DNA of 64,000 nt from Alphaproteobacteria bacterium (GTDB taxonomy: Bacteria; Pseudomonadota; Alphaproteobacteria; MPNO01; UBA830): contig OZ219791.1 in NCBI GenBank assembly GCA_964291215.2, positions 2,560,001 to 2,624,000 of the forward strand. The letters are read 5' to 3'. Below the pieces are notes generated by a model that saw only the letters and a program-made list of their open reading frames with translations, was not told the origin of the DNA and searched no databases. Every line of letters begins with the position of its first letter. The first letter of the stretch is position 1. This document shows positions 1 to 64,000 of this stretch, in pieces. The position numbers and the translations under genes are program-made.

Positions 1-885
1 CATTTCCACGAGAAGCTGGTCAAGGACCACGGGTTCACGCACAGCTACAACTGGGTGCGCCTGACGCTTCAGGCCAACGGCCGGGCGGCCCCGCGCCGCG
101 GTGCGCATCGCCGCAAGCGTGCTCCGCGGCCGATGGCGGGCATGATGCTGCACCAGGACGGCTCCACTCACGAATGGGTGCCCGGACAGTCGTGGGATCT
201 GATCGTGACCATGGACGATGCCACCAGCGAGAGCTACTCGGCCTTCTTCGTCCCCGAAGAGGGCACGATGAGCACCTTTCAGGGCATCCAGGAGGTGATC
301 GAGGCCAAGGGCCTGTTCTGTTCGCTTTACGCCGATCGGGGGTCGCACTACTGGCACACAGCCGGCGGCAAGGTCGACAAGGACAACCTGACCCAGGTGG
401 GCCGGGCGCTCCAGCAGCTCCGCATCGAACTGATCCCCGCCTATTCGCCTGAGGCGCGCGGCCGCTCGGAGCGCATGTTCGGCACACTGCAGAAGCGTCT
501 GCCGCAGGAATTGCGTACACAGGGCATCGAGACGATGGACGAAGCCAATCTCTTCCTCAAGGATGTCTTCCTGCCCGATCACAACGCCCGGTTCATGCGC
601 AAGCCGGAAGATGGGGGATCGGCTTTCATGGACTTCGCCGGCAACGTTGGCGACATCCTGTGCGTGCAGGAAGACCGCGTCGTCGGCAACGACAATACGG
701 TGCGCTACAAGGGACGCGTGCTGCAGATCGCGAGCCACCGCCACCATTTCGTCAAGGCGCGCGTCAGGGTGCACGAATATCCTGACGCCTCGCTGGCCGT
801 GTTCCACGGCCCCATGTGCATCGGCCGGTATCAGTCTGACGGCCAACCGGCCGGGAAGGAGAAAACGATCGAGAAGGCTGCGTGA
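1..885 (+). CDS. ISNCY/IS481-like DDE transposase, 5'-truncated by the window; probably eroded by small in-frame deletions
   Basis: Open from base 1 (HFHEKLVKDHGF...); motifs MLHQDGSTHEW, LYADRGSHY and AYSPEARGRSERMFGTLQ are typical of this integrase-core family. Confidence 0.85.
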   Translation, partial: HFHEKLVKDHGFTHSYNWVRLTLQANGRAAPRRGAHRRKRAPRPMAGMMLHQDGSTHEWVPGQSWDLIVTMDDATSESYSAFFVPEEGTMSTFQGIQEVIEAKGLFCSLYADRGSHYWHTAGGKVDKDNLTQVGRALQQLRIELIPAYSPEARGRSERMFGTLQKRLPQELRTQGIETMDEANLFLKDVFLPDHNARFMRKPEDGGSAFMDFAGNVGDILCVQEDRVVGNDNTVRYKGRVLQIASHRHHFVKARVRVHEYPDASLAVFHGPMCIGRYQSDGQPAGKEKTIEKAA

Positions 886-1023
886 ACCGCTTCGGCGCGG
901 GCCGAACGCAGCCGGTCAAGCCTGCGGTCGCTACCGCTCCCTTCGGCTTGACCGGCTGCGCCACCAACAGAAGCGGACAAACCGCATGGTACCTAGACCG
1001 GACAACTCAGAATGTTGTCGACA
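886..1023 (+). mobile_element. Right end of the ISNCY/IS481-like element, with internal 16-bp hairpin
   Basis: Perfect inverted repeat cgcagccggtcaagcc (907-922 / 945-960); repeated cggacaa motifs; terminal ...gtcgaca, after which IS256 sequence starts abruptly. Confidence 0.65.
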
Positions 1024-1277
1024 CTATCGCGACAAGCACCCAGGCTTCGCAGACTGGCTGGAAAACAATGCGGGGCTCGCTGTCTTCACCTTGCCCGATG
1101 CTCACCGCAAGCGCATGCGAACCTCGAACGGCATCGAGCTCCAGCAAGAACTCAAGCGGCGCACCTCCAAAGTCAGGGTCTTTCCAAACCTTGCCTCGTT
1201 GGAGCGCCTCTCAACCGCGGTCCTCGTCGAGATCGACGAAAAATGGGAAACCGAAACCAAGGCATACATCAAATGGG
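1024..1277 (+). pseudogene. IS256-family transposase 3' fragment (continues at 4397-4454 after an IS66-like insertion)
   Basis: RKRMRTSNGIE...QELKRRTSKVRVFPN motif; near-identical to the reverse complement of 2320-2575. Confidence 0.85.
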
Positions 1278-3068
1278 GTATCTACTCACCCCTAGTTGGG
1301 TTCTGATTGGTCGTAGTGCTCGTTGATGATGTCTGCGGCTTTTCCGTCGAGGGCGATCTGGGTGGCGACGAGTGGGTTGTAGCCGAGTGCGGCCATGGAG
1401 GTGAGGTAGCTTGAGCCTCGGCACCATGCTTTTGCGTGGAGCGGAAGCATCCGGACACCTTGACCTTTGCCATCCTGATCTTCTGTTCTCCGGCATTGTT
1501 GGTGAAGCTGACGTCGGGGTTGTCTGTGAAGCGCAGGTTTTCGTGTTTCACGAGACGCAGGTTGTGCGCGTTTGCGATGCGTTTTCTTTTCGTCGGCGGC
1601 GGGATGTCGGGCAGTTCCTTGGCGCCCTGATGGTACGGTAGCGCTTGCGCACGGCCCGGCGTCGTTCAGGGTCTTGGATGCGCTCTTGTTGACCTTGTGG
1701 CAGACTTCGCGGAGCAGGCTCTTCATCAGTCGCGCCCAGCGGTAGCCTCGACGACGAAGGTCAGTTCGCGCAGCAGGTGGCTGCCGCACAACTGGTGGCT
1801 ACACTGGCCCATGTACGAGGCCCAGCAGTCCAGGACGCCCTTGTAGCACGGGATGATGCCGATCTCTTGCCTCCCGGCCGCGCTTGCGGTGCGGGAACTT
1901 GCACGTCAGGGTTCCGACGACATGGAGCCACTTACTGTTGGTCCGAAATCGTCGACATGCAGGGCCGGGCGTTGCAGGAGGTGCGCCACGGCGGCCTCCG
2001 ACGCGAGCGCATCGTGAAAGCATAGCCGAGGCAGGTTGCCTCGGAGAGCCTGATGCCGGAGGTCGCCTGCACGAGCGCGACGGCACGACGCAGGGACAGC
2101 ATCTGGGCGACCAGCAGGTTGATGACGAGGGCCTGGATGCCGATGCCGTACTGCACGGGATGTTGTCGGGGAACCGGCCCCGGGCCTTGCACTTCGGGCA
2201 TTCCTTGATCTCGGCGCGGCGCTCGACGACCTCGAACACAATGTCATAGAGGACGCGGCGCTCCCGATCGATTACGCAACCTGATGTCTGGAAATTGTCG
2301 TGAAGCTGATCGAGCTGTTCCCATTTGATGTATGCCTTGGTTTCGGTTTCCCATTTTTCGTCGATCTCGACGAGGACCGCGGTTGAGAGGCGCTCCAACG
2401 AGGCAAGGTTTGGAAAGACCCTGACTTTGGAGGTGCGCCGCTTGAGTTCTTGCTAGAGCTCGATGCCGTTCGAGGTTCGCATGCGCTTGCGGTGAGCATC
2501 GGGCAAGGTGAAGACAGCGAGCCCCGCATTGTTTTCCAGCCAGTCTGCGAAGCTTGGGTGCTTGTCGCGATAGCTGGCCACGAGGGCGCCCAGTTCGGCC
2601 TCGGCGGTTTGGAGTGAGGAGGCGTGGCTCCGAGCTGTTTTCCAATACGTTTCCTGATGTCGTTGTTCGGTGCGTGCTGCACGGCGTTTTGCGCCAGGTG
2701 GAACTGGCAGCGCTGCCACATCGCCGCGCCCAGCACCGCGCGTCGTGCCGCTTTCAACCCGGCATCCGAGACGATGAAGGTCGTACCATGCAGGGCTAGC
2801 AAGCTTTCCAGGAAGGCTCGGACCTCGGCCTCGGAGAGCGCCACAGAGAGCCCCAGAACGTGCCTGCAGCCCCTATTCCGATGGCCGAGAGCGCTGCAAC
2901 ATCGCGCACAACGCCGTCATGGCGGGCTTTTTCGTAGCGCGCATCCAGGATCAGGTATTTCATCAGGGGCCGGTTGCGCCAGGCGGCGAGTTCTTCGTCG
3001 AGCAACCTGGTGGCCCGGCTGACCTGAGAAGAGGACAGGCTCCCGAACTCGCGCATCACATCTTCGGC

Positions 3069-3252
3069 CAGGGCTCTTCTTTTTCCCGGTTTCGTCCGAC
3101 GAGGGGGCGTTGTAGGCAGATCTGGAGGTCCATTCAGGAGCGGACTTCGTTGTCGATATGCCGGTTTCGATCTTGAGACGGTGCCACCAACTTCAAGAAC
3201 GGCCACTCTGACACGGTTGTCTGCCGCCGACCGCGACAACAGAATGGTCCTG
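3069..3252. mobile_element. 184-bp MITE, ISAs1-like ends
   Basis: Ends cagggctcttct / caggaccattct; perfect 10-bp TSD catcttcggc (3059-3068, 3253-3262); absent from the sister IS256 copy at 32.8 kb. Confidence 0.8.
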
Positions 3253-3655
3253 CATCTTCGGCCTGCCGTGTGGAAACACCCTTGATGTACATCTCGGCTA
3301 CGGCCACGGCGCGAGAAGATCGCTGGCCGCGTTCAAGCGACTGGGGATAGAACGGGTCGTCCCCGTGACCGGCCGTCTTTGGCACTTGAACGGTAACAGT
3401 CCCGACGGGGGTGTCGATCCGCTTGTAGCCGTTGGCATAGCCCTGTCGCTCCGGTGTCCGGTGGCCCGCTTTCAAGTGCTGCTCGCGCTCGATTTGCATC
3501 GCAAGCTCGAAGAGCTGGCAAAAAACCCGCCCTAGATCCGTTGCTCCGTTTGCGATCAGATGTTCCAAAACAGTCCCGATCGTCGTAGTGTGTCGCAGGT
3601 CCATTCGCTTCCTCCATGAAGGTTTTACAACTCCATGGGATAGCACGATGGCGCC

Positions 3656-3691
3656 GCGTTTCACTGGGGGGCTAGCCCCCCAGTGAAACGC
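3656..3691. repeat. 36-bp perfect palindrome in the IS256 left end (near-perfect copy at 35704-35740)
   Basis: gcgtttcactggggggctagccccccagtgaaacgc. Confidence 0.9.
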
Positions 3692-4396
3692 CTCAAAGCG
3701 CAAACCTCAGACAAATTTCCAGACATCAAGTTACAGTACCCCTATCCCCCTATCCGACGGGGTCGACGCCGTCGGCGCCGCAGGCGTCGCAGGCATCGAC
3801 CGCCTCCTCGACGATGGTCTTGCGCAGGTTGTCGCCCATCTGCTGGTTTGGCTTCGGGCCTTTGCCGTTGCTCCCGGCACGCCTCGCGCTCTTGTCCGTC
3901 TGTGACGGCGGCAGACCGGAGTTCCGGCTCGTTTTGCGCGTGGTCTTCTCCAGAAGGACGACGATGAGGATGTCGAGCAGGAGGACGCGGATCACGGCCT
4001 CTTTCGGCACCTTGCCGGCCGCACGCAGCGCCGCGACCTTGGCCGCTTCGAACTCCTCGCGCGCCGCGTTGACCGTCGCCATCACCCGGCCTCGACGGTC
4101 GCCGCGAGCATCGCCTGGCGCTCGCTCGGCGGCATCTTCCGGTACTCCGCCGCCCGGCCTTGCGCTTCATCAGCGCGCCGCCTCCGAGATGCGTTTCCAG
4201 ATACAGATCATGCGGGGGCTGGAGCCCCGGAAGCAGCTGGCACAGCCCGCTCGTCGCCTTCGATCCAAAGTAGCCCACTGGCGATCCCCGTCGCTCTCGA
4301 TGACCACCACAAAACGAATCGGGTGTCAAATTTCCACGAAAACCCGTTCGTTGCTCTACCCCGACATCAAGCCGGAACCAGGGGGTGAGCAGTTAC

Positions 4397-4454
4397 CAAA
4401 TGGGAACAGCTCGATCAGCTTCACGACAATTTCCAGACATCAGGTTGCGTAATC
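4397..4454 (+). mobile_element. Right terminus of the IS256 copy begun at 1024
   Basis: Matches the reverse complement of the IS256 end at 2270-2327. Confidence 0.85.
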
Positions 4455-4698
4455 TCACGAGGGAGGACATCACGGCGCTCTGCGCCCTGGCCGCCCATTC
4501 AAGCTTCCCCGGGCACCGCCGGACATGACCATCATGAGTTTCGTCGCGCTCACCGGCGGGCTGCCCGGGACACAGAAGCTATGGGAGGGCGTCAGGTTCC
4601 TGTCTCAGGCCGTCATCGGCATTCGGGCCAAGGAGGGCTGGGACGAGAACCACTCGGAAGGAGATGAAGACACGGAGTTAAGTATGTTAGATTGATAG
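4455..4698 (+). pseudogene. IS4/Tn5-like transposase C-terminal fragment
   Basis: LPGTQKLWEG motif, similar to MPGTHKLWEG at about 19.4 kb. Confidence 0.55.
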
Positions 4699-5185
4699 GC
4701 CCGAGACCATCGCCTGACACGGCAGCCCCTTGAGCAGTTCAAGGAGTTCGACATGGTCGGAATCGGTGCAGTCGTGGCGGCACCGCCGGCCCGACCGGCG
4801 AGTCGCCTGCAGGTACGGCGGGTCGCTGCAGACCAGTTCCGTGCCCCGGAACGCAAAGCCGGCCAGGAACGCGTGGGCGCAGCCAGTTTCACCGGATAGT
4901 CGCACCCGAACCCGTCCGGCGCTCCCGGTCGAACACGGCGCCGGCGCCTTGTGCTTCATCAGCGCGCCGCCTCCCGGATGCGTTTCCACATACAGATCAT
5001 GCGGGGGCCGAAGCCCCGAAAGCAGCTGACACAGCCCGCTCGTCGCCCTGGATCCAGAGTAGCCCATCGGTGGCCCCCGTCGTTCTCGATGACCGTCACT
5101 GAACGAATCGGGTGTCAAATCTCCACGAAAACCCGTTCGTTGCTCTACCTCGACATCAAGCCGGAACCAGGGGGTGAGCGGTTAC
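4699..5185 (-). pseudogene. IS66-like left end plus truncated D12/Dam-like adenine methyltransferase
   Basis: MGYSGSR...YVETHPGGGA...SDPPY; TIR gtaaccgctcacccc ending at 5185; a second residual TIR ends at 5210. Confidence 0.75.
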
Positions 5186-5474
5186 CCCAGAATAAGGGGT
5201 GAGCAGCTACGAGAGATCTAGCGTATTGCGCGACATTCCGGTCGTGGGGCGCTGGGTCAGAATCCGTATGAGGGGCGAACTCGTGATCCTCGGGAACTCA
5301 CAATAAAGACCGCTGTGTGGTACACACCGTTATCCTCCATATTCTCTTACCGGTCGCACAGACGACGAGTCGCAGTGTCCATTCATCGAACTGTATGCTT
5401 GAGTCCGTATCGGGGTTCCTGACAAAGTGGTCCGGTGCCGTACTGACCTATCGTGATCCAGCGGCCGCCCGGTC

Positions 5475-5870
5475 TCAGCCCGTCGCCGGTTCGGGTATGT
5501 GGCACGCCGCCTGAAGCTTGTTGCCGTCGAGATCGCGAACATATGCGCCGTAGTAATGTTCGTGATACTGCGGGCGCGGGCCGGGTGGTCCCTCGTCCGT
5601 GCCGCCGTTGGCCAGCGCCGCCGCGTGAAACGCGTCGACCTGCGCGCGCGATGGCGCCGCGAAGGCGACATGGACGCCGTTGCCGATGGTGGCCGGATTG
5701 CCGTCGAAGGGCCTGAGGACGAAGAACCAGTCGAGGCCCTCGCCTTGGTAGCCCAGAAGCGCCCCCTCGCGCGTCAGCCTGCGTTCGATCCCGAGCGTGG
5801 CGAGCACGGCGTCGTAGAACTCTGCGGCGCGCTGCAGATCGTTGGAGCCGATAGTGATATGGCTGTACAT
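5475..5870 (-). CDS. VOC/glyoxalase family protein
   Basis: HITIG...FYD...GNGVHVAF...YGAYVRDLDGNKL motifs. Confidence 0.9.
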   Translation of the reverse strand: MYSHITIGSNDLQRAAEFYDAVLATLGIERRLTREGALLGYQGEGLDWFFVLRPFDGNPATIGNGVHVAFAAPSRAQVDAFHAAALANGGTDEGPPGPRPQYHEHYYGAYVRDLDGNKLQAACHIPEPATG

Positions 5871-5893
5871 GAGCCTCTCCCGCGCGGCGGCGG

Positions 5894-6661
5894 TCAGTGC
5901 ACGTTGCTCCAGATGCGTCGCTTGGCGACATAGAGGAGGCCGGTCAGGAGCAGCAGGAACAGGATCACCTTGATGCCCATGCGCTTGCGCTCTTCCAGTT
6001 CGGGCTCGGCTGCCCAGGCAAGGAACATCGTGACGTCGCGGGCCTGCTGGGCTACGCTTGCTTTCGTCTTGTCGGCATACTCGACCCCATCTTCGGACAG
6101 CGGCGATGGCATGGCGATCATGTTGCCCGCGAAATGCTTATTGTAGCTCATGCCCTCCGGAACGTCCATCCCGGACGGCGCCTCGGCATATCCCGTCAAC
6201 ACGGCATACACATAGTCGGTCCCACCGAGTGTCGCCTTGGTCATCAGCGACAGGTCCGGCGGCAACGCGCCATTGTTCGCCGCGCGCGCCTCCTCGTCGT
6301 TTGCGAAGGGCGACTTGAATCGGTCGGAGGGTTTTCCGGGCCGCTCGAACATCTCGCCTTCGTCGTTCGGTCCGTCCTCGACATCGACCGTGGCCGCGAT
6401 CGCCTTGACGTCGTCCTCGGAGAAGCCGATTTCGGTCAGGTTGCGATACGCAACCAAGCGCAGTCCGTGGCAGACGGCGCACACCTCCTTGTAGACGACG
6501 AAGCCGCGCTGCAGGGACGGACGGTCGAAGGCACCGAACAGGCCCTGGAACGACCAGTACTGCTTTGGCGCCTCAGGGGCCTCGGCTGCGGATGCGGGTG
6601 TGGTCAGCGAAAGCGCAACGGCGGCTGCGCATGCCGCCAGCGGGGCCTTGAACGCCCTCAT
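5894..6661 (-). CDS. petC: Cytochrome c1 of the bc1 complex
   Basis: CAVCH heme motif, PPDLS, C-terminal TM helix; ATGA overlap with petB. Confidence 0.97.
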
Positions 6662-7968
6662 TGCGCCCGCTCCGCGGCGGCGGCCGCGCCTCCTCCGAGC
6701 ACCGGCCCGGAAATGCTGGTGGGCACCGGTCTCGGTTTTTCGAGGATGCCGAGAAGCGGAATGATCACCAGGAAGTAGAGGAAGTAGAACGCCGTCGCGA
6801 TCCGGCCAATGATCACGAAATACCCCTCGGCCGGATTGGCGCCGACCCAGCCCAGCACCGCGCAGTCGATCACGAACAGCCAGAAGAACTGCCGGAACAG
6901 GGGGCGGAAGCGCGACGACCGCACCGGGGAACGGTCGAGCCACGGGAGAAGGAACAGCACGCCGATGGAGCCGAACATCGCCAGCACCCCGGCGAGCTTG
7001 GCGTCGAAGATGACGAACCCCATCCAGTTCGTCACCCAGCCGCCGATGAAGTTATCCGGGACTGCGCGCAGGATCGCATAGAACGGCAGGAAGTACCATT
7101 CCGGCACGATATGCGGCGGCGTCGCGAGCGGGTTGGCCGGCAGGTAGTTGTCGGGTTCGCCGAAGAAGTTGGGCGCGAAGAAAATGAACCCGGCAAACAC
7201 GATGAGGAACACCCCGAGCCCGAACGTGTCCTTGATCGTGTAGTAGGGATGGAACGGGATGACGTCCTGGTCTCCCTTGGTGTCGATGCCGACCGGGTTG
7301 TTGGAACCATGGACATGCAACGCCCAGATGTGGAGGACGACGATGCCGACCAGCACGAACGGCAGGAGATAGTGGAGGCTGTAGAACCGGTTTAGGGTCG
7401 GGTTGTCGACCGCGAAGCCACCCCACAGCAGGGTGACCAACCAGTCACCGATGCCCCACGGTATCGCGGAGAACAGGTTGGTGATGACGGTTGCGCCCCA
7501 GAAGCTCATCTGGCCCCAAGGCAGCACATAGCCCATGAAGGCCGTCGCCATCATGAGCAGCAGGATGACGACGCCGAGTATCCACAGGAGTTCGCGCGGC
7601 GCCTTGTAGGATCCGAAATACAGCCCGCGGAAGATGTGGATGTAGACCACGACGAAGAACGCCGAAGCGCCGTTCATGTGGATGTACCTGATCAGCCACC
7701 CGTAGTTGACGTCACGCATAATGCGTTCGACCGAATCGAACGCGTGGTCCGTGTGCGGAACGTAGTGCATCGCGAGCGTGACCCCGCTCACGATCATGAT
7801 GACGAGGATAGTTCCGGCAAGTGATCCGAAGTTCCACCAGTAGTTCAGGTTCCTGGGCGTCGGATACTCGTAGAGCTCGTGGCTCACGAAGGAAAAAACA
7901 GGAAGCCGGTGATCGACCCACCGGACCAGCGGATTCTCGAGCCACGCGGGTTTGCTGAACTGTGCCAT
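6658..7968 (-). CDS. petB: Cytochrome b
   Basis: [24 protein letters not shown] and PEWY motifs. Confidence 0.98.
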
Positions 7969-7979
7969 GTCCGTAGTCC

Positions 7980-8546
7980 TCAGCCGATCCGCACGACATT
8001 GTCGTCAAGGAAGGTGTATTGCGGGACTTCTAGATTCTCGGGCGCGGGGCCCTTGCGGATGCGTCCCGACGTGTCGTAGTGGGACCCATGGCAGGGGCAG
8101 AACCAGCCGTTGAAGTCGCCGCGCGTTTCACTCGCGCCGGTGCCGAGCGGTATGCAGCCGAGATGAGTGCAGACGCCGACGAGAATGAGCCACCGAGGCT
8201 TCTGCACGCGGTCCGAATCCCTCTCGGGGTCGATCAGTTCGTCGGCCGGGGCGGCCTCGGCGGCATCGATCTCGGCCTTCGTGCGATGGCGGATGAAGAC
8301 CGGCTTGCCACGCCACTTGACCTTGATCGCCTGTCCTTCCTCGACGGCCGAGAGATCGACCTCGATCGAGGCGAGGGCAAGGGTGTCTGCTGCCGGGTTC
8401 ATCTGGTCGATAAACGGCCAGGCAACGGCTCCGACGCCGACCGCGCCGAACACGCCGGTCGCGATCTGGATGAAATCCCGCCGGCTCTCTCCCTCTTCGG
8501 TTTCCCCGTGGCCGCCGGTCGTTGCCATGCTGTCGGATTCAGCCAT
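7980..8546 (-). CDS. petA: Rieske iron-sulfur subunit
   Basis: Tat-like SRRDFI, CTHLGC and CPCHGS. Confidence 0.98.
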
Positions 8547-8806
8547 TCTTCGTGCCTTCTTGCTGTGCCAGTCCCAACTGCGGTTCCGCAGGAGGTGTGG
8601 ATCCCCGAAGATCTGTGTGGAACGTCGACGGCCTGTCCGGACCGACAGCGCCGCAAAACCGGTCAGTCGGCACCGGAGCGCAGGGCGCTCGCCGACCGTC
8701 CATGTTCACCAACACAACGCGCCTGTTCCTGAGGGAGATATAATCCAAATCGGGCCTCCTGCAAAGCCGCCATCGCCGCGCGCGACCGGCCGGCGCATTC
8801 GTCTGT

Positions 8807-9241
8807 TCAGAGCGCTTGCGTCATCCGCACATGCGGAATGCCCGCTTCCTCGAACTCGTCGCCCTCCTGCAGGAACCCCAACTTCTCGTAGAATTTGCTG
8901 GCGTGGGTCTGGGAATCGAGCAGCGCGACGCTGTGCCCGTCCTCGCGTGCGTCGGCGAAGGCGCGGGCCATCAGGGCGCGCCCGATGTCGCGGCCGCGAA
9001 ACGCCTTGAGGACGGCGATTCGCTCGAATTTGACGACGCCGTTTTCCAGAGGACGGGTACGGGCCGTACCGATGACCGTCCCGCCCTGGCGGGCGAGGTA
9101 GTGGCGGCATACGGCATCAAGCCCATCGAACTCGATTTCGCGGCTGACCTTCTGCTCGTCGCAGAACACCGTGATACGAATGCTGTAGCACGCTTCGCGG
9201 TCGTCGTCCGACACCGCTTCCGAAATCACCAGATCAGCCAT
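8807..9241 (-). CDS. GNAT N-acetyltransferase (YjcF/ElaA-like)
   Basis: RIAVLKAFRGRDIG, FYEKLGF, EAGIPHVRM. Confidence 0.9.
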   Translation of the reverse strand: MADLVISEAVSDDDREACYSIRITVFCDEQKVSREIEFDGLDAVCRHYLARQGGTVIGTARTRPLENGVVKFERIAVLKAFRGRDIGRALMARAFADAREDGHSVALLDSQTHASKFYEKLGFLQEGDEFEEAGIPHVRMTQAL

Positions 9242-9323
9242 GGCGTCTTCTATCCCAGCCGGTCCCGGGAGATCAAGACCGGCTGGCGGTTCCCGAGACC
9301 CCGGGAACTGGCCGGTTGCAGGA

Positions 9324-10589
9324 TCAGGCCCGGAGAAGCCCGTCGCGCCGCAAAGCCCGGGCATAGAGCAGGAGCATGCACCCGAGCATCAGCGCGGCGC
9401 TCGCCGCGAGCGACCAGTGGATGCCGATCAGGCCACCCCCGAAACCGACAATGAACCCGGAGAACGTGCGGCAGCCGAGGCTGCCGACATTGAACAGGCC
9501 GACAGCGCGGCCGCGGATCTCGGGCGGCGCATGAAGCTGCGCCAGAGTGCGTGTCATCGAGTTGAACGACAGGTCAAGGAATCCGGCGCACGCCAGCAGC
9601 AAGAGCGAAAGCGCGTAGCTCTCCGACAGCGCGAAACCAAAGATCGCACCGGCCCACAGGAAGCCGAGGATGAACGAGGTGCGCGTCCGCGCCTGCAGCA
9701 GGCTGCCGGCCTCTAGCACCATGCCAGCGGTGAGCGCGCCGGCTGCGTTGGCGGCGAGAAGCAGGCTGTAATGGAGGCTCTCGCCGCCATGGCCGAGGTG
9801 ATGCGCGAAGCCCGGCATCTGCGGCTCGTGCGCATTGCCGACGAAGAAGGCGGCGAGGCCGGCAAGGACGGACATATAGAAGACGACCGGGAGCCCGGAA
9901 ATCTGGCGCACCGTGTCGGCCATGTCGCGGAATCCGCTCATGGGCGCCCCCGGCGCTGCCCGCCCGGTGTGAATCTCGCGCGGGTTGCGGATCAGCCATA
10001 GCGTGAGCGGAAGGTAGATGAGGACGTTGATCAGAATCCCGGCCGTCGGACCGACCGCCAGCAGCAGCCCGCCGCCGACCGCGGGGCCGAGCAGCAGCCC
10101 GAGGGTCCGCGAGGTTGCGAGCAGGCGGATTGCGCTCTGCAGCTGGCGGTCGCCAACGATGTTATGAATCAGCACCTGTCCGGCCGGCGCCCACAGCACG
10201 CCGGCAAGCCCGTGGATGACAAGCAGGATGACGGCATGCCATCTCTCGAGGCTGTCGGTCGCGAACAGGATCCCCCAGGCCAGAGAACCGAGCATGAAAA
10301 GTACCATGGCGGCCTGGATGATACGCCGCGGATCGTAGCGGTCGGCGAGGGCGCCTGCCCACATCGAGCACAGGAGGAACGGCAGCCAGTGCGCGATCAC
10401 TGCGAATCCCGCGAGCAACGGCGACTGGAACCGCTCGAAGATGATCCAGTAGCTGATCACGTGCTCGACGCTGTCCGCCATCATCGCCAGCGCCGCCGCA
10501 AGAAGGTAGGTCCGCGATGCGGGATGGCGGAGCGCGGCGTAGGCACGCCGGTCCGGGCCGGCGGATTGTCGGGAGGACTCTGCGCTCAT
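9324..10589 (-). CDS. MFS transporter
   Basis: About 12 hydrophobic segments; GALADRYDPRR motif A. Confidence 0.9.
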   Translation of the reverse strand: MSAESSRQSAGPDRRAYAALRHPASRTYLLAAALAMMADSVEHVISYWIIFERFQSPLLAGFAVIAHWLPFLLCSMWAGALADRYDPRRIIQAAMVLFMLGSLAWGILFATDSLERWHAVILLVIHGLAGVLWAPAGQVLIHNIVGDRQLQSAIRLLATSRTLGLLLGPAVGGGLLLAVGPTAGILINVLIYLPLTLWLIRNPREIHTGRAAPGAPMSGFRDMADTVRQISGLPVVFYMSVLAGLAAFFVGNAHEPQMPGFAHHLGHGGESLHYSLLLAANAAGALTAGMVLEAGSLLQARTRTSFILGFLWAGAIFGFALSESYALSLLLLACAGFLDLSFNSMTRTLAQLHAPPEIRGRAVGLFNVGSLGCRTFSGFIVGFGGGLIGIHWSLAASAALMLGCMLLLYARALRRDGLLRA

Positions 10590-10744
10590 CGGATCTCGGC
10601 TGTTCCCGGGCGGACCGGCCGGGCAGGTGGCGGGGTGCGCGGTTCCGCCGCCGCCCTGCGATCGTCGCGCCCGCACCGACGGCCGGAACCGGACCGTACT
10701 ATGTGTGAGACCATGCCCGACATCAACCGCAACCCGTCCCGACC

Positions 10745-10929
10745 CAGGACTTTCCACGCTGCATTCGATCTTGCGACTGCTGATGGAGGGAGGTTGCACA
10801 GCCTGCCGGGTTTTCTGGCCGCGGGCCGTTCACGGGTCGCCGCAGCCGGAAAACAGGCCAGGAATGCGGAAATGTGTGCCCCGCTCAGCGGTCATTCAAG
10901 ACATCAACCACAGCGTGGGGAAGGTCCTG
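10745..10929. mobile_element. MITE family A, copy 1
   Basis: TIR caggacttt(c)ccacgctg; near-identical to 16913-17093 and 39732-39918. Confidence 0.85.
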
Positions 10930-10930
10930 T

Positions 10931-11803
10931 TCAGGTCGGGGGCGGTTTCCGGTAGCGCCGCGCGCGCTCCAGCAATCGCTCGGCTCGCAGAACGATCGGC
11001 AGTTCGATCATCCGGCCCTCGTGCCGCACCGCGCCCTTCCCGGTCCTCTCGCCTTGCCTGGCAGCGGCAACCAGGCGTTCGGCGGTCGCCAGTTCTTCGT
11101 CGGTTGGCGTGAATACCTTGTTGAGGCGTTCGATCTGGCCCGGATGGGCAGCGAACCCGCCTTCGGACCCCATCTGCCGGCCGCCCAGCGCGGCGGCTTC
11201 GAAGGCATCCATATCGGTGAGATTGGTGAGCGATTCCGGGACGATCAGCGGCGCCACGCCGGCGGCGCGCGCCGCCTCGGCCATCGACAGCGCTGTCATG
11301 GTCAGCAATTCCCTCGACGGCAGCGCCTGCATATCGGTCAGATAGTCGTCGATGCCGAAGCCGACGCCTGCGACCCGGCCCGATGCGCGCAGAATGCTGT
11401 CTGCGTCGCGCACTCCCAGCGCGGTCTCGACGATCGGCACGATCCGGACACTGCCCTTCGGGAGGGATTTTTCCGCTTCCAGTTCGCCGACAATCGCGTC
11501 GATCGCCAGGACCTGCGCCGACGATTCGCAAAGCGGAACGACGATGGCCCTGACGCCTGGCCCGACGGCGTATTCGAGATCGTTCAGCGCGGGGCGCCAG
11601 AGCGCGTTGATCCGGACCAGAACATCCTGCCCCGCAGCATAGAGCCGCTCTATCGCCGACGGCAGCGCGGCCCGCGCCTCGTCCTTCCGGTGGGCGGCGA
11701 TGCTCGCCTCGAGATCAAGCACGATGGCGTCCGCGCCGCGTTCGGCGGCCTTCGCCAGGAAGCGCTCCTCGAGCACCGGCATGAACAGGAGTGAGCGCCA
11801 CAT
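10931..11803 (-). CDS. CitE-like CoA-ester lyase (HpcH/HpaI aldolase-citrate lyase family)
   Basis: RSLLFMP, IVLDLEAS, VRIN, IVETALG, HPGQI. Confidence 0.88.
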   Translation of the reverse strand: MWRSLLFMPVLEERFLAKAAERGADAIVLDLEASIAAHRKDEARAALPSAIERLYAAGQDVLVRINALWRPALNDLEYAVGPGVRAIVVPLCESSAQVLAIDAIVGELEAEKSLPKGSVRIVPIVETALGVRDADSILRASGRVAGVGFGIDDYLTDMQALPSRELLTMTALSMAEAARAAGVAPLIVPESLTNLTDMDAFEAAALGGRQMGSEGGFAAHPGQIERLNKVFTPTDEELATAERLVAAARQGERTGKGAVRHEGRMIELPIVLRAERLLERARRYRKPPPT

Positions 11804-13008
11804 CAGACGATCCCCGCGTCGCGCAGCCGGGCCCGGTCCGCCGCGCTGCGGCCGAGCAGGGCCAGCACCTCGTCGGTATGCTCGCCGAGTTCGGGCGCCG
11901 GCGTGCGGATCGTCCCCGGCGTTTCGCTCAGCCGCGGGAACGGCGTGTGCAGCGGGATCGTGCCGTGATCGGCGTCGGGATAGTCCTCGGCGACGGCGCG
12001 ACCGCGGATATACTCGTGGTCGATCAGGTCCGTCGGATCGCAGATCGGCCCGACGGTGACGCCGGCGGCCCCGAAATGGTCGAGATTTTCCCGCAGCGTC
12101 CTCGCGCTGATGAAGCCGCCGACGATCCCGTCGAGTTCATCCATGTTGTCGACGCGGTCGCGCCCGGAGCGGAAGCGCGAATCCTCGATCAATTCCCGGC
12201 GCCCGATGGCGATGGCCACCTTCTGCCACATGGACTGCATCGAGGCCGACAGGGCGAGATATTTGCCGTCGGCGCACCGGTAGGCGTTGCGCGGCGCGGC
12301 GATCTTGCTTCGGTTGCCTTCGCGGATCGGAATCTTGCCGTTGGCCTTGTAATGCGCCAGCCAGGGGCCGATCACGCTGAACAGGGGCTCGAACAGGGAC
12401 ACGTCGACGACCTGTCCCCGAACCCGGCCGCTGTCGCGCGCAAAGAGGGCGACGACCGACGCGCCGAAGCCGGCGATGCCGGCGATCATGTCGGCGAGCG
12501 CCATCGGTGGCAGGAGGGGCGGCTTGTCCTCGAAGCCCGTCATGGCGGCAAAGCCGGTCAGCGCTTCAACCAGGGTGCCGAAGCCCGGCTTGTCGGCGTA
12601 GGGGCCGGTCTGTCCGTAGCCAGAGACACGGACGATCACGAGGCCGGGCTGCGTCTTCCAGAGTTCCTCGGGGCCGAGGCCCCATTTCTCCAGGGTTCCG
12701 GGCACGAAATTCTCGACCAGCATGTCCGACCGGGCGATCAGATCGTTGAGGAGGGCGGCGCCCTCCTCTTGCCGGAAATCGAGCGTGAAGCTCTTCTTGG
12801 AGCGGGCGTATTCCTTCCACCATACCCGCCCTTCGCCGAAGTCGCGCAGATCGTCCCCGGTGCCGGGGCGTTCGATCTTGATAACCTCCGCCCCGAAATC
12901 GGCGAGCATGCGCGTGACCATGTTTCCGGCCGCCAGCCGGGTCATGTCGACGACGCGGACGCCGGCCAGCGGGCCTTCCGATTCGGGCCAGTATTCGCCG
13001 TTCTGCAT
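11803..13008 (-). CDS. Class III (CaiB/BaiF) CoA transferase
   Basis: GPLAGVRVVD, LADFGAEVIKIERP, ENFVPG, GYGQTGPY, APELGEHT; GGAG RBS upstream of ATG 13008. Confidence 0.93.
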   Translation of the reverse strand: MQNGEYWPESEGPLAGVRVVDMTRLAAGNMVTRMLADFGAEVIKIERPGTGDDLRDFGEGRVWWKEYARSKKSFTLDFRQEEGAALLNDLIARSDMLVENFVPGTLEKWGLGPEELWKTQPGLVIVRVSGYGQTGPYADKPGFGTLVEALTGFAAMTGFEDKPPLLPPMALADMIAGIAGFGASVVALFARDSGRVRGQVVDVSLFEPLFSVIGPWLAHYKANGKIPIREGNRSKIAAPRNAYRCADGKYLALSASMQSMWQKVAIAIGRRELIEDSRFRSGRDRVDNMDELDGIVGGFISARTLRENLDHFGAAGVTVGPICDPTDLIDHEYIRGRAVAEDYPDADHGTIPLHTPFPRLSETPGTIRTPAPELGEHTDEVLALLGRSAADRARLRDAGIV

Positions 13009-13076
13009 TTGCAATGCTCCCGCGGGGCCCGGACCCGCGCCCGTGCGTTTCGTGCCTCCCGCCGAAAACCGGCGCG

Positions 13077-14366
13077 TCACATGAGCGTACCGGGCAGCCA
13101 GGTCGAAAGGAACGGCACATAGGCGACAAGCGCCAGAACGATGAGCTGAATCAGGAAAAACGGCAGGGATTCCCGGATCACCTCGGTCAGCGGCGCGCCG
13201 GACATGTTCGTGACCATGAACAGGATGATGCCTACGGGCGGCGTCAGCAGGGCGATGCCGAGGCACAGGACGAAGACGGGCGCGAAATGCAGCGGGTCGA
13301 TGCCGACCGCTTCGACGGCCGGGAACAGGACCGGCACGAAGATGAAGACCATGCCCAGCGTGTCCAGTCCGCAGCCGATGATGAGCAGGAACGCGATGAC
13401 CAGCAGCATTACCGTTTGGGGATCGGTCGAGATCGCGCCGATCAGGTCGACCAGCTGGTCCCCCATGCCGGTGTTGAGCACGACCCAGCTGAAAAAAGAC
13501 GCCGGTGCCAGCAGGATCAGCAGGTTTCCCGCGCCTTGGCTCGTCTCCACGAAAAACTCCCAAGTGCGCTTCAGGGTCAGTTCCCGGTAGGACAGCGAGA
13601 CCAGCAGGGCGTAGATGCAGGCAAGAACGCCGGTTTCCGTGACCGTCACGACGCCGAACAGGATCCCGCCGACCACGATCGCCGGCATGGCAAGCGCGGA
13701 GAGTCCTGAAACGGTGGCGTTGAGGATTTCCCGACCGGTCGACCGCCGCGGCGCCCGCGGATAATCCCGCGCGATGCTCAGCCACAGCGACAGTCCCATG
13801 AGGCCGATGCCCAGGAGCAGGCCGGGGAGGGCGCCGGCCAGGAACAGCGAGCCGATCGGCACTTCGGCCATGACGCCGATCACGATCATGGCGATGCTGG
13901 GCGGAATGATGTGACCGATCGTGGACGACGCGCCGGTCACCGCAGCCGCGTAGGCCGCGGAATAGCCCTCTTTCTTCATCGCCGGAATGAGGACGCTGCC
14001 GATGGCGGACGTATCCGCGACGCAGGATCCGGAAACACCGGCGAAAAACATGCTGCCGGTCACGTTCACCATGGAAAGGCTGCCCGGCACGCGGCCGATG
14101 AGGACGCGCGAGAAGTGGAGCAGCCGCGCAGTCAGCCCGCCGGACGTCATGATGGCGCCGGCCAGGAAAAACAGGGGAATGGCCATGAGGCCGTAATGCT
14201 CCAGCCCGACGACCATCTGCAGGGGCAGCATGACCAGCATGTCGAGTTGGCCGGTGACCGTCAGGTAGAAGGCCGCCGCCATGCCCATCGAGAAGGTCAC
14301 GGGTACGCCGATCAGCATCAGGAACAGGAGGGACGAGAACAGGATGAAGATATCCATCGGACTCAC
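13077..14366 (-). CDS. TRAP transporter large permease (DctM)
   Basis: AIPLFFLAG, SGSCVAD, IIPPSI, LTPPVG. Confidence 0.95.
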   Translation of the reverse strand: MSPMDIFILFSSLLFLMLIGVPVTFSMGMAAAFYLTVTGQLDMLVMLPLQMVVGLEHYGLMAIPLFFLAGAIMTSGGLTARLLHFSRVLIGRVPGSLSMVNVTGSMFFAGVSGSCVADTSAIGSVLIPAMKKEGYSAAYAAAVTGASSTIGHIIPPSIAMIVIGVMAEVPIGSLFLAGALPGLLLGIGLMGLSLWLSIARDYPRAPRRSTGREILNATVSGLSALAMPAIVVGGILFGVVTVTETGVLACIYALLVSLSYRELTLKRTWEFFVETSQGAGNLLILLAPASFFSWVVLNTGMGDQLVDLIGAISTDPQTVMLLVIAFLLIIGCGLDTLGMVFIFVPVLFPAVEAVGIDPLHFAPVFVLCLGIALLTPPVGIILFMVTNMSGAPLTEVIRESLPFFLIQLIVLALVAYVPFLSTWLPGTLM

Positions 14367-14887
14367 CCGTCCTGATCCGGGAAATAATACTGTCCGATCT
14401 GGCGAACGAAGACCCGGATGACTTGCAGAGTCATCACGCTACCGAGTACCGGGACCACCATGAACAAGTAGTCCCGGGTAAAGGGCAGGGTGTCGTAGAT
14501 GGCCGAGCCTTGCAGCTCGATGACCTCGAAACTCTTGTAGATGACGATCAGCAGAAACAGGGCGCACGCTAGGCTGATTCCCGGCATGAGAAGCCGCTGG
14601 ATGTCGTGCGGCAAGTATCTTTCCGCCAGTTCCACGCGGACCTGGGTCTGGTTCCGGATGCCGGCGGCGCCACCGAACCAGATCGCCCAGATGAACAGGA
14701 ACATCGAAAGAGGCGTCGCCCAGACCAGGGGCGCGGCAAGGATGTAGCGAAAGAAGATCTGCAGGCAGAGAACGACGATCATGCCCAGAAATGCCACGAC
14801 GCCGAGATAATCGAACGCCCGGTCGAAGGCATGGACTAAGCGCCGCGCACGATCGCTCGCGTCCAGAATCGTGGCCCGGTCTGTCAT
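14363..14887 (-). CDS. TRAP transporter small permease (DctQ)
   Basis: 4 TM segments, QIFFRY motif, position between dctP and dctM. Confidence 0.88.
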   Translation of the reverse strand: MTDRATILDASDRARRLVHAFDRAFDYLGVVAFLGMIVVLCLQIFFRYILAAPLVWATPLSMFLFIWAIWFGGAAGIRNQTQVRVELAERYLPHDIQRLLMPGISLACALFLLIVIYKSFEVIELQGSAIYDTLPFTRDYLFMVVPVLGSVMTLQVIRVFVRQIGQYYFPDQDG

Positions 14888-14930
14888 GGCATCCCTCCCG
14901 GTACGCGGGAACCGGGAGGTCTGGGCGGCC

Positions 14931-15932
14931 CTACTGCCGGTATTCGGCGAGCTGCTTCTGGACCCGGTCCATGAAGCCCTTGTCCCACTTGCTGCCGTCC
15001 AGGGACTTCCAGACCGTCCTGGCGACATCGATAAACGGCATTTTGTCGACGTCCAGAACCGTCATGCCCTTTTCCTTGACGCCCTTGAAGGCGGCATCCA
15101 TGGATTTCTTCAGTTCGGCATCGCTGTAGGCGGCGGCGGCTTTCAGGCCTTCGCTGACCGCCTTCTTCAGGCTGTCCGGCCATTTCTGTGCCTTCTTCTC
15201 GCCGATGAAGAGCATCCAGGCGCCGAGCGCATGGTCCGTCTTCGAGAAGTACTTCTGAACCGAGTACAGCCCGCGCGGATAGACGACCTCGATACCGTTA
15301 TCCTGACCTTCCACCAGCCCGGTCCTGGCGGCGGTGAAGAACTCCGAGAACGGCATCGGAGTCGGGACCGCGCCCAGCGCCTTGAAGAAGGCGACGAATG
15401 GCGGCGAGCCGGGAACCCGCATTTTCAGGCCCTTCATGTCCGCCGGGCTCCGCACGGGTGTGTTGGCCGTGGTGATCGCCCGCGGCGACCGGGCACCCAT
15501 ATAGCCGACCAGCTTGACGCCGCCAGCTGCAAACTGCCCGACCATTTCCGCGAACAGGGGGCTATCCAGAAATTTGATGAATTCCGCCTGGCTCTGGAAG
15601 CAATAGGGCGCGGAAATCGCGCCGAAGTTCCGGCCTTCCTTGAAATAGGTCGGCTGGGCGTTCGTGCCCTGGTACAGGTCCAGGGTACCCAGCTTGAGCA
15701 TCTGCATCATCTCCTTGCCGCTGCCGAGCTGCTGGCTGGGAAAGAGCTTGATGGTGTATTCGCCGCCGGTCTTCGTCTTGACGTGTTCGGCCAGCTTTTC
15801 GGCGGCCTTGTAGGCCAGCGACTTGTTGGAAACCAGAAGCCCCATGCGCAATGTCTTGGCGTCCGCTTCCAGCGGAACGAAGGCCGCGACGGCAAAGGCG
15901 GCGGCCACGGCGACGGGCAGCATTTTCTTCAT
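14931..15932 (-). CDS. TRAP substrate-binding protein (DctP)
   Basis: Signal peptide; FPSQQLG, DMKGLKMRVP, GLVEGQDN. Confidence 0.93.
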   Translation of the reverse strand: MKKMLPVAVAAAFAVAAFVPLEADAKTLRMGLLVSNKSLAYKAAEKLAEHVKTKTGGEYTIKLFPSQQLGSGKEMMQMLKLGTLDLYQGTNAQPTYFKEGRNFGAISAPYCFQSQAEFIKFLDSPLFAEMVGQFAAGGVKLVGYMGARSPRAITTANTPVRSPADMKGLKMRVPGSPPFVAFFKALGAVPTPMPFSEFFTAARTGLVEGQDNGIEVVYPRGLYSVQKYFSKTDHALGAWMLFIGEKKAQKWPDSLKKAVSEGLKAAAAYSDAELKKSMDAAFKGVKEKGMTVLDVDKMPFIDVARTVWKSLDGSKWDKGFMDRVQKQLAEYRQ

Positions 15933-16184
15933 GCCCTTCCTCCGTTTCGGTTTGAGATCGGGCGCTGGAAATCGCACCCTCAAAGCAAGCTGGCGGCAAC
16001 CGTATTTGGCCGAACGGGGGATGTCAAACCGGCTCCCGCTGCCAGCCGACCGGAGAGTCGCAAAGATAATGACCGAATCCGCGCGAGTGCTTCTTCCAGC
16101 GCTTCCGGCAGCTCGGTATCGAAGCCGGGACCGTGCCCTATCCGGCGCACCGGATCGTCGAAGAGTGCAAAGCGCATCGCGGTG

Positions 16185-16912
16185 GTGTGCTACGAAGACA
16201 ACAGGAGGTGAAGGTGTAGCCAACTGGAAGTCATGCTGTGCAAGAGATGAGGGTGGGCCCCTTGGAGCCCGCCGTATAGGCGGAGGCTTCAAACCGCCCA
16301 CGGCTGCTGTGCTCAAGAGACACGGTGGTGAGCGCGCTGGGAAAAGGCCGGCCATCAGAGTCGGTCAGGTGAGCAAGTCAGAGCTGAACGCGAGTGAACC
16401 ACTGATAATGCGTCGTCAGGCGTAAGTGGCGTCAAAAGCGGGGAAAGTACCTCGTCCTCGGGACGAGTTCGGGAGGAGCCCGTTTATGGCCCGGACGGCG
16501 CCCGGCATTCAGGTGGCAGGACTTTCTTGCAGGCTCTTGCATGGAACGTGGGAACCTGTCGTTTCGATGCAAAGGGAGACCCGCAACCGGAGGCTCCGGG
16601 AGCGGCAGAGTACCGATGCGGGGCACAAGGACGGAGCGATCCGTAATAGTGACGAAGGATCTGTAATGGGTCTGGAGCGAAGGGGAGGCCTGCCTGACGC
16701 AAGCGTTTGGTCACGCAGTGAGGCATAATGGAGCTGAGCGAATGCGGGCGAGATTCGGGACAGTGCGTAGTTGCCACCGTCATCCCCGTCACCGTCACCC
16801 ATTGACCGAACGCTTACTGCCTGACTTGGAGAACCGGAACAACTGGCAACAGGAGGAACCCGATGACACAGGAAAAGCCGTCAGGCCTGGGCAGGAAGAG
16901 CCGTATGACGGG
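16185..16912 (+). ncRNA. Group II intron 5' remnant (class D, RmInt1-like): DI-DIII and start of the IEP, 3' part lost
   Basis: Starts GTGTGCT; RmInt1-like motifs gatgcaaagggaga, gagtaccgatgc and gaaggatctgtaatgggtctggagcgaagggg; aactggcaacaggag then MTQEKP. Confidence 0.75.
16699..16817. mobile_element. 119-bp IS66-type MITE inserted in the intron
   Basis: TIR g(c/t)aagcgtt(t/c)ggtca; 8-bp TSD tgcctgac (16691-16698, 16818-16825). Confidence 0.8.
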
Positions 16913-17093
16913 CAGGACTTTCCCACGCTGCATTCGATCTTGTCGACTGCTGATGGAGGGAGGTTGCACAGCCTGCCGGGTTTTCTGGCCGCGGGGCCGG
17001 GTCGCCGCAGCCGGAAAACCTGGCAAGAATGCGGAAATTTGTGCCCCGTTCAGCGGTCATTCAATACATCAACCACAGCGTGGGAAAGTCCTG
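16913..17093. mobile_element. MITE family A, copy 2
   Basis: Perfect 18-bp TIR caggactttcccacgctg. Confidence 0.88.
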
Positions 17094-17117
17094 GTTCCGA
17101 CCCACGGCGATCCCATG

Positions 17118-17261
17118 CTGATTCCGAGACTCGAAATCCAAATGTGTTGGGGCTCGCGTAATCACATATCGCCCCTTGATCGCAATTTTTCGCGCCGAGA
17201 AAGTCTCATTGAGCCTTGGCGGCACGATTGCAGCGCGACGCAGACCGAAAAATCTCGCCGG
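17118..17261 (-). repeat. ~145-bp dispersed repeat (probable IS end), inverted copy at 37871-38014
   Basis: Reverse complement aligns with 37871-38014, with substitutions. Confidence 0.65.
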
Positions 17262-17316
17262 TCGCCGCTGGATTAGCAGCGTGGGATCGTCGTGGGTTCC
17301 GACCGGTCCCGTATAT

Positions 17317-19496
17317 CTTTCAACTTATCACTGTAGACTCGAAGCAACTGATGCCGTATATACGGTTCCATGAGAATTGGCCTGCGACATTATGGCGGCG
17401 AGACGGTTGACTGGCTGAAGGCACGGCTTGGCGCCGGGGATTGCACGCGGACCTTCCTGGCACGTGAGCTCTGCGAGCGTGAGGACTGGCGGAACGCGAA
17501 GGGAGAACTATGCCTCGCCTCGGCCCGGGCCGCGCTTCCAAAGTTCTCCGCCGCACTCGGTCTGCCTCTGCCGGAGGCTCGTCCGATGGGAGGGGTAACC
17601 CCGGAGTCCCTGGCCCCGTCGCCGGATTATCCCGACAAGCACCTGTCGTGCCATCTCGGCGATCTTGGCGAGGTGGTTCCGGTTGCCGACGAGGACAAGT
17701 CGCTGGCGCGGTCGATGATGGCATCGCACCATCCCGAGGGCGATGCGGCCTGTCCCGGCGGGCGCATCCGCTACTGGATTCTCTCGTCCCTGCACGGCGT
17801 CCTCGGCGGCCTGGCGCTGCGTCCTGGCATCACAAAGCGCGGGACCTTCACATCGGCTGGCGGCGCGGGACGCTAACATCGGGCGGGTTGTCAACAATGA
17901 CAGGTTTCTTCTGCTTCCCGGCGTCCGTGGCGCTGTCGCTGTTCCATGATCGCGTGACTGGGAGGAGCGCTACGGTGTTCGCCTGGCGTACAGCTACGTG
18001 GGTGCGGAGCATACGGGCCAGAGCTACCGTGCGGCGGTGTGCTGCCGGACAAGAGGCCTCGGTTGCGGGTGTACATGAAGCCGCTGTCGGCGGACTGGAG
18101 GGAGTCTCTCGGGCGGGCGCCGGGCCGGGTGATCGGTTCAGGTCCGCCTCTCGCGTCAAGGGAGGATGCGACATGGGCCGAGACGGAGTACGGACGGAGC
18201 GCGCACAGCGACGCACGCAAGCGCCTTGTCACGATGGGCGAGGCCTGGTGCGGTCGTCCGGGTGCACCGCTGCCGATAATCTTTCCCGGCGAGGCGGAGC
18301 AGCAGGCGGCTTACAGGTTCCTGTCGAACCCGAGGATCGGCATGCAAGACATCCTTGAGCCACATCAGGAGGCGATGGTCGAGCGTTGCCAGTCTGTCGT
18401 GCTTGCGGTTCAGGACACAACGATGCTGAACTACAGCGAGGCGACGCAGGGCCTTGTCGACATCGGCGGCGGCGGCTCTGGAAGCAAGGGGATCGCGGCT
18501 CATGTCGGCGTTGCGTTCAGCGAGGGCGGCTGCGCACTGGGGGTATTCAGCCTTGATGCCGGCTTCCGTGCGGAGGACAAGGCAACGGCGGTGGAGGGCG
18601 AGGAAAGCGGACGCTGGACGGACGCCTTCGCCAAGTCCGCCGAGCTGGCCTGTCCGCGAACTCGCCCGTCTGCGACCGTGAGGGCGACATGTGGTCTCTT
18701 CTGTCGGAAGCCTGCGCCTCCGCGCCCAGCGGCTTCTGGTCCGCGCCAGCCGTTCGAGCCGGCGGCGGGCCATCACGGCGGACGGCAAGGTCAGGGACCT
18801 GTTCGCGCACGCGGCCGAATTGGATGTCGTCGCGGAGAAGACGATCGATCTGTGGCGGCCCCCGGACGCGCAAGGGGCGCAAGAACATCAAGCTGGAGCT
18901 GCGGGCTGGTCTCGTCGACCTCGTCCCGCCCTGGGCACGGCCCCACTCACCATGCTCGCAGTGCGCGTCCTGGAGAAGATGCCGCCAACAGGCAGGGACC
19001 GGCTCGACTGGTTGCTCTTGACCACCGAAGGTGAGCCCACGCAGGAGAACGCGATCCGCATCGTCGCCTGGTACGAGAAACGCTGGTTGATCGAAGAGTG
19101 GTTCGCGGCCGTCAAGACCGGAACGCGGATCAAAGACCGCAGGCTCAACGCCGCCGACGACCTGAGGAAGTGCCTCGCCTGCCATTACTGCATGCACCGT
19201 CATGTCCGTCGAGCGCCTCGCGCGGAGCGCATGCCGGCGCGCACGATCGTCCACGAGGACGAGATCCATGTCCTCGCCGTCCACATACCGAACCACCGCA
19301 GGCAACGCGGCCCCCGGATCAGGCGATCGCGGAGTTCGCCGTCAACACCGCGCGCCTCGCCGGATTCATCCCGTCGAAGCGCCAGCCCATGCCGGGCACC
19401 CACAAACTCTGGGAAGGATACCTGATCTTGTTCACTGAAAACTACCGGGCTATGCGCGACTACGCCAACATCGAGTCGACAGTGTACCATTGAAAG
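17317..19496 (+). mobile_element. IS4-family element with DUF4338-like + Tn5-like transposase pseudogene
   Basis: TIR ctttcaa.....cactgt.gactcga; 9-bp TSD cccgtatat (17308-17316, 19497-19505); AAYRFLSN, VLAVQDTT, YEKRWLIEEW..K motifs in several frames. Confidence 0.88.
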
Positions 19497-19522
19497 CCCG
19501 TATATGCCCGCCGCTCGCGGCG

Positions 19523-19531
19523 TGGTAGAAT
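19523..19531 (+). promoter_or_regulatory. Possible extended -10 element for the amidohydrolase/hmf operon
   Basis: TGgTAGAAT about 30 nt before the ATG, which has a GGAGG RBS; motif match only. Confidence 0.25.
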
Positions 19532-19561
19532 GCGGACACAACCATCGTGGAGGTATTGGCG

Positions 19562-20800
19562 ATGAGCGACAGGACCGACGGAATCAGGGAGCTTGAGATC
19601 AAGGAATTCGACCGGGCCACCTCGACCGCTAGCGTACTGGCCCGCGCCGAGCGCCAGAAGCGGGAGCGCGGCCTTGATGACGTGCTCGTCATCGATGTGG
19701 ATGCTCACCACTTCGAGAACACCTCGTGGGCCCGCGTGATCGAGTATATCGAGGATCCCGTGATGCGCCATCTGGCGCAGTCCTTCGAGCGCTCCGACGG
19801 CACCAATCCCGGCGGCCTTCTCAATGCCCAGCCGGGTCTTAATTTTCAGAACATTGCCGGAAGAATCCAGCACTCTGGAGGCTTCCGTTACGAAGAGGTC
19901 GACGACAAGACAGTTCATCCCGATATCGTGATGGCGCGGCGCTCTATGGATGCGCTCGGGATCGACTACCAGGTCATGTTCCCGACACCGATGCTTCAGC
20001 TCGGCCTCCATCCCAATCCGCAGATGGAGGTGGAACTCGCGTTCGCTTACAACCGCTGGCTCACCGAGGAAATCCTGACCGGCGACAACAGGGTGACGAC
20101 GATGATCTATCTGCCGTTCTGCGACGCAGATGCATCGCTGAAAACGGTCGAGGAGTTTGCGGACAAGCCCGGCGTTGTCGGCTTCAACATCACCTCGGTC
20201 CGGCACAAGCCGATCCACCACAACCAGTACATGAAGATCTATGCAGCGATCCAGGAGAGCGGGCTGCCGCTCGGCTTCCACGCCGGTCCGACTTGGCACG
20301 ACGAGTGGACGAGCCAGATCGACCGCTTCATCGGCGTGCATGCAATATCGTTCGTCCTCTGCAACATGGTGCATCTGACCAACTGGGTACTGGAGGGCCT
20401 TTGCGAGCGTTTTCCGAACCTGCCGGTGATCTGGATCGAGAGCGGGATCGCGTGGGTGCCGTTCATGATGCAGCGGCTCGACAGCGAGTACTTTATGCGC
20501 TCGTCGGAAGCGCCGCTTCTCAAGCGCCCGCCGAGCGATTACATCCGCGAGATGTATTTCACTTGCCAGCCGATGGAAACCCACGACCAGCGGCTGCTGC
20601 AGGCGACCTTCGAGGCGATCAAAGCGGAGACGCAGCTTCTCTACGCTTCCGACTGGCCGCACTGGGATTTCGATTCGCCGAGCGTGATCTGGGATCTTCC
20701 CTTCCTCGACGATCGGGCCAAGCGGAACATTCTGGGCGGCAATGCCAATCGGCTGTTCGGGCTCGCGCCCGAGGCCGACATCCGCATCGCCGCCGAGTAA
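19562..20800 (+). CDS. Amidohydrolase-2 family protein (possible non-oxidative decarboxylase/hydratase)
   Basis: IDVDAHH, AYNRWL, GFH, WIESG, YASDWPHWD, ILGGNA..LF. Confidence 0.88.
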   Translation: MSDRTDGIRELEIKEFDRATSTASVLARAERQKRERGLDDVLVIDVDAHHFENTSWARVIEYIEDPVMRHLAQSFERSDGTNPGGLLNAQPGLNFQNIAGRIQHSGGFRYEEVDDKTVHPDIVMARRSMDALGIDYQVMFPTPMLQLGLHPNPQMEVELAFAYNRWLTEEILTGDNRVTTMIYLPFCDADASLKTVEEFADKPGVVGFNITSVRHKPIHHNQYMKIYAAIQESGLPLGFHAGPTWHDEWTSQIDRFIGVHAISFVLCNMVHLTNWVLEGLCERFPNLPVIWIESGIAWVPFMMQRLDSEYFMRSSEAPLLKRPPSDYIREMYFTCQPMETHDQRLLQATFEAIKAETQLLYASDWPHWDFDSPSVIWDLPFLDDRAKRNILGGNANRLFGLAPEADIRIAAE

Positions 20801-21013
20801 CCCGCGCGCCGCCGATTCCGGCCCGCTTTCCGTGCGCGGCGCGGACGGTGCGGAACGCAGCGGACGAGCCCGGAGCCGGGCCCGTTCGCCTGCTCCGCCG
20901 CGCGGTTTCCGGATGACCGGGCGGGCACACTGGCAAATACCTGAAACCCATGGCACTGACGACAGACATGGCCGGCCAGCGGCCGCTGGTCTCCCGGCCC
21001 CTCTCCTGATGCG

Positions 21014-23977
21014 ATGACGGCAGCTACCGAAAGCTGGATCGGCGCGCGCTTCCCGCGCAAGGAGGACGCCGCGCTGCTGACTGGCAATGCCCGCTTCATA
21101 GATGACATGGAGCCTGTTCCGGGCATCCGCCATGCCGCGATCCTGCGCTCGAATCACGCGCATGCGCGGATCGTTTCCATCGATGCGACGCGCGCGCTCG
21201 AGCTGCCCGGCATCGCCGGCGTCGTCACCGGCCGGGAGATCGCCGCTGCAATCAATCCGATTCCGAGCGCCGTCCGCGTGCCCATCGAATTCTATCCGGC
21301 GGCGGTCGAAAAGGTCCGCTATGTGGGTGAGCCGGTGGCGGTGATCATCGCTGAGGACCGCTATGTCGCCGAGGATGCGATGGAGCTCGTCGATGTTGTC
21401 TATGAGCCGCTGCCGCCCGCCGTCGATCCGATGTTCGCGCTCGCCGACGGCGCCCCGGTCCTTCACGATGCGGTCGGCTCCAACCTCGTGCATCACCGCA
21501 CTTTCCGATACGGCGATCCCGAGGCGGCCTTCGCCCGCGCCGACAGGGTCGTTAGGCTCGACTGGCGCTTTCCGCGCTATTCGTCGACGCCGATGGAAAC
21601 CTACGGGCTGGTCGCGCATTTCGAGCGGCGGCCGGACCGCTACACGATCTGGTCGAACTTCCAGGGGCCCTTCATCCTGCATGCGCTGATGACGGGCGCG
21701 CTCGGTGTGCCCGGAAACCGCCTCCGCCTGATCACGGCGCCGCATTCGGGTGGCAGTTTCGGGATCAAGCAGGCGGTGTTTCCCTACATGGTGCTCTTCG
21801 CCGCCTGCTCGCGTCTGGCCGAATGCCCGATCAAGTGGATCGAGGACAGGCTCGAGCATTTGGTCGGATCCTCGACCGCGTCGGACCGCGCCGACGCGGT
21901 CGAGGCGGCGTTCGCATCGGATGGCGAACTCCTCGGCCTTCGCTTCAGCAACGTCGTCAATGTCGGCGCCTACGTGCGGGCGCCGGAACCGGCGTCGGTT
22001 TACCGCATGCATGCGGCCTCGAACGGCTGTTATCGCGTGCGCGACATCGCCGTCGAGAACCGGCTCGCAGTGACCAACACGACGCCGATAGGCCTCAACC
22101 GCGGCTATGGCGGTCCGCAGTTCTATTACGCGCTCGAGCGCGTGATGGAGGCCGGCGCCGCCGAGCTCGGGATCGATCCGGCCGAGATCCGGCGCCGCAA
22201 CTTCATCGCGCCTGCGTCCTTTCCCTACGAGGCGCCGGCCGGTGCGGTCTACGATTCCGGCGATTACGAGGCCGGGCTCGACCGGGCGCTGGAGCTTGCC
22301 GGCTACGATGCGCTGAAGGCCGAACGCGGCGCTGCGCGCGCCGAAGGCAAGCTTTTCGGAATCGGAATGGCGGCGGGCGTCGAGCCGTCGGGCTCGAACA
22401 TGGCTTATGTCACCCTCGCCCAGACGCCCGAGGAGCGCGCCCGCGCCGGCGGCCGGTCGGGCGGGCTCGGAACCGCGACCGTGTCCGTCGATCCTTCGGG
22501 CTCGGTGACCGTCAGGACGGTATCGACGCCGGCCGGTCAGGGGCATCAGACGGTGGCGGCGCAGGTGGTCGCCGACGCGCTCGGCCTCCATCCCGACCAG
22601 GTCGATGTCGTCACCGAGGTCGACACGCTGACCAGCGCCTGGTCGCTGGCGTCGGGCAACTACGCCAACCGGTTCTCGTCGGTGGTCATCGACGCGCTGT
22701 CGGAGAGTGCCCTCAGGGTCGCCGAAAAGGTCAGGCGGATCGCCGCCGAGACCCTCGAGGTGGCACCCGAGGATGTCGAGCTGGTTGGCGGCCAGGCGCG
22801 GGTCGTGGGCGTTCCCGAAAAGGCGTTGCCATTCCGCCGCGTCGCCGCCCAGACCCACTGGCACCCCGCCGGGCTCCCGGAAGGTGCGGGGCCCGGCCTG
22901 TTCGAAACCGCGATCATCAACCCGCCGATGCTCGGCGCGCCCGATGACGCCGACCGGGTCGCGAGCGCCGTGACCTTCGGCTACGTGTTCGACCTCGCCG
23001 CGGTCGAGATTGACCCCGCGACCGGCGGAATCGAGATCCGCAAATACGTCACCGTCCACGATGTCGGCAACATCCTCAACGAAATCGTGGTCGACGGCCA
23101 GATCCACGGCGGCTTTGCGCACGGCCTCGGCGGCGCGCTTCTCGAGGAACTGGTCTACGACGCTGCCGGAAATCCGCAGACCGGCACCTTCGCCGATTAT
23201 CTCTGCATCACCGCGCCCGAAATTCCGGAGGTGACGATCGGCCATGTCACGACGCCGTCGCCCCACAACCGCCTCGGGGCCAAGGGGATGGGTGACGGAT
23301 CGTCCATGCTGGCGCCGACCGCGATCGCCAATGCCGCCGCCGACGCGCTCGGGCGTTTCGATGTCGAGATTCCGCTCACCCTGAACCGGCTGTGGGCGCT
23401 GGCCCAGGGCGACAGCCACGGGCGCGGCCCTGCAGAGGCCGCAGCAGCAGATGCCGCGGAGCCCGGCGCGGCCGCCCGGGGGGGGGCGCTCTCCGGCTCC
23501 GGCACGGTCGAGCTCTCCGCGCCACCCGAAACGGTGTGGCGGATGCTCCTCGATCCCGAGACCTTGGCCGCGGTGGTGCCCGGATGCCGCGCGCTCGAGA
23601 AGACGGCTGGGGATGTCTACACGGCCGAGGTCGATATCGGGGTTGCCGGAATCCGCGGCCGCTATGCCGCCTCGATCGAACTCCGCGACCTGCGTGAACC
23701 ACACAGCGCACGACTCGTAGGCACGGCCTCGGGCGCGCTCGGATTCGGTGCCGGGGAGGGTGTCGTCACCCTTGGGCCGGCGGGCAATGGCGGCACGCGC
23801 ATGTCCTACGAGTATCGGGCGGATGTCGGCGGCAAGGTGGCCGCCGTCGGCCAGCGTATGCTCGGCACCGTGACCGGTATCCTGATCCGGCAGTTTTTCC
23901 GTGGATTCGAACGGCGGCTGAAGCCTGCGGAGGGCGGCGGCTGGCTACGCTGGCTGCGCCGGGACAGGTCGCGATGA
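21014..23977 (+). CDS. hmfA: Molybdopterin hydroxylase large subunit with C-terminal CoxG/SRPBCC domain; 2-furoyl-CoA dehydrogenase-like
   Basis: GGSFG, RGYGGPQ, GQGHQT, GQIHGG, GAKGMG; CoxG-like tail; gene order matches hmfABCDE. Confidence 0.8.
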   Translation: MTAATESWIGARFPRKEDAALLTGNARFIDDMEPVPGIRHAAILRSNHAHARIVSIDATRALELPGIAGVVTGREIAAAINPIPSAVRVPIEFYPAAVEKVRYVGEPVAVIIAEDRYVAEDAMELVDVVYEPLPPAVDPMFALADGAPVLHDAVGSNLVHHRTFRYGDPEAAFARADRVVRLDWRFPRYSSTPMETYGLVAHFERRPDRYTIWSNFQGPFILHALMTGALGVPGNRLRLITAPHSGGSFGIKQAVFPYMVLFAACSRLAECPIKWIEDRLEHLVGSSTASDRADAVEAAFASDGELLGLRFSNVVNVGAYVRAPEPASVYRMHAASNGCYRVRDIAVENRLAVTNTTPIGLNRGYGGPQFYYALERVMEAGAAELGIDPAEIRRRNFIAPASFPYEAPAGAVYDSGDYEAGLDRALELAGYDALKAERGAARAEGKLFGIGMAAGVEPSGSNMAYVTLAQTPEERARAGGRSGGLGTATVSVDPSGSVTVRTVSTPAGQGHQTVAAQVVADALGLHPDQVDVVTEVDTLTSAWSLASGNYANRFSSVVIDALSESALRVAEKVRRIAAETLEVAPEDVELVGGQARVVGVPEKALPFRRVAAQTHWHPAGLPEGAGPGLFETAIINPPMLGAPDDADRVASAVTFGYVFDLAAVEIDPATGGIEIRKYVTVHDVGNILNEIVVDGQIHGGFAHGLGGALLEELVYDAAGNPQTGTFADYLCITAPEIPEVTIGHVTTPSPHNRLGAKGMGDGSSMLAPTAIANAAADALGRFDVEIPLTLNRLWALAQGDSHGRGPAEAAAADAAEPGAAARGGALSGSGTVELSAPPETVWRMLLDPETLAAVVPGCRALEKTAGDVYTAEVDIGVAGIRGRYAASIELRDLREPHSARLVGTASGALGFGAGEGVVTLGPAGNGGTRMSYEYRADVGGKVAAVGQRMLGTVTGILIRQFFRGFERRLKPAEGGGWLRWLRRDRSR

Positions 23978-24855
23978 AACCGGTTGCCTTCGAGTACTGC
24001 CGGCCCGATTCGCTCGACGAGGCGCTCGATCTCCTGTCCGAGTTCGGCACCGACGCGAGCGTGCTCGCCGGCGGCCTGTCGCTTGGCGCGATGCTGAACA
24101 TGCGCCTCGTGCGGCCAGCGGCGGTGATCGATGTCAACCGGCTCGGCGAGCTCGGGACCGTGGAGGCGTCCGGCGGCGTCATCACCACGGGGGCGCTCGT
24201 GCGCCAGGCGGCGGCGATGGCGTCGACGGAGTTCGCCGACGGCCTGCCTCTCGTCGCCGAGGCGCTGCCCCATGTCGGGCACTACCAGACGCGTCCGCGC
24301 GGAACCCTCGGAGGGTCTGTCGCGCATGCCGATCCGAGTGCCGAGATCCCGCTCTGTCTGGTCACGCTCGACGGCACGGTCACGCTGCGGTCGAAGCGGA
24401 AGCGCCGCACTGTCCCCGCGGCCGAGTTTTTCCAGGGCGTGCTGACCACTGACCGGCGGCCCGAGGAGATGGTGATCGCGCTGGGTTGGCCGGAGCGCCG
24501 GACTAGCGGCTGGGGCTACGCTTTCGAGGAGATCGCACAGCGCCGCGGTGATTTTGCGATCGTTGCGGTTGCCGCGGCGGTGCGGCTCGGCGGCGACGGG
24601 CGCATTCGCGACATAACGGTCGGCCTCGGCGGCGTCGAGGACAGGCCGTTCCTCGCCGACACCGACGGCTGCGCCGGTCTGGCGGCCGATGTCGGCACCG
24701 CGCGAGAGATCGCGGAGGCTGCGGCCGCGGCCGCGGCGCCGGTGACCGATCTCCAGGCAACGCCCCGGTACCGTCGCGAGCTGGTGCGGGTGCTCGGAGC
24801 ACGGACGATATCGCGCGCGTTCGATTGCGCTCGCGGCGCGGCGGAGGCGGGATGA
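23974..24855 (+). CDS. hmfB: FAD-binding subunit of the molybdenum hydroxylase
   Basis: MKPVAFEY, LAGGLSL, GTLGGSVAHADPSAE, RRGDFA. Confidence 0.8.
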   Translation: MKPVAFEYCRPDSLDEALDLLSEFGTDASVLAGGLSLGAMLNMRLVRPAAVIDVNRLGELGTVEASGGVITTGALVRQAAAMASTEFADGLPLVAEALPHVGHYQTRPRGTLGGSVAHADPSAEIPLCLVTLDGTVTLRSKRKRRTVPAAEFFQGVLTTDRRPEEMVIALGWPERRTSGWGYAFEEIAQRRGDFAIVAVAAAVRLGGDGRIRDITVGLGGVEDRPFLADTDGCAGLAADVGTAREIAEAAAAAAAPVTDLQATPRYRRELVRVLGARTISRAFDCARGAAEAG

Positions 24856-25346
24856 TGCTGAGAATCGGATCGGACCGGAAGGCGCGCGTCATGGTCACGG
24901 TGAACGGCAGGCAAATGTCGGGACATGCCGCACCGCGGATGCTGCTCGCGGACTTTCTCCGCCACGAGCTCGGGCTCTTCGGGACCCATGTCGGGTGCGA
25001 GCACGGCGTGTGCGGCGCCTGCACGGTGATCGTCGACGGCGCGGTGTCCAGAAGCTGTCTCCGCTATGCGGTGCAGTGCGACAGCAGCGAGATCCGCACG
25101 GTCGAAGGGCTGGCTGGCGATGACGGCGAACTCAACGCCCTGCAGCGGGCCTTCAACCGGCACGGAGCTCTCCAGTGCGGCTTTTGCACCGCCGGCATCC
25201 TGATGTCGGCCACGCGATTCCTGGAGGAAACGCCGGCGCCGACGCGCGAACAGGTTCGGGACATGCTGTCGGGGCATATCTGTCGTTGCACCGGCTACGA
25301 GCAGATCGTGCGCGCCGTCCTTGATGCGGCAGGAGAGAACTCATGA
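24852..25346 (+). CDS. hmfC: 2Fe-2S subunit of the molybdenum hydroxylase
   Basis: GCEHGVCGACTV, QCGFCT, CRCTGY. Confidence 0.8.
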   Translation: MMLRIGSDRKARVMVTVNGRQMSGHAAPRMLLADFLRHELGLFGTHVGCEHGVCGACTVIVDGAVSRSCLRYAVQCDSSEIRTVEGLAGDDGELNALQRAFNRHGALQCGFCTAGILMSATRFLEETPAPTREQVRDMLSGHICRCTGYEQIVRAVLDAAGENS

Positions 25347-26881
25347 ATCTCGGCACCCTTTTCCACCGCAGCTGGCTGCGCGAGCCGGACGCGCTGGCTA
25401 TCGTCGACGATTCACGACGGCGCAGTTTCGGCGAGTGGTATCGCGAGATCCGCGCGGTCGCCGGCGGCCTGAGCCAGCGTGGCCTGGGCCGCGGCGACCG
25501 GCTCCTCGTGATTCTGGCAAACCGCTACGAGACGGCGACTCTCTACTGGGCCTGCCAGGTGCTGGGTGTGGTATTCACGCCGTTTAACTGGCGCGCTGGC
25601 GCCGACGAGATCGCCTATGTGATCGGCAATGCCGAGGCGGCCGGCATCGTGTTCGAGGCGCGCTCGCGCGAAGCCGCTGCCGGAGCCGTCGGCAGTCTCG
25701 GTGGCGCAGGGCTGACGACGTTCGATATCGATGACGGAGATTTCGATGCGCTCGCCGCCTCTCCCTCGGTCGACGGGCCGGTCTCCGTCGACGAACGCGA
25801 TACCTGCCTGATGCTCTACACCTCGGGCACCACAGGCCGGCCCAAGGGCGTGCCGCGCTCGCATCGCGCCGAGCGGCTGGCGGCAACCCACTGCATCGCG
25901 CTCCTGCATTACCGTTACGGGGCCTCGACGCTTGGCGCGATGCCGATGTTCCACACCATGGGCGTGCGGTCGATGCTGATGTCGGCCGTGCTTAGTGGCG
26001 CGCTGGTCTGCCTCCCGGCGTGGGATGCGGCGACCGCCATGGAACTTGTCGAGCGGGAAGGGATCGACACCCTGTTCCTCGTGCCGACGATGTTTCACGA
26101 CATGCTCCATCATCCTGATCGCGGCGCCCATGACCTGTCGTCGGTACGCAATCTTGCCTATGCCGGGATGTCGATGACCGCGGCGCTGACCGAGCTCTGC
26201 GCGCGGGAGTTCAGGCCCGATCATTTCACCAACTTCTACGGGTCAAGCGAAATCTTTACCTTCGCCGTCTGCGATCACGTGATCGAGAAGCCGGGCTGCG
26301 CCGGCCGCGCCGGCATCGGTCAGGTCATTCGCGTGGTCGAGCCCGACGGCGGTAGCCGGCCGGATGATGTCGTTGCCGCGGGCGCGTCGGGCGAGATCAT
26401 TGCGCCGATGGACGGGATGGAGGCGTTCGCCGGCTACTGGCGGCGTCCGGATGCCGACGCCAAGGCGATCCGCGATGGCTGGTACTTCACCGGCGATCTT
26501 GGCTATTTTGACGGGGACGGCGAGCTCTATGTCGTCGGCCGCGTCGACGACATGATCAATTCCGGTGGCGAGAACATCTATCCCGAGGAGGTCGAGGACA
26601 TTCTCGCGAAATCGCCGCTGGTCGAACAGGCGGCGGTCATCGGCCTGCCCGACGAGCGCATGGGGGCGCGGGTGGTCGCGTTCGTGGAACCGGCGGCACC
26701 GGAATGCACGGCCGAGGCGCTCGATGCCTGGTGCCTCGACAGCGCGCTCGCCCGCTTCAAGAGGCCGCGCGGCTACGCCTTCGTGAAAAACATACCGCGC
26801 TCCGCTTCGGGAAAGCTCCTGCGGCGTCTGCTGCGCGACGGAAGCTACGAGATGCTCGACGGATTCGAGAGCACGGTCTGA
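25343..26881 (+). CDS. hmfD: Acyl-CoA synthetase, 2-furoate-CoA ligase-like
   Basis: YTSGTTGRPKGVPRSHRAER, WYFTGD, SGGENIYP. Confidence 0.78.
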   Translation: MNLGTLFHRSWLREPDALAIVDDSRRRSFGEWYREIRAVAGGLSQRGLGRGDRLLVILANRYETATLYWACQVLGVVFTPFNWRAGADEIAYVIGNAEAAGIVFEARSREAAAGAVGSLGGAGLTTFDIDDGDFDALAASPSVDGPVSVDERDTCLMLYTSGTTGRPKGVPRSHRAERLAATHCIALLHYRYGASTLGAMPMFHTMGVRSMLMSAVLSGALVCLPAWDAATAMELVEREGIDTLFLVPTMFHDMLHHPDRGAHDLSSVRNLAYAGMSMTAALTELCAREFRPDHFTNFYGSSEIFTFAVCDHVIEKPGCAGRAGIGQVIRVVEPDGGSRPDDVVAAGASGEIIAPMDGMEAFAGYWRRPDADAKAIRDGWYFTGDLGYFDGDGELYVVGRVDDMINSGGENIYPEEVEDILAKSPLVEQAAVIGLPDERMGARVVAFVEPAAPECTAEALDAWCLDSALARFKRPRGYAFVKNIPRSASGKLLRRLLRDGSYEMLDGFESTV

Positions 26882-26967
26882 TCGGGGAACGGCTCTCCGG
26901 GGGGCATCTCAGCGGGACTATTTGATCGGCCGGGACGTCTCCCGGCCTCAATACGGAGAACGGGAAC

Positions 26968-27783
26968 ATGAGTGCAGAAAAATACGCGGCGCAGCGAGCC
27001 TCGGTGCTCGAGAACCTGGACGGCCTCAGCGTCGAGATCGACGCCGGGCGCAGGGTCGGTCATCTGGTGCTCGACCGCCCGCCGCTCAACATCGTCTCCT
27101 ATACGGGCCGGCGCCAGATCCGGGCCATCATCGAGGCGATGGACGAGGACCCGGACGTCGGGGTGATCGTCATACGTGGCGCCAACGGCGTGTTCACGTC
27201 GGGCGGCGACGTCAAGGCCTTTCCCGATATCCCGAAGAACAGAATGTCGGACCTGCACTGGAACATCGGCGCTCCCGAACGTGCCGAAAAGCCGGTGATC
27301 TGCGCGATGCAGAAATACGCGTTCGGGGTCGGCTTCGAGCTCGCGCTCGCCTGCGATTTCCGCTTCTCGACCGCAGATACGCTGGTCGGACTGCCCGAGA
27401 TCTCGCTCGGGCAGATGCCGGGCTCGGGCGGCAGCGTGCGCGTCGCGCGTATTGCCGGGCTCGGGCGCGCCAAGGACATGGTGCTGCTGGGCAAGCGCGT
27501 TCCCGCGCCCCAGGCCCATGAGTGGGGGCTGGTGACGGATGTTGCCGCCGATTCCGATGCACTCGCCGCGCTGGTGGACGACTATGCGGCGAGGCTGAAT
27601 GCCCTGGCGCCGATTGCGCTCGGTTCGTTGAAGAAGGTGCTCAATGCCGCCTACGACGCGCCGCTCAAGACTGCGCTCGAGGTCGAGGGACATTCCTACG
27701 AGAAGCTTCGCTGGACCGACGACTACATGGAGGGCACGCACGCCTTTGCCGAGCGCCGAAAGCCGGAGTTCACGGGCAGCTGA
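26968..27783 (+). CDS. hmfE: Crotonase-family enzyme, 2-oxoglutaroyl-CoA hydrolase-like
   Basis: LDRPPLN, LHWNIGAPER, FGVGFELALACDFR, LGQMPGSGGS, LEVEGHSY resemble recalled HmfE sequences. Confidence 0.78.
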   Translation: MSAEKYAAQRASVLENLDGLSVEIDAGRRVGHLVLDRPPLNIVSYTGRRQIRAIIEAMDEDPDVGVIVIRGANGVFTSGGDVKAFPDIPKNRMSDLHWNIGAPERAEKPVICAMQKYAFGVGFELALACDFRFSTADTLVGLPEISLGQMPGSGGSVRVARIAGLGRAKDMVLLGKRVPAPQAHEWGLVTDVAADSDALAALVDDYAARLNALAPIALGSLKKVLNAAYDAPLKTALEVEGHSYEKLRWTDDYMEGTHAFAERRKPEFTGS

Positions 27784-27951
27784 GCCGACGCTGCGGGGCG
27801 CGTTGACGCCGCGCTGCCCGCCGGGCGGACGCCGGGTTGTAATTCCGCCCGTCGCCCCGTTACTCTTTGTCCCGGTGATGTTCGGTCCGCGCGGTGTGGC
27901 GCCAGCGGCCGGGTCGGGATCGCGGTGCGGACGCGATGGGGGGGGCGACGG

Positions 27952-28944
27952 ATGACGCGGGGACTCGGGATCCGTTTCGACGGGTTCGACCATGTGTCGG
28001 ACTCGCTCGAGGTCGTGCGCCAGGCAGAGCGAGCGGGTGCGAGCCAGATCTGGATGGCGGAACACATGGGCTATCGGGAGGCCGTTGCCGCCTGCATGGC
28101 CTATGCGCTGTCGACCGAGACCGCAATGGTGGTTCCGACCGCGGTCAGCCCTTATCTCTGGCATCCGACTCCGACCGCGATGTCGCTTGCGACCATGGCC
28201 GACATCGCCCCCGGGCGCGTCGGCGTCGCCATCGGCGTCGGCAATCCGCTGTTCCTGGGCGAATCGGGCATTGAGCCTGTGAAGCCGGTACGGGCGGTGC
28301 GGGAATTCATCGAATGCCTGCGGGCGCTGTGGACCGCGGAGCCCGTTGACTATGACGGCGAATTCTTCCGCCTTGCCGGAGCGCGCATGACGTTCGCCCC
28401 GGCAGAGCCCATACCGATCTATGTCGCGGCAACGCGCGAACAGATGCTGCGGCTGACCGGACGGATCGGCGACGGGGTCGTGCTCTCGGGCGGACTGTCC
28501 GTCGCCCATGTCCGGTACAGCCTTGGACAGATCGCCGACGGCGCGCGGGCGGCGGGACGGGATCCGGCTGCGCTCCGCAACGCCGCATTCCTGTATTTCT
28601 CGGTGTCGGAAGACGGGCGGGAGGCCGTGGACTATCTGCGCGGACGGCTTGCTTTCCTGTTCCGCAACCGCACGATGGCCGACAACATCCGCTCCTCGGG
28701 CCTTCCCATCGATCAGGAGGCCATTATCGACGCCGTCGCCAGGCGCGACATGGAAGCCGCGACGCGGCTGGTCCCCGACGATGCCGTCGATGCCTTTGCT
28801 GTCGGGGGCACGCCGCGGAACTGCCGCGACCGTCTTGAGGCCTATCTCGGCACCGGTGTGACCGAACCGGTCATCGAGATCAGCGGTTCGCCGGAGAGCC
28901 GGGAGCTCGCGCTCGGGATCCTCGGAGAGTTCGCGGCCGCCTGA
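27952..28944 (+). CDS. LLM-class (Mer/luciferase-like) flavin or F420 oxidoreductase
   Basis: IWMAEH, GRVGVAIGVG, PIPIYVAA, GDGV. Confidence 0.88.
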   Translation: MTRGLGIRFDGFDHVSDSLEVVRQAERAGASQIWMAEHMGYREAVAACMAYALSTETAMVVPTAVSPYLWHPTPTAMSLATMADIAPGRVGVAIGVGNPLFLGESGIEPVKPVRAVREFIECLRALWTAEPVDYDGEFFRLAGARMTFAPAEPIPIYVAATREQMLRLTGRIGDGVVLSGGLSVAHVRYSLGQIADGARAAGRDPAALRNAAFLYFSVSEDGREAVDYLRGRLAFLFRNRTMADNIRSSGLPIDQEAIIDAVARRDMEAATRLVPDDAVDAFAVGGTPRNCRDRLEAYLGTGVTEPVIEISGSPESRELALGILGEFAAA

Positions 28945-28995
28945 CGCGGCGGACCGTTTTCGGGCTCAGGCGGCTGCAGGAGGCATCGGCGCTTC

Positions 28996-30102
28996 ATGGG
29001 AATCCGGACGATAGCGATCATGGGCGCCGGCCATGGCGGCCTTGCCGCCGCCGCCGATCTGGGCGCGGCCGGTTTCGAGGTGCGCCTCCATGCGCGTCGT
29101 GAGGAGACCCTGACGCCGGTTCGCGAGCAGGGCGGCGTCGCGGTGCAGGGCGCGCGGACAGGTCTGGTCAGGGTCCCGGTGCTGACCACCGACGTGGCCG
29201 AGGCGGTCGACGGGGCCGACCTCGTGATGACGGTAGTGCCCTCGGTCGCCCACGGCGACTATGCGGCCGCGCTCGCGCCGCATCTGCGGCCGGATCTGCC
29301 GGTCTTTGTCAATCCGGGGCACACTGGCGGCGCCCTGCATTTCGTTCGCGAGCTGCGTCGCGCGGAGTACCGGGAGCCGGTGCGAACCTGTGAATCGGTT
29401 ACCCTGACCTATATCTGCCGCAAGACGGGGCCGGCAGCGGTCGATATCTTCTCCCATGTCCGCAACCTGAAGTTCGCCGCATTTCCAGGATGCCATGCTG
29501 GCGAGATGTTCTCGCTGATCAAGCCCCTCTATCCGGAGATCGAACTGTGTTCGAGCGTGCTCGAGACGGGGCTGACCAACATCAATGCCGTCTTCCACGC
29601 GCCAGGCATGCTGATGAACGCTGGCTGGATCGAGGATACGGGCGGCGATTTCCTCTTCTACCGGGAGGGCATCACGCCGGCTGTCGGCCGCGTCACCGAA
29701 GAGGTCGACCGTGAGCGCCTTCGCGTGGCGGATGCGCTCGGCGTGCCGTCCGCCTCGTTTCTCGAGAATTTCTGCCAAGCCGGACTGACCACCCGGGAAG
29801 CGGCCGACAGCGGCGACATTTCGCGGGCTTGTATCGAGAGCGAACCCAACAAATCGATCAGGAGTCCGCCGTCGCTTGATCATCGCTACATTCACGAGGA
29901 TGTTGGCTATGGGCTGGTGCCCTTCGCCGCGTTCGGCGATCTTGCGGGCGTGGAGACGCCGACCATTGATGCGATCGTTCATCTCTGCTCGGCGTTGACC
30001 GGCATCCCGTTCTTTGAGACCGGCCTCACTCTCGACAGGATGGGGCTGGGCGGGCTGACGTCTGGCGACCTCGCGCGTTTCGTACACGATGGTGTTGGTT
30101 GA
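28996..30102 (+). CDS. NAD/NADP opine (octopine/nopaline) dehydrogenase family protein
   Basis: GAGHGG, NPGHTGG, NINAVFH, FYREGITP, HRYIHEDVGYGL. Confidence 0.9.
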   Translation: MGIRTIAIMGAGHGGLAAAADLGAAGFEVRLHARREETLTPVREQGGVAVQGARTGLVRVPVLTTDVAEAVDGADLVMTVVPSVAHGDYAAALAPHLRPDLPVFVNPGHTGGALHFVRELRRAEYREPVRTCESVTLTYICRKTGPAAVDIFSHVRNLKFAAFPGCHAGEMFSLIKPLYPEIELCSSVLETGLTNINAVFHAPGMLMNAGWIEDTGGDFLFYREGITPAVGRVTEEVDRERLRVADALGVPSASFLENFCQAGLTTREAADSGDISRACIESEPNKSIRSPPSLDHRYIHEDVGYGLVPFAAFGDLAGVETPTIDAIVHLCSALTGIPFFETGLTLDRMGLGGLTSGDLARFVHDGVG

Positions 30103-30400
30103 AATCTCACGGTGAGGAGGAGTGCGAAACCGCGCCGGAACAATGGTCGTCGGATCGGGAGCGTCCCGGATTTGAGCACGGTTCCGGTGCAAATGCGGTG
30201 AGTTCTGTGATGGTCGGGATGCAGATCCCGGTGACGCGGCTCACCCCTGCTGCGAGGAAGGAGGGCACCGGCGGGTACGAGAGAGAGCCGGGTGTCGTGT
30301 CATGAGCATTTACGCTTGCAAGTCGGCAGAATTCCCCACCCGCAGATGAAAGAGGAAATCAGCACTTCCAAATTTATGTTCGGGTTCAAATCCTCCATCG

Positions 30401-30799
30401 TCAGCTTGCTTCCGCTTCCGTCAACCGGCTTCGGACCGTCCTGCGCAACGCTTCCACCTGTTCGATGGCCAAGGACCGGTCAAGCGGGCAGGCGCCCGGA
30501 TCGACGCTCGCGTAACGCAGACGAACGGCGTAGCGGGTATAGTCGACCAACTTGTCGAAACGGACGACATCCGCTTCCTGGGTGCTTAGCATGTCCAGCA
30601 AGGCCGCCAGATCATGCGACAACGGATAGGTTTCGCCCCGCAAAGCGAGCCAGGCCTTGAACAGCTTCTCTGCTGCTTGCTGGACATGGAAGCCAAAAAT
30701 CTCGTCGGCGAAGACGTTTGCATCGCCCATGCCGTGAAGCGCCGAAAGATCTTTCTCCGCCGCGTTGGTTAATTCCCGCGCCTGCTCAAGGTCTTTCAT
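30401..30799 (-). CDS. HEPN domain protein
   Basis: FHVQQAAEKLFKAWL, HDL, RY motifs; overlaps the upstream MNT gene. Confidence 0.88.
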   Translation of the reverse strand: MKDLEQARELTNAAEKDLSALHGMGDANVFADEIFGFHVQQAAEKLFKAWLALRGETYPLSHDLAALLDMLSTQEADVVRFDKLVDYTRYAVRLRYASVDPGACPLDRSLAIEQVEALRRTVRSRLTEAEAS

Positions 30800-31121
30800 A
30801 GAGCACTCTGCCCTCGCGCAGCGCACGCGCAAGCACATGATTAAGGGAGCCGCGCCAGCGGGCAGCCTCGTCCGAACTGTATACGAGGATATCCTTCGGA
30901 ACGTGGAAAGTTGCAAGCGCACGCCAAAGGCGCGTCTCTTCGGTGCCGCGGTCCCGACCCGGCCCAAAAGGTTCTGCCTCGACGACCACCAGATCGACAT
31001 CCGAATCCGCGGCGGCGTCACCGCGGGCGCGAGAGCCGAAAAGGATCACCCGCTCGGGATCAGCTACTTCAACGATGGCCGCCGTCATCCGCCGCAGAAG
31101 CGCATCGTCAATCACAGGCAT
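30786..31121 (-). CDS. Minimal nucleotidyltransferase (MNT)
   Basis: ILFGSRARGD...SDVDLVVV. Confidence 0.92.
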   Translation of the reverse strand: MPVIDDALLRRMTAAIVEVADPERVILFGSRARGDAAADSDVDLVVVEAEPFGPGRDRGTEETRLWRALATFHVPKDILVYSSDEAARWRGSLNHVLARALREGRVLYERP

Positions 31122-31299
31122 GTTCTTTTCCACCTGTTCGGATGCCTCTATCATCCTGGAAAGCAGTGAAAAGGGTGCCGTTCGCTACCGGCAACTAGTT
31201 CTGCCGCAAGGCTCCCGCACTCCGTCCCGTCCGCAACAATCACGCTGTAGTCGGTCGGCAGACTTATCCGGGTACCTTCAGGGGCGGTGGAGCGGCACC

Positions 31300-31650
31300 G
31301 TCGAATCGTTTGACCGCATCGCTTCCGGCCCGGGTCAGCTATCGTATGGATTTCGATAGAAATCGACCGGTGAACAAGCTCATATTCTCGTCGATCAACC
31401 CCTTCTTGCCGGTCCACTTTTCCGTTGCATCGTAGTCCTCGATCAACACATGCGGCGGGCAATGAAGGCGAACAGGTTAGCCACCGGAATCAATCCTGCA
31501 TGGTGCGGCCTGATCGAGAATGTCGAGTCCATGATTTGGCCGAGCCGTGTCTACTTCCTCTTCCTGTCGTAGTCGTCCTCAGCCCAAGTTGGTAGTTTCC
31601 TGAGTACATCGCAGAGCTTGCCTACTTTACCCTCGTTGTCATCGAAGATC
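31300..31650 (-). pseudogene. DUF3800-like protein C-terminal remnant
   Basis: Minus-strand translation LIFDD...*...QIMDSTFSIRPHHAGLIPVANLFAFIARR with an internal stop; truncated by IS sequence. Confidence 0.4.
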
Positions 31651-32021
31651 AAGAGTAACTCAAGGTGATCCCATGCTTGTTGATGTGATGTGATCGGAGT
31701 CCTGATCGCGGCGCGGGTCGACGCGTTCGAGGCTGCGATTTTGAGATTTGCTGACGCGCTGTTGCGGCGCGGGGCGCGACTGGTCGGCGTATCCGGGGCG
31801 AGCGAGAGGCCTTGGTTGCCGGGCTCGAAAGCTTGCAGTTTCTGTCGGGGAGAGAGGCGCGGTCAGCCTGGTCTTGTGATTGCGTGCAGGACCTGCTTGC
31901 GCTTGTCGGCATAGTGGTGGCGGGCGTCGACGAAGCTGTTGAAGGGTTTGGGCAGCTTGTTGTGGATGATGATTGCGAGGGTGAGCGCGTTGTTTGCGGG
32001 CGCGTTCGGAGCATGGAGTTG
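31651..32021 (-). pseudogene. ISAs1-family transposase 3' remnant (other part at 35790-35926)
   Basis: Joined across the IS256 insertion it reads LAWNRGHWVVESHHHVRDATFRED...APANNA. Confidence 0.6.
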
Positions 32022-33217
32022 GATTACGCAACCTGATGTCTGGAAATTGTCGTGAAGCTGTCAGTCATCGAGCTGTTCCCATTTGATGTATGCCTTGGTT
32101 TCGGTTTCCCATTTTTCGTCGATGAGGACCGCGGTTGAGAGGCGCTCCAACGAGGCGAGGTTCGGAAAGACCCTGACTTTGGAGGTGCGCCGCTTGAGCT
32201 CTTGCTGGATCGGCCGCTCGATACCGTTCGAGGTTCGCATACGTTTGCGGTGAGCATCGGGCAAGGTGAAGACAGCGAGCCCCTCGGGCGCATTCTTTTC
32301 CAGCCAGTCTGCGAAGCCTGGATGCTTGTCGCGATAGCTGGCCACGAGGGCGCCCAGTTCAGCCTCGGCGGTTTGGAGTGAGGACGCATGGCTCCGAGCT
32401 GTTTTCCAATACGTTTCCTGATGTCATTGTTCGGTGCGTGCTGCACGGCGTTTTGCGCCAAGTGGAACTGGCAGCGCTGCCATGTCGCCGCGCCCAGCAC
32501 CGCGCGTCGTGCCGCTTTCAGCCCGGCATGGTCATCCGAGACGATGAAGGTCGTACCATGCAGGGCTAGCAAGCTTTCCAGGAAGGCTCTCCAATGGACC
32601 TCGGCCTCGGAGAGCGCCACAGAGAGCCCCAGAACGTGCCTGCAGCCCCTATTCCGATGGCCGAGAGCACTGCAACATCGCGCACAACGCCGTCATGGCG
32701 GGCTTTTTCGTAGCGCGCATCCAGGATCAGGTATTTCATCAGCCCAAGGGGCCGGTTGCGCCAGGCGGCGAGTTCTTCATCGAGCAACCTGGTGGCCCGG
32801 CTGACCTGAGAAGAGGACAGGCTTTCGATCCCGAACTCGCGCATTACATCTTGCCGCGTGGAAACACCCTTGATGTACATCTCGGCTACAGCCAGCATGA
32901 CGGCGCGAGAAGATCGCTGGCCGCGTTCAAGCGACTGGGGATAGAACGGATCGTCCCCGTGACCGGCCGTCTTTGGCACCTGAACGGTAACAGGGGGGTG
33001 TCGATCCGTTTGGGCTTGTAGCCGTTGGCATAGCCCTGTCGTTCCGGTGTCCGTTCGTAGCGGCCCGCTTTCAAGTGCTGCTCGCGCTCGATTTGCATCG
33101 CAAGCTCGAAGAGCTGACCAAAGATCCGCCCCAGATCCGTTGCTCCGTTTGCGATCAGATGTTCCAAAACGGCCTCAATCGTCGTAGTGTGTCGCAGGTC
33201 CATTCGCTTCCTCCATG

Positions 33218-34857
33218 GTAACTGCTCACCCCCTGGTTCCGGCTTGATGTCGGGGTAGAGCAACGAACGGGTTTTCGTGGAGATTTGACACTGCATGCCG
33301 ATTCGCTTAGTGGTGGTCATCGAGAACGACGGGGACCGCCAGTGGGCTACTTTGGATCGAAGGCGACGAGCGGGCTGTGCCAGCTGCTTCCGGGGCTCCA
33401 GCCTCCGCATGATCTGTATGTGGAAACGCATCTCGGAGGCGGCGCGCTGATGAAGCGCAAGGCCGGGTGATGGCGACGGTCAACGCAGCGTCGCTGCGCG
33501 AGGAGTTCGAAGCGGCCAAGACCCGGATCGCGGCGCTGCGTGCGGCCGGCAAGGTGGCGGAAGAGGCCGTGATCCGCGTCCTCGTCATCCTGCTCGACAT
33601 CATCATCGTCGTCCTTCTGGAGAAGACCACGCGCAAAACGAGCCGGAACTCCGGTCTGCCGCCGTCACAGACGGACAAGGACGAGAGCGTGCCGGAAGCA
33701 ACGGCAAGGGCCCGAAGCCGAACCGGCAGATGGGCGACAACCTGCGCAAGACCATCGTCGAGGAGACGGTCGCGGCCTGCGACGCCTGCGGCGCTGACAT
33801 CGACGGCCCCGTCGATCGGGAGCGCCGCGTCCTCTACGACATCGTGTTCGAGGTCGTCGAGCGCCGCGCCGAGATCAAGGAATGTCCGAAGTGCAAGGCC
33901 CGGACCAAGGGCCGGTTCCCCGACAACATCCCGTGCAGTACGGCATCGGCATCCAGGCCCTCGTCATCAACCTGCTGGTCGCCCAAATGCTGTCCCTGCG
34001 CCGTGCCGTCGCGTTCGTGCAGGCGATCTCCGGCATCAAGCTCTCCGAGGCAACCTGCCTCGGCTATGCTTTCACGATGCGTCATGGGAGGAGGCCGCCG
34101 TGGCGCACCTCCTGCAACGCCCAGCCCTGCATGTCGACGAGACCGGATTTCGGATCAACAGTAAGTGGCTTCATGTCGTGGGACCCTGACGTGCAAGTTC
34201 CCGCACCGCAAGCGCGGCCGGGAGGCAATCGAAGAGATCGGCATCATCCCGCGCTACAAGGGCGTCCTGGTCCACGACTGCTGGGCCTCGTACATGGGCT
34301 ATGACCAGTGTAGCCACCAGCTGTGCGGCAGCCACCTGCTGCGCGAACTGACCTTTGTCGTCGAGGCTACCGCTGGGCGCGGCTGATGAAGAGCCTGCTC
34401 CGCGAGGTCTGCCACAAGGTCAACAAGAGCGCATCCAAGACCCTGAACGACGCCGGGCGCAAGCGCTACCGCACCATCAGGGCGCCAGGGAACTGCCCGA
34501 TATCCTGCCGCCGCCAAAAGGAAAACGTGGACGCAAGTCCGACGCGCACAACCTGCACGAACGTCTTGTGAAACACGAAAAGTCAGTCCTGCGCTTCACA
34601 GACGACCCCAACGTCAGCTTCACCAACAATGCCGGAGAACAGAAGATCAGGATGGCAAAGGTCAAGCTCAAGGTGTCCGGATGCTTCCGCACCATGCTCC
34701 ACGCAAAAGCATGGTGCCGGAGCTCAAGCTACCTCACCTCCATGGCCGCACTCGGCTACAACCCACTCGTCGCCACCCAGATCGCCCTCGACGGAAAAGC
34801 CGCAGACATCATCAACGAGCACTATGAATCAGAACCCAACAAGGGGTGAGTAGATAC
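33218..34857 (+). mobile_element. IS66-like element: collapsed methyltransferase plus frameshifted transposase
   Basis: TIRs gtaactgctcacccc ... ggggtgagtagatac; GYFGSKATSGLCQ; HVDETGFR, VLVHDCWASY, HQLCGSHLLREL, FTNNAGEQ. Confidence 0.88.
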
Positions 34858-35412
34858 CCTCAAGGAATGGAACGCATCGTGCAGAGCGTCACGTGGTGGA
34901 GTAAAGACGCTCTTCCGGGTTCCTCTTCGCTACCTGCGTTCAGCCGCCTGTGACCCCCGCTTCTGCGCGCGGCGCGGGCTTTGGCCAATCGCATTGCCCT
35001 TCCCTCCAGCAACTCCGCAGGCTCCGAAGAACCCTTGTTCGCCGCCTTCAACGGTACTATGGCCGGATCTGACTTCTCGTTCATCATCGGTTTACGGAAT
35101 AGTTCCTTTCCTCTGCGGCCCCTCCACGACAGAGGGGCGATTGAAAGACCTCCCAGGTCCCTGCTTCGGCGCGTGCCATGGTTCTCGGACCCCGCGGAGC
35201 CCCCGCTCGCCTCACCAACGCGGCTCGTTGCCTTCGGCCACGACCTCGGCACTCCGGTTTCAAAGCATCTCGTGGCTCAATAGCCCGGCCTGCCGCTCCC
35301 CAACGCTTCGCCTGACGCCTCACGACGCATGGTTCACGGAGAAAGTGGTGGTTAGCCTCTCTTCCTGCCGGGACTTGCACCCGGCAACATTCCACCAGTT
35401 AGCCTGGCGCAC
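34858..35412 (-). ncRNA. Group II intron 5' remnant (class E/F-like), antisense in an IS66 transposase
   Basis: Minus strand starts GTGCGCCAGGCTAA...gggtgcaagtccc; gagaagtcaga...catagtacc.ttgaag..ggcgaac...ggagggaaggg; IEP N-terminal SLLHHVT. Confidence 0.72.
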
Positions 35413-35658
35413 CCAACGTCAGCTTCACCAACAATGCCGGAGAACAGAAGATCAGGATGGCAAAGGTCAAGCTCAAGGTGTCCGGATGCTTCCGCTCCAC
35501 GCAAAAGCATGGTGCCGGGGCTCAAGCTACCTCACCTCCATGGTGGCACTCGGCTACAACCCACTCGTCGCCACCCAGATCGCCCTCGACGGAAAAGCCG
35601 CAGACATCATCAACGAGCACTACGACCAATCAGAACCCAATTAGGGGTGAGTAGATAC
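35413..35658 (+). mobile_element. 3' end of a second IS66-like copy
   Basis: Duplicates about 34608-34857; 8-bp TSD cctccatg (33210-33217, 35659-35666) brackets 33218-35658. Confidence 0.85.
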
Positions 35659-35926
35659 CCTCCATGAATGTTTTACAACTCCATGGGATAGCACGATGGC
35701 GCCGCGTTTCACTGGGGGGGCTAGCCCCCCAGTGAAACGCCTCAAAGCGCAAACCTCAGACAAATTTCCAGACATCAAGTTACAGTACCTGGAGTTAGTT
35801 TGTCTTCGCGGAAGGTGGCGTCGCGGACATGATGATGGCTCTCAACTACCCAGTGTCCGCGATTCCATGCGAGCAGCTGTTGCGGCGAGGCGCGCTCGAC
35901 CGAGCATCCATGTTTCTTGGCAAGGT

Positions 35927-36093
35927 GTATCTACTCACCCCTCTACTTATGACGAAGATCGATCCGCTTCTTGTCAGCCGGAACACGCACCTCCGGTCAT
36001 CGGTCGCGAGCGAGTTAAAGGGGCAAGGGAAAATGCCGGATCCGAACCCGTCAGGAAAAACGATTCGTCATCAGTAGAGGGGTGAGTAGATAC
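35927..36093. mobile_element. 167-bp MITE with IS66-like right-end TIR at both ends
   Basis: Perfect 21-bp inverted repeat gtatctactcacccctctact; no TSD seen. Confidence 0.7.
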
Positions 36094-36355
36094 ATCTCAC
36101 GCAGATAATTCTCCTGCGTGCCAGACGACAGCCCCTTCATCGTCTCGACCGTCTTCTGGCGTAGAGGGGAAACGTCCCTTGTCTCTCACTCCCTGGTTGA
36201 TAGTCCTCCCGAACAGTCGGGAGCCTAGGAAGTGTGGCGCCTCGATCAGATCATCGAAACATCAGGAACGACGATCTCTCAACACAACCACTCACATCGA
36301 TCGCTCAGAACAGTGCTCGATCACAAGCACCCATGGCCGCGAAGCGGCCTTCGTC

Positions 36356-36477
36356 CAAAAAATCCGCTGCCCCTTCCATCACGACAACGGATACTACGCC
36401 GCTTCACAAAAAGCCAGCGAAAATGCGAATCATCCTGAACAAGCGGAATCAATCCTTTCAACAAACCTGGCGTGGGA
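36356..36477. repeat. ~120-bp dispersed repeat, second copy at 41648-41770
   Basis: aaaaatccgctgccccttccatcac...caacaaacctggcgtggga in both. Confidence 0.8.
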
Positions 36478-36619
36478 TCACGGTGGCCTCGGGTTGATCC
36501 AATGTTGATCGGATCGGCAGGGGGAGTGTAGTCTATGACGATGGGCATCCTGACAGGGTGCGCCGGTCTTGTACGGCCCGGCGCCCGCCGGACCAGACGC
36601 ATAACGGAGATACAATCCT

Positions 36620-37516
36620 ATGGCCTTTCGCACTCTGGCGGCCGTGGCCACTGTTTTCGCCCTTGCGGCGTGTGGCGGGGGCGGCAGCGCTTCCAACGGA
36701 GGCCCCAACAATCCCGGCGCGGCACTTGATCAAATCCGGGCATTGACCAATGCCGCGTCGCCGGCAGAAACGGTAGGAGACCAAGACGCGCGTGCTCCCG
36801 GCATAACCTCGCGCGCCGACTCCCTGCTTGTCACCACGATACATGCAGAGACGAGCGCGAGGGAAATTCCCACCTTCACCCTTCGGGCTTCGTGTTCGGG
36901 AACGGCATGCACGTTTAGCGAACCCAGAACCGGATATTCGGCTACCATCCGCCTGTCCGATTTTGAGTTCGTATCCGCCACCGAACATGCGGTTGGCACG
37001 AAGCACGGCGTCACGCTCGTCAGGTCGTCCGGACGCCATGACGGAACGGACTTCCGCGGGCTCGGTGGATGGATGAACCACAGCGGGTTCTTTGTGCGAG
37101 ACGAGCGGTCCACCGTTGATGGCATACGGATAGATGGTCGAAGTGGCGTCGTCGGTGGCGATCTGACGGGGTCGCGACCGCTCGGAAGCGCGACATGGCA
37201 GGGTTTGATGGTCGGCACCCCGGCCACGGGCGCGGGCGGTGGCGACAGGCTTCAGGGCGATGCGAGCCTGACGTACGACATGAGCTCCCGAACGCTGGAT
37301 GCCGCGTTCACGGACATTCAGAACATCGACCGGCTCCGCGCTCACTCTGTCTCTACCGTTCGCTTCGCCAGTGTCTCTGTAGGCGCGGACGGGAAGTTCC
37401 GAGCCGGTGCCACGGGCAACCACATTCAGGGCGGCTTCTACGGTTCCGGCCATGCCGAGGCGACGGGCGTCTTCGAGCAGCAGAACATCGTCGGAGCCTT
37501 CGGCGCTCGGCAGTAG
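36620..37516 (+). CDS. Lipoprotein with TbpB-like C-terminal beta-barrel (Slam-type surface lipoprotein)
   Basis: Lipobox LAAC-GGGG; ATWQGLMVG; IQGGFYGSGHAEATGVF...GAFGARQ. Confidence 0.8.
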   Translation: MAFRTLAAVATVFALAACGGGGSASNGGPNNPGAALDQIRALTNAASPAETVGDQDARAPGITSRADSLLVTTIHAETSAREIPTFTLRASCSGTACTFSEPRTGYSATIRLSDFEFVSATEHAVGTKHGVTLVRSSGRHDGTDFRGLGGWMNHSGFFVRDERSTVDGIRIDGRSGVVGGDLTGSRPLGSATWQGLMVGTPATGAGGGDRLQGDASLTYDMSSRTLDAAFTDIQNIDRLRAHSVSTVRFASVSVGADGKFRAGATGNHIQGGFYGSGHAEATGVFEQQNIVGAFGARQ

Positions 37517-38011
37517 CCGGGCTTGGCCCTGGCGGTCATGATGGCCATGGCGCTTGCCCGGGCGCGCGCCGGCCGCGTCAGGCAGATGAGGTCCTTCGTC
37601 GGCGCCGTGCCTTACCGCGACACAAGCTGAACCCTCTTCTGTCTCCGAAATCGTCAATCGGACCGCCGGGCTGCCGCCGGCACAGGCGAGACCGTGACTG
37701 TCGTTACGTAATGTTGTCTTATCGTTCTGGTTGTATCGCGGAAATCAACACCATTGCTCGCCTCCAAAGCCCGGATAAACGGAGCACTGCCACGCCACGA
37801 CACCTCATGTAACTCCGAAGACCTCACAGCCCACACGCACGGTGATCCCATGCTGCTAATCTGGTGACGACTAGCGAGATTTTCTCAGTTTGCGTCGCGC
37901 TGCAATCGTGCGCCAAGGCTCGATGGGGCCTTCTTGGCACGAAAATTGCGATCAAGGAGGCGATCTGTGATGAGCCGAGTCCCAACGCATTCGGATTTCG
38001 CGTCTCCGAAT

Positions 38012-39599
38012 CAGTGCCCGCGCGGAAATGACCGTTTTGGCTGCGATTCCGGCGAAATTTCTGGTTTGATCGCCCTTCCAGGTCCCGCTCCGTTTTCGGG
38101 GAGATTCCTGCTGATTCGCGGCGGTATCAGGGCTCTTCCAGCCGAGAAGCCGGACGAGCGGCTCCGTTCCCGCTCCCGGCGGGTTTCGCGGGTGGGGTGG
38201 AGGGATGCTGCCGTCAGGCGGCGCGTTTTCGTCGTCGTCGGGCCTGGGCTTGGGCCGTCTGTGCAACAGCAGGCGGTGGACATTGAAGGCGACCATGGAC
38301 AGCGCCACCATCCGCGCCGTCCGCCCCACAGGACCCGGTCCATGCCGCGTTGCTCAAGATTGTTGATCGCCGACTCCACGGCCGGATGCTGTCGGCGCAT
38401 CTCCCGGAATGTCGGGTCAGCTTCCCGTTCCGCCCGACCAGGCTTTCCCTTCTTCGGCAGCTCGTCCAGTGCAATCCGGTTGGAGGGGCTGTGGAACCCG
38501 CGATCGAAACTGCACAGGCCGGGGTAGCGAGCCTGTACTTCCCGGATCATGGGCACCGCATGGTCCACGTCACTGCCCTCCCACAGGATCCGGTGGTGCA
38601 GGAGGAAGCCGTGCTGGTCCTCCAGCATGGCCACCGGCACGCCGAGTTCCACCGGCACTTGCCCTTCACGCACCAGCGCTCCTCGAAGATCGAAAACACC
38701 CTCTCTTCCTGCGGGATCTTCTCGCCTTGGGCGGCGGTCCACCTGGTCGATCTGCCGGCGGGCATGGTTGAGGTACGATTTGATCTTGAGAATCCTGAAG
38801 GCCCCGACGCCCTTCTCCACAACCGTCTCTTGCGCTCCAACTCCCGGCTGTCGTCGAGGTACCATCCTCCGAAAAGGCCCGCCGGGTCTCTTCTGAAAGC
38901 GCTTCCCGCGGCTCCGATGCTGCCACTGCCGTCACCCCCGCGAGCACGGCTGCGCGGCCGCACCAGACAGCGCATCCCACAGCAGGTTGACGTCCGTCGG
39001 GTAGTGCACCTCACCACAAACGAATCGCAGCGGCCCCGCAAGGGACCGTCCGACTTGCGCTTGCGGACCATCGCATGGCCGCTCCCCGCCACCAGATGAG
39101 ATGCCTTCTCCAGCACTTCCGGCGTCAGATGGCTCACGTTCTCCAGCACCGTCCGATAGCTGTACCTCGTGTTGTCCCGGATATCGCCGTGGTCCGGGAA
39201 CTTCCGAACCGTCTCGTTCACCAGCTCGTGCAGATGATCGAGCCCAGGCCCTGCTTCAGGACACCAGGATCTTCCACAACGCCGGGACGCGCTTTCCTGT
39301 GGGACACTCCCGGAAGGATCCCCTCCTCCAGGATCTTGAACAGCCGGGTCGGCATACACGTGCTGAATCCCGCGCATGTCATCCCGCGAGTCTTCGCTGA
39401 GATCGATCTTCTCGATCGCAACCTGGCCCAATTCCAGCTGCGGAACGTTTCGCATGGCAATTCTCGCGAAGTTTTCCGAAAATCCGGCGGATTTCCGGTC
39501 TGATCGGCCAATTCCCGCCCCAAGGCGGGATTATTCGTCCCCTTTATATCAGGATTTCACCAAAAAAATCAAGCGATTTTATATTTTTTCCAGGCACTA
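38012..39599 (-). mobile_element. ISNCY/IS5-like element, heavily frameshifted transposase
   Basis: Ends agtgcc... / ...ggcact; QLELG..SRDD, RCDSFVV, VELGVPV, SFDRGFHSP, HPAVESAINNLE motifs. Confidence 0.78.
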
Positions 39600-39731
39600 A
39601 CTCGGTGACGACATGAAGCGATTGGGTCCTGCCGTCGACCCGGAAGCCGGTTTCGTCGACATGCAGCGTTGGGCGTTCCAGCAGCTCGGCGATGGCGGCC
39701 TGCTCCCATGAGTGCAGCGCGTCATGCAGGC

Positions 39732-39918
39732 CAGGACTTTCCTACGCTGCATTCGATCTTACCGACTGCTGATGGAGGGAGGTTGCACAGCCTGCCGGGT
39801 TTTCCGGCCGCGGGGCCGTCCACGGGTCGCCGCAGCCGGAAAACCTGGCAAGAATGCGGAAATTTGTGCCCCGTTCAGCGGTCATTCAATACATCAACCA
39901 CAGCGTGGGAAAGTCTTG
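39732..39918. mobile_element. MITE family A, copy 3
   Basis: Perfect 9-bp TSD catgcaggc (39723-39731, 39919-39927). Confidence 0.9.
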
Positions 39919-40559
39919 CATGCAGGCGCCTGACGTAGCAGAGGCAGGTGGCCTCGGAGAGGTCGGTACCGCAGGCGTCGCAGGCCTCGACGGCGACTGT
40001 CTCCTCGACGACGGTTTTCCGGAGGTTGTCGTCTGTCTGGAGGTTCGGCTTCGGGCCCTTGCCGCTGGCGCCCTTGCGCCGCTCGTCCTTGTCCGTCTAC
40101 GACGGCGGAAGGCCGGAGTCGGCGCCGGTCTTGCGGGTTGTCTTCTCCAGCAGGACGGCAAGCAGGATGCTCGGCAAGGTAAACAGTACGCGGATCACGT
40201 CATCGGCCTCTTTGGATATCTTGCCGGCAGCGCCGCGGTCCTGGCCGCCTCGAACGCCTCGCGCGCCGTGTTGACCGTCGCCATCACCCGGCCTCAACAG
40301 TCATGATCGCCGCGAGCATCGCCCGGCGGCATCTTCCGGTAGCCCGCCGCCCGGCCTTGCGCTTGATGCGCTGACGGTCCGTGCGGTTCCGCCCGGCATC
40401 GCCGGCCGAGTGCATCCGCCCGGGCTCGAAGTCGAGCCACACCACCTCGGTGCGGACCCGGGTCGTCACCTGCACGGCGATGCGGCGCCAGTCCCGCAGG
40501 GTGAAAGTTTCGTATGGCACGGTTGCAGGCTCAGTACCATTTGTTCATCTCACAGTGCC

Positions 40560-40890
40560 GGGGTGTGATTTGGGCTGATGTTGTCGTTGGCTGGTGCGCC
40601 GTCTGCACCGATCATGGCCGTCCACGCGCTCTCGAAGCGGTCGGGCAGGGTGCGGAAGGTGATTGTCCGCCGACGATGCGCCAGCGCATGCCGGAGCGTT
40701 TCATGCGCTGTGTGACGAGGGTCTTGTTTGCCGCCTCGACAATTCCCGAGCCGGTTGCTTCAGCGCGTGGTAGCGCATGCGGTAGCGATGTTTGCGGAAG
40801 AAGGACAGTTCCCTGTCGACATCGGCCCGTTGGCTCCGCGGTGTCGCGAAGGTGGCGCAGCGTCCGGATCACCCTGTCGATGCCGCGGGG
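40560..40890 (-). pseudogene. ISKra4-family transposase C-terminal fragment
   Basis: GSGIVEAANKTLVTQRMKRSGMRW. Confidence 0.7.
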
Positions 40891-41904
40891 GTCGTGACAA
40901 AATCCTGTCCTGAAACGGGCGATTGTCACGAAAACCCGTTTTCGCCGCTGCCTTGCGACCGCACAACCGTGTTAAATCAATGATTTGAATTCGACATATG
41001 AGAACTGCACCCGTCCCGCAGCAGGTCGTCGTACAACGCCGAGGGGTGGCCCGAGACCATCGCCTGACACGGCAGCCCCTTGAGCAGTTCAAGGAGTTCG
41101 ACATGGTCGGCTTCGGTGTAGTTGTGGCGGTACCGCCGCTTCGACCGGCGGGTCGCCTGCAGGGGTCGCTGCAGACCAGTTCCGTGCCCCGGAATACAAG
41201 GCCGGCCAGAACCGCGTGGGCGCAGCCGTGGATCAGTTTCACCGGATAGTCGCACCCGAATCCGTCCAGCGCTCGCCGGTCGATCCCGATAGAGCACGGC
41301 GCCTTGCGCTTCATCAGCGCGCCGCCTCCCGGATGCGTTTCCACATACAGATCATGCGGAGGCTGGAGCCCAAGAAGCAGTTGGCACAGCCCGCTCGCGC
41401 CTTCGATCCAAAGTAGCCCACCGGTACTCCCCGTCGCTCTCGATGACCACCACTAACCGAATCAGCCTACAGTGCCAAATCTCCACGAAACCCCGTTCGT
41501 TGCTCTACCCTGACATCAAGCCGGAACCAGGGGGTGAGCAGATACAAACCAGGATAGTGATGACGGTCAATGACACGATTCCAGCGACACCAGGCCGTGC
41601 AAGGCGCACAACCACATCCCGGAGCGCAAAACCCTCCGGAGTTGTCTCAAAAAAATCCGCTGCCCCTTCCATCACAACAACGGATGCTACGCCGCTTCAC
41701 GGAAAGTCGGCAAAAATGCGAATCATCCGGAACAAGCGGAACCAATCCTTCCAACAAACCTGGCGTGGGACCGCCGTGGTAGCCGGTGGCTGCCCGTTGC
41801 CCGTCCGGTTCGAAAACGGGATAATCCGCGCTGTGGGTGCAGCACGCCGGAAGCGGATGCGGTGGGGGCGCATCCATTCGGAACCAGGTTCATGGGGGCA
41901 TGAC

Positions 41905-43020
41905 ATGCCGGTCAGGCGGATCGCCATCTTCGGCGCTGGCGGTGGTGGCACGTCGGCGGCAGCCCATTTGACGACCCTCGGATTCGAGATACGGCTCTAC
42001 AGCCAGGACCGGGAGGCACTCGCGCCGCTTCGGGATATCGGCGGCATCCACTACACGGCGCCGTTCGGCGACGGATTTGCTTCGTTCGCGATGATCACCG
42101 ACGATGCCGGGGCGGCTATGGACGGTGCCGAGATGGTAATGATCGTGAGTCCTGCGCACCTCCACGAGAAGTGGGTCGCCACGGTCGCGCCGCATCTGAC
42201 CGAGGATCAGGTTCTTTTCGTCTCGCCGGGGCACACGCTGCTCCTGATCCCGCACGTGCTCCGCGAGCACGGGATCCGGAACCCCGTATTTTGCGAGACC
42301 GCGACACTGCCCTATCTCTGCCGACGCATCGAACCGGCGAAATGCCGGATCTCGCGGGTGTCGGACTTCATGGTGTTCGGTGGCTTTCCCGGCCGCGAGA
42401 CCGGGCGCCTGCACGAGATCGTCAGGACCGTCTATCCCGCGGTACAGCCGTTTTCCAATGTCCTCGAAACCGTATTCCCCTACGGCAATGCCATTCACCA
42501 CCCGCCGGCGGTGCTGTGCAATGCCGGGCGCATCGAAGCGACCGGTGGCGATTTCCGCCACTATTACGACGGCATCACGCCGTCGGTCGGGCGGTTGATC
42601 GATGCCGTCGATCGTGAGCGGCTCGCGGTGGCGGAGGCGCTCGGTGCCCGGACCATGCCGTTTGTCGAGCTGTTCTGGCGCATGGGCTACACCACCGACG
42701 AAGCCGGTGCCTCCGGCCTTGCCTACGAAGCTTTTCACCAGAGCGAGCCCGACCGGTGGATCATGGCGCCAACCAGCCTCGATCATCGCTACCTGCTCGA
42801 AGACGTGCCCTACGGCCACCTGGTCTATTCCGAACTCGGCCGCCTCGCCGGCGTGCCGACACCGACGATCGATCACGTCATTCATCTCGCCTCGGTGATC
42901 CTCGGCCGGGATTTCCGGGCCGAGGGGCTGACGCTGGCCCGGATGGGGTTCGGCGACATCACCCGCGATGCCTTCCTGGCGCTGTTGGAACATGGTTTCG
43001 AGGAGGGTGATTTGCGATGA
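41905..43020 (+). CDS. NAD/NADP opine dehydrogenase family protein (paralog 2)
   Basis: GAGGGG, SPGHT, YYDGITP, HRYLLEDVPYG; the longer ORF start lies in IS DNA. Confidence 0.88.
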   Translation: MPVRRIAIFGAGGGGTSAAAHLTTLGFEIRLYSQDREALAPLRDIGGIHYTAPFGDGFASFAMITDDAGAAMDGAEMVMIVSPAHLHEKWVATVAPHLTEDQVLFVSPGHTLLLIPHVLREHGIRNPVFCETATLPYLCRRIEPAKCRISRVSDFMVFGGFPGRETGRLHEIVRTVYPAVQPFSNVLETVFPYGNAIHHPPAVLCNAGRIEATGGDFRHYYDGITPSVGRLIDAVDRERLAVAEALGARTMPFVELFWRMGYTTDEAGASGLAYEAFHQSEPDRWIMAPTSLDHRYLLEDVPYGHLVYSELGRLAGVPTPTIDHVIHLASVILGRDFRAEGLTLARMGFGDITRDAFLALLEHGFEEGDLR

Positions 43021-44358
43021 GTGCCGGAGTGGGCGTGCGGTTCGACGGGTTCGACACGGTGGGAGATACGGTCGAGACCGCAGCCCTGGCAGAGGAGGCG
43101 GGTGCCGACACTATCTGGATGGCCGAGCATCTCGGCTACCGGGCGGCGACGGTGTCGTGCATGGCATTCCTTCAGTGCACGCGCCACCGTCATTCCGACC
43201 GCGGTGATGCCGTATCTCTGGCACCCGATGCCGACGGCCATGCAGTTCGCCATCATGGCCGAGCTCTCGCCCGGACGAGTTGGCATCTGCGTGTCGGTCG
43301 GCAACCTCCTGAACCTGCGGGAGTCGGACGTTTTGATGCCGCAGCATCCGGTTCGCGTGATCCGCGAGTATGTCGAGGCCCTGCGGGCACTCTGGGCTGG
43401 CGAGACGGTCGAACAGGAAGGTCTGGTCTGGCAGCTTCGCGGTGCCAGTTTTGCGTTCCGGCCGCCGCAGGAGATACCGGTCTTCGTTGCCCCCACCGGC
43501 CCCCGGGTGCTGGAGCTGGCCGGGCGGATGCCGACGGCGTGCTGTTTTCAGGCGGCCTGTTGCTGGCTTACACGCGGCGTTGCGCCGAACTTCAGAGGTC
43601 CTGACCTCGTGAGTTGACTTGATCAGTCCGTGATCCCTTTTTCCCAGTACAATGAATGATTTGACCGGTTTTGTGCTTGACAACAGAGTCGCATCGTGGT
43701 CCAATATAATGTGATGCCTGTAATGGGATGATCCCGACCCTGAACACGTTCGCGATGTACCCGTCTGAAGCCTCGTCCCGATCGGAACCTCGTGCTTCTC
43801 CCTTGCCAACGTTGACGTACCGACCGTCTTGTTCTCGAACCTGAAGCCCTTCGACTGCCAGACAACGCACGCAAACTCGGCCTGGAAGCATCCCCCTGAT
43901 TTGGAAACATCGAAGCCGAGGTCAGGATGTCTGAACTTGCCGATGCGGGCGTCAGGGAGGCTGGCCGCAGCACGGACGAAGTACGAAAGGCGGGGTTCGT
44001 GTATTTCGCCTGTTCGGAGGACGGCGACGCCCCCATCGAAGCCAACAGGCTCAAGCTTGCCTTCCTGTTCCGGAACTCCGCGCAGGCCGAGAATATCCGC
44101 TCGATCGATATCCCGCTCGATCACGAGGCGATCATGGAACTGGTCCGCGACCGCGAACTCGAAAAGGCGGCGAGGCTGATCCCGGCGGAAGCGGTGGCGC
44201 AGTTCAGCGTTGCCGGCACGCCCGACGCCTGCCGTGCGGGACTGCAGGCCTATATCGATGCCGGGGTCGACATGCCCGTCATCAAGGTGACGGGCTCGCG
44301 CGAAGAGAGGCGGCTGGCGCTCGACGTGATTCGGGATTTCAACGCCGGCAGAAGCTGA
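43017..44358 (+). pseudogene. LLM-class oxidoreductase pseudogene (paralog of 27952-28944)
   Basis: GVRFDGFD, IWMAEHLGYR, PYLWHP, LAFLFRN in different frames; frameshifts near 43187 and 43530; 341-bp insertion. Confidence 0.85.
43593..43933. mobile_element. 341-bp non-autonomous IS (IS1634/IS4-like ends)
   Basis: TIR caga(gg/ca)tcctgacctcg; 5-bp TSD aactt (43588-43592, 43934-43938). Confidence 0.75.
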
Positions 44359-44567
44359 GGCCGGCAAAGACATCGTTCCGGGTTGTCACGCTGCGCCGGC
44401 CTGCGCGTCTCCCTTCCAATTGCCGTGCGCATGTCCCTGTCCTGGAAGGTGCAAGTTCCCGACTCGGCGGAACGTCCCAGTCTGGTTCTTGTCCCTCAGG
44501 ATGACACGGACGGGGGCATGGTCCTGTCCGGCTTGACGATCCGCCCCGGGCATGAATCGCCGTCTCG

Positions 44568-45287
44568 TCAGAGCGTGCCCAGCTCGCGGGCAGCAGGCGT
44601 GTGACCTGCGATCTCGAGAATCAGCTTCTTCAGTATTGCGTCTGCAAACGTCCGCCGGCTCTTGGCCTCGATGACGAAGGATCGCGGGCCGCCGGCGATG
44701 TTCGCCCTGTAGTAGTCCGGCAGCTGCGGCATGCCCGGCCGTTCGATGACGAGGCCGTTGATCGTGAAACCGTGGGCGAGGGCGGCGGCGCGCGCTTCGC
44801 CGATGGTCACGATACCGACGGTGTCGGGCCCGTCGCCCGAGACGTCGATGACCTTCCGCGTGCCGTCGAAATCGTTGCCAAGCGCGGTCTCGGCGGCGGT
44901 GGCAACGGCTTCACCGATGGCGTTGCCGCCTGCGCAATAGTCCCGCGGTGCCGTCAGGATGCGCGCGCCGATGGCCTTCGCCGAGGCCGCATCGTCGATC
45001 CTGGTCCAGCCGACGCGCTGCCAGATGCAGCCGGACCCGGCGAACTCGATGTAGGTGACCGCGATCGCGCGCAGGAAGCCGCTGGTGATCGCGCGCAGCA
45101 CCCGCGGATTGGCGAGGGCATCGGCGTAGCCCTGGCGCTGGAGCCGGAACTCTTCGTCGTCGATCGATCCCGAACCGTCGACCACGAACGCGAGTTCGAG
45201 ATCGACGGCACCGCGCCCGGTCTCGGCGGAAGCCGCGAACGCGGACCCGGCGCAGAGCATCACCGCGGCTGCGAGACGGCGGATCAT
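44568..45287 (-). CDS. DUF1194 (vWA-like) exported protein
   Basis: VDLELAFVVDGSGSID..E..LQRQGY; VIDVSGDGP. Confidence 0.88.
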   Translation of the reverse strand: MIRRLAAAVMLCAGSAFAASAETGRGAVDLELAFVVDGSGSIDDEEFRLQRQGYADALANPRVLRAITSGFLRAIAVTYIEFAGSGCIWQRVGWTRIDDAASAKAIGARILTAPRDYCAGGNAIGEAVATAAETALGNDFDGTRKVIDVSGDGPDTVGIVTIGEARAAALAHGFTINGLVIERPGMPQLPDYYRANIAGGPRSFVIEAKSRRTFADAILKKLILEIAGHTPAARELGTL

Positions 45288-45673
45288 TCCGGCCCTGCCG
45301 CCCAGACATCGACCTCAACCAGCATTTCCGGCTGGGCGAGGGCGGAAATGCAAAGGAGCGTCGATGTTGGCTTGTGGTCGCCGAGAAACCGGTCACGTAT
45401 CGCCATGTGGGCATCGCGCCAGCGCGGATCGGTCAGGTACTGGACGACCTTGACGATGTTGCCGACGCCCATGTCCTGCGCTTCGAGGCAGGCAACCACG
45501 TTGCTCCAGGCCGCTTCCGTCTGCGCCTCGACGCCGTCGGGAATACTGCCGTCCGGCAGGGTTCCGACCTGTCCCGAAAGGGCGACGATGCGGTAACCCG
45601 GCGGTACGGACATGGAATGGATGTAGTGCCGGGCGGGCGGGGCGATGCCGTCCGGGTTCAGGGGGTTGAACAT
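45284..45673 (-). CDS. RidA/YjgF family protein
   Basis: SGQVG, IVKVVQYL, PTSTLL, LVEVD. Confidence 0.88.
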   Translation of the reverse strand: MFNPLNPDGIAPPARHYIHSMSVPPGYRIVALSGQVGTLPDGSIPDGVEAQTEAAWSNVVACLEAQDMGVGNIVKVVQYLTDPRWRDAHMAIRDRFLGDHKPTSTLLCISALAQPEMLVEVDVWAAGPE

Positions 45674-45908
45674 GGTTGTCCTCCCGAAGGATGTCTGTCG
45701 GGCCGGCTGCAGCTGCGTCCCGGCGCATCGCGCCGTCCGGAAAATTCGGGAACCGCACCTCCGACGGCGCCACTCTAGCACATAGCCCGGGACGGTAGGT
45801 GCCGCTGGCCGGAGCGGCAGCAGGGCACGGAGACCCGGCTGACATTCCGGAAAAAAGGGAGTATACTGCGTAATTGTGCGTGGCGCGGATGTGAGGGAAG
45901 GCGGCAGC

Positions 45909-47990
45909 ATGGCGGCCAGCATCCATAATCCTCCCTGGCGGGTCGGGGTAGATGTCGGCGGAACCTTCACCGACCTTGTGATCGCCGATGGCGACGGGCG
46001 CACCGATGTCTTCAAGGTGCCCTCGGTGCCCGAGGATCCGGGCGAGGGCGTGATCGCGGCGCTTGACCTTGCCTGCGGTGCGCTGGAGCTGACGCGCGCT
46101 GCGTTTCTTGCCGACTGCCAGTTCTTCCTGCACGGTTCAACGGTTGCCACCAACACCCTCCTTGAGGGCAAGGGCGCCCGCGTGGGGCTCCTGACAACCA
46201 GCGGATTTCGCGACAGCCTCGAAGCCCGCCGTGGCCTGCGCAAGGACCCGTGGGACCACCGGACACCCTATCCGCCGGTGCTGGTGCCGCGCTATCTGCG
46301 GCGCCCGGTCTCGGGACGCATCGATGCCCGCGGCCGCGAGATCGAGCCTCTCGACGCCGGCGACGTGCGCGCGGCGTGCCGCGTCTTTCGCGACGAGGGT
46401 GTCGAATCCGTTGCCATCTGCCTTCTCAACAGCTTCGTCAATTCCGCGCACGAGCGGGCGGCGTCCGAGATCGTGCGCGAGGAAGCGGTCTGCGATTCGA
46501 TCTCGGTGTCGTCCGAGATCGTGCCGATAATGGGAGAATACGAGCGCAGTTCGACGACGGCCGTCAACGCCTATGTCATGCCGCGCGTCGCGACCTACCT
46601 GCGGGCGCTGCAGGACCGGCTCATCGCGATGGGTCTCGGCACCAAGCTCCTCATGCTGCAGAGCAACGGCGGCGGCGCATCCCTCGACCAGCTGATCCTC
46701 AGGCCGGTCAACCTGCTGCTGTCGGGACCGTCGGCGGGCGTCGGCGCGATGCAGCGGCTCGCCGAGGAGATCGGCGAGGGCAATCTTGTGAGCATGGAGA
46801 TCGGCGGCACCAGCTGCGACGTCATGCTGATGCACGAGGGCCGCGTGGCGATCACCGACGCGCTGTCGGTCGCCGACTATGACCTCGTCACGCCTTCGGT
46901 CGATATCCACACCGTGGGCGCCGGCGGCGGCACCATCGCCGGCACCGACCAGGCAGGCATGCTCTATGCCGGCCCCCGCGGCGCCGGGGCGCGGCCGGGC
47001 CCGGCGGCCTACGGGCTGGGCGGAACCCTGCCCACGGTCACCGACGCCCACCTCGTTCTCGGTCGGCTGCGTCCGGGACCATATGCCGGGGGCTTGGTAA
47101 CACTGGACCTTGAAAGGGCGGAAGCGGCAATCGACCGCGAGGTCGCGGGGCCGCTCGGACTCGCGCGAACCGAGGCCGCGGCCGGAATTATCCGTGTTGT
47201 CGAACAGAACCTGTTGCATGCGGTCGAGCGCATAAGCATCCAGCGCGGCTACAACCCGGGCCGCTTCATGCTGATTGCCTGCGGCGGTGCCGGGCCCATG
47301 CACGGCGCGAGTGTCGGACGCCGTCTCGGCGCGCGGGCGGTCTACGCGCCGCGCCAGGCCGGCGCGTTCTGCGCCATCGGCATGCAGCACGCCGACGTGC
47401 GGCGGGACTTCGTCCAGGTGCTGATGCGCTGGCTCGACGACGGCATTGTCCCGTTTCTTGCCGAGGGCTATGCCAGTCTCGAGACACAGGCGCGGATGGC
47501 GCTCGGCGAGGAGGGTTTCGGGCCCGACGACATGGTGTTCGGGCGCGAGCTCGACCTTCATTACGAGGGCCAGCAGTGGGACGTCCGCGTGGCCGTCGGC
47601 GACGATGCGGACGCCGATGCGATCCGGGCGGCGTTCGAGGCGGAATACGATCGTCAGTTCGGCCACACCAACCCCACCGGCCGCGTCAATGTCGCCAAGC
47701 TCAGGGTTGTCGGCATCGGCCGGCTGCCGCCGCTTCGGGAACCCGGGTTCCCCGAGGCCGACCGGCCGGCGGCCCCCGCAGACATGCGCCCCGTCTACGC
47801 CGAGGAAGCCGGCGCCTTCCTCGAGACGCCGGTCTACGCAGGCGCCGGCCTCCGTCACGGCCATGGTTTCGACGGTCCCGCCGTGATCGAGGAGGAGACC
47901 ACGACTGTGCTCGTCGGCCCCCGCGACCGGGTTGTCGTCGACAGGCTCGACAACTACCTGATATCGTTCGACCTTGGGGAGGAGGCATGA
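45909..47990 (+). CDS. Hydantoinase/oxoprolinase subunit A (ATP-binding)
   Basis: GVDVGGTFTD, HGSTVATN, EYERSSTT, SGPSAG, GAGGG. Confidence 0.93.
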   Translation: MAASIHNPPWRVGVDVGGTFTDLVIADGDGRTDVFKVPSVPEDPGEGVIAALDLACGALELTRAAFLADCQFFLHGSTVATNTLLEGKGARVGLLTTSGFRDSLEARRGLRKDPWDHRTPYPPVLVPRYLRRPVSGRIDARGREIEPLDAGDVRAACRVFRDEGVESVAICLLNSFVNSAHERAASEIVREEAVCDSISVSSEIVPIMGEYERSSTTAVNAYVMPRVATYLRALQDRLIAMGLGTKLLMLQSNGGGASLDQLILRPVNLLLSGPSAGVGAMQRLAEEIGEGNLVSMEIGGTSCDVMLMHEGRVAITDALSVADYDLVTPSVDIHTVGAGGGTIAGTDQAGMLYAGPRGAGARPGPAAYGLGGTLPTVTDAHLVLGRLRPGPYAGGLVTLDLERAEAAIDREVAGPLGLARTEAAAGIIRVVEQNLLHAVERISIQRGYNPGRFMLIACGGAGPMHGASVGRRLGARAVYAPRQAGAFCAIGMQHADVRRDFVQVLMRWLDDGIVPFLAEGYASLETQARMALGEEGFGPDDMVFGRELDLHYEGQQWDVRVAVGDDADADAIRAAFEAEYDRQFGHTNPTGRVNVAKLRVVGIGRLPPLREPGFPEADRPAAPADMRPVYAEEAGAFLETPVYAGAGLRHGHGFDGPAVIEEETTTVLVGPRDRVVVDRLDNYLISFDLGEEA

Positions 47991-49753
47991 TGGACCCATC
48001 ACCGGAAGCTCCAGACCAGGTTCTCGATCCGGTCATCCTCGCCCTGACCCAGAACCGGCTTGACCACATATCCCACCAGATGGGCTGGGTCATGCTGCGC
48101 ACCGCGCGAAGCCCGATCTTCAGCCAGGCCCACGACTTCTCGTGTTTCATCGCCGGCCCCTCGGGAGAGGTGGTCAGTCAGGCGGACGGCATCCCGATTC
48201 ATACCGGCAGCGGCGGCTTCGGCGTACGTGCCATCCTCAGGGACTTCGGCGACGAGATTTCCGAAGGCGATGTGTTCCTGCTCAACGACCCCTGGGCAGC
48301 CGGTGGCAACCACCTGCCGGACTGGGTCGTCGCACGGCCGGTCTTTGTCGACGACCGCATGGTTGGGCTGACCTGCAACCGTGCCCATCAGTCGGATATC
48401 GGCGGCGGCGCCGCCGGCGCTTACAACCCGGCCGCGACTGAAGTCTTCGAGGAAGGCATCCGCCTGCCGGTGCTCCGGCTCGTCGAGGCCGGAAAGACGC
48501 GGAACGACCTCTGGAAACTTCTGCTCCTGAACACGCGCACACCGCATCTTCTCGACGGCGATCTCCGCGCCATGCTGGGCTCGACCCGGATCGGCATGGA
48601 GCGCGTCGCGGCGCTGGTCGAGGAGCTCGGAACCGGCGAGGCGTTGCGCTACTTCTCCGGCGTTCTCGACCATGCCGACCGTTCGGTGCGCCGCGAAATC
48701 ATGCGCCTGCCCGACGGCGTCTACCGGGGCGAGGACCGGTCCGACAACGACTGCTTCGAGATCCGCGACGTGGTGGTGCGGGTGACGCTGACCATTGACG
48801 GAGACCGCATGACGGTCGACTTCACCGGGACCGATCCGCAGATCAGGGGGTTCAAGAACTCGTCGCTCGGCAACACCTATTCGGCCGTCTTTACCGCGCT
48901 GTCGTCGTTCCTCGATCCCGATCTGCCGCACAATGAGGGCGCCTTCCGTTGCGTCGAGGTGATCGCGCCGGAAGGCACGATCGTCAATGCCCGCGAGGGC
49001 GCGTCGACGACCATGTGCACGGTGTTCTGCGCCCACGAGATCATTCACGCGGTGTGGAAGGCGCTCGCTCAGGCCAATCCCGGGCGTGGCTGTGCCGGCT
49101 GGGCGAAGAACGTGTTCGGCCTGTCGGTGGGGCGCGAGGAGAACGGCCTGCCCTATGTTTTCTATCACGGTGCGGCATCGGCCGGCAGCGGCGCCGTCGA
49201 CGGCCGCGACGGCTTCAACCAGATTGGCCATGTCTGCACGCTCGGCGGGCTGACGATGCCCAACATCGAGGCCTATGAGCAGCTCTACCCGGTGCGCTTC
49301 TACCGCCAGGAGTTCCGCCTCGATGCGGCGGGGCCCGGTGAGTGGCGGGGCGGAAGCGGATGCGACTACGAGGTCGAGATCGAGACCCCGGCCGTCCATT
49401 CCTTCCGCGGCGAGGGGCTCGGTTACGAGACCGGTTACGGCATCAATGGCGGCGGCGGCGGTGCGCCCGGCGAAATGCGGCTACGCTACGCCGACGGCCG
49501 CACCGAGGAGGCGCCGAAGTTCGGGCTGCGTCCCACCGGCCCGGTGCGCTTCGTGACGCAGTCGCCGGGCGGCGGCGGCTACGGCGATCCGTTGGCGCGC
49601 GATCCGGAACGGGTGCTGCGCGACTGGCGCGACGGCCTCATTTCGGAGGTTGTGATGCGCGGAACGTACGGGGTCGTCGCCGGCGGCGACGGCCGATCGG
49701 TTGATGCCGCGGGAACCGCGACGCTGAGGGAAATGATGCTCGCGGAGCGGTGA
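47987..49753 (+). CDS. Hydantoinase B/oxoprolinase subunit B
   Basis: RTARSP, NDPWAAGGNHLPD, HQSDIGG, PGGGGYGDP. Confidence 0.93.
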   Translation: MMDPSPEAPDQVLDPVILALTQNRLDHISHQMGWVMLRTARSPIFSQAHDFSCFIAGPSGEVVSQADGIPIHTGSGGFGVRAILRDFGDEISEGDVFLLNDPWAAGGNHLPDWVVARPVFVDDRMVGLTCNRAHQSDIGGGAAGAYNPAATEVFEEGIRLPVLRLVEAGKTRNDLWKLLLLNTRTPHLLDGDLRAMLGSTRIGMERVAALVEELGTGEALRYFSGVLDHADRSVRREIMRLPDGVYRGEDRSDNDCFEIRDVVVRVTLTIDGDRMTVDFTGTDPQIRGFKNSSLGNTYSAVFTALSSFLDPDLPHNEGAFRCVEVIAPEGTIVNAREGASTTMCTVFCAHEIIHAVWKALAQANPGRGCAGWAKNVFGLSVGREENGLPYVFYHGAASAGSGAVDGRDGFNQIGHVCTLGGLTMPNIEAYEQLYPVRFYRQEFRLDAAGPGEWRGGSGCDYEVEIETPAVHSFRGEGLGYETGYGINGGGGGAPGEMRLRYADGRTEEAPKFGLRPTGPVRFVTQSPGGGGYGDPLARDPERVLRDWRDGLISEVVMRGTYGVVAGGDGRSVDAAGTATLREMMLAER

Positions 49754-49808
49754 CGACGGCCGCTGCCCGCGGAGCCATGGACTGTGAACGGACGGAGGAG
49801 ACGAAATA

Positions 49809-51143
49809 ATGGCTGACCTGACGACGGAATTCTGCGGCGTTCCCTTCAAGAACCCGGTGGTGGTCGCCTCGCTCGAGACCACCAACAGCCCGGACCTCAT
49901 GAAGCAGGCGTTCGACTACGGCGCTGCCGGTGCGATCATCAAGACCCTGACCGACATCGACGACATGGCCGTGCTGACCATGAATTCGAAGTACTGCATC
50001 ATGGACGACCGTGGCGACATCATCCGCGGCAAGGTGCCTCGGGACTTCAAGTTCTACAGCCGGTCCGGCTATTCGAGCACCTACTACAAGGACTGGATCC
50101 CGCATCTCAAGGAGATCGGCGCCTATGCCCGCGACCGTGACGCCCATCTGATCGGCAGCGCCGGAGCTAGGGACATAGACGGCTGGAAGGATATCTGCCG
50201 CATCTTCGAGGATTGCGGCCTGCCGATGGTCGAGCTGAACTTCGGGTGTCCGCATCCGGCGATGATGCCCGGTGTCCACGGCGGCAGCATGATCGGCCAG
50301 GTCGCTGACGTTGCCCACGAGGTGACGCGTCAGGTTTGCGAGGCGGTGGAGATTCCGGTGATGATCAAGCTCACTCCGGATCAGACCACGCCGGTCGAGA
50401 TCGCCAAAGCCGTCAAGGAGGCCGGCGCCGCGGCTGTGACGGCGACCAACCGCTATACCGGCTTCGCGGTCGACATCGAGACCGGGCAGCCCCGGCTCGG
50501 CGGTCCGGCCGGGATCGGCGGAACTTGGACCAAGCCGTTGACGCTGCGCTACATCCACAACATCTATCGCGATGTCGGCATTCCGATCGCCGGCTCGAAC
50601 GGGATTTTCGATCACCGCGATGTCGTCGAGTTTCTGATGACCGGCTCGGACATCGTCGAGGTCGGATCGGTGCTGATGATCAAGGGGATGAAGTGGCTGC
50701 CGAATATTATCGAGGGGCTCGAGCGTTTCATGGACGACCACGGATACCCGGACCTCAAATCGATGCGCGGCATCGCCACCAAGGCCTCGGTGCAGGACTA
50801 TTCGGATCAATTCCGCAAGGCGCGCATCCACGCCGCGGTCAATCACGACACTTGCCAGAATCCGACCTGCAACATCTGCGTGCAGATGTGCTTCTATGAG
50901 GCCCTGTCCCAGAACCCGGCCGGCAGCATCGATGTGCATCCCGACACCTGCATCGGCTGCGAACTGTGCCTCGACGTCTGCCCCTTCGATTCTATCTCGA
51001 TGGAACCGACGACCGCGCAGCAGATGGCGGAGGAGTATTTCAGGATTCCCGACGGCGTCTACGAGAAGCCCGGGAAGTTTGCGACCCGCCGCAACAACAT
51101 GGAGACCATCCGGCTGAACAGCGCCGGCCTGGCGGCGGAATAG
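49809..51143 (+). CDS. PreA-like dihydropyrimidine/dihydroorotate dehydrogenase-family flavoprotein with C-terminal 4Fe-4S domain
   Basis: KNPVVVAS, ELNFGCPH, IKLTP, ATN, GSNGI; CNICVQMC and CIGCELCLDVCP. Confidence 0.82.
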   Translation: MADLTTEFCGVPFKNPVVVASLETTNSPDLMKQAFDYGAAGAIIKTLTDIDDMAVLTMNSKYCIMDDRGDIIRGKVPRDFKFYSRSGYSSTYYKDWIPHLKEIGAYARDRDAHLIGSAGARDIDGWKDICRIFEDCGLPMVELNFGCPHPAMMPGVHGGSMIGQVADVAHEVTRQVCEAVEIPVMIKLTPDQTTPVEIAKAVKEAGAAAVTATNRYTGFAVDIETGQPRLGGPAGIGGTWTKPLTLRYIHNIYRDVGIPIAGSNGIFDHRDVVEFLMTGSDIVEVGSVLMIKGMKWLPNIIEGLERFMDDHGYPDLKSMRGIATKASVQDYSDQFRKARIHAAVNHDTCQNPTCNICVQMCFYEALSQNPAGSIDVHPDTCIGCELCLDVCPFDSISMEPTTAQQMAEEYFRIPDGVYEKPGKFATRRNNMETIRLNSAGLAAE

Positions 51144-51177
51144 TCCTCGGCGTACCGCGGACGGGGTTGCTGGAAGG

Positions 51178-51684
51178 TCAGCTGGCCCGTCGCGGAGGCG
51201 GCCGTCCGGTGTCGCTTCCGGCCATCATCTTGCGCATGAGGCTCATCAGGCGGGCGTTCTCGGCGTTCGACAGGCCGCCCGTCAGGCGCTGCTGGGCGCG
51301 TTCCATCGCGTCGTGGGCGCCTTCCACGAAACGGCGGCCTTCGGGCGTGATGCGGGCGAGCCGCATGCGACGGTCGCTGGGGTTGGCGACGCGTTCGATA
51401 TGGCCGCGCCGCTCAAGGCGGCGGATGACGTCGGCGGCATTGGTGCGGTCTATCCCGACTTCGCCCGCGACCGAGGCCTGATCGAGGGCGCGGCCGCGGT
51501 AGAGGACGCTGAGCACCGCGTACTGCACCGGGGTCACGTCATGGGCGCGGCACTCTTCGAGAAACAGCGCGGCATGCAGCTGGTGGAGACGCCGGATCAA
51601 GAAACCGGGCCGCGACCAGAGATCGGTATAGGCCGTCTCGTCGCCATCGGCCGGCCGGCCGCTGCGGGGTGTCTCGTCAGCCAT
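51178..51684 (-). CDS. MarR family regulator
   Basis: RPGFLIRRLHQ, TPVQYAVL, DRR...ITPEG. Confidence 0.9.
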   Translation of the reverse strand: MADETPRSGRPADGDETAYTDLWSRPGFLIRRLHQLHAALFLEECRAHDVTPVQYAVLSVLYRGRALDQASVAGEVGIDRTNAADVIRRLERRGHIERVANPSDRRMRLARITPEGRRFVEGAHDAMERAQQRLTGGLSNAENARLMSLMRKMMAGSDTGRPPPRRAS

Positions 51685-51858
51685 GGAGGGGATCCTGTCG
51701 CACGGTTCGGGCGGCAGCATATCGGATAGCGGCCGCAAGCGCAGCAGTGTTTCCGACATCGTCCGGCACGGCGTTGTGTCGGGCCGCGCAAAAGCTACAA
51801 TCCAAATCGATCAGGGGTACTTTGGAATCCGGTTGACCGGAAAGAGGAGGCACTTGCG

Positions 51859-52884
51859 ATGACGGCGTGTTTCACATCAAGGCTTGCGGCTGCAGCGGTT
51901 GCCGGCACCGTCGCATTCGGTGCGCATTCGGTATCGGCGCAGGGGATTCTCAAGGCGGATACGACCGGTGTCGGCGGTGTAAACCACACGCTGTTCATCG
52001 TCCTCGCCAACATCCTCCAGAAAAAGGCGGGGATAACCCTCCAGGTCAACGAGGGCCAGACCCTGACCCGGTCTGCCCTCAAGCTTGGCCAGGGAAAGAT
52101 CGACATGCAGCCTCTGCCGCCGGTGATCACACCCTGGCTCCGAACCGGCACGAGGATGTACAAGAAGGCTCCCGACATCGCCAAGAAGGCAGTGGCGAAC
52201 ATCCGGCTCATCACCGCCTACGGAGCCGGCGTTCGTCACTACATCGTCTGGGCTGATTCGGGCATCAGGACATTCGCCGACCTGAAGGGCAGACGGGTAT
52301 TCGTCGGGCCGCCCGTCGGCGGCGCGTCACCCGTCGCGAAGGCCGTTGTCCGGCTCATGGCCGGTCTGAATGCGGGCAAGGACTATACCGAGGTTCGCTT
52401 GCCGTGGAACGCCGGCATTCAGGCCATGCTCGATGGCAAGATCGATGCCTTCATCCGGCCCGCGGGCATCGGTGCGGCCACGATCGATCAGCTTGGCGCA
52501 AAGCGGAAGTTCTGGCTCCTGGACGTGGAGAACCCACTCAACAAGGCCACATTCAAGAAATTTCTCGGCGGTGGCGGCCGAGGGCTGAACGTGGTGCCCG
52601 CCGGCACCTACAAGAATCAGGCCAACAACGACAAGGATGTGCTGACGGACGGCTTTCGCCACCAGCTCGCCGTCCGCAAGGGCCTCTCCGACGAGCTTGT
52701 ATACAAGATCACCCGCACGTTGTTCGAGAATCTTCCCGAGATGCACAAGGCGGCTGCCATCCTGAAGGACGTCTCGCTTGACGATGTGTTCTCGTTGGCC
52801 AACGTGCCGCTCCATCCGGGCGCCGTGAAGTACTACAGGGAGATCGGCAAGAAGATTCCGGCAAAGCTGACGCCAGCCGGCTAG
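51859..52884 (+). CDS. TAXI-family TRAP substrate-binding protein
   Basis: Signal peptide; ADLKGRRVFVG, DGKIDA, PLHPGAVKYYRE. Confidence 0.9.
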   Translation: MTACFTSRLAAAAVAGTVAFGAHSVSAQGILKADTTGVGGVNHTLFIVLANILQKKAGITLQVNEGQTLTRSALKLGQGKIDMQPLPPVITPWLRTGTRMYKKAPDIAKKAVANIRLITAYGAGVRHYIVWADSGIRTFADLKGRRVFVGPPVGGASPVAKAVVRLMAGLNAGKDYTEVRLPWNAGIQAMLDGKIDAFIRPAGIGAATIDQLGAKRKFWLLDVENPLNKATFKKFLGGGGRGLNVVPAGTYKNQANNDKDVLTDGFRHQLAVRKGLSDELVYKITRTLFENLPEMHKAAAILKDVSLDDVFSLANVPLHPGAVKYYREIGKKIPAKLTPAG

Positions 52885-52955
52885 ATCCGCCACCGGGCGG
52901 CGCGGTACCGGCACCGTCGGCAGGCGGCCGTCCAATCACATGATCGGCAGGATTC

Positions 52956-54911
52956 GTGAACGGGCAGGCTGACCGGATCCGGCGTCTGGTCCGCTACGCG
53001 GCCTTTGCCGTCGCCGCGTTGCTGGCCGTCGTCGGCATCACGAACTCCATGCCGACCTACGGGTTCATCCCGCGGCTCGGACCCTATCCCTCGATCGTCC
53101 TCCGCCCTCTCTTCCTCGGTGCGGCCATCTTCCTCGTGATCGCGAGCAACCCGTTCGCGCGCACCTTCGCCGAGAGATGGCCGCATCTCCGCTGGCTCGG
53201 CCGCCTGGTCGACATCGCCGTCCTGGGCCTTGGATGGTATGTGCTCTGGGTCTATTACCAGGTCCAGATCGAGGCGCAAACGCTCGGTTTCGGCGAGATC
53301 GGCCTCTACCATTTCGGTGTCTCGCTGCTCGCCGCGTCGGTGTTCATCATTCTCAGCTGGAAGGTGTGGGGCGCGCCGCTGTCTGTCGTCGGAATCATCG
53401 CGCTGATCTACTTCTATACCGGTGAGCACTGGCCGTGGATCTTGGAGACCGCACGGGTCGATCTGTCCGAGACGTCCGAAGACCTCTGGTTCAACCAGGG
53501 CGACGGCATCCTCGGTACCATCATGGGGATCATCATCTTCACCGTGTTTCCGTTCATCATGCTCGGGACCATGCTCGAACGGACGGGCGGCGGCCGCTCG
53601 CTGATCAAGCTCGCGGTGCATGTGACCCGGGGATTCCGGGGCGGGCCGGCCCATGCGGCGATTCTCGCCTCGGGTCTCTTCGGGACCATGTCGGGCGGCG
53701 CCGTCACCAATGTCGTCGCCACCGGAGTGATCACCATCCCGATGATCAAGCAGCGTGGTTTTTCTCCGGCTTTCGCTGGCGGTGTCGAGGCCACCGCATC
53801 AAGCGCCGGGCAGATCATGCCGCCGATCATGGGTGCGGCCGCCATCGTCATGTCAGACCTGACCGGCATTCCCTACCTGACGATCATTGTCGCGGCGCTG
53901 CTCCCGGCTCTTGCCTACTACACCAGCCTGTTCACGAGCGTCGTCTTCGAGGCGCGCCGCCTTGGCGTCGAGGCGGAAAGCGAGGATCTCGACCGCCCCG
54001 ATCTCAAGGTCGATCGCCAGGATTACGTCAACCTCGTGATGGTCATCGTCCCGATCGGCGTCGTCATCGCCGCGTTGCTCGAGGGTCTGTCCGCGGCCGG
54101 CGCCGGCATGACCGCCTTCTTTTCGATCATTCCGCTCAGCTTCTTGAATCCCGAGCTCCGCAGACGACCGTTCATGATCGTCGAGGCACTCTCGCAGGCC
54201 GGGCTAACCTTCGGCCGGCTCCTGATGGCGATCGCCGTGGTCGGTATCGTCGTCGCGGTCCTCGGCGCCACCGGTCTGCCGCAGGACTTCGTGACCCTGA
54301 TCAACGAGGTATCGGGCGGCAGCCTGTTCGTGACCCTGATCGTGACCGGGATCGCGGCGCTGATGCTGGGCATGGGCATGCCTACGCTGCCCGCCTATCT
54401 GACGATCGTCCTCATTCTCGGCCCGGCGATGCAGACGCTCGGGCTGACGGTCCTGGCGGCGCACCTCTTCGTGCTCTATTACGCGGTCGCCTCGTCGATA
54501 ACGCCGCCCGTGGCCGTAGCGGCCTACGCGGCTGCGTCGATCGCCGATGCTCCGCCCATCCGGACGGCAATGATGGCGTTGCGCGTCGGGCTGGTGAAGT
54601 TCGCGGTTCCGTTCATTTTCGCCTACTACCCGACGCTGCTTCTGGTTCCGATCGTCTTTCCCGATGGTGAGAGCTTTAGCTGGGTCGATTTCATCTCGAT
54701 CCTCTTCAGGCTTCTGGTCTTCATATATCTGGTCTCGAGCGCCGTCATCGCTTTCGACCAGCGGCGGTTGCCGCCCTGGGAGACGGTCCTGCGGATTCTG
54801 CTTGCGGGCGCGGTCGTAATCACGTGGCCGGTCGTGCACTGGCCTGCGACGGCGGCCGCCTTTGCCCTGGTCGGGTGGCACCAGCTTTCGTTCGGCCGCC
54901 GCCGGCAATGA
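52956..54911 (+). CDS. TRAP 4TM/12TM fused permease
   Basis: GGPAHAA, TGVITIPM, GQIMPPIMGAAA, GMGMPT, ITPPVA. Confidence 0.93.
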   Translation: MNGQADRIRRLVRYAAFAVAALLAVVGITNSMPTYGFIPRLGPYPSIVLRPLFLGAAIFLVIASNPFARTFAERWPHLRWLGRLVDIAVLGLGWYVLWVYYQVQIEAQTLGFGEIGLYHFGVSLLAASVFIILSWKVWGAPLSVVGIIALIYFYTGEHWPWILETARVDLSETSEDLWFNQGDGILGTIMGIIIFTVFPFIMLGTMLERTGGGRSLIKLAVHVTRGFRGGPAHAAILASGLFGTMSGGAVTNVVATGVITIPMIKQRGFSPAFAGGVEATASSAGQIMPPIMGAAAIVMSDLTGIPYLTIIVAALLPALAYYTSLFTSVVFEARRLGVEAESEDLDRPDLKVDRQDYVNLVMVIVPIGVVIAALLEGLSAAGAGMTAFFSIIPLSFLNPELRRRPFMIVEALSQAGLTFGRLLMAIAVVGIVVAVLGATGLPQDFVTLINEVSGGSLFVTLIVTGIAALMLGMGMPTLPAYLTIVLILGPAMQTLGLTVLAAHLFVLYYAVASSITPPVAVAAYAAASIADAPPIRTAMMALRVGLVKFAVPFIFAYYPTLLLVPIVFPDGESFSWVDFISILFRLLVFIYLVSSAVIAFDQRRLPPWETVLRILLAGAVVITWPVVHWPATAAAFALVGWHQLSFGRRRQ

Positions 54912-55272
54912 GTGGCAGGCGGTCCCGGAGCCTGCCCGACAACGGCTCGTCTCCGGTCCCGGGAATCGCACGTGCTGCTTGGGATCCATGGCCCGCGCAC
55001 CCGGCGCCCCGCCTCGGCGGGCTCCGCGGCCCCGTTCACGTCACCTGCAGTCCGGCTCGCGTCGTGATGTTTGCGCTGGTGGCTGCCAGCTGCGCGAGCA
55101 GATCGTCGTCATCGAACGCTGTCATCGGGACGTGGCGTGAACCAAAGATGCGCGCGAACAGTTCCAGGGCGCAGGAAGCGCGCCGGCGCGTTCGCCGGGC
55201 CGCTGGCCCGGAGCCTGCTGCGCAGGGTATCATGGTACCGTAGCAGCAGGCTGCAGGAACGGGGGCATCACG

Positions 55273-55968
55273 ATGGCAAAGGCCAAGTCCGAACTGCGCA
55301 GAAAGCTCGAAGCGGCGGTCGATGAGCGGCACTGCGCCGATCATCCGATGTGGGACAAACTCGCGGCCGGGGAGTTGAGCCGCAATGCCTGCATGGGCTG
55401 GGCGGTGGAACACTATCACTGGATCTCGAACATGCTGCGGGAGGCGACGTTCAGCATATGCGCCAAGGCGCCCGAGGACGCGATCGCCCTGGAACTCGAG
55501 AACTATCGTGAAGAGGAGGATCCGGAAGAGCCGCACATGGATATCGTGCTCAGGTTCGCGGAAGCCAATGGCGCCGACCTCGCCGCGGTGCGTGGCGGCG
55601 AGGGCCTGCCGACGACCCGGTCGTGGGCGGCCTGGCTCAGGCAGGTGGCAAGGGATGAGCCATGGTATTGCGGGATCGCCGCCATCCGCGTTGGCACCGA
55701 ATCCCAGTCGCCGCGTCTCTACAGCCGCGTGCTGCCGTCATTGCGCGAGAACTACGGCTATGACGAGGATGCGATCAAGCATTTCTGGCTCCATTCCGAA
55801 GTTGATATCGAGCATGGAGACCGCGGGTTCGCGCTTCTCGACAGGCACTGCACGACGCCGGAAATGCAGGCGGCCGCGATCCATTTTGCCCGCCAGAGCG
55901 CACGCATGCGCTGGTTCTATTTCGACGGCATTTACCTTCACTACGAGATGGGTTACGCATTGCAGTGA
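55273..55968 (+). CDS. Heme-oxygenase-like (TenA/PqqC/CADD) putative diiron enzyme
   Basis: ENYREEE...H, TESQ, HFWLHSEVDIEH metal-ligand pattern. Confidence 0.8.
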   Translation: MAKAKSELRRKLEAAVDERHCADHPMWDKLAAGELSRNACMGWAVEHYHWISNMLREATFSICAKAPEDAIALELENYREEEDPEEPHMDIVLRFAEANGADLAAVRGGEGLPTTRSWAAWLRQVARDEPWYCGIAAIRVGTESQSPRLYSRVLPSLRENYGYDEDAIKHFWLHSEVDIEHGDRGFALLDRHCTTPEMQAAAIHFARQSARMRWFYFDGIYLHYEMGYALQ

Positions 55969-56043
55969 CCGAAGCCCGTCGCGGCGCCGGCGTGCTGCCG
56001 GACCGTGGCGTGCATGCGTGAACAGCAACGGGAGAATCGGATC

Positions 56044-56907
56044 ATGCGTCTTGTTTCATTCAGGAAGGGCGGAACGGCTCGGATTGGCGTGCGGACGGAC
56101 GCAGGTCTCGTGGATCTCTCCGCCGTTGACGACAGCCTGCCGACCGACATGAAGGCTTTGCTCGCGAAGGGCAAGGGTGCCCTCCAGCGCGCCGGGCGTG
56201 CGGCCCGGAAGGCGCCGGCCAAGGCCCTGGTGACCGGCCGGATCAACTATCTGCCACCCGTCCCCGACCCGCAGAAGATCATCTGCATCGGCCTGAACTA
56301 CAAGGATCACGCAGCCGAGGCCGGGCTCACGGTTCCGTCCTATCCCGTGATATTCGTCCGTTTCCCGACCTCCATGGTCGCTCACGGCCAGCCGCTGATC
56401 GCGCCCCGCGCGTCCCGCCATTACGATTACGAGGCGGAGCTCGTTGCGGTCATCGGCCGCAAGGCGCGCAACGTCAAGAAGAGCGAGGCGCTTGATTACG
56501 TTGCCGGATATTCGATCTTCAACGAGGGGTCGATCCGCGACTACCAGATGAAGGCGTCGCAGTGGACCGTGGGCAAGAACTTCGATGCTACCGGATCATT
56601 CGGCCCCGAGATCGTGACTGCCGACGAGCTGCCTGCCGGAGCGAAGGGACTGGGCATCCAGTGCCGTGTCAACGGCCAGGTGCTGCAAGATTCGAACACG
56701 AGGGAAATGATCTTCGACGTCAGGGCGCTGGTCTACCAGGCAGCACGCGCGTTCACCCTGCTTCCCGGCGATATCATCGTGACCGGAACCCCGGCCGGGG
56801 TCGGCTTTGTCCGCAAGCCGCCGATCTATCTGAGGAATGGCGATGTCTGCGAGATCGAAATCGAAAAGATCGGGATACTGTCGAACCCGGTCCAAAAGGA
56901 AAAATAG
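56044..56907 (+). CDS. Fumarylacetoacetate hydrolase family protein
   Basis: KIICIGLNY, DYEAEL, GKNFD, GDIIVTGTPAGVG. Confidence 0.93.
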   Translation: MRLVSFRKGGTARIGVRTDAGLVDLSAVDDSLPTDMKALLAKGKGALQRAGRAARKAPAKALVTGRINYLPPVPDPQKIICIGLNYKDHAAEAGLTVPSYPVIFVRFPTSMVAHGQPLIAPRASRHYDYEAELVAVIGRKARNVKKSEALDYVAGYSIFNEGSIRDYQMKASQWTVGKNFDATGSFGPEIVTADELPAGAKGLGIQCRVNGQVLQDSNTREMIFDVRALVYQAARAFTLLPGDIIVTGTPAGVGFVRKPPIYLRNGDVCEIEIEKIGILSNPVQKEK

Positions 56908-56997
56908 GGCCTGTCCCCTGCCGGAAGCCCGGTGGCAGGCAGGGCGCCTCGGCGCTCGCCACGCCGTCGGAACTGCGCCGGCGCGGGAGATGGGGCC

Positions 56998-57729
56998 ATG
57001 AGACCCCTGCGTCTTGCCGTACTGGTTGCGGCAGTGGTCGTTGCCGCATCGGCATCCCAGGCCGGCGACCGGCGGGCCGTGGTCGAGCTCTTCACCTCGC
57101 AGAGTTGCTATTCCTGCCCGCCGGCCGAGAGCTTCCTGGGTGAACTCGCCGCCCGCGACGATGTGCTCGCCCTTGAATTCCATGTCGACTACTGGGACAG
57201 CCTGGTCTACGGTTCCGCCGGGAGATGGCGGGACGTGTTCTCGAAACGCGCCTACACCGAACGTCAGGTTGTCTACAACCGCCGTATCCGCGGCCGGTCC
57301 GGGGTCTATACCCCGCAGATGGTCATCAACGGGCAGCGCGAGGCGGTCGGGTCGGATCGCGGCGCGGTGCTGTCCGCAATCGCCGATACCCGGGACGTCG
57401 ACGGCGTCGACGTGAGGATCACTCTCGCGCCCGGCAAGGGGGCGCGTGTTGACCTGTCCGGCAAAGCCGCGCCCGTTGCGGTCTGGCTCGTGCGCTTCAT
57501 TGACAGCAGCTTGACGAAGGTTCGGGCCGGTGAGAACAAGGGCAAGGATCTCGTCAACCATCATGTGGTCACCGAACTCCGACACGTCGGTCGCTGGGAC
57601 GGACGCGAGGCGACCCTGTCGATTCCGGATCTTGCGCTGGCCCGGGGCGAAGGTTGCGCGGTGCTCGTGCAGGACCGGCGCCAGGGCCCCGTGATCGGCG
57701 CCGCGCTCTGTCCCGAACCGGTGTCCTGA
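56998..57729 (+). CDS. DUF1223 thioredoxin-like exported protein
   Basis: VVELFTSQSCYSCPPAE, HVDYWD, YTPQMVING. Confidence 0.9.
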   Translation: MRPLRLAVLVAAVVVAASASQAGDRRAVVELFTSQSCYSCPPAESFLGELAARDDVLALEFHVDYWDSLVYGSAGRWRDVFSKRAYTERQVVYNRRIRGRSGVYTPQMVINGQREAVGSDRGAVLSAIADTRDVDGVDVRITLAPGKGARVDLSGKAAPVAVWLVRFIDSSLTKVRAGENKGKDLVNHHVVTELRHVGRWDGREATLSIPDLALARGEGCAVLVQDRRQGPVIGAALCPEPVS

Positions 57730-57815
57730 GCCCGTCCCGCAGGCGGGACCGCTGACTGCTCCGGAAGCTCCGCGCCGCCGGTAGCGTCACGCGTGCGGCG
57801 GGTCGCGCCTGCCCG

Positions 57816-60992
<3,177 letters not shown>

Positions 60993-61084
60993 TGTCAAAT
61001 TCCGTCCGTCCGGGGTCGGCCGGGAGGTGGCGCCAGGCGCCGGCTCGCCGATGGAGCCCCGGGGCTGTGCTGCCCGCGGGCCCG

Positions 61085-61555
61085 CTAGAGGTCGCGCGCC
61101 GCCGCGAGAACCTCTTCGACATGGCCGGGCACCTTCACCTTGCGCCATTCGCGGCGGAGCGTACCGGTTTCGTCGATGAGGAATGTCGAACGTTCGATTC
61201 CCATGTACTTGCGTCCGTACATGGATTTCTCGACCCATGTGCCCCAGCTTTCGCAGACCTTGCCGTCCTCGTCTGAAAGCAGTGCGAACGGCAGGTCGTA
61301 CTTCGCCTTGAACTTGTCATGCCTTGCGACGCTGTCCTTGGAGACACCGATGATTTCGGTGTTGGCGTCGTCGAATTCGCCGATGGCATCGCGGAAAGCG
61401 CAAGCCTCCCTGGTGCAGCCCGTCGTGTCGTCCTTGGGGTAGAAATAGACGACCACATTCCTGCCCCTGAGGCCGGATAGCCTGATCTCCCGACCGCCAT
61501 CCGATGGTAGCGTGAAATCAGGTACTTTCCTGCCTTCCGTTGGCTGGGTTGCCAT
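61085..61555 (-). CDS. bcp: Peroxiredoxin Bcp
   Basis: YFYPKDDTTGCTREAC. Confidence 0.93.
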   Translation of the reverse strand: MATQPTEGRKVPDFTLPSDGGREIRLSGLRGRNVVVYFYPKDDTTGCTREACAFRDAIGEFDDANTEIIGVSKDSVARHDKFKAKYDLPFALLSDEDGKVCESWGTWVEKSMYGRKYMGIERSTFLIDETGTLRREWRKVKVPGHVEEVLAAARDL

Positions 61556-61753
61556 GCGTTTTCTCCTTGCGATCCTGTCGACCGCTCTCTATTGCGATTC
61601 CGCTCCCGGTTCAGCCCGGGGCTGTGCCGGCGCTGCCCGTCTCAACAGGTCACGGCGATCCGGGAACACGTCTGCAACAGACGGTAGCGGAGCCTCAACA
61701 GGGGTAGCGCGGGGATGAGCCCCGTTCCATGCACGGGGGGCGGCCGGGACACG

Positions 61754-62101
61754 CTATTGAGGATTGGCGAGCTCGACGTTGATGCCGTTGGTGTTGAGAT
61801 ACTCGATCAGTTCGCCGGTCTCGAACATCTCGCGGATGATGTCGCAGCCGCCGATGAATTCGCCCTTGACATAGAGCTGCGGAATCGTCGGCCAGTCCGA
61901 GAACGCCTTGATGCCCTCGCGCACTTCCGGATCCGAGAGCACGTCGATGCCTTTGAACTGCACCCCGAGATTGCTCAGGACCTGGACGCAGACGGACGAA
62001 AAGCCGCACTGTGGGAACACCGGTGTGCCCTTCATGAAGAGGACGACCGGGTTATCGTCGATTTCCTTCCTTATGCGCTGGAAGACCGGATTTTCGTTCA
62101 T
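61754..62101 (-). CDS. grxD: Monothiol glutaredoxin
   Basis: [23 protein letters not shown]. Confidence 0.95.
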
Positions 62102-62129
62102 GTCGCGTTTTCCTCTCGTGCGATGTTGT

Positions 62130-62372
62130 TCAGTCGCCGGACGCGGGCGTTCCGGTCTGCAGCGCAAGCGCGTGCAACTCGTCGCCCATCCGCCCCTTTA
62201 GCGCTTGGTAGACCATCTGGTGCTGTTGTACGCGTGTCTTGCCCCTGAAGGCAGCCGACACTACCAGCGCGGCATAGTGATCGCCGTCGCCAGCCAGATC
62301 CTGGATCGTGACCTCTGCATCCGGCAGGCCGTCCTTGATCAGGCTCTCGATCTCGGCGGCATTCATGGGCAT
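62130..62372 (-). CDS. BolA family protein
   Basis: [19 protein letters not shown]; adjacent to grxD. Confidence 0.92.
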
Positions 62373-62391
62373 CGCGTACCTTCCCGCGCTT

Positions 62392-64000
<1,609 letters not shown>

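Follow-up and report, generated by a model that had tools for sequence, protein, structure and literature searches.

Deletions of 5-7 nt shared among repeat copies and scaling with copy number in a repeat-laden marine bacterium

Indel sizes in bacteria should fall off as a power law in which 1-nt events dominate, and the bias toward deletion that makes symbiont genomes shrink is commonly ascribed to mutation alone. The window analysed here, a 64-kb stretch of the genome of a repeat-laden marine bacterium (G000), holds two eroded copies of an IS256-family element that seem to differ by lost pieces of nearly one size, and the question is which process removes such pieces. The first-pass annotation had proposed a fixed-length signature of almost exactly 6 nt, with each indel an independent cut-and-join event. 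The features considered are collected in Table 1.

Table 1. Repeat blocks, element copies and short losses in the window
Feature	Position	Strand	Remarks
High-copy repeat block with IS256 copy A	1039..5179		Median 105 matches
Eroded IS256-family copy A, aligned part	2270..3619	minus	Without ten 6-nt segments of copy B
MITE, 200 nt	3064-3263		Interrupts IS256 copy A
In-frame 6-nt loss junction	6598		N-terminal part of cytochrome c1 ORF (5894-6943, minus)
Low-copy repeat block, transposase DNA-binding domain	16846..19496		Median 7 matches; only 4 listed 5-7-nt losses
In-frame 6-nt loss junction	26341		AMP-binding enzyme (25343-26881); 5-nt microhomology
High-copy repeat block	31659..36481		MITE, IS256 copy B, IS66 remnant, group II intron fragment (35180-35377)
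Eroded IS256-family copy B	32022..33217	minus	Among the least eroded of 78 near-full copies
Medium-copy repeat block with MITE A	36928..41770		Median 13 matches; 18 listed 5-7-nt losses
Two single-copy losses	43185..45799		5 nt at ~43185, 7 nt at ~45799; runs X2 and X3 match the window
Three clustered single-copy losses	52895..52970		5, 6 and 6 nt vs G001
Two single-copy losses	61013..61049		5 and 7 nt vs G001

Local alignment of the two IS256 copies gave 13 gaps. One is the 200-nt MITE; of the others, 11 measure 6 nt and one 7 nt, and no indel of 1-5 nt is present. The sizes reported earlier stand, and so does the absence of 3-nt indels, but the count of 13 short indels (12 of 6 nt and one of 7 nt) is reduced to 12; the examples quoted were all recovered, with ten six-mers absent from the first copy and ctcgac and tcccgac from the second. 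Every event in three IS256 copies is a loss relative to an intact 393-aa transposase (~93% identity over aligned residues), in line with their original description as deletions. Nearly all are of 5, 6 or 7 nt, with a few of 12-18 nt, and copy B carries six of them (three of 6 nt and three of 7 nt). Majority-rule polarity scored most events as insertions and was dropped, because the intact transposase shows deletions common to most copies. Because family references are unions of copies, part of the frequent deletions are in truth insertions (the IS256 union holds nine extra blocks). Tandem duplication and transposon footprints were set aside, since microhomology is mostly 0-2 nt.

Concerning the rest of the window, the block around copy A lacks 53 listed segments of 5-7 nt that are kept in at least two other copies, some of them alternative placements of one event. 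The block around copy B lacks 42 listed segments, and the variants are seen in read assemblies too. Both non-coding examples given earlier exist, the one in MITE A (39818-23) one base away from the position then assigned, but they are shared alleles, with 46 genomic copies with and 9 without for 33292-33297, and 8 with and 2 without in MITE A. Neighbouring host genes had been described as intact, but the cytochrome c1 ORF and the AMP-binding enzyme carry in-frame 6-nt losses; both segments are present in a sister genome (G001) and in an outgroup (G004). The related species in X4 carries both segments missing from the 43185-45799 region, and X5 carries the first one.

Across 168 repeat windows of the genome, the 5-7-nt class comprises 885 of the 1,617 indel sites in repeat families, with the mode at 6 nt (206 of 5 nt, 432 of 6 nt and 247 of 7 nt). 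Sites of 1 nt number only 226, and the remaining sizes are rarer (2 nt: 46; 3 nt: 62; 4 nt: 38; 8 nt: 76; 9 nt: 48). The signature of near-fixed length holds genome-wide, in a range wider than the one first proposed, and neither frame selection nor plain slippage explains it, as had been argued. No published description of a 5-7-nt deletion signature was found in the literature. Five genomes of the genus were compared. The congener G002 shows a sharper signature (5-6 nt, A-T-C start on one strand), and G001 lacks it and was used as outgroup for losses in G000; the 5-7-nt class makes up 9 of 42 indels in G004 and 1 of 5 in G003, both genomes with few indels. In repeats outside the genus it accounts for 1 of 9 indels in G036, 1 of 13 in G045 and none in G049, a weak test because these copies are young.

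Single-copy DNA is also affected, with 113 deletions of 5-7 nt in G000 versus 6 in its sister, mostly without third-genome polarity. This agrees with the proposal of a lineage-restricted process that removes pieces of near-fixed length. Indels of 1-4 nt are balanced between the two genomes (161 vs 130). The single-copy excess also takes in 8-30 nt, which makes the upper limit of size less sharp here. Isolated genome-unique deletions are flat across 5-8 nt (7, 4, 7, 4). Microhomology of at least 3 nt is present at 53 of the 113 single-copy events, and no leading/lagging replication-strand bias was seen (23 vs 24).

Losses per kb, with the sister genome as outgroup, amount to 0.14 in single-copy DNA (920 kb), 0.77 at 2-3 copies (15.6 kb) and 13.2 in 10-29-copy repeats (7.7 kb, where G000 has 101 losses and G001 none); the 4-9-copy bin, of only 1.9 kb, has no events. 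From two-copy to >100-copy repeats, 5-7-nt gaps per substitution increase steadily (0.015, 0.024, 0.046, 0.076, 0.125, 0.184), and gaps per kb per copy are 1.9, 3.3, 6.2, 10.8 and 9.7 in five copy-number bins. Substitutions stay at 32-45 per kb across the classes and do not rise with copy number. In a sample of 1,588 copies from high-copy windows, 1,555 are damaged, with ~10% of their length gone, and no full-length intact transposase frame was found in the 78-copy IS256 family. A narrow deletion size class most likely spreads among repeats in proportion to copy number. A genome-wide process purged from essential genes and one aimed at repeats had been offered as alternatives; both hold at once, repeats being far harder hit, and purging applies except to in-frame losses.

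The idea of independent events is not supported: most indels are the same alleles in dozens of copies, in mosaic combinations, and their density tracks copy number, so the IS load would mainly reflect homology-dependent spread. Singletons make up 52 of 407 alleles of 5-7 nt, whereas among 1-4-nt alleles they number 68 of 122 (Fisher p 9e-21). A frequency of 20% is exceeded by 137 of 199 six-nt alleles, and the top allele holds 94% on average in 251 clusters with at least 10 deleted copies. Identical alleles cross SNP subfamilies up to ~12% apart. Sharing by SNP distance is 0.82 (0-3%), 0.62 (3-6%), 0.54 (6-9%), 0.60 (9-12%), 0.34 (12-15%) and 0.01 (at least 15%, a bin of 301 pairs from few families). 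Deletion-SNP r2 is 0.17 at 0-5 nt and 0.10-0.14 farther away, and SNP-SNP r2 drops from 0.54 to 0.30. In IS256, SNP linkage decays within 15-30 nt, most marker pairs show four gametes, and the variance of deletions per copy is 16.5 versus 3.5 under independence. Moreover, in the IS66 family of the congener, 52 of 378 pairs of shared deletions conflict with the tree and copies 3-5% apart carry from 1 to 25 deletions each; young IS copies stand intact beside eroded ones in that genome.

The SNP diversity of deleted relative to retained copies is 0.38, 0.43, 0.50 and 0.57 at 2-5 nt from the deletion and 0.77-0.81 from 11 to 300 nt, versus 0.92-0.99 for in-silico recurrent deletions. The near/far ratio is 0.59 (bootstrap 0.45-0.73 over 45 windows). 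This dip is found on the deleted side only, with none around retained copies; at 1 nt it is an alignment artefact, and minor SNP alleles also show it, more weakly. Co-conversion may be somewhat deeper 5' on the motif strand (0.31 vs 0.52 at 2-3 nt). Overlapping alleles exceed chance (179 vs 116 +/- 11) and motif-fitting alleles reach somewhat higher frequency (rho 0.18), both of which are compatible with hot spots.

The explanation favoured here, with a probability of about 0.6, is that rare 5-7-nt deletions pass in one direction from copy to homologous copy when loops in heteroduplex DNA are removed in short patches, which would be a gene conversion biased to deletion and confined to a size window. 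Deletions would arise at a low rate genome-wide, RecA would pair an intact copy with a deleted one, and the strand of the intact copy would loop out in the heteroduplex. MutS would handle or reject loops up to ~4 nt and miss longer ones, and a short-patch nuclease would then cut out the 5-7-nt looped strand and patch a few bases on each side. The deleted strand would be the template for the patch, which would make the loss a ratchet. UvrABC is tentatively put forward as the single best candidate for this nuclease, because an excision patch of ~12 nt, deduced from incision positions in the available part of PMC7835731, would fit a loop of up to 7-8 nt plus a few paired bases. In the congener, the A-T-C start preference points to strand-specific nicking as a source of founding deletions too, and many founders in single-copy DNA of G000 resemble slippage products of short imperfect repeats. 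It is conceivable but rather doubtful that there is a dedicated homology-guided loop-excision system, in which a strand-specific nuclease seeds 5-7-nt deletions and prints them into every sufficiently similar copy. Such a system could perhaps be a bacterial counterpart of RIP in which the deletions are templated and the ruler differs between lineages (5-7 nt in G000, 5-6 nt in G002), although this too has odds well below even.

Regarding sequence preferences, G002 events show A73, T81 and C68 at positions 1-3 and a purine after the end in 76%, with a log-likelihood per event of 1.71 versus 0.21 for shuffles; a related weaker motif in G000 scores 0.48 versus 0.06. A single strong motif in G000 was rejected, only weak preferences being present, as were GATC, GANTC and TTGAT, whose required flanking positions show no preference. 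Microhomology in G002 does not exceed chance (226 of 440 events have 0 nt, null 52%), and in G000 repeat events it reaches at least 3 nt in 24% versus 7% by chance.

The enzyme inventory shows RecA, MutS (with Phe-x-Glu kept), MutL, UvrABC and PolI as open frames. The RecA pathway genes are intact in G000 and the UvrABC genes in all five genus genomes; RecA, MutSL, UvrB and UvrC are equally intact in the signature-free G001, with the UvrC region 97% identical. Among 40 E. coli repair queries, 33 matched in G000 and the best matches of core genes lie in long open frames, which rejects the loss of a standard repair gene; recX, rmuC, rdgC, sbcD, recC, sbcB and ung gave no match. Ku (PF02735), TopIB (PF01028), RecT, YqaJ, endonuclease V, UvdE, ComEC, S1/P1 and Piwi (Argonaute) were each found in 0/5 genus genomes. 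Fixed-stagger cleavage plus end-joining, suggested at first, is therefore disfavoured, as is Ku/LigD joining of staggered breaks: there is no Ku and the motif is one-stranded and non-palindromic. Phosphorothioate-linked nicking by Ssp/Dnd was also discarded, since SspBCD of a different subtype occurs in G001, sspC is frameshifted in G002 and the published Ssp motif CCA mismatches. Extra ssb, radC, recD and exonuclease matches have 144 ORFs in their vicinity; 63 of these were scanned with Pfam and gave ICE relaxases, integrase trios and helicases, and nothing decisive.

Homology-triggered cutting de novo, in the manner of RIP, is an unlikely alternative in which pairing would license one-strand nicking at preferred sites and 5-7 nt would be removed afresh from each copy, so that endpoints would recur since sequence sets them and not since an allele is copied. 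It explains the copy-number dependence and the low SNP linkage equally well, and the strong one-stranded motif of G002, its weaker kin in G000 and the excess of overlapping alleles speak for it. The 2-5-nt dip could also arise without co-conversion, if recurrent cutting demanded a particular local sequence, which counts against one-way copying. Nevertheless, a motif as weak as that of G000 cannot fix endpoints, although a single allele dominates each cluster; flanking diversity falls at positions of little motif information, 3-5 nt beyond the deletion; ~30% of shared alleles have no microhomology; and none of the nine overlapping allele pairs in G002 IS66 combines the same start with different lengths. 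Spread without any directional step, by deletion-biased mutation, unbiased gene conversion, trans-mobilisation of damaged copies and drift, seems improbable. Short-tract exchange among close copies is evident from the IS256 SNPs, and the part of PMC3196728 available reports that dead IS copies of Wolbachia wBm undergo conversion. Such spread predicts mostly rare alleles, as for 1-4-nt indels, as well as linkage to SNP haplotypes and a dip around retained alleles, whereas common alleles and neither of the latter were observed; the tree conflicts and uneven deletion loads of G002 IS66 also oppose it.

Replication slippage with loops just too long for MutS would account for the lower edge at 5 nt, the balance of 1-4-nt indels, the microhomology at single-copy events and the flat distribution of isolated deletions, and it may supply some founding alleles. 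As the whole explanation it is refuted by the copy-number dependence, since slippage is independent of copy number, and is given very little credence: G002 microhomology is at chance, G001 with the same MutS has only 6 such events, and the strand bias is absent. A sequencing or assembly artefact is hardly credible. The three conspecific runs (X1-X3) come from one study, X1 may be the source sample, and the read type is unrecorded. Even so, the 5-, 6- and 7-nt variants recur in Logan contigs built separately from the three samples, and three of them occur in every run, which supports the deletions from independent read assemblies; two of the samples are diverged strains (11 differences in 3,190 nt; 14 in 1,508 nt). 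Core genes are intact, young copies in G002 are intact beside eroded ones, and in-frame events dominate coding DNA (7, 34 and 4 events of 5, 6 and 7 nt, versus 9, 17 and 9 outside), for which selection is needed.

One-way copying of deletions would be a self-propagating erosion of mobile DNA. It would represent a bacterial molecular drive toward deletion that can be measured, and would let IS explosions die out without selection on each copy. If a dedicated loop-excision system were at work, any multiplying element would be ratcheted into non-function. With one congener carrying the signature, one lacking it and conspecific strains at hand, comparison should allow the responsible gene to be found. 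Precise editing is a further field in which an activity that excises 5-7-nt loops on a short template would be of interest.

Compared with known systems, RIP of fungi introduces new C-to-T changes by a methyltransferase-like enzyme. The present case resembles it in that damage depends on homology, scales with repetition and leaves repeat families without intact members. It differs in that new C-to-T transitions at repeats were not seen, substitution density being flat across copy number, that the short deletions are most likely copied from other copies, and that a dedicated gene was not found. The TopIB-dependent 2-5-bp deletions of yeast and human arise from two cuts on one strand and need short tandem repeats; they are likewise short with a one-stranded preference, but this route was rejected because PF01028 is missing from the five genus genomes and G002 events lack microhomology. 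Pseudogenes of Ca. Burkholderia show, in the available passages of Danneels et al. (2018, PMC6054270), an excess of 3n deletions, a power law with peaks at 3, 6, 9 and 12. They share neutral symbiont DNA, non-power-law sizes and partial microhomology with the present case, whereas here 3 nt is rare, 5 and 7 nt are each about half as frequent as 6, and copy number matters. In Wolbachia wBm, dead IS copies share inactivating lesions via gene conversion, which, according to the passage on Cordaux (2009) in PMC3196728, maintains highly similar copies and is no directional erosion of fixed size, whereas SNP subfamilies persist in G000 while fixed-size deletions cross them. A mechanism close in kind is the nonallelic conversion of Drosophila and primates. 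In the passages at hand of Assis and Kondrashov (2012, PMC3280953), transfer between paralogues is more frequent for deletions than for insertions, and neutral copies shrink cooperatively. That case concerns animals, with a bias of ~3.5 to 1 and no size window, co-conversion limit or motif in those passages; the present one concerns a bacterium, with a 5-7-nt window, near-absolute direction, 2-5-nt co-conversion and a one-stranded motif. Common to both is deletion-biased transfer between copies: here alleles most likely move between paralogues other than by descent, the transfer depends on similarity and number of partners, and the shorter allele is favoured, as the frequency contrast and the one-sided diversity dip indicate.

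Comparison of the two eroded IS256-family copies in the window (G000:C2:2560001-2624000), A and B, revealed 12 short gaps, 11 of six nt and one of seven, and one 200-nt MITE. The source genome (G000; 6.15 Mb, two contigs, G+C 64%) contains about 2.1 Mb of repeated DNA (34%, 858 regions, families of up to ~170 copies), and indels were surveyed there in 168 repeat windows that together span 70,305 nt of reference. Copy numbers ran from 4 to 174, no more than 50 copies were sampled for any one window, and likely tandem duplications had been taken out. Indels of 5-7 nt accounted for 885 of 1,617 sites (5 nt, 206; 6 nt, 432; 7 nt, 247); counts at other lengths were 226 (1 nt), 146 (2-4 nt), 76 (8 nt) and 48 (9 nt), with lesser peaks at 12-14 and 18 nt that are probably adjacent deletion events fused. 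At least one deletion of 5-21 nt is borne by 1,555 of 1,588 copies in 400-nt windows with at least 20 copies, where the mean length lost is 9.8% per copy. Concerning polarity, 78 near-full IS256 copies are present; against the intact 393-aa transposase P0008, six losses are seen in copy B and 23 and 24 in two heavily eroded copies, and none of the three has a gain. The union of all copies spans all 393 residues, and no full-length intact frame was found among the eight longest matches.

The signature is a real mutational process. The first-pass annotation, which proposed losses of about 6 bp per event, had left room for an assembly artefact, and this is contradicted by variants of the same size in Logan contigs of three conspecific samples (X1-X3), one identical to the window over 3,190 nt and two diverged; the three runs belong to a single study, and G000 itself may derive from sample X1. 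Among the rows listed (of 54), 9 of 12 variants of the IS block are left-out stretches of 5, 6 or 7 nt, three of which recur in all three runs. X2 and X3 agree with the window at two single-copy sites where a related species has an extra 5 and 7 nt. Nested losses elsewhere in the window vary among X2, the sister genome G001 and two sponge metagenomes (X4, X5), so erosion there still differs between strains. A relative ~93-94% identical to G000 is present in these metagenomes, which makes a sponge association likely for G000; the nearest matches of the cytochrome b of the window are uncultured marine alphaproteobacteria.

Repeats are damaged up to a hundredfold more than single-copy DNA, scaling with copy number. 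With G001 as outgroup, 5-7-nt losses per kb were 0.14 in single-copy DNA, 0.77 at 2-3 copies and 13.2 at 10-29 copies (none at 4-9 copies, where only 1.9 kb was covered). Furthermore, 5-7-nt gaps per substitution rose from 0.015 (two-copy repeats) to 0.184 (>100 copies) while substitution density stayed flat, and across 53 families deletions correlated with copy number (rho 0.71) but SNPs hardly did (0.09). The process was suggested either to act genome-wide or to be aimed at repeated DNA; these losses agree with the second, and the first also holds. In 905 kb of single-copy alignment (from ~1.15 Mb sampled; divergence 7%), 5-7-nt segments were absent 113 times from G000 and 6 times from G001, whereas 1-4-nt indels were balanced (161 vs 130; Fisher p 4e-17 for the contrast); the majority of these events have no third genome for polarity, and two in-frame losses of the window were polarised by the congeneric G004. 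Segments of 8-30 nt are also missing more often from G000. In a 610-kb subset, events of 5, 6 and 7 nt numbered 7, 34 and 4 in 550 kb of coding DNA and 9, 17 and 9 in 60 kb of non-coding DNA; the coding 6-nt excess therefore indicates that selection purges frameshifts and lets some two-codon losses stand.

In related genomes, where the first-pass annotation advised looking, the signature is present in G002 (same genus, ~79% identical; ~0.42 Mb sampled around IS66 matches) and apparently absent in G001, which appears to be without the process. G002 repeats gave 440 of 554 unique indels at 5-7 nt (177, 226 and 37), so by comparison with the G000 spectrum the size ruler differs between lineages. 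Eight close eroded copies or pieces of its IS66 carry 1-25 such deletions each relative to its own intact IS66, and none has a 5-7-nt insertion. Microhomology at G002 junctions is at chance level. Over 185 events the deleted piece starts A73/T81/C68 on one strand, with a purine next after its end; G000 repeats show a weaker version (purine-pyrimidine-C), and G000 single-copy events have no such start motif and more microhomology. In G004, 9 of 42 repeat indels were of 5-7 nt, and in G003 1 of 5. The 5-7-nt peak was absent from three IS-rich genomes of another family, with few events.

Deletions are shared among copies. IS256 has about 25 deletion sites, each affecting 6-97% of copies; the ends are the same from copy to copy, the losses are spread over the copies as a mosaic, and singleton alleles make up 52 of 407 at 5-7 nt vs 68 of 122 at 1-4 nt. 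Deletion-SNP r2 is only 0.17 even at 0-5 nt, whereas SNP-SNP haplotypes hold (0.54 to 0.30). Sharing is ~0.6 up to 12% SNP distance, falling to 0.34 for pairs 12-15% apart and to 0.01 for more distant ones (301 pairs from few families), and G002 IS66 deletions are common to subfamilies 7-12% apart. The ratio of SNP diversity in deleted copies to that in retained ones, taken over 186 sites, is 0.38-0.57 at a distance of 2-5 nt from the junction, against 0.77-0.81 at 11-300 nt (near/far ratio 0.59; bootstrap over 45 windows, 0.45-0.73). Simulated recurrent deletions gave 0.92-0.99 at 2-5 nt and reproduced a dip at 1 nt, which was discarded as an artefact. Minor SNP alleles show the dip less strongly, and it is missing in retained copies. 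Low linkage, sharing across subfamilies and this one-sided dip are the footprint expected of one-way copying with a patch only a few bases long. Speaking against this reading, alleles overlap beyond chance (179 vs 116) and are somewhat commoner when they fit the motif (rho 0.18), and the reduced diversity near junctions could also stem from a local sequence requirement.

We favour one-way copying of 5-7-nt deletions between repeats by short-patch loop removal, with a probability of about 0.6; a dedicated RIP-like system seems rather unlikely, and RIP and Top1-type deletions both differ from the signature. In the favoured route RecA would pair repeat copies, MutS would set the lower size edge, and the looped strand would be cut out and a short patch filled in. 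In vivo, mismatch repair is not known to act on loops longer than ~4 nt. MutS binds 1-5-base loops with an affinity that varies (PMC4081059), loops of at least 19 nt are left unrepaired in E. coli (PMC2082072), and UvrC makes its cuts 3' of a lesion at the 4th or 5th bond and 5' of it at the 8th (PMC7835731). UvrABC is the best single candidate because its patch would cap the loop at ~7-8 nt; since G001 has it too in conserved form, the distribution would call for an altered partner or some other nuclease. All five genomes of the genus have intact RecA, MutS, MutL, UvrB and UvrC, and the G000 repair gene set is largely complete despite its repeat load. End-joining of staggered breaks, as had been suggested, fits poorly, since Ku was found in none of the five; TopIB, RecT, YqaJ, EndoV, UvdE, S1/P1 and Piwi were likewise not found there. 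The 19-fold single-copy excess may come from more frequent founding events, or the drive may also work between chromosome copies or between cells, and relaxases of ICEs are encoded in G000. ComEC was found in 0/5 genomes of the genus (10/14 control genomes positive), which makes natural transformation improbable as a means of exchange between cells.

The SspABCD nicking/phosphorothioate operon was rejected as the cause: it is present, yet its distribution does not follow the signature (motifs for comparison: PMC8092258, PMC12914056). SspE and SspFGH had no match among the scanned neighbours of the G000 operon. G002 has the same subtype, G001 another with SspFGH, and G004 DndBCDE.

Features of the window and of other regions (L numbers)
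Feature	Location	Strand	Remarks
IS256-family copy A	window 2270-3619
IS256-family copy B	window 32022-33217
Group II intron D1-D4 fragments	window 16249-16370; 35180-35377	+; -	RF01999, RF02005; second inside high-copy block, bears 5-7-nt losses
Octopine/nopaline-type dehydrogenase paralogues	window 28996-30102; 41443-43020		Amid TRAP transporters and CoxL-like molybdoenzyme cluster
44-nt segment	window 30225		In G000 only, relative to G001; adjoins HEPN ORF
HEPN-domain ORF	window 30401-31021
Nested losses	window 51731-51772		X2 +12 nt at 51731; G001, X4/X5 ~+40 nt near 51763
SspABCD operon	L283:10313-16858 (G000:C1 ~876-883 kb)		Open frames
G002 sspC frameshift	L285 ~12555-12575		Long poly-C run; possible phase variation or homopolymer error
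Tandem tyrosine recombinase trios	L210:3102-6615; L211:2446-6004		Presumably RIT-like; located in ICE-like regions that also carry radC or Strawberry-notch helicase genes
TrwC relaxases	L208; L209
1,716-aa fusion	L206:5764-10911		RecQ-like DEAD helicase + UvrD-like helicase

No description of a 5-7-nt deletion signature or of templated deletion spread in bacteria was found in a search that took in few subscription journals. The G000 signature differs from IS conversion in Wolbachia (PMC3196728) and from the excess of 3n deletions described for pseudogenes of Ca. Burkholderia (PMC6054270). In the way it works the process resembles deletion-biased nonallelic gene conversion (PMC3280953), three features of which were checked and all agree with the G000 data; what sets it apart is its bacterial host, the narrow range of sizes, a direction that is near-absolute and patches only a few bases long.
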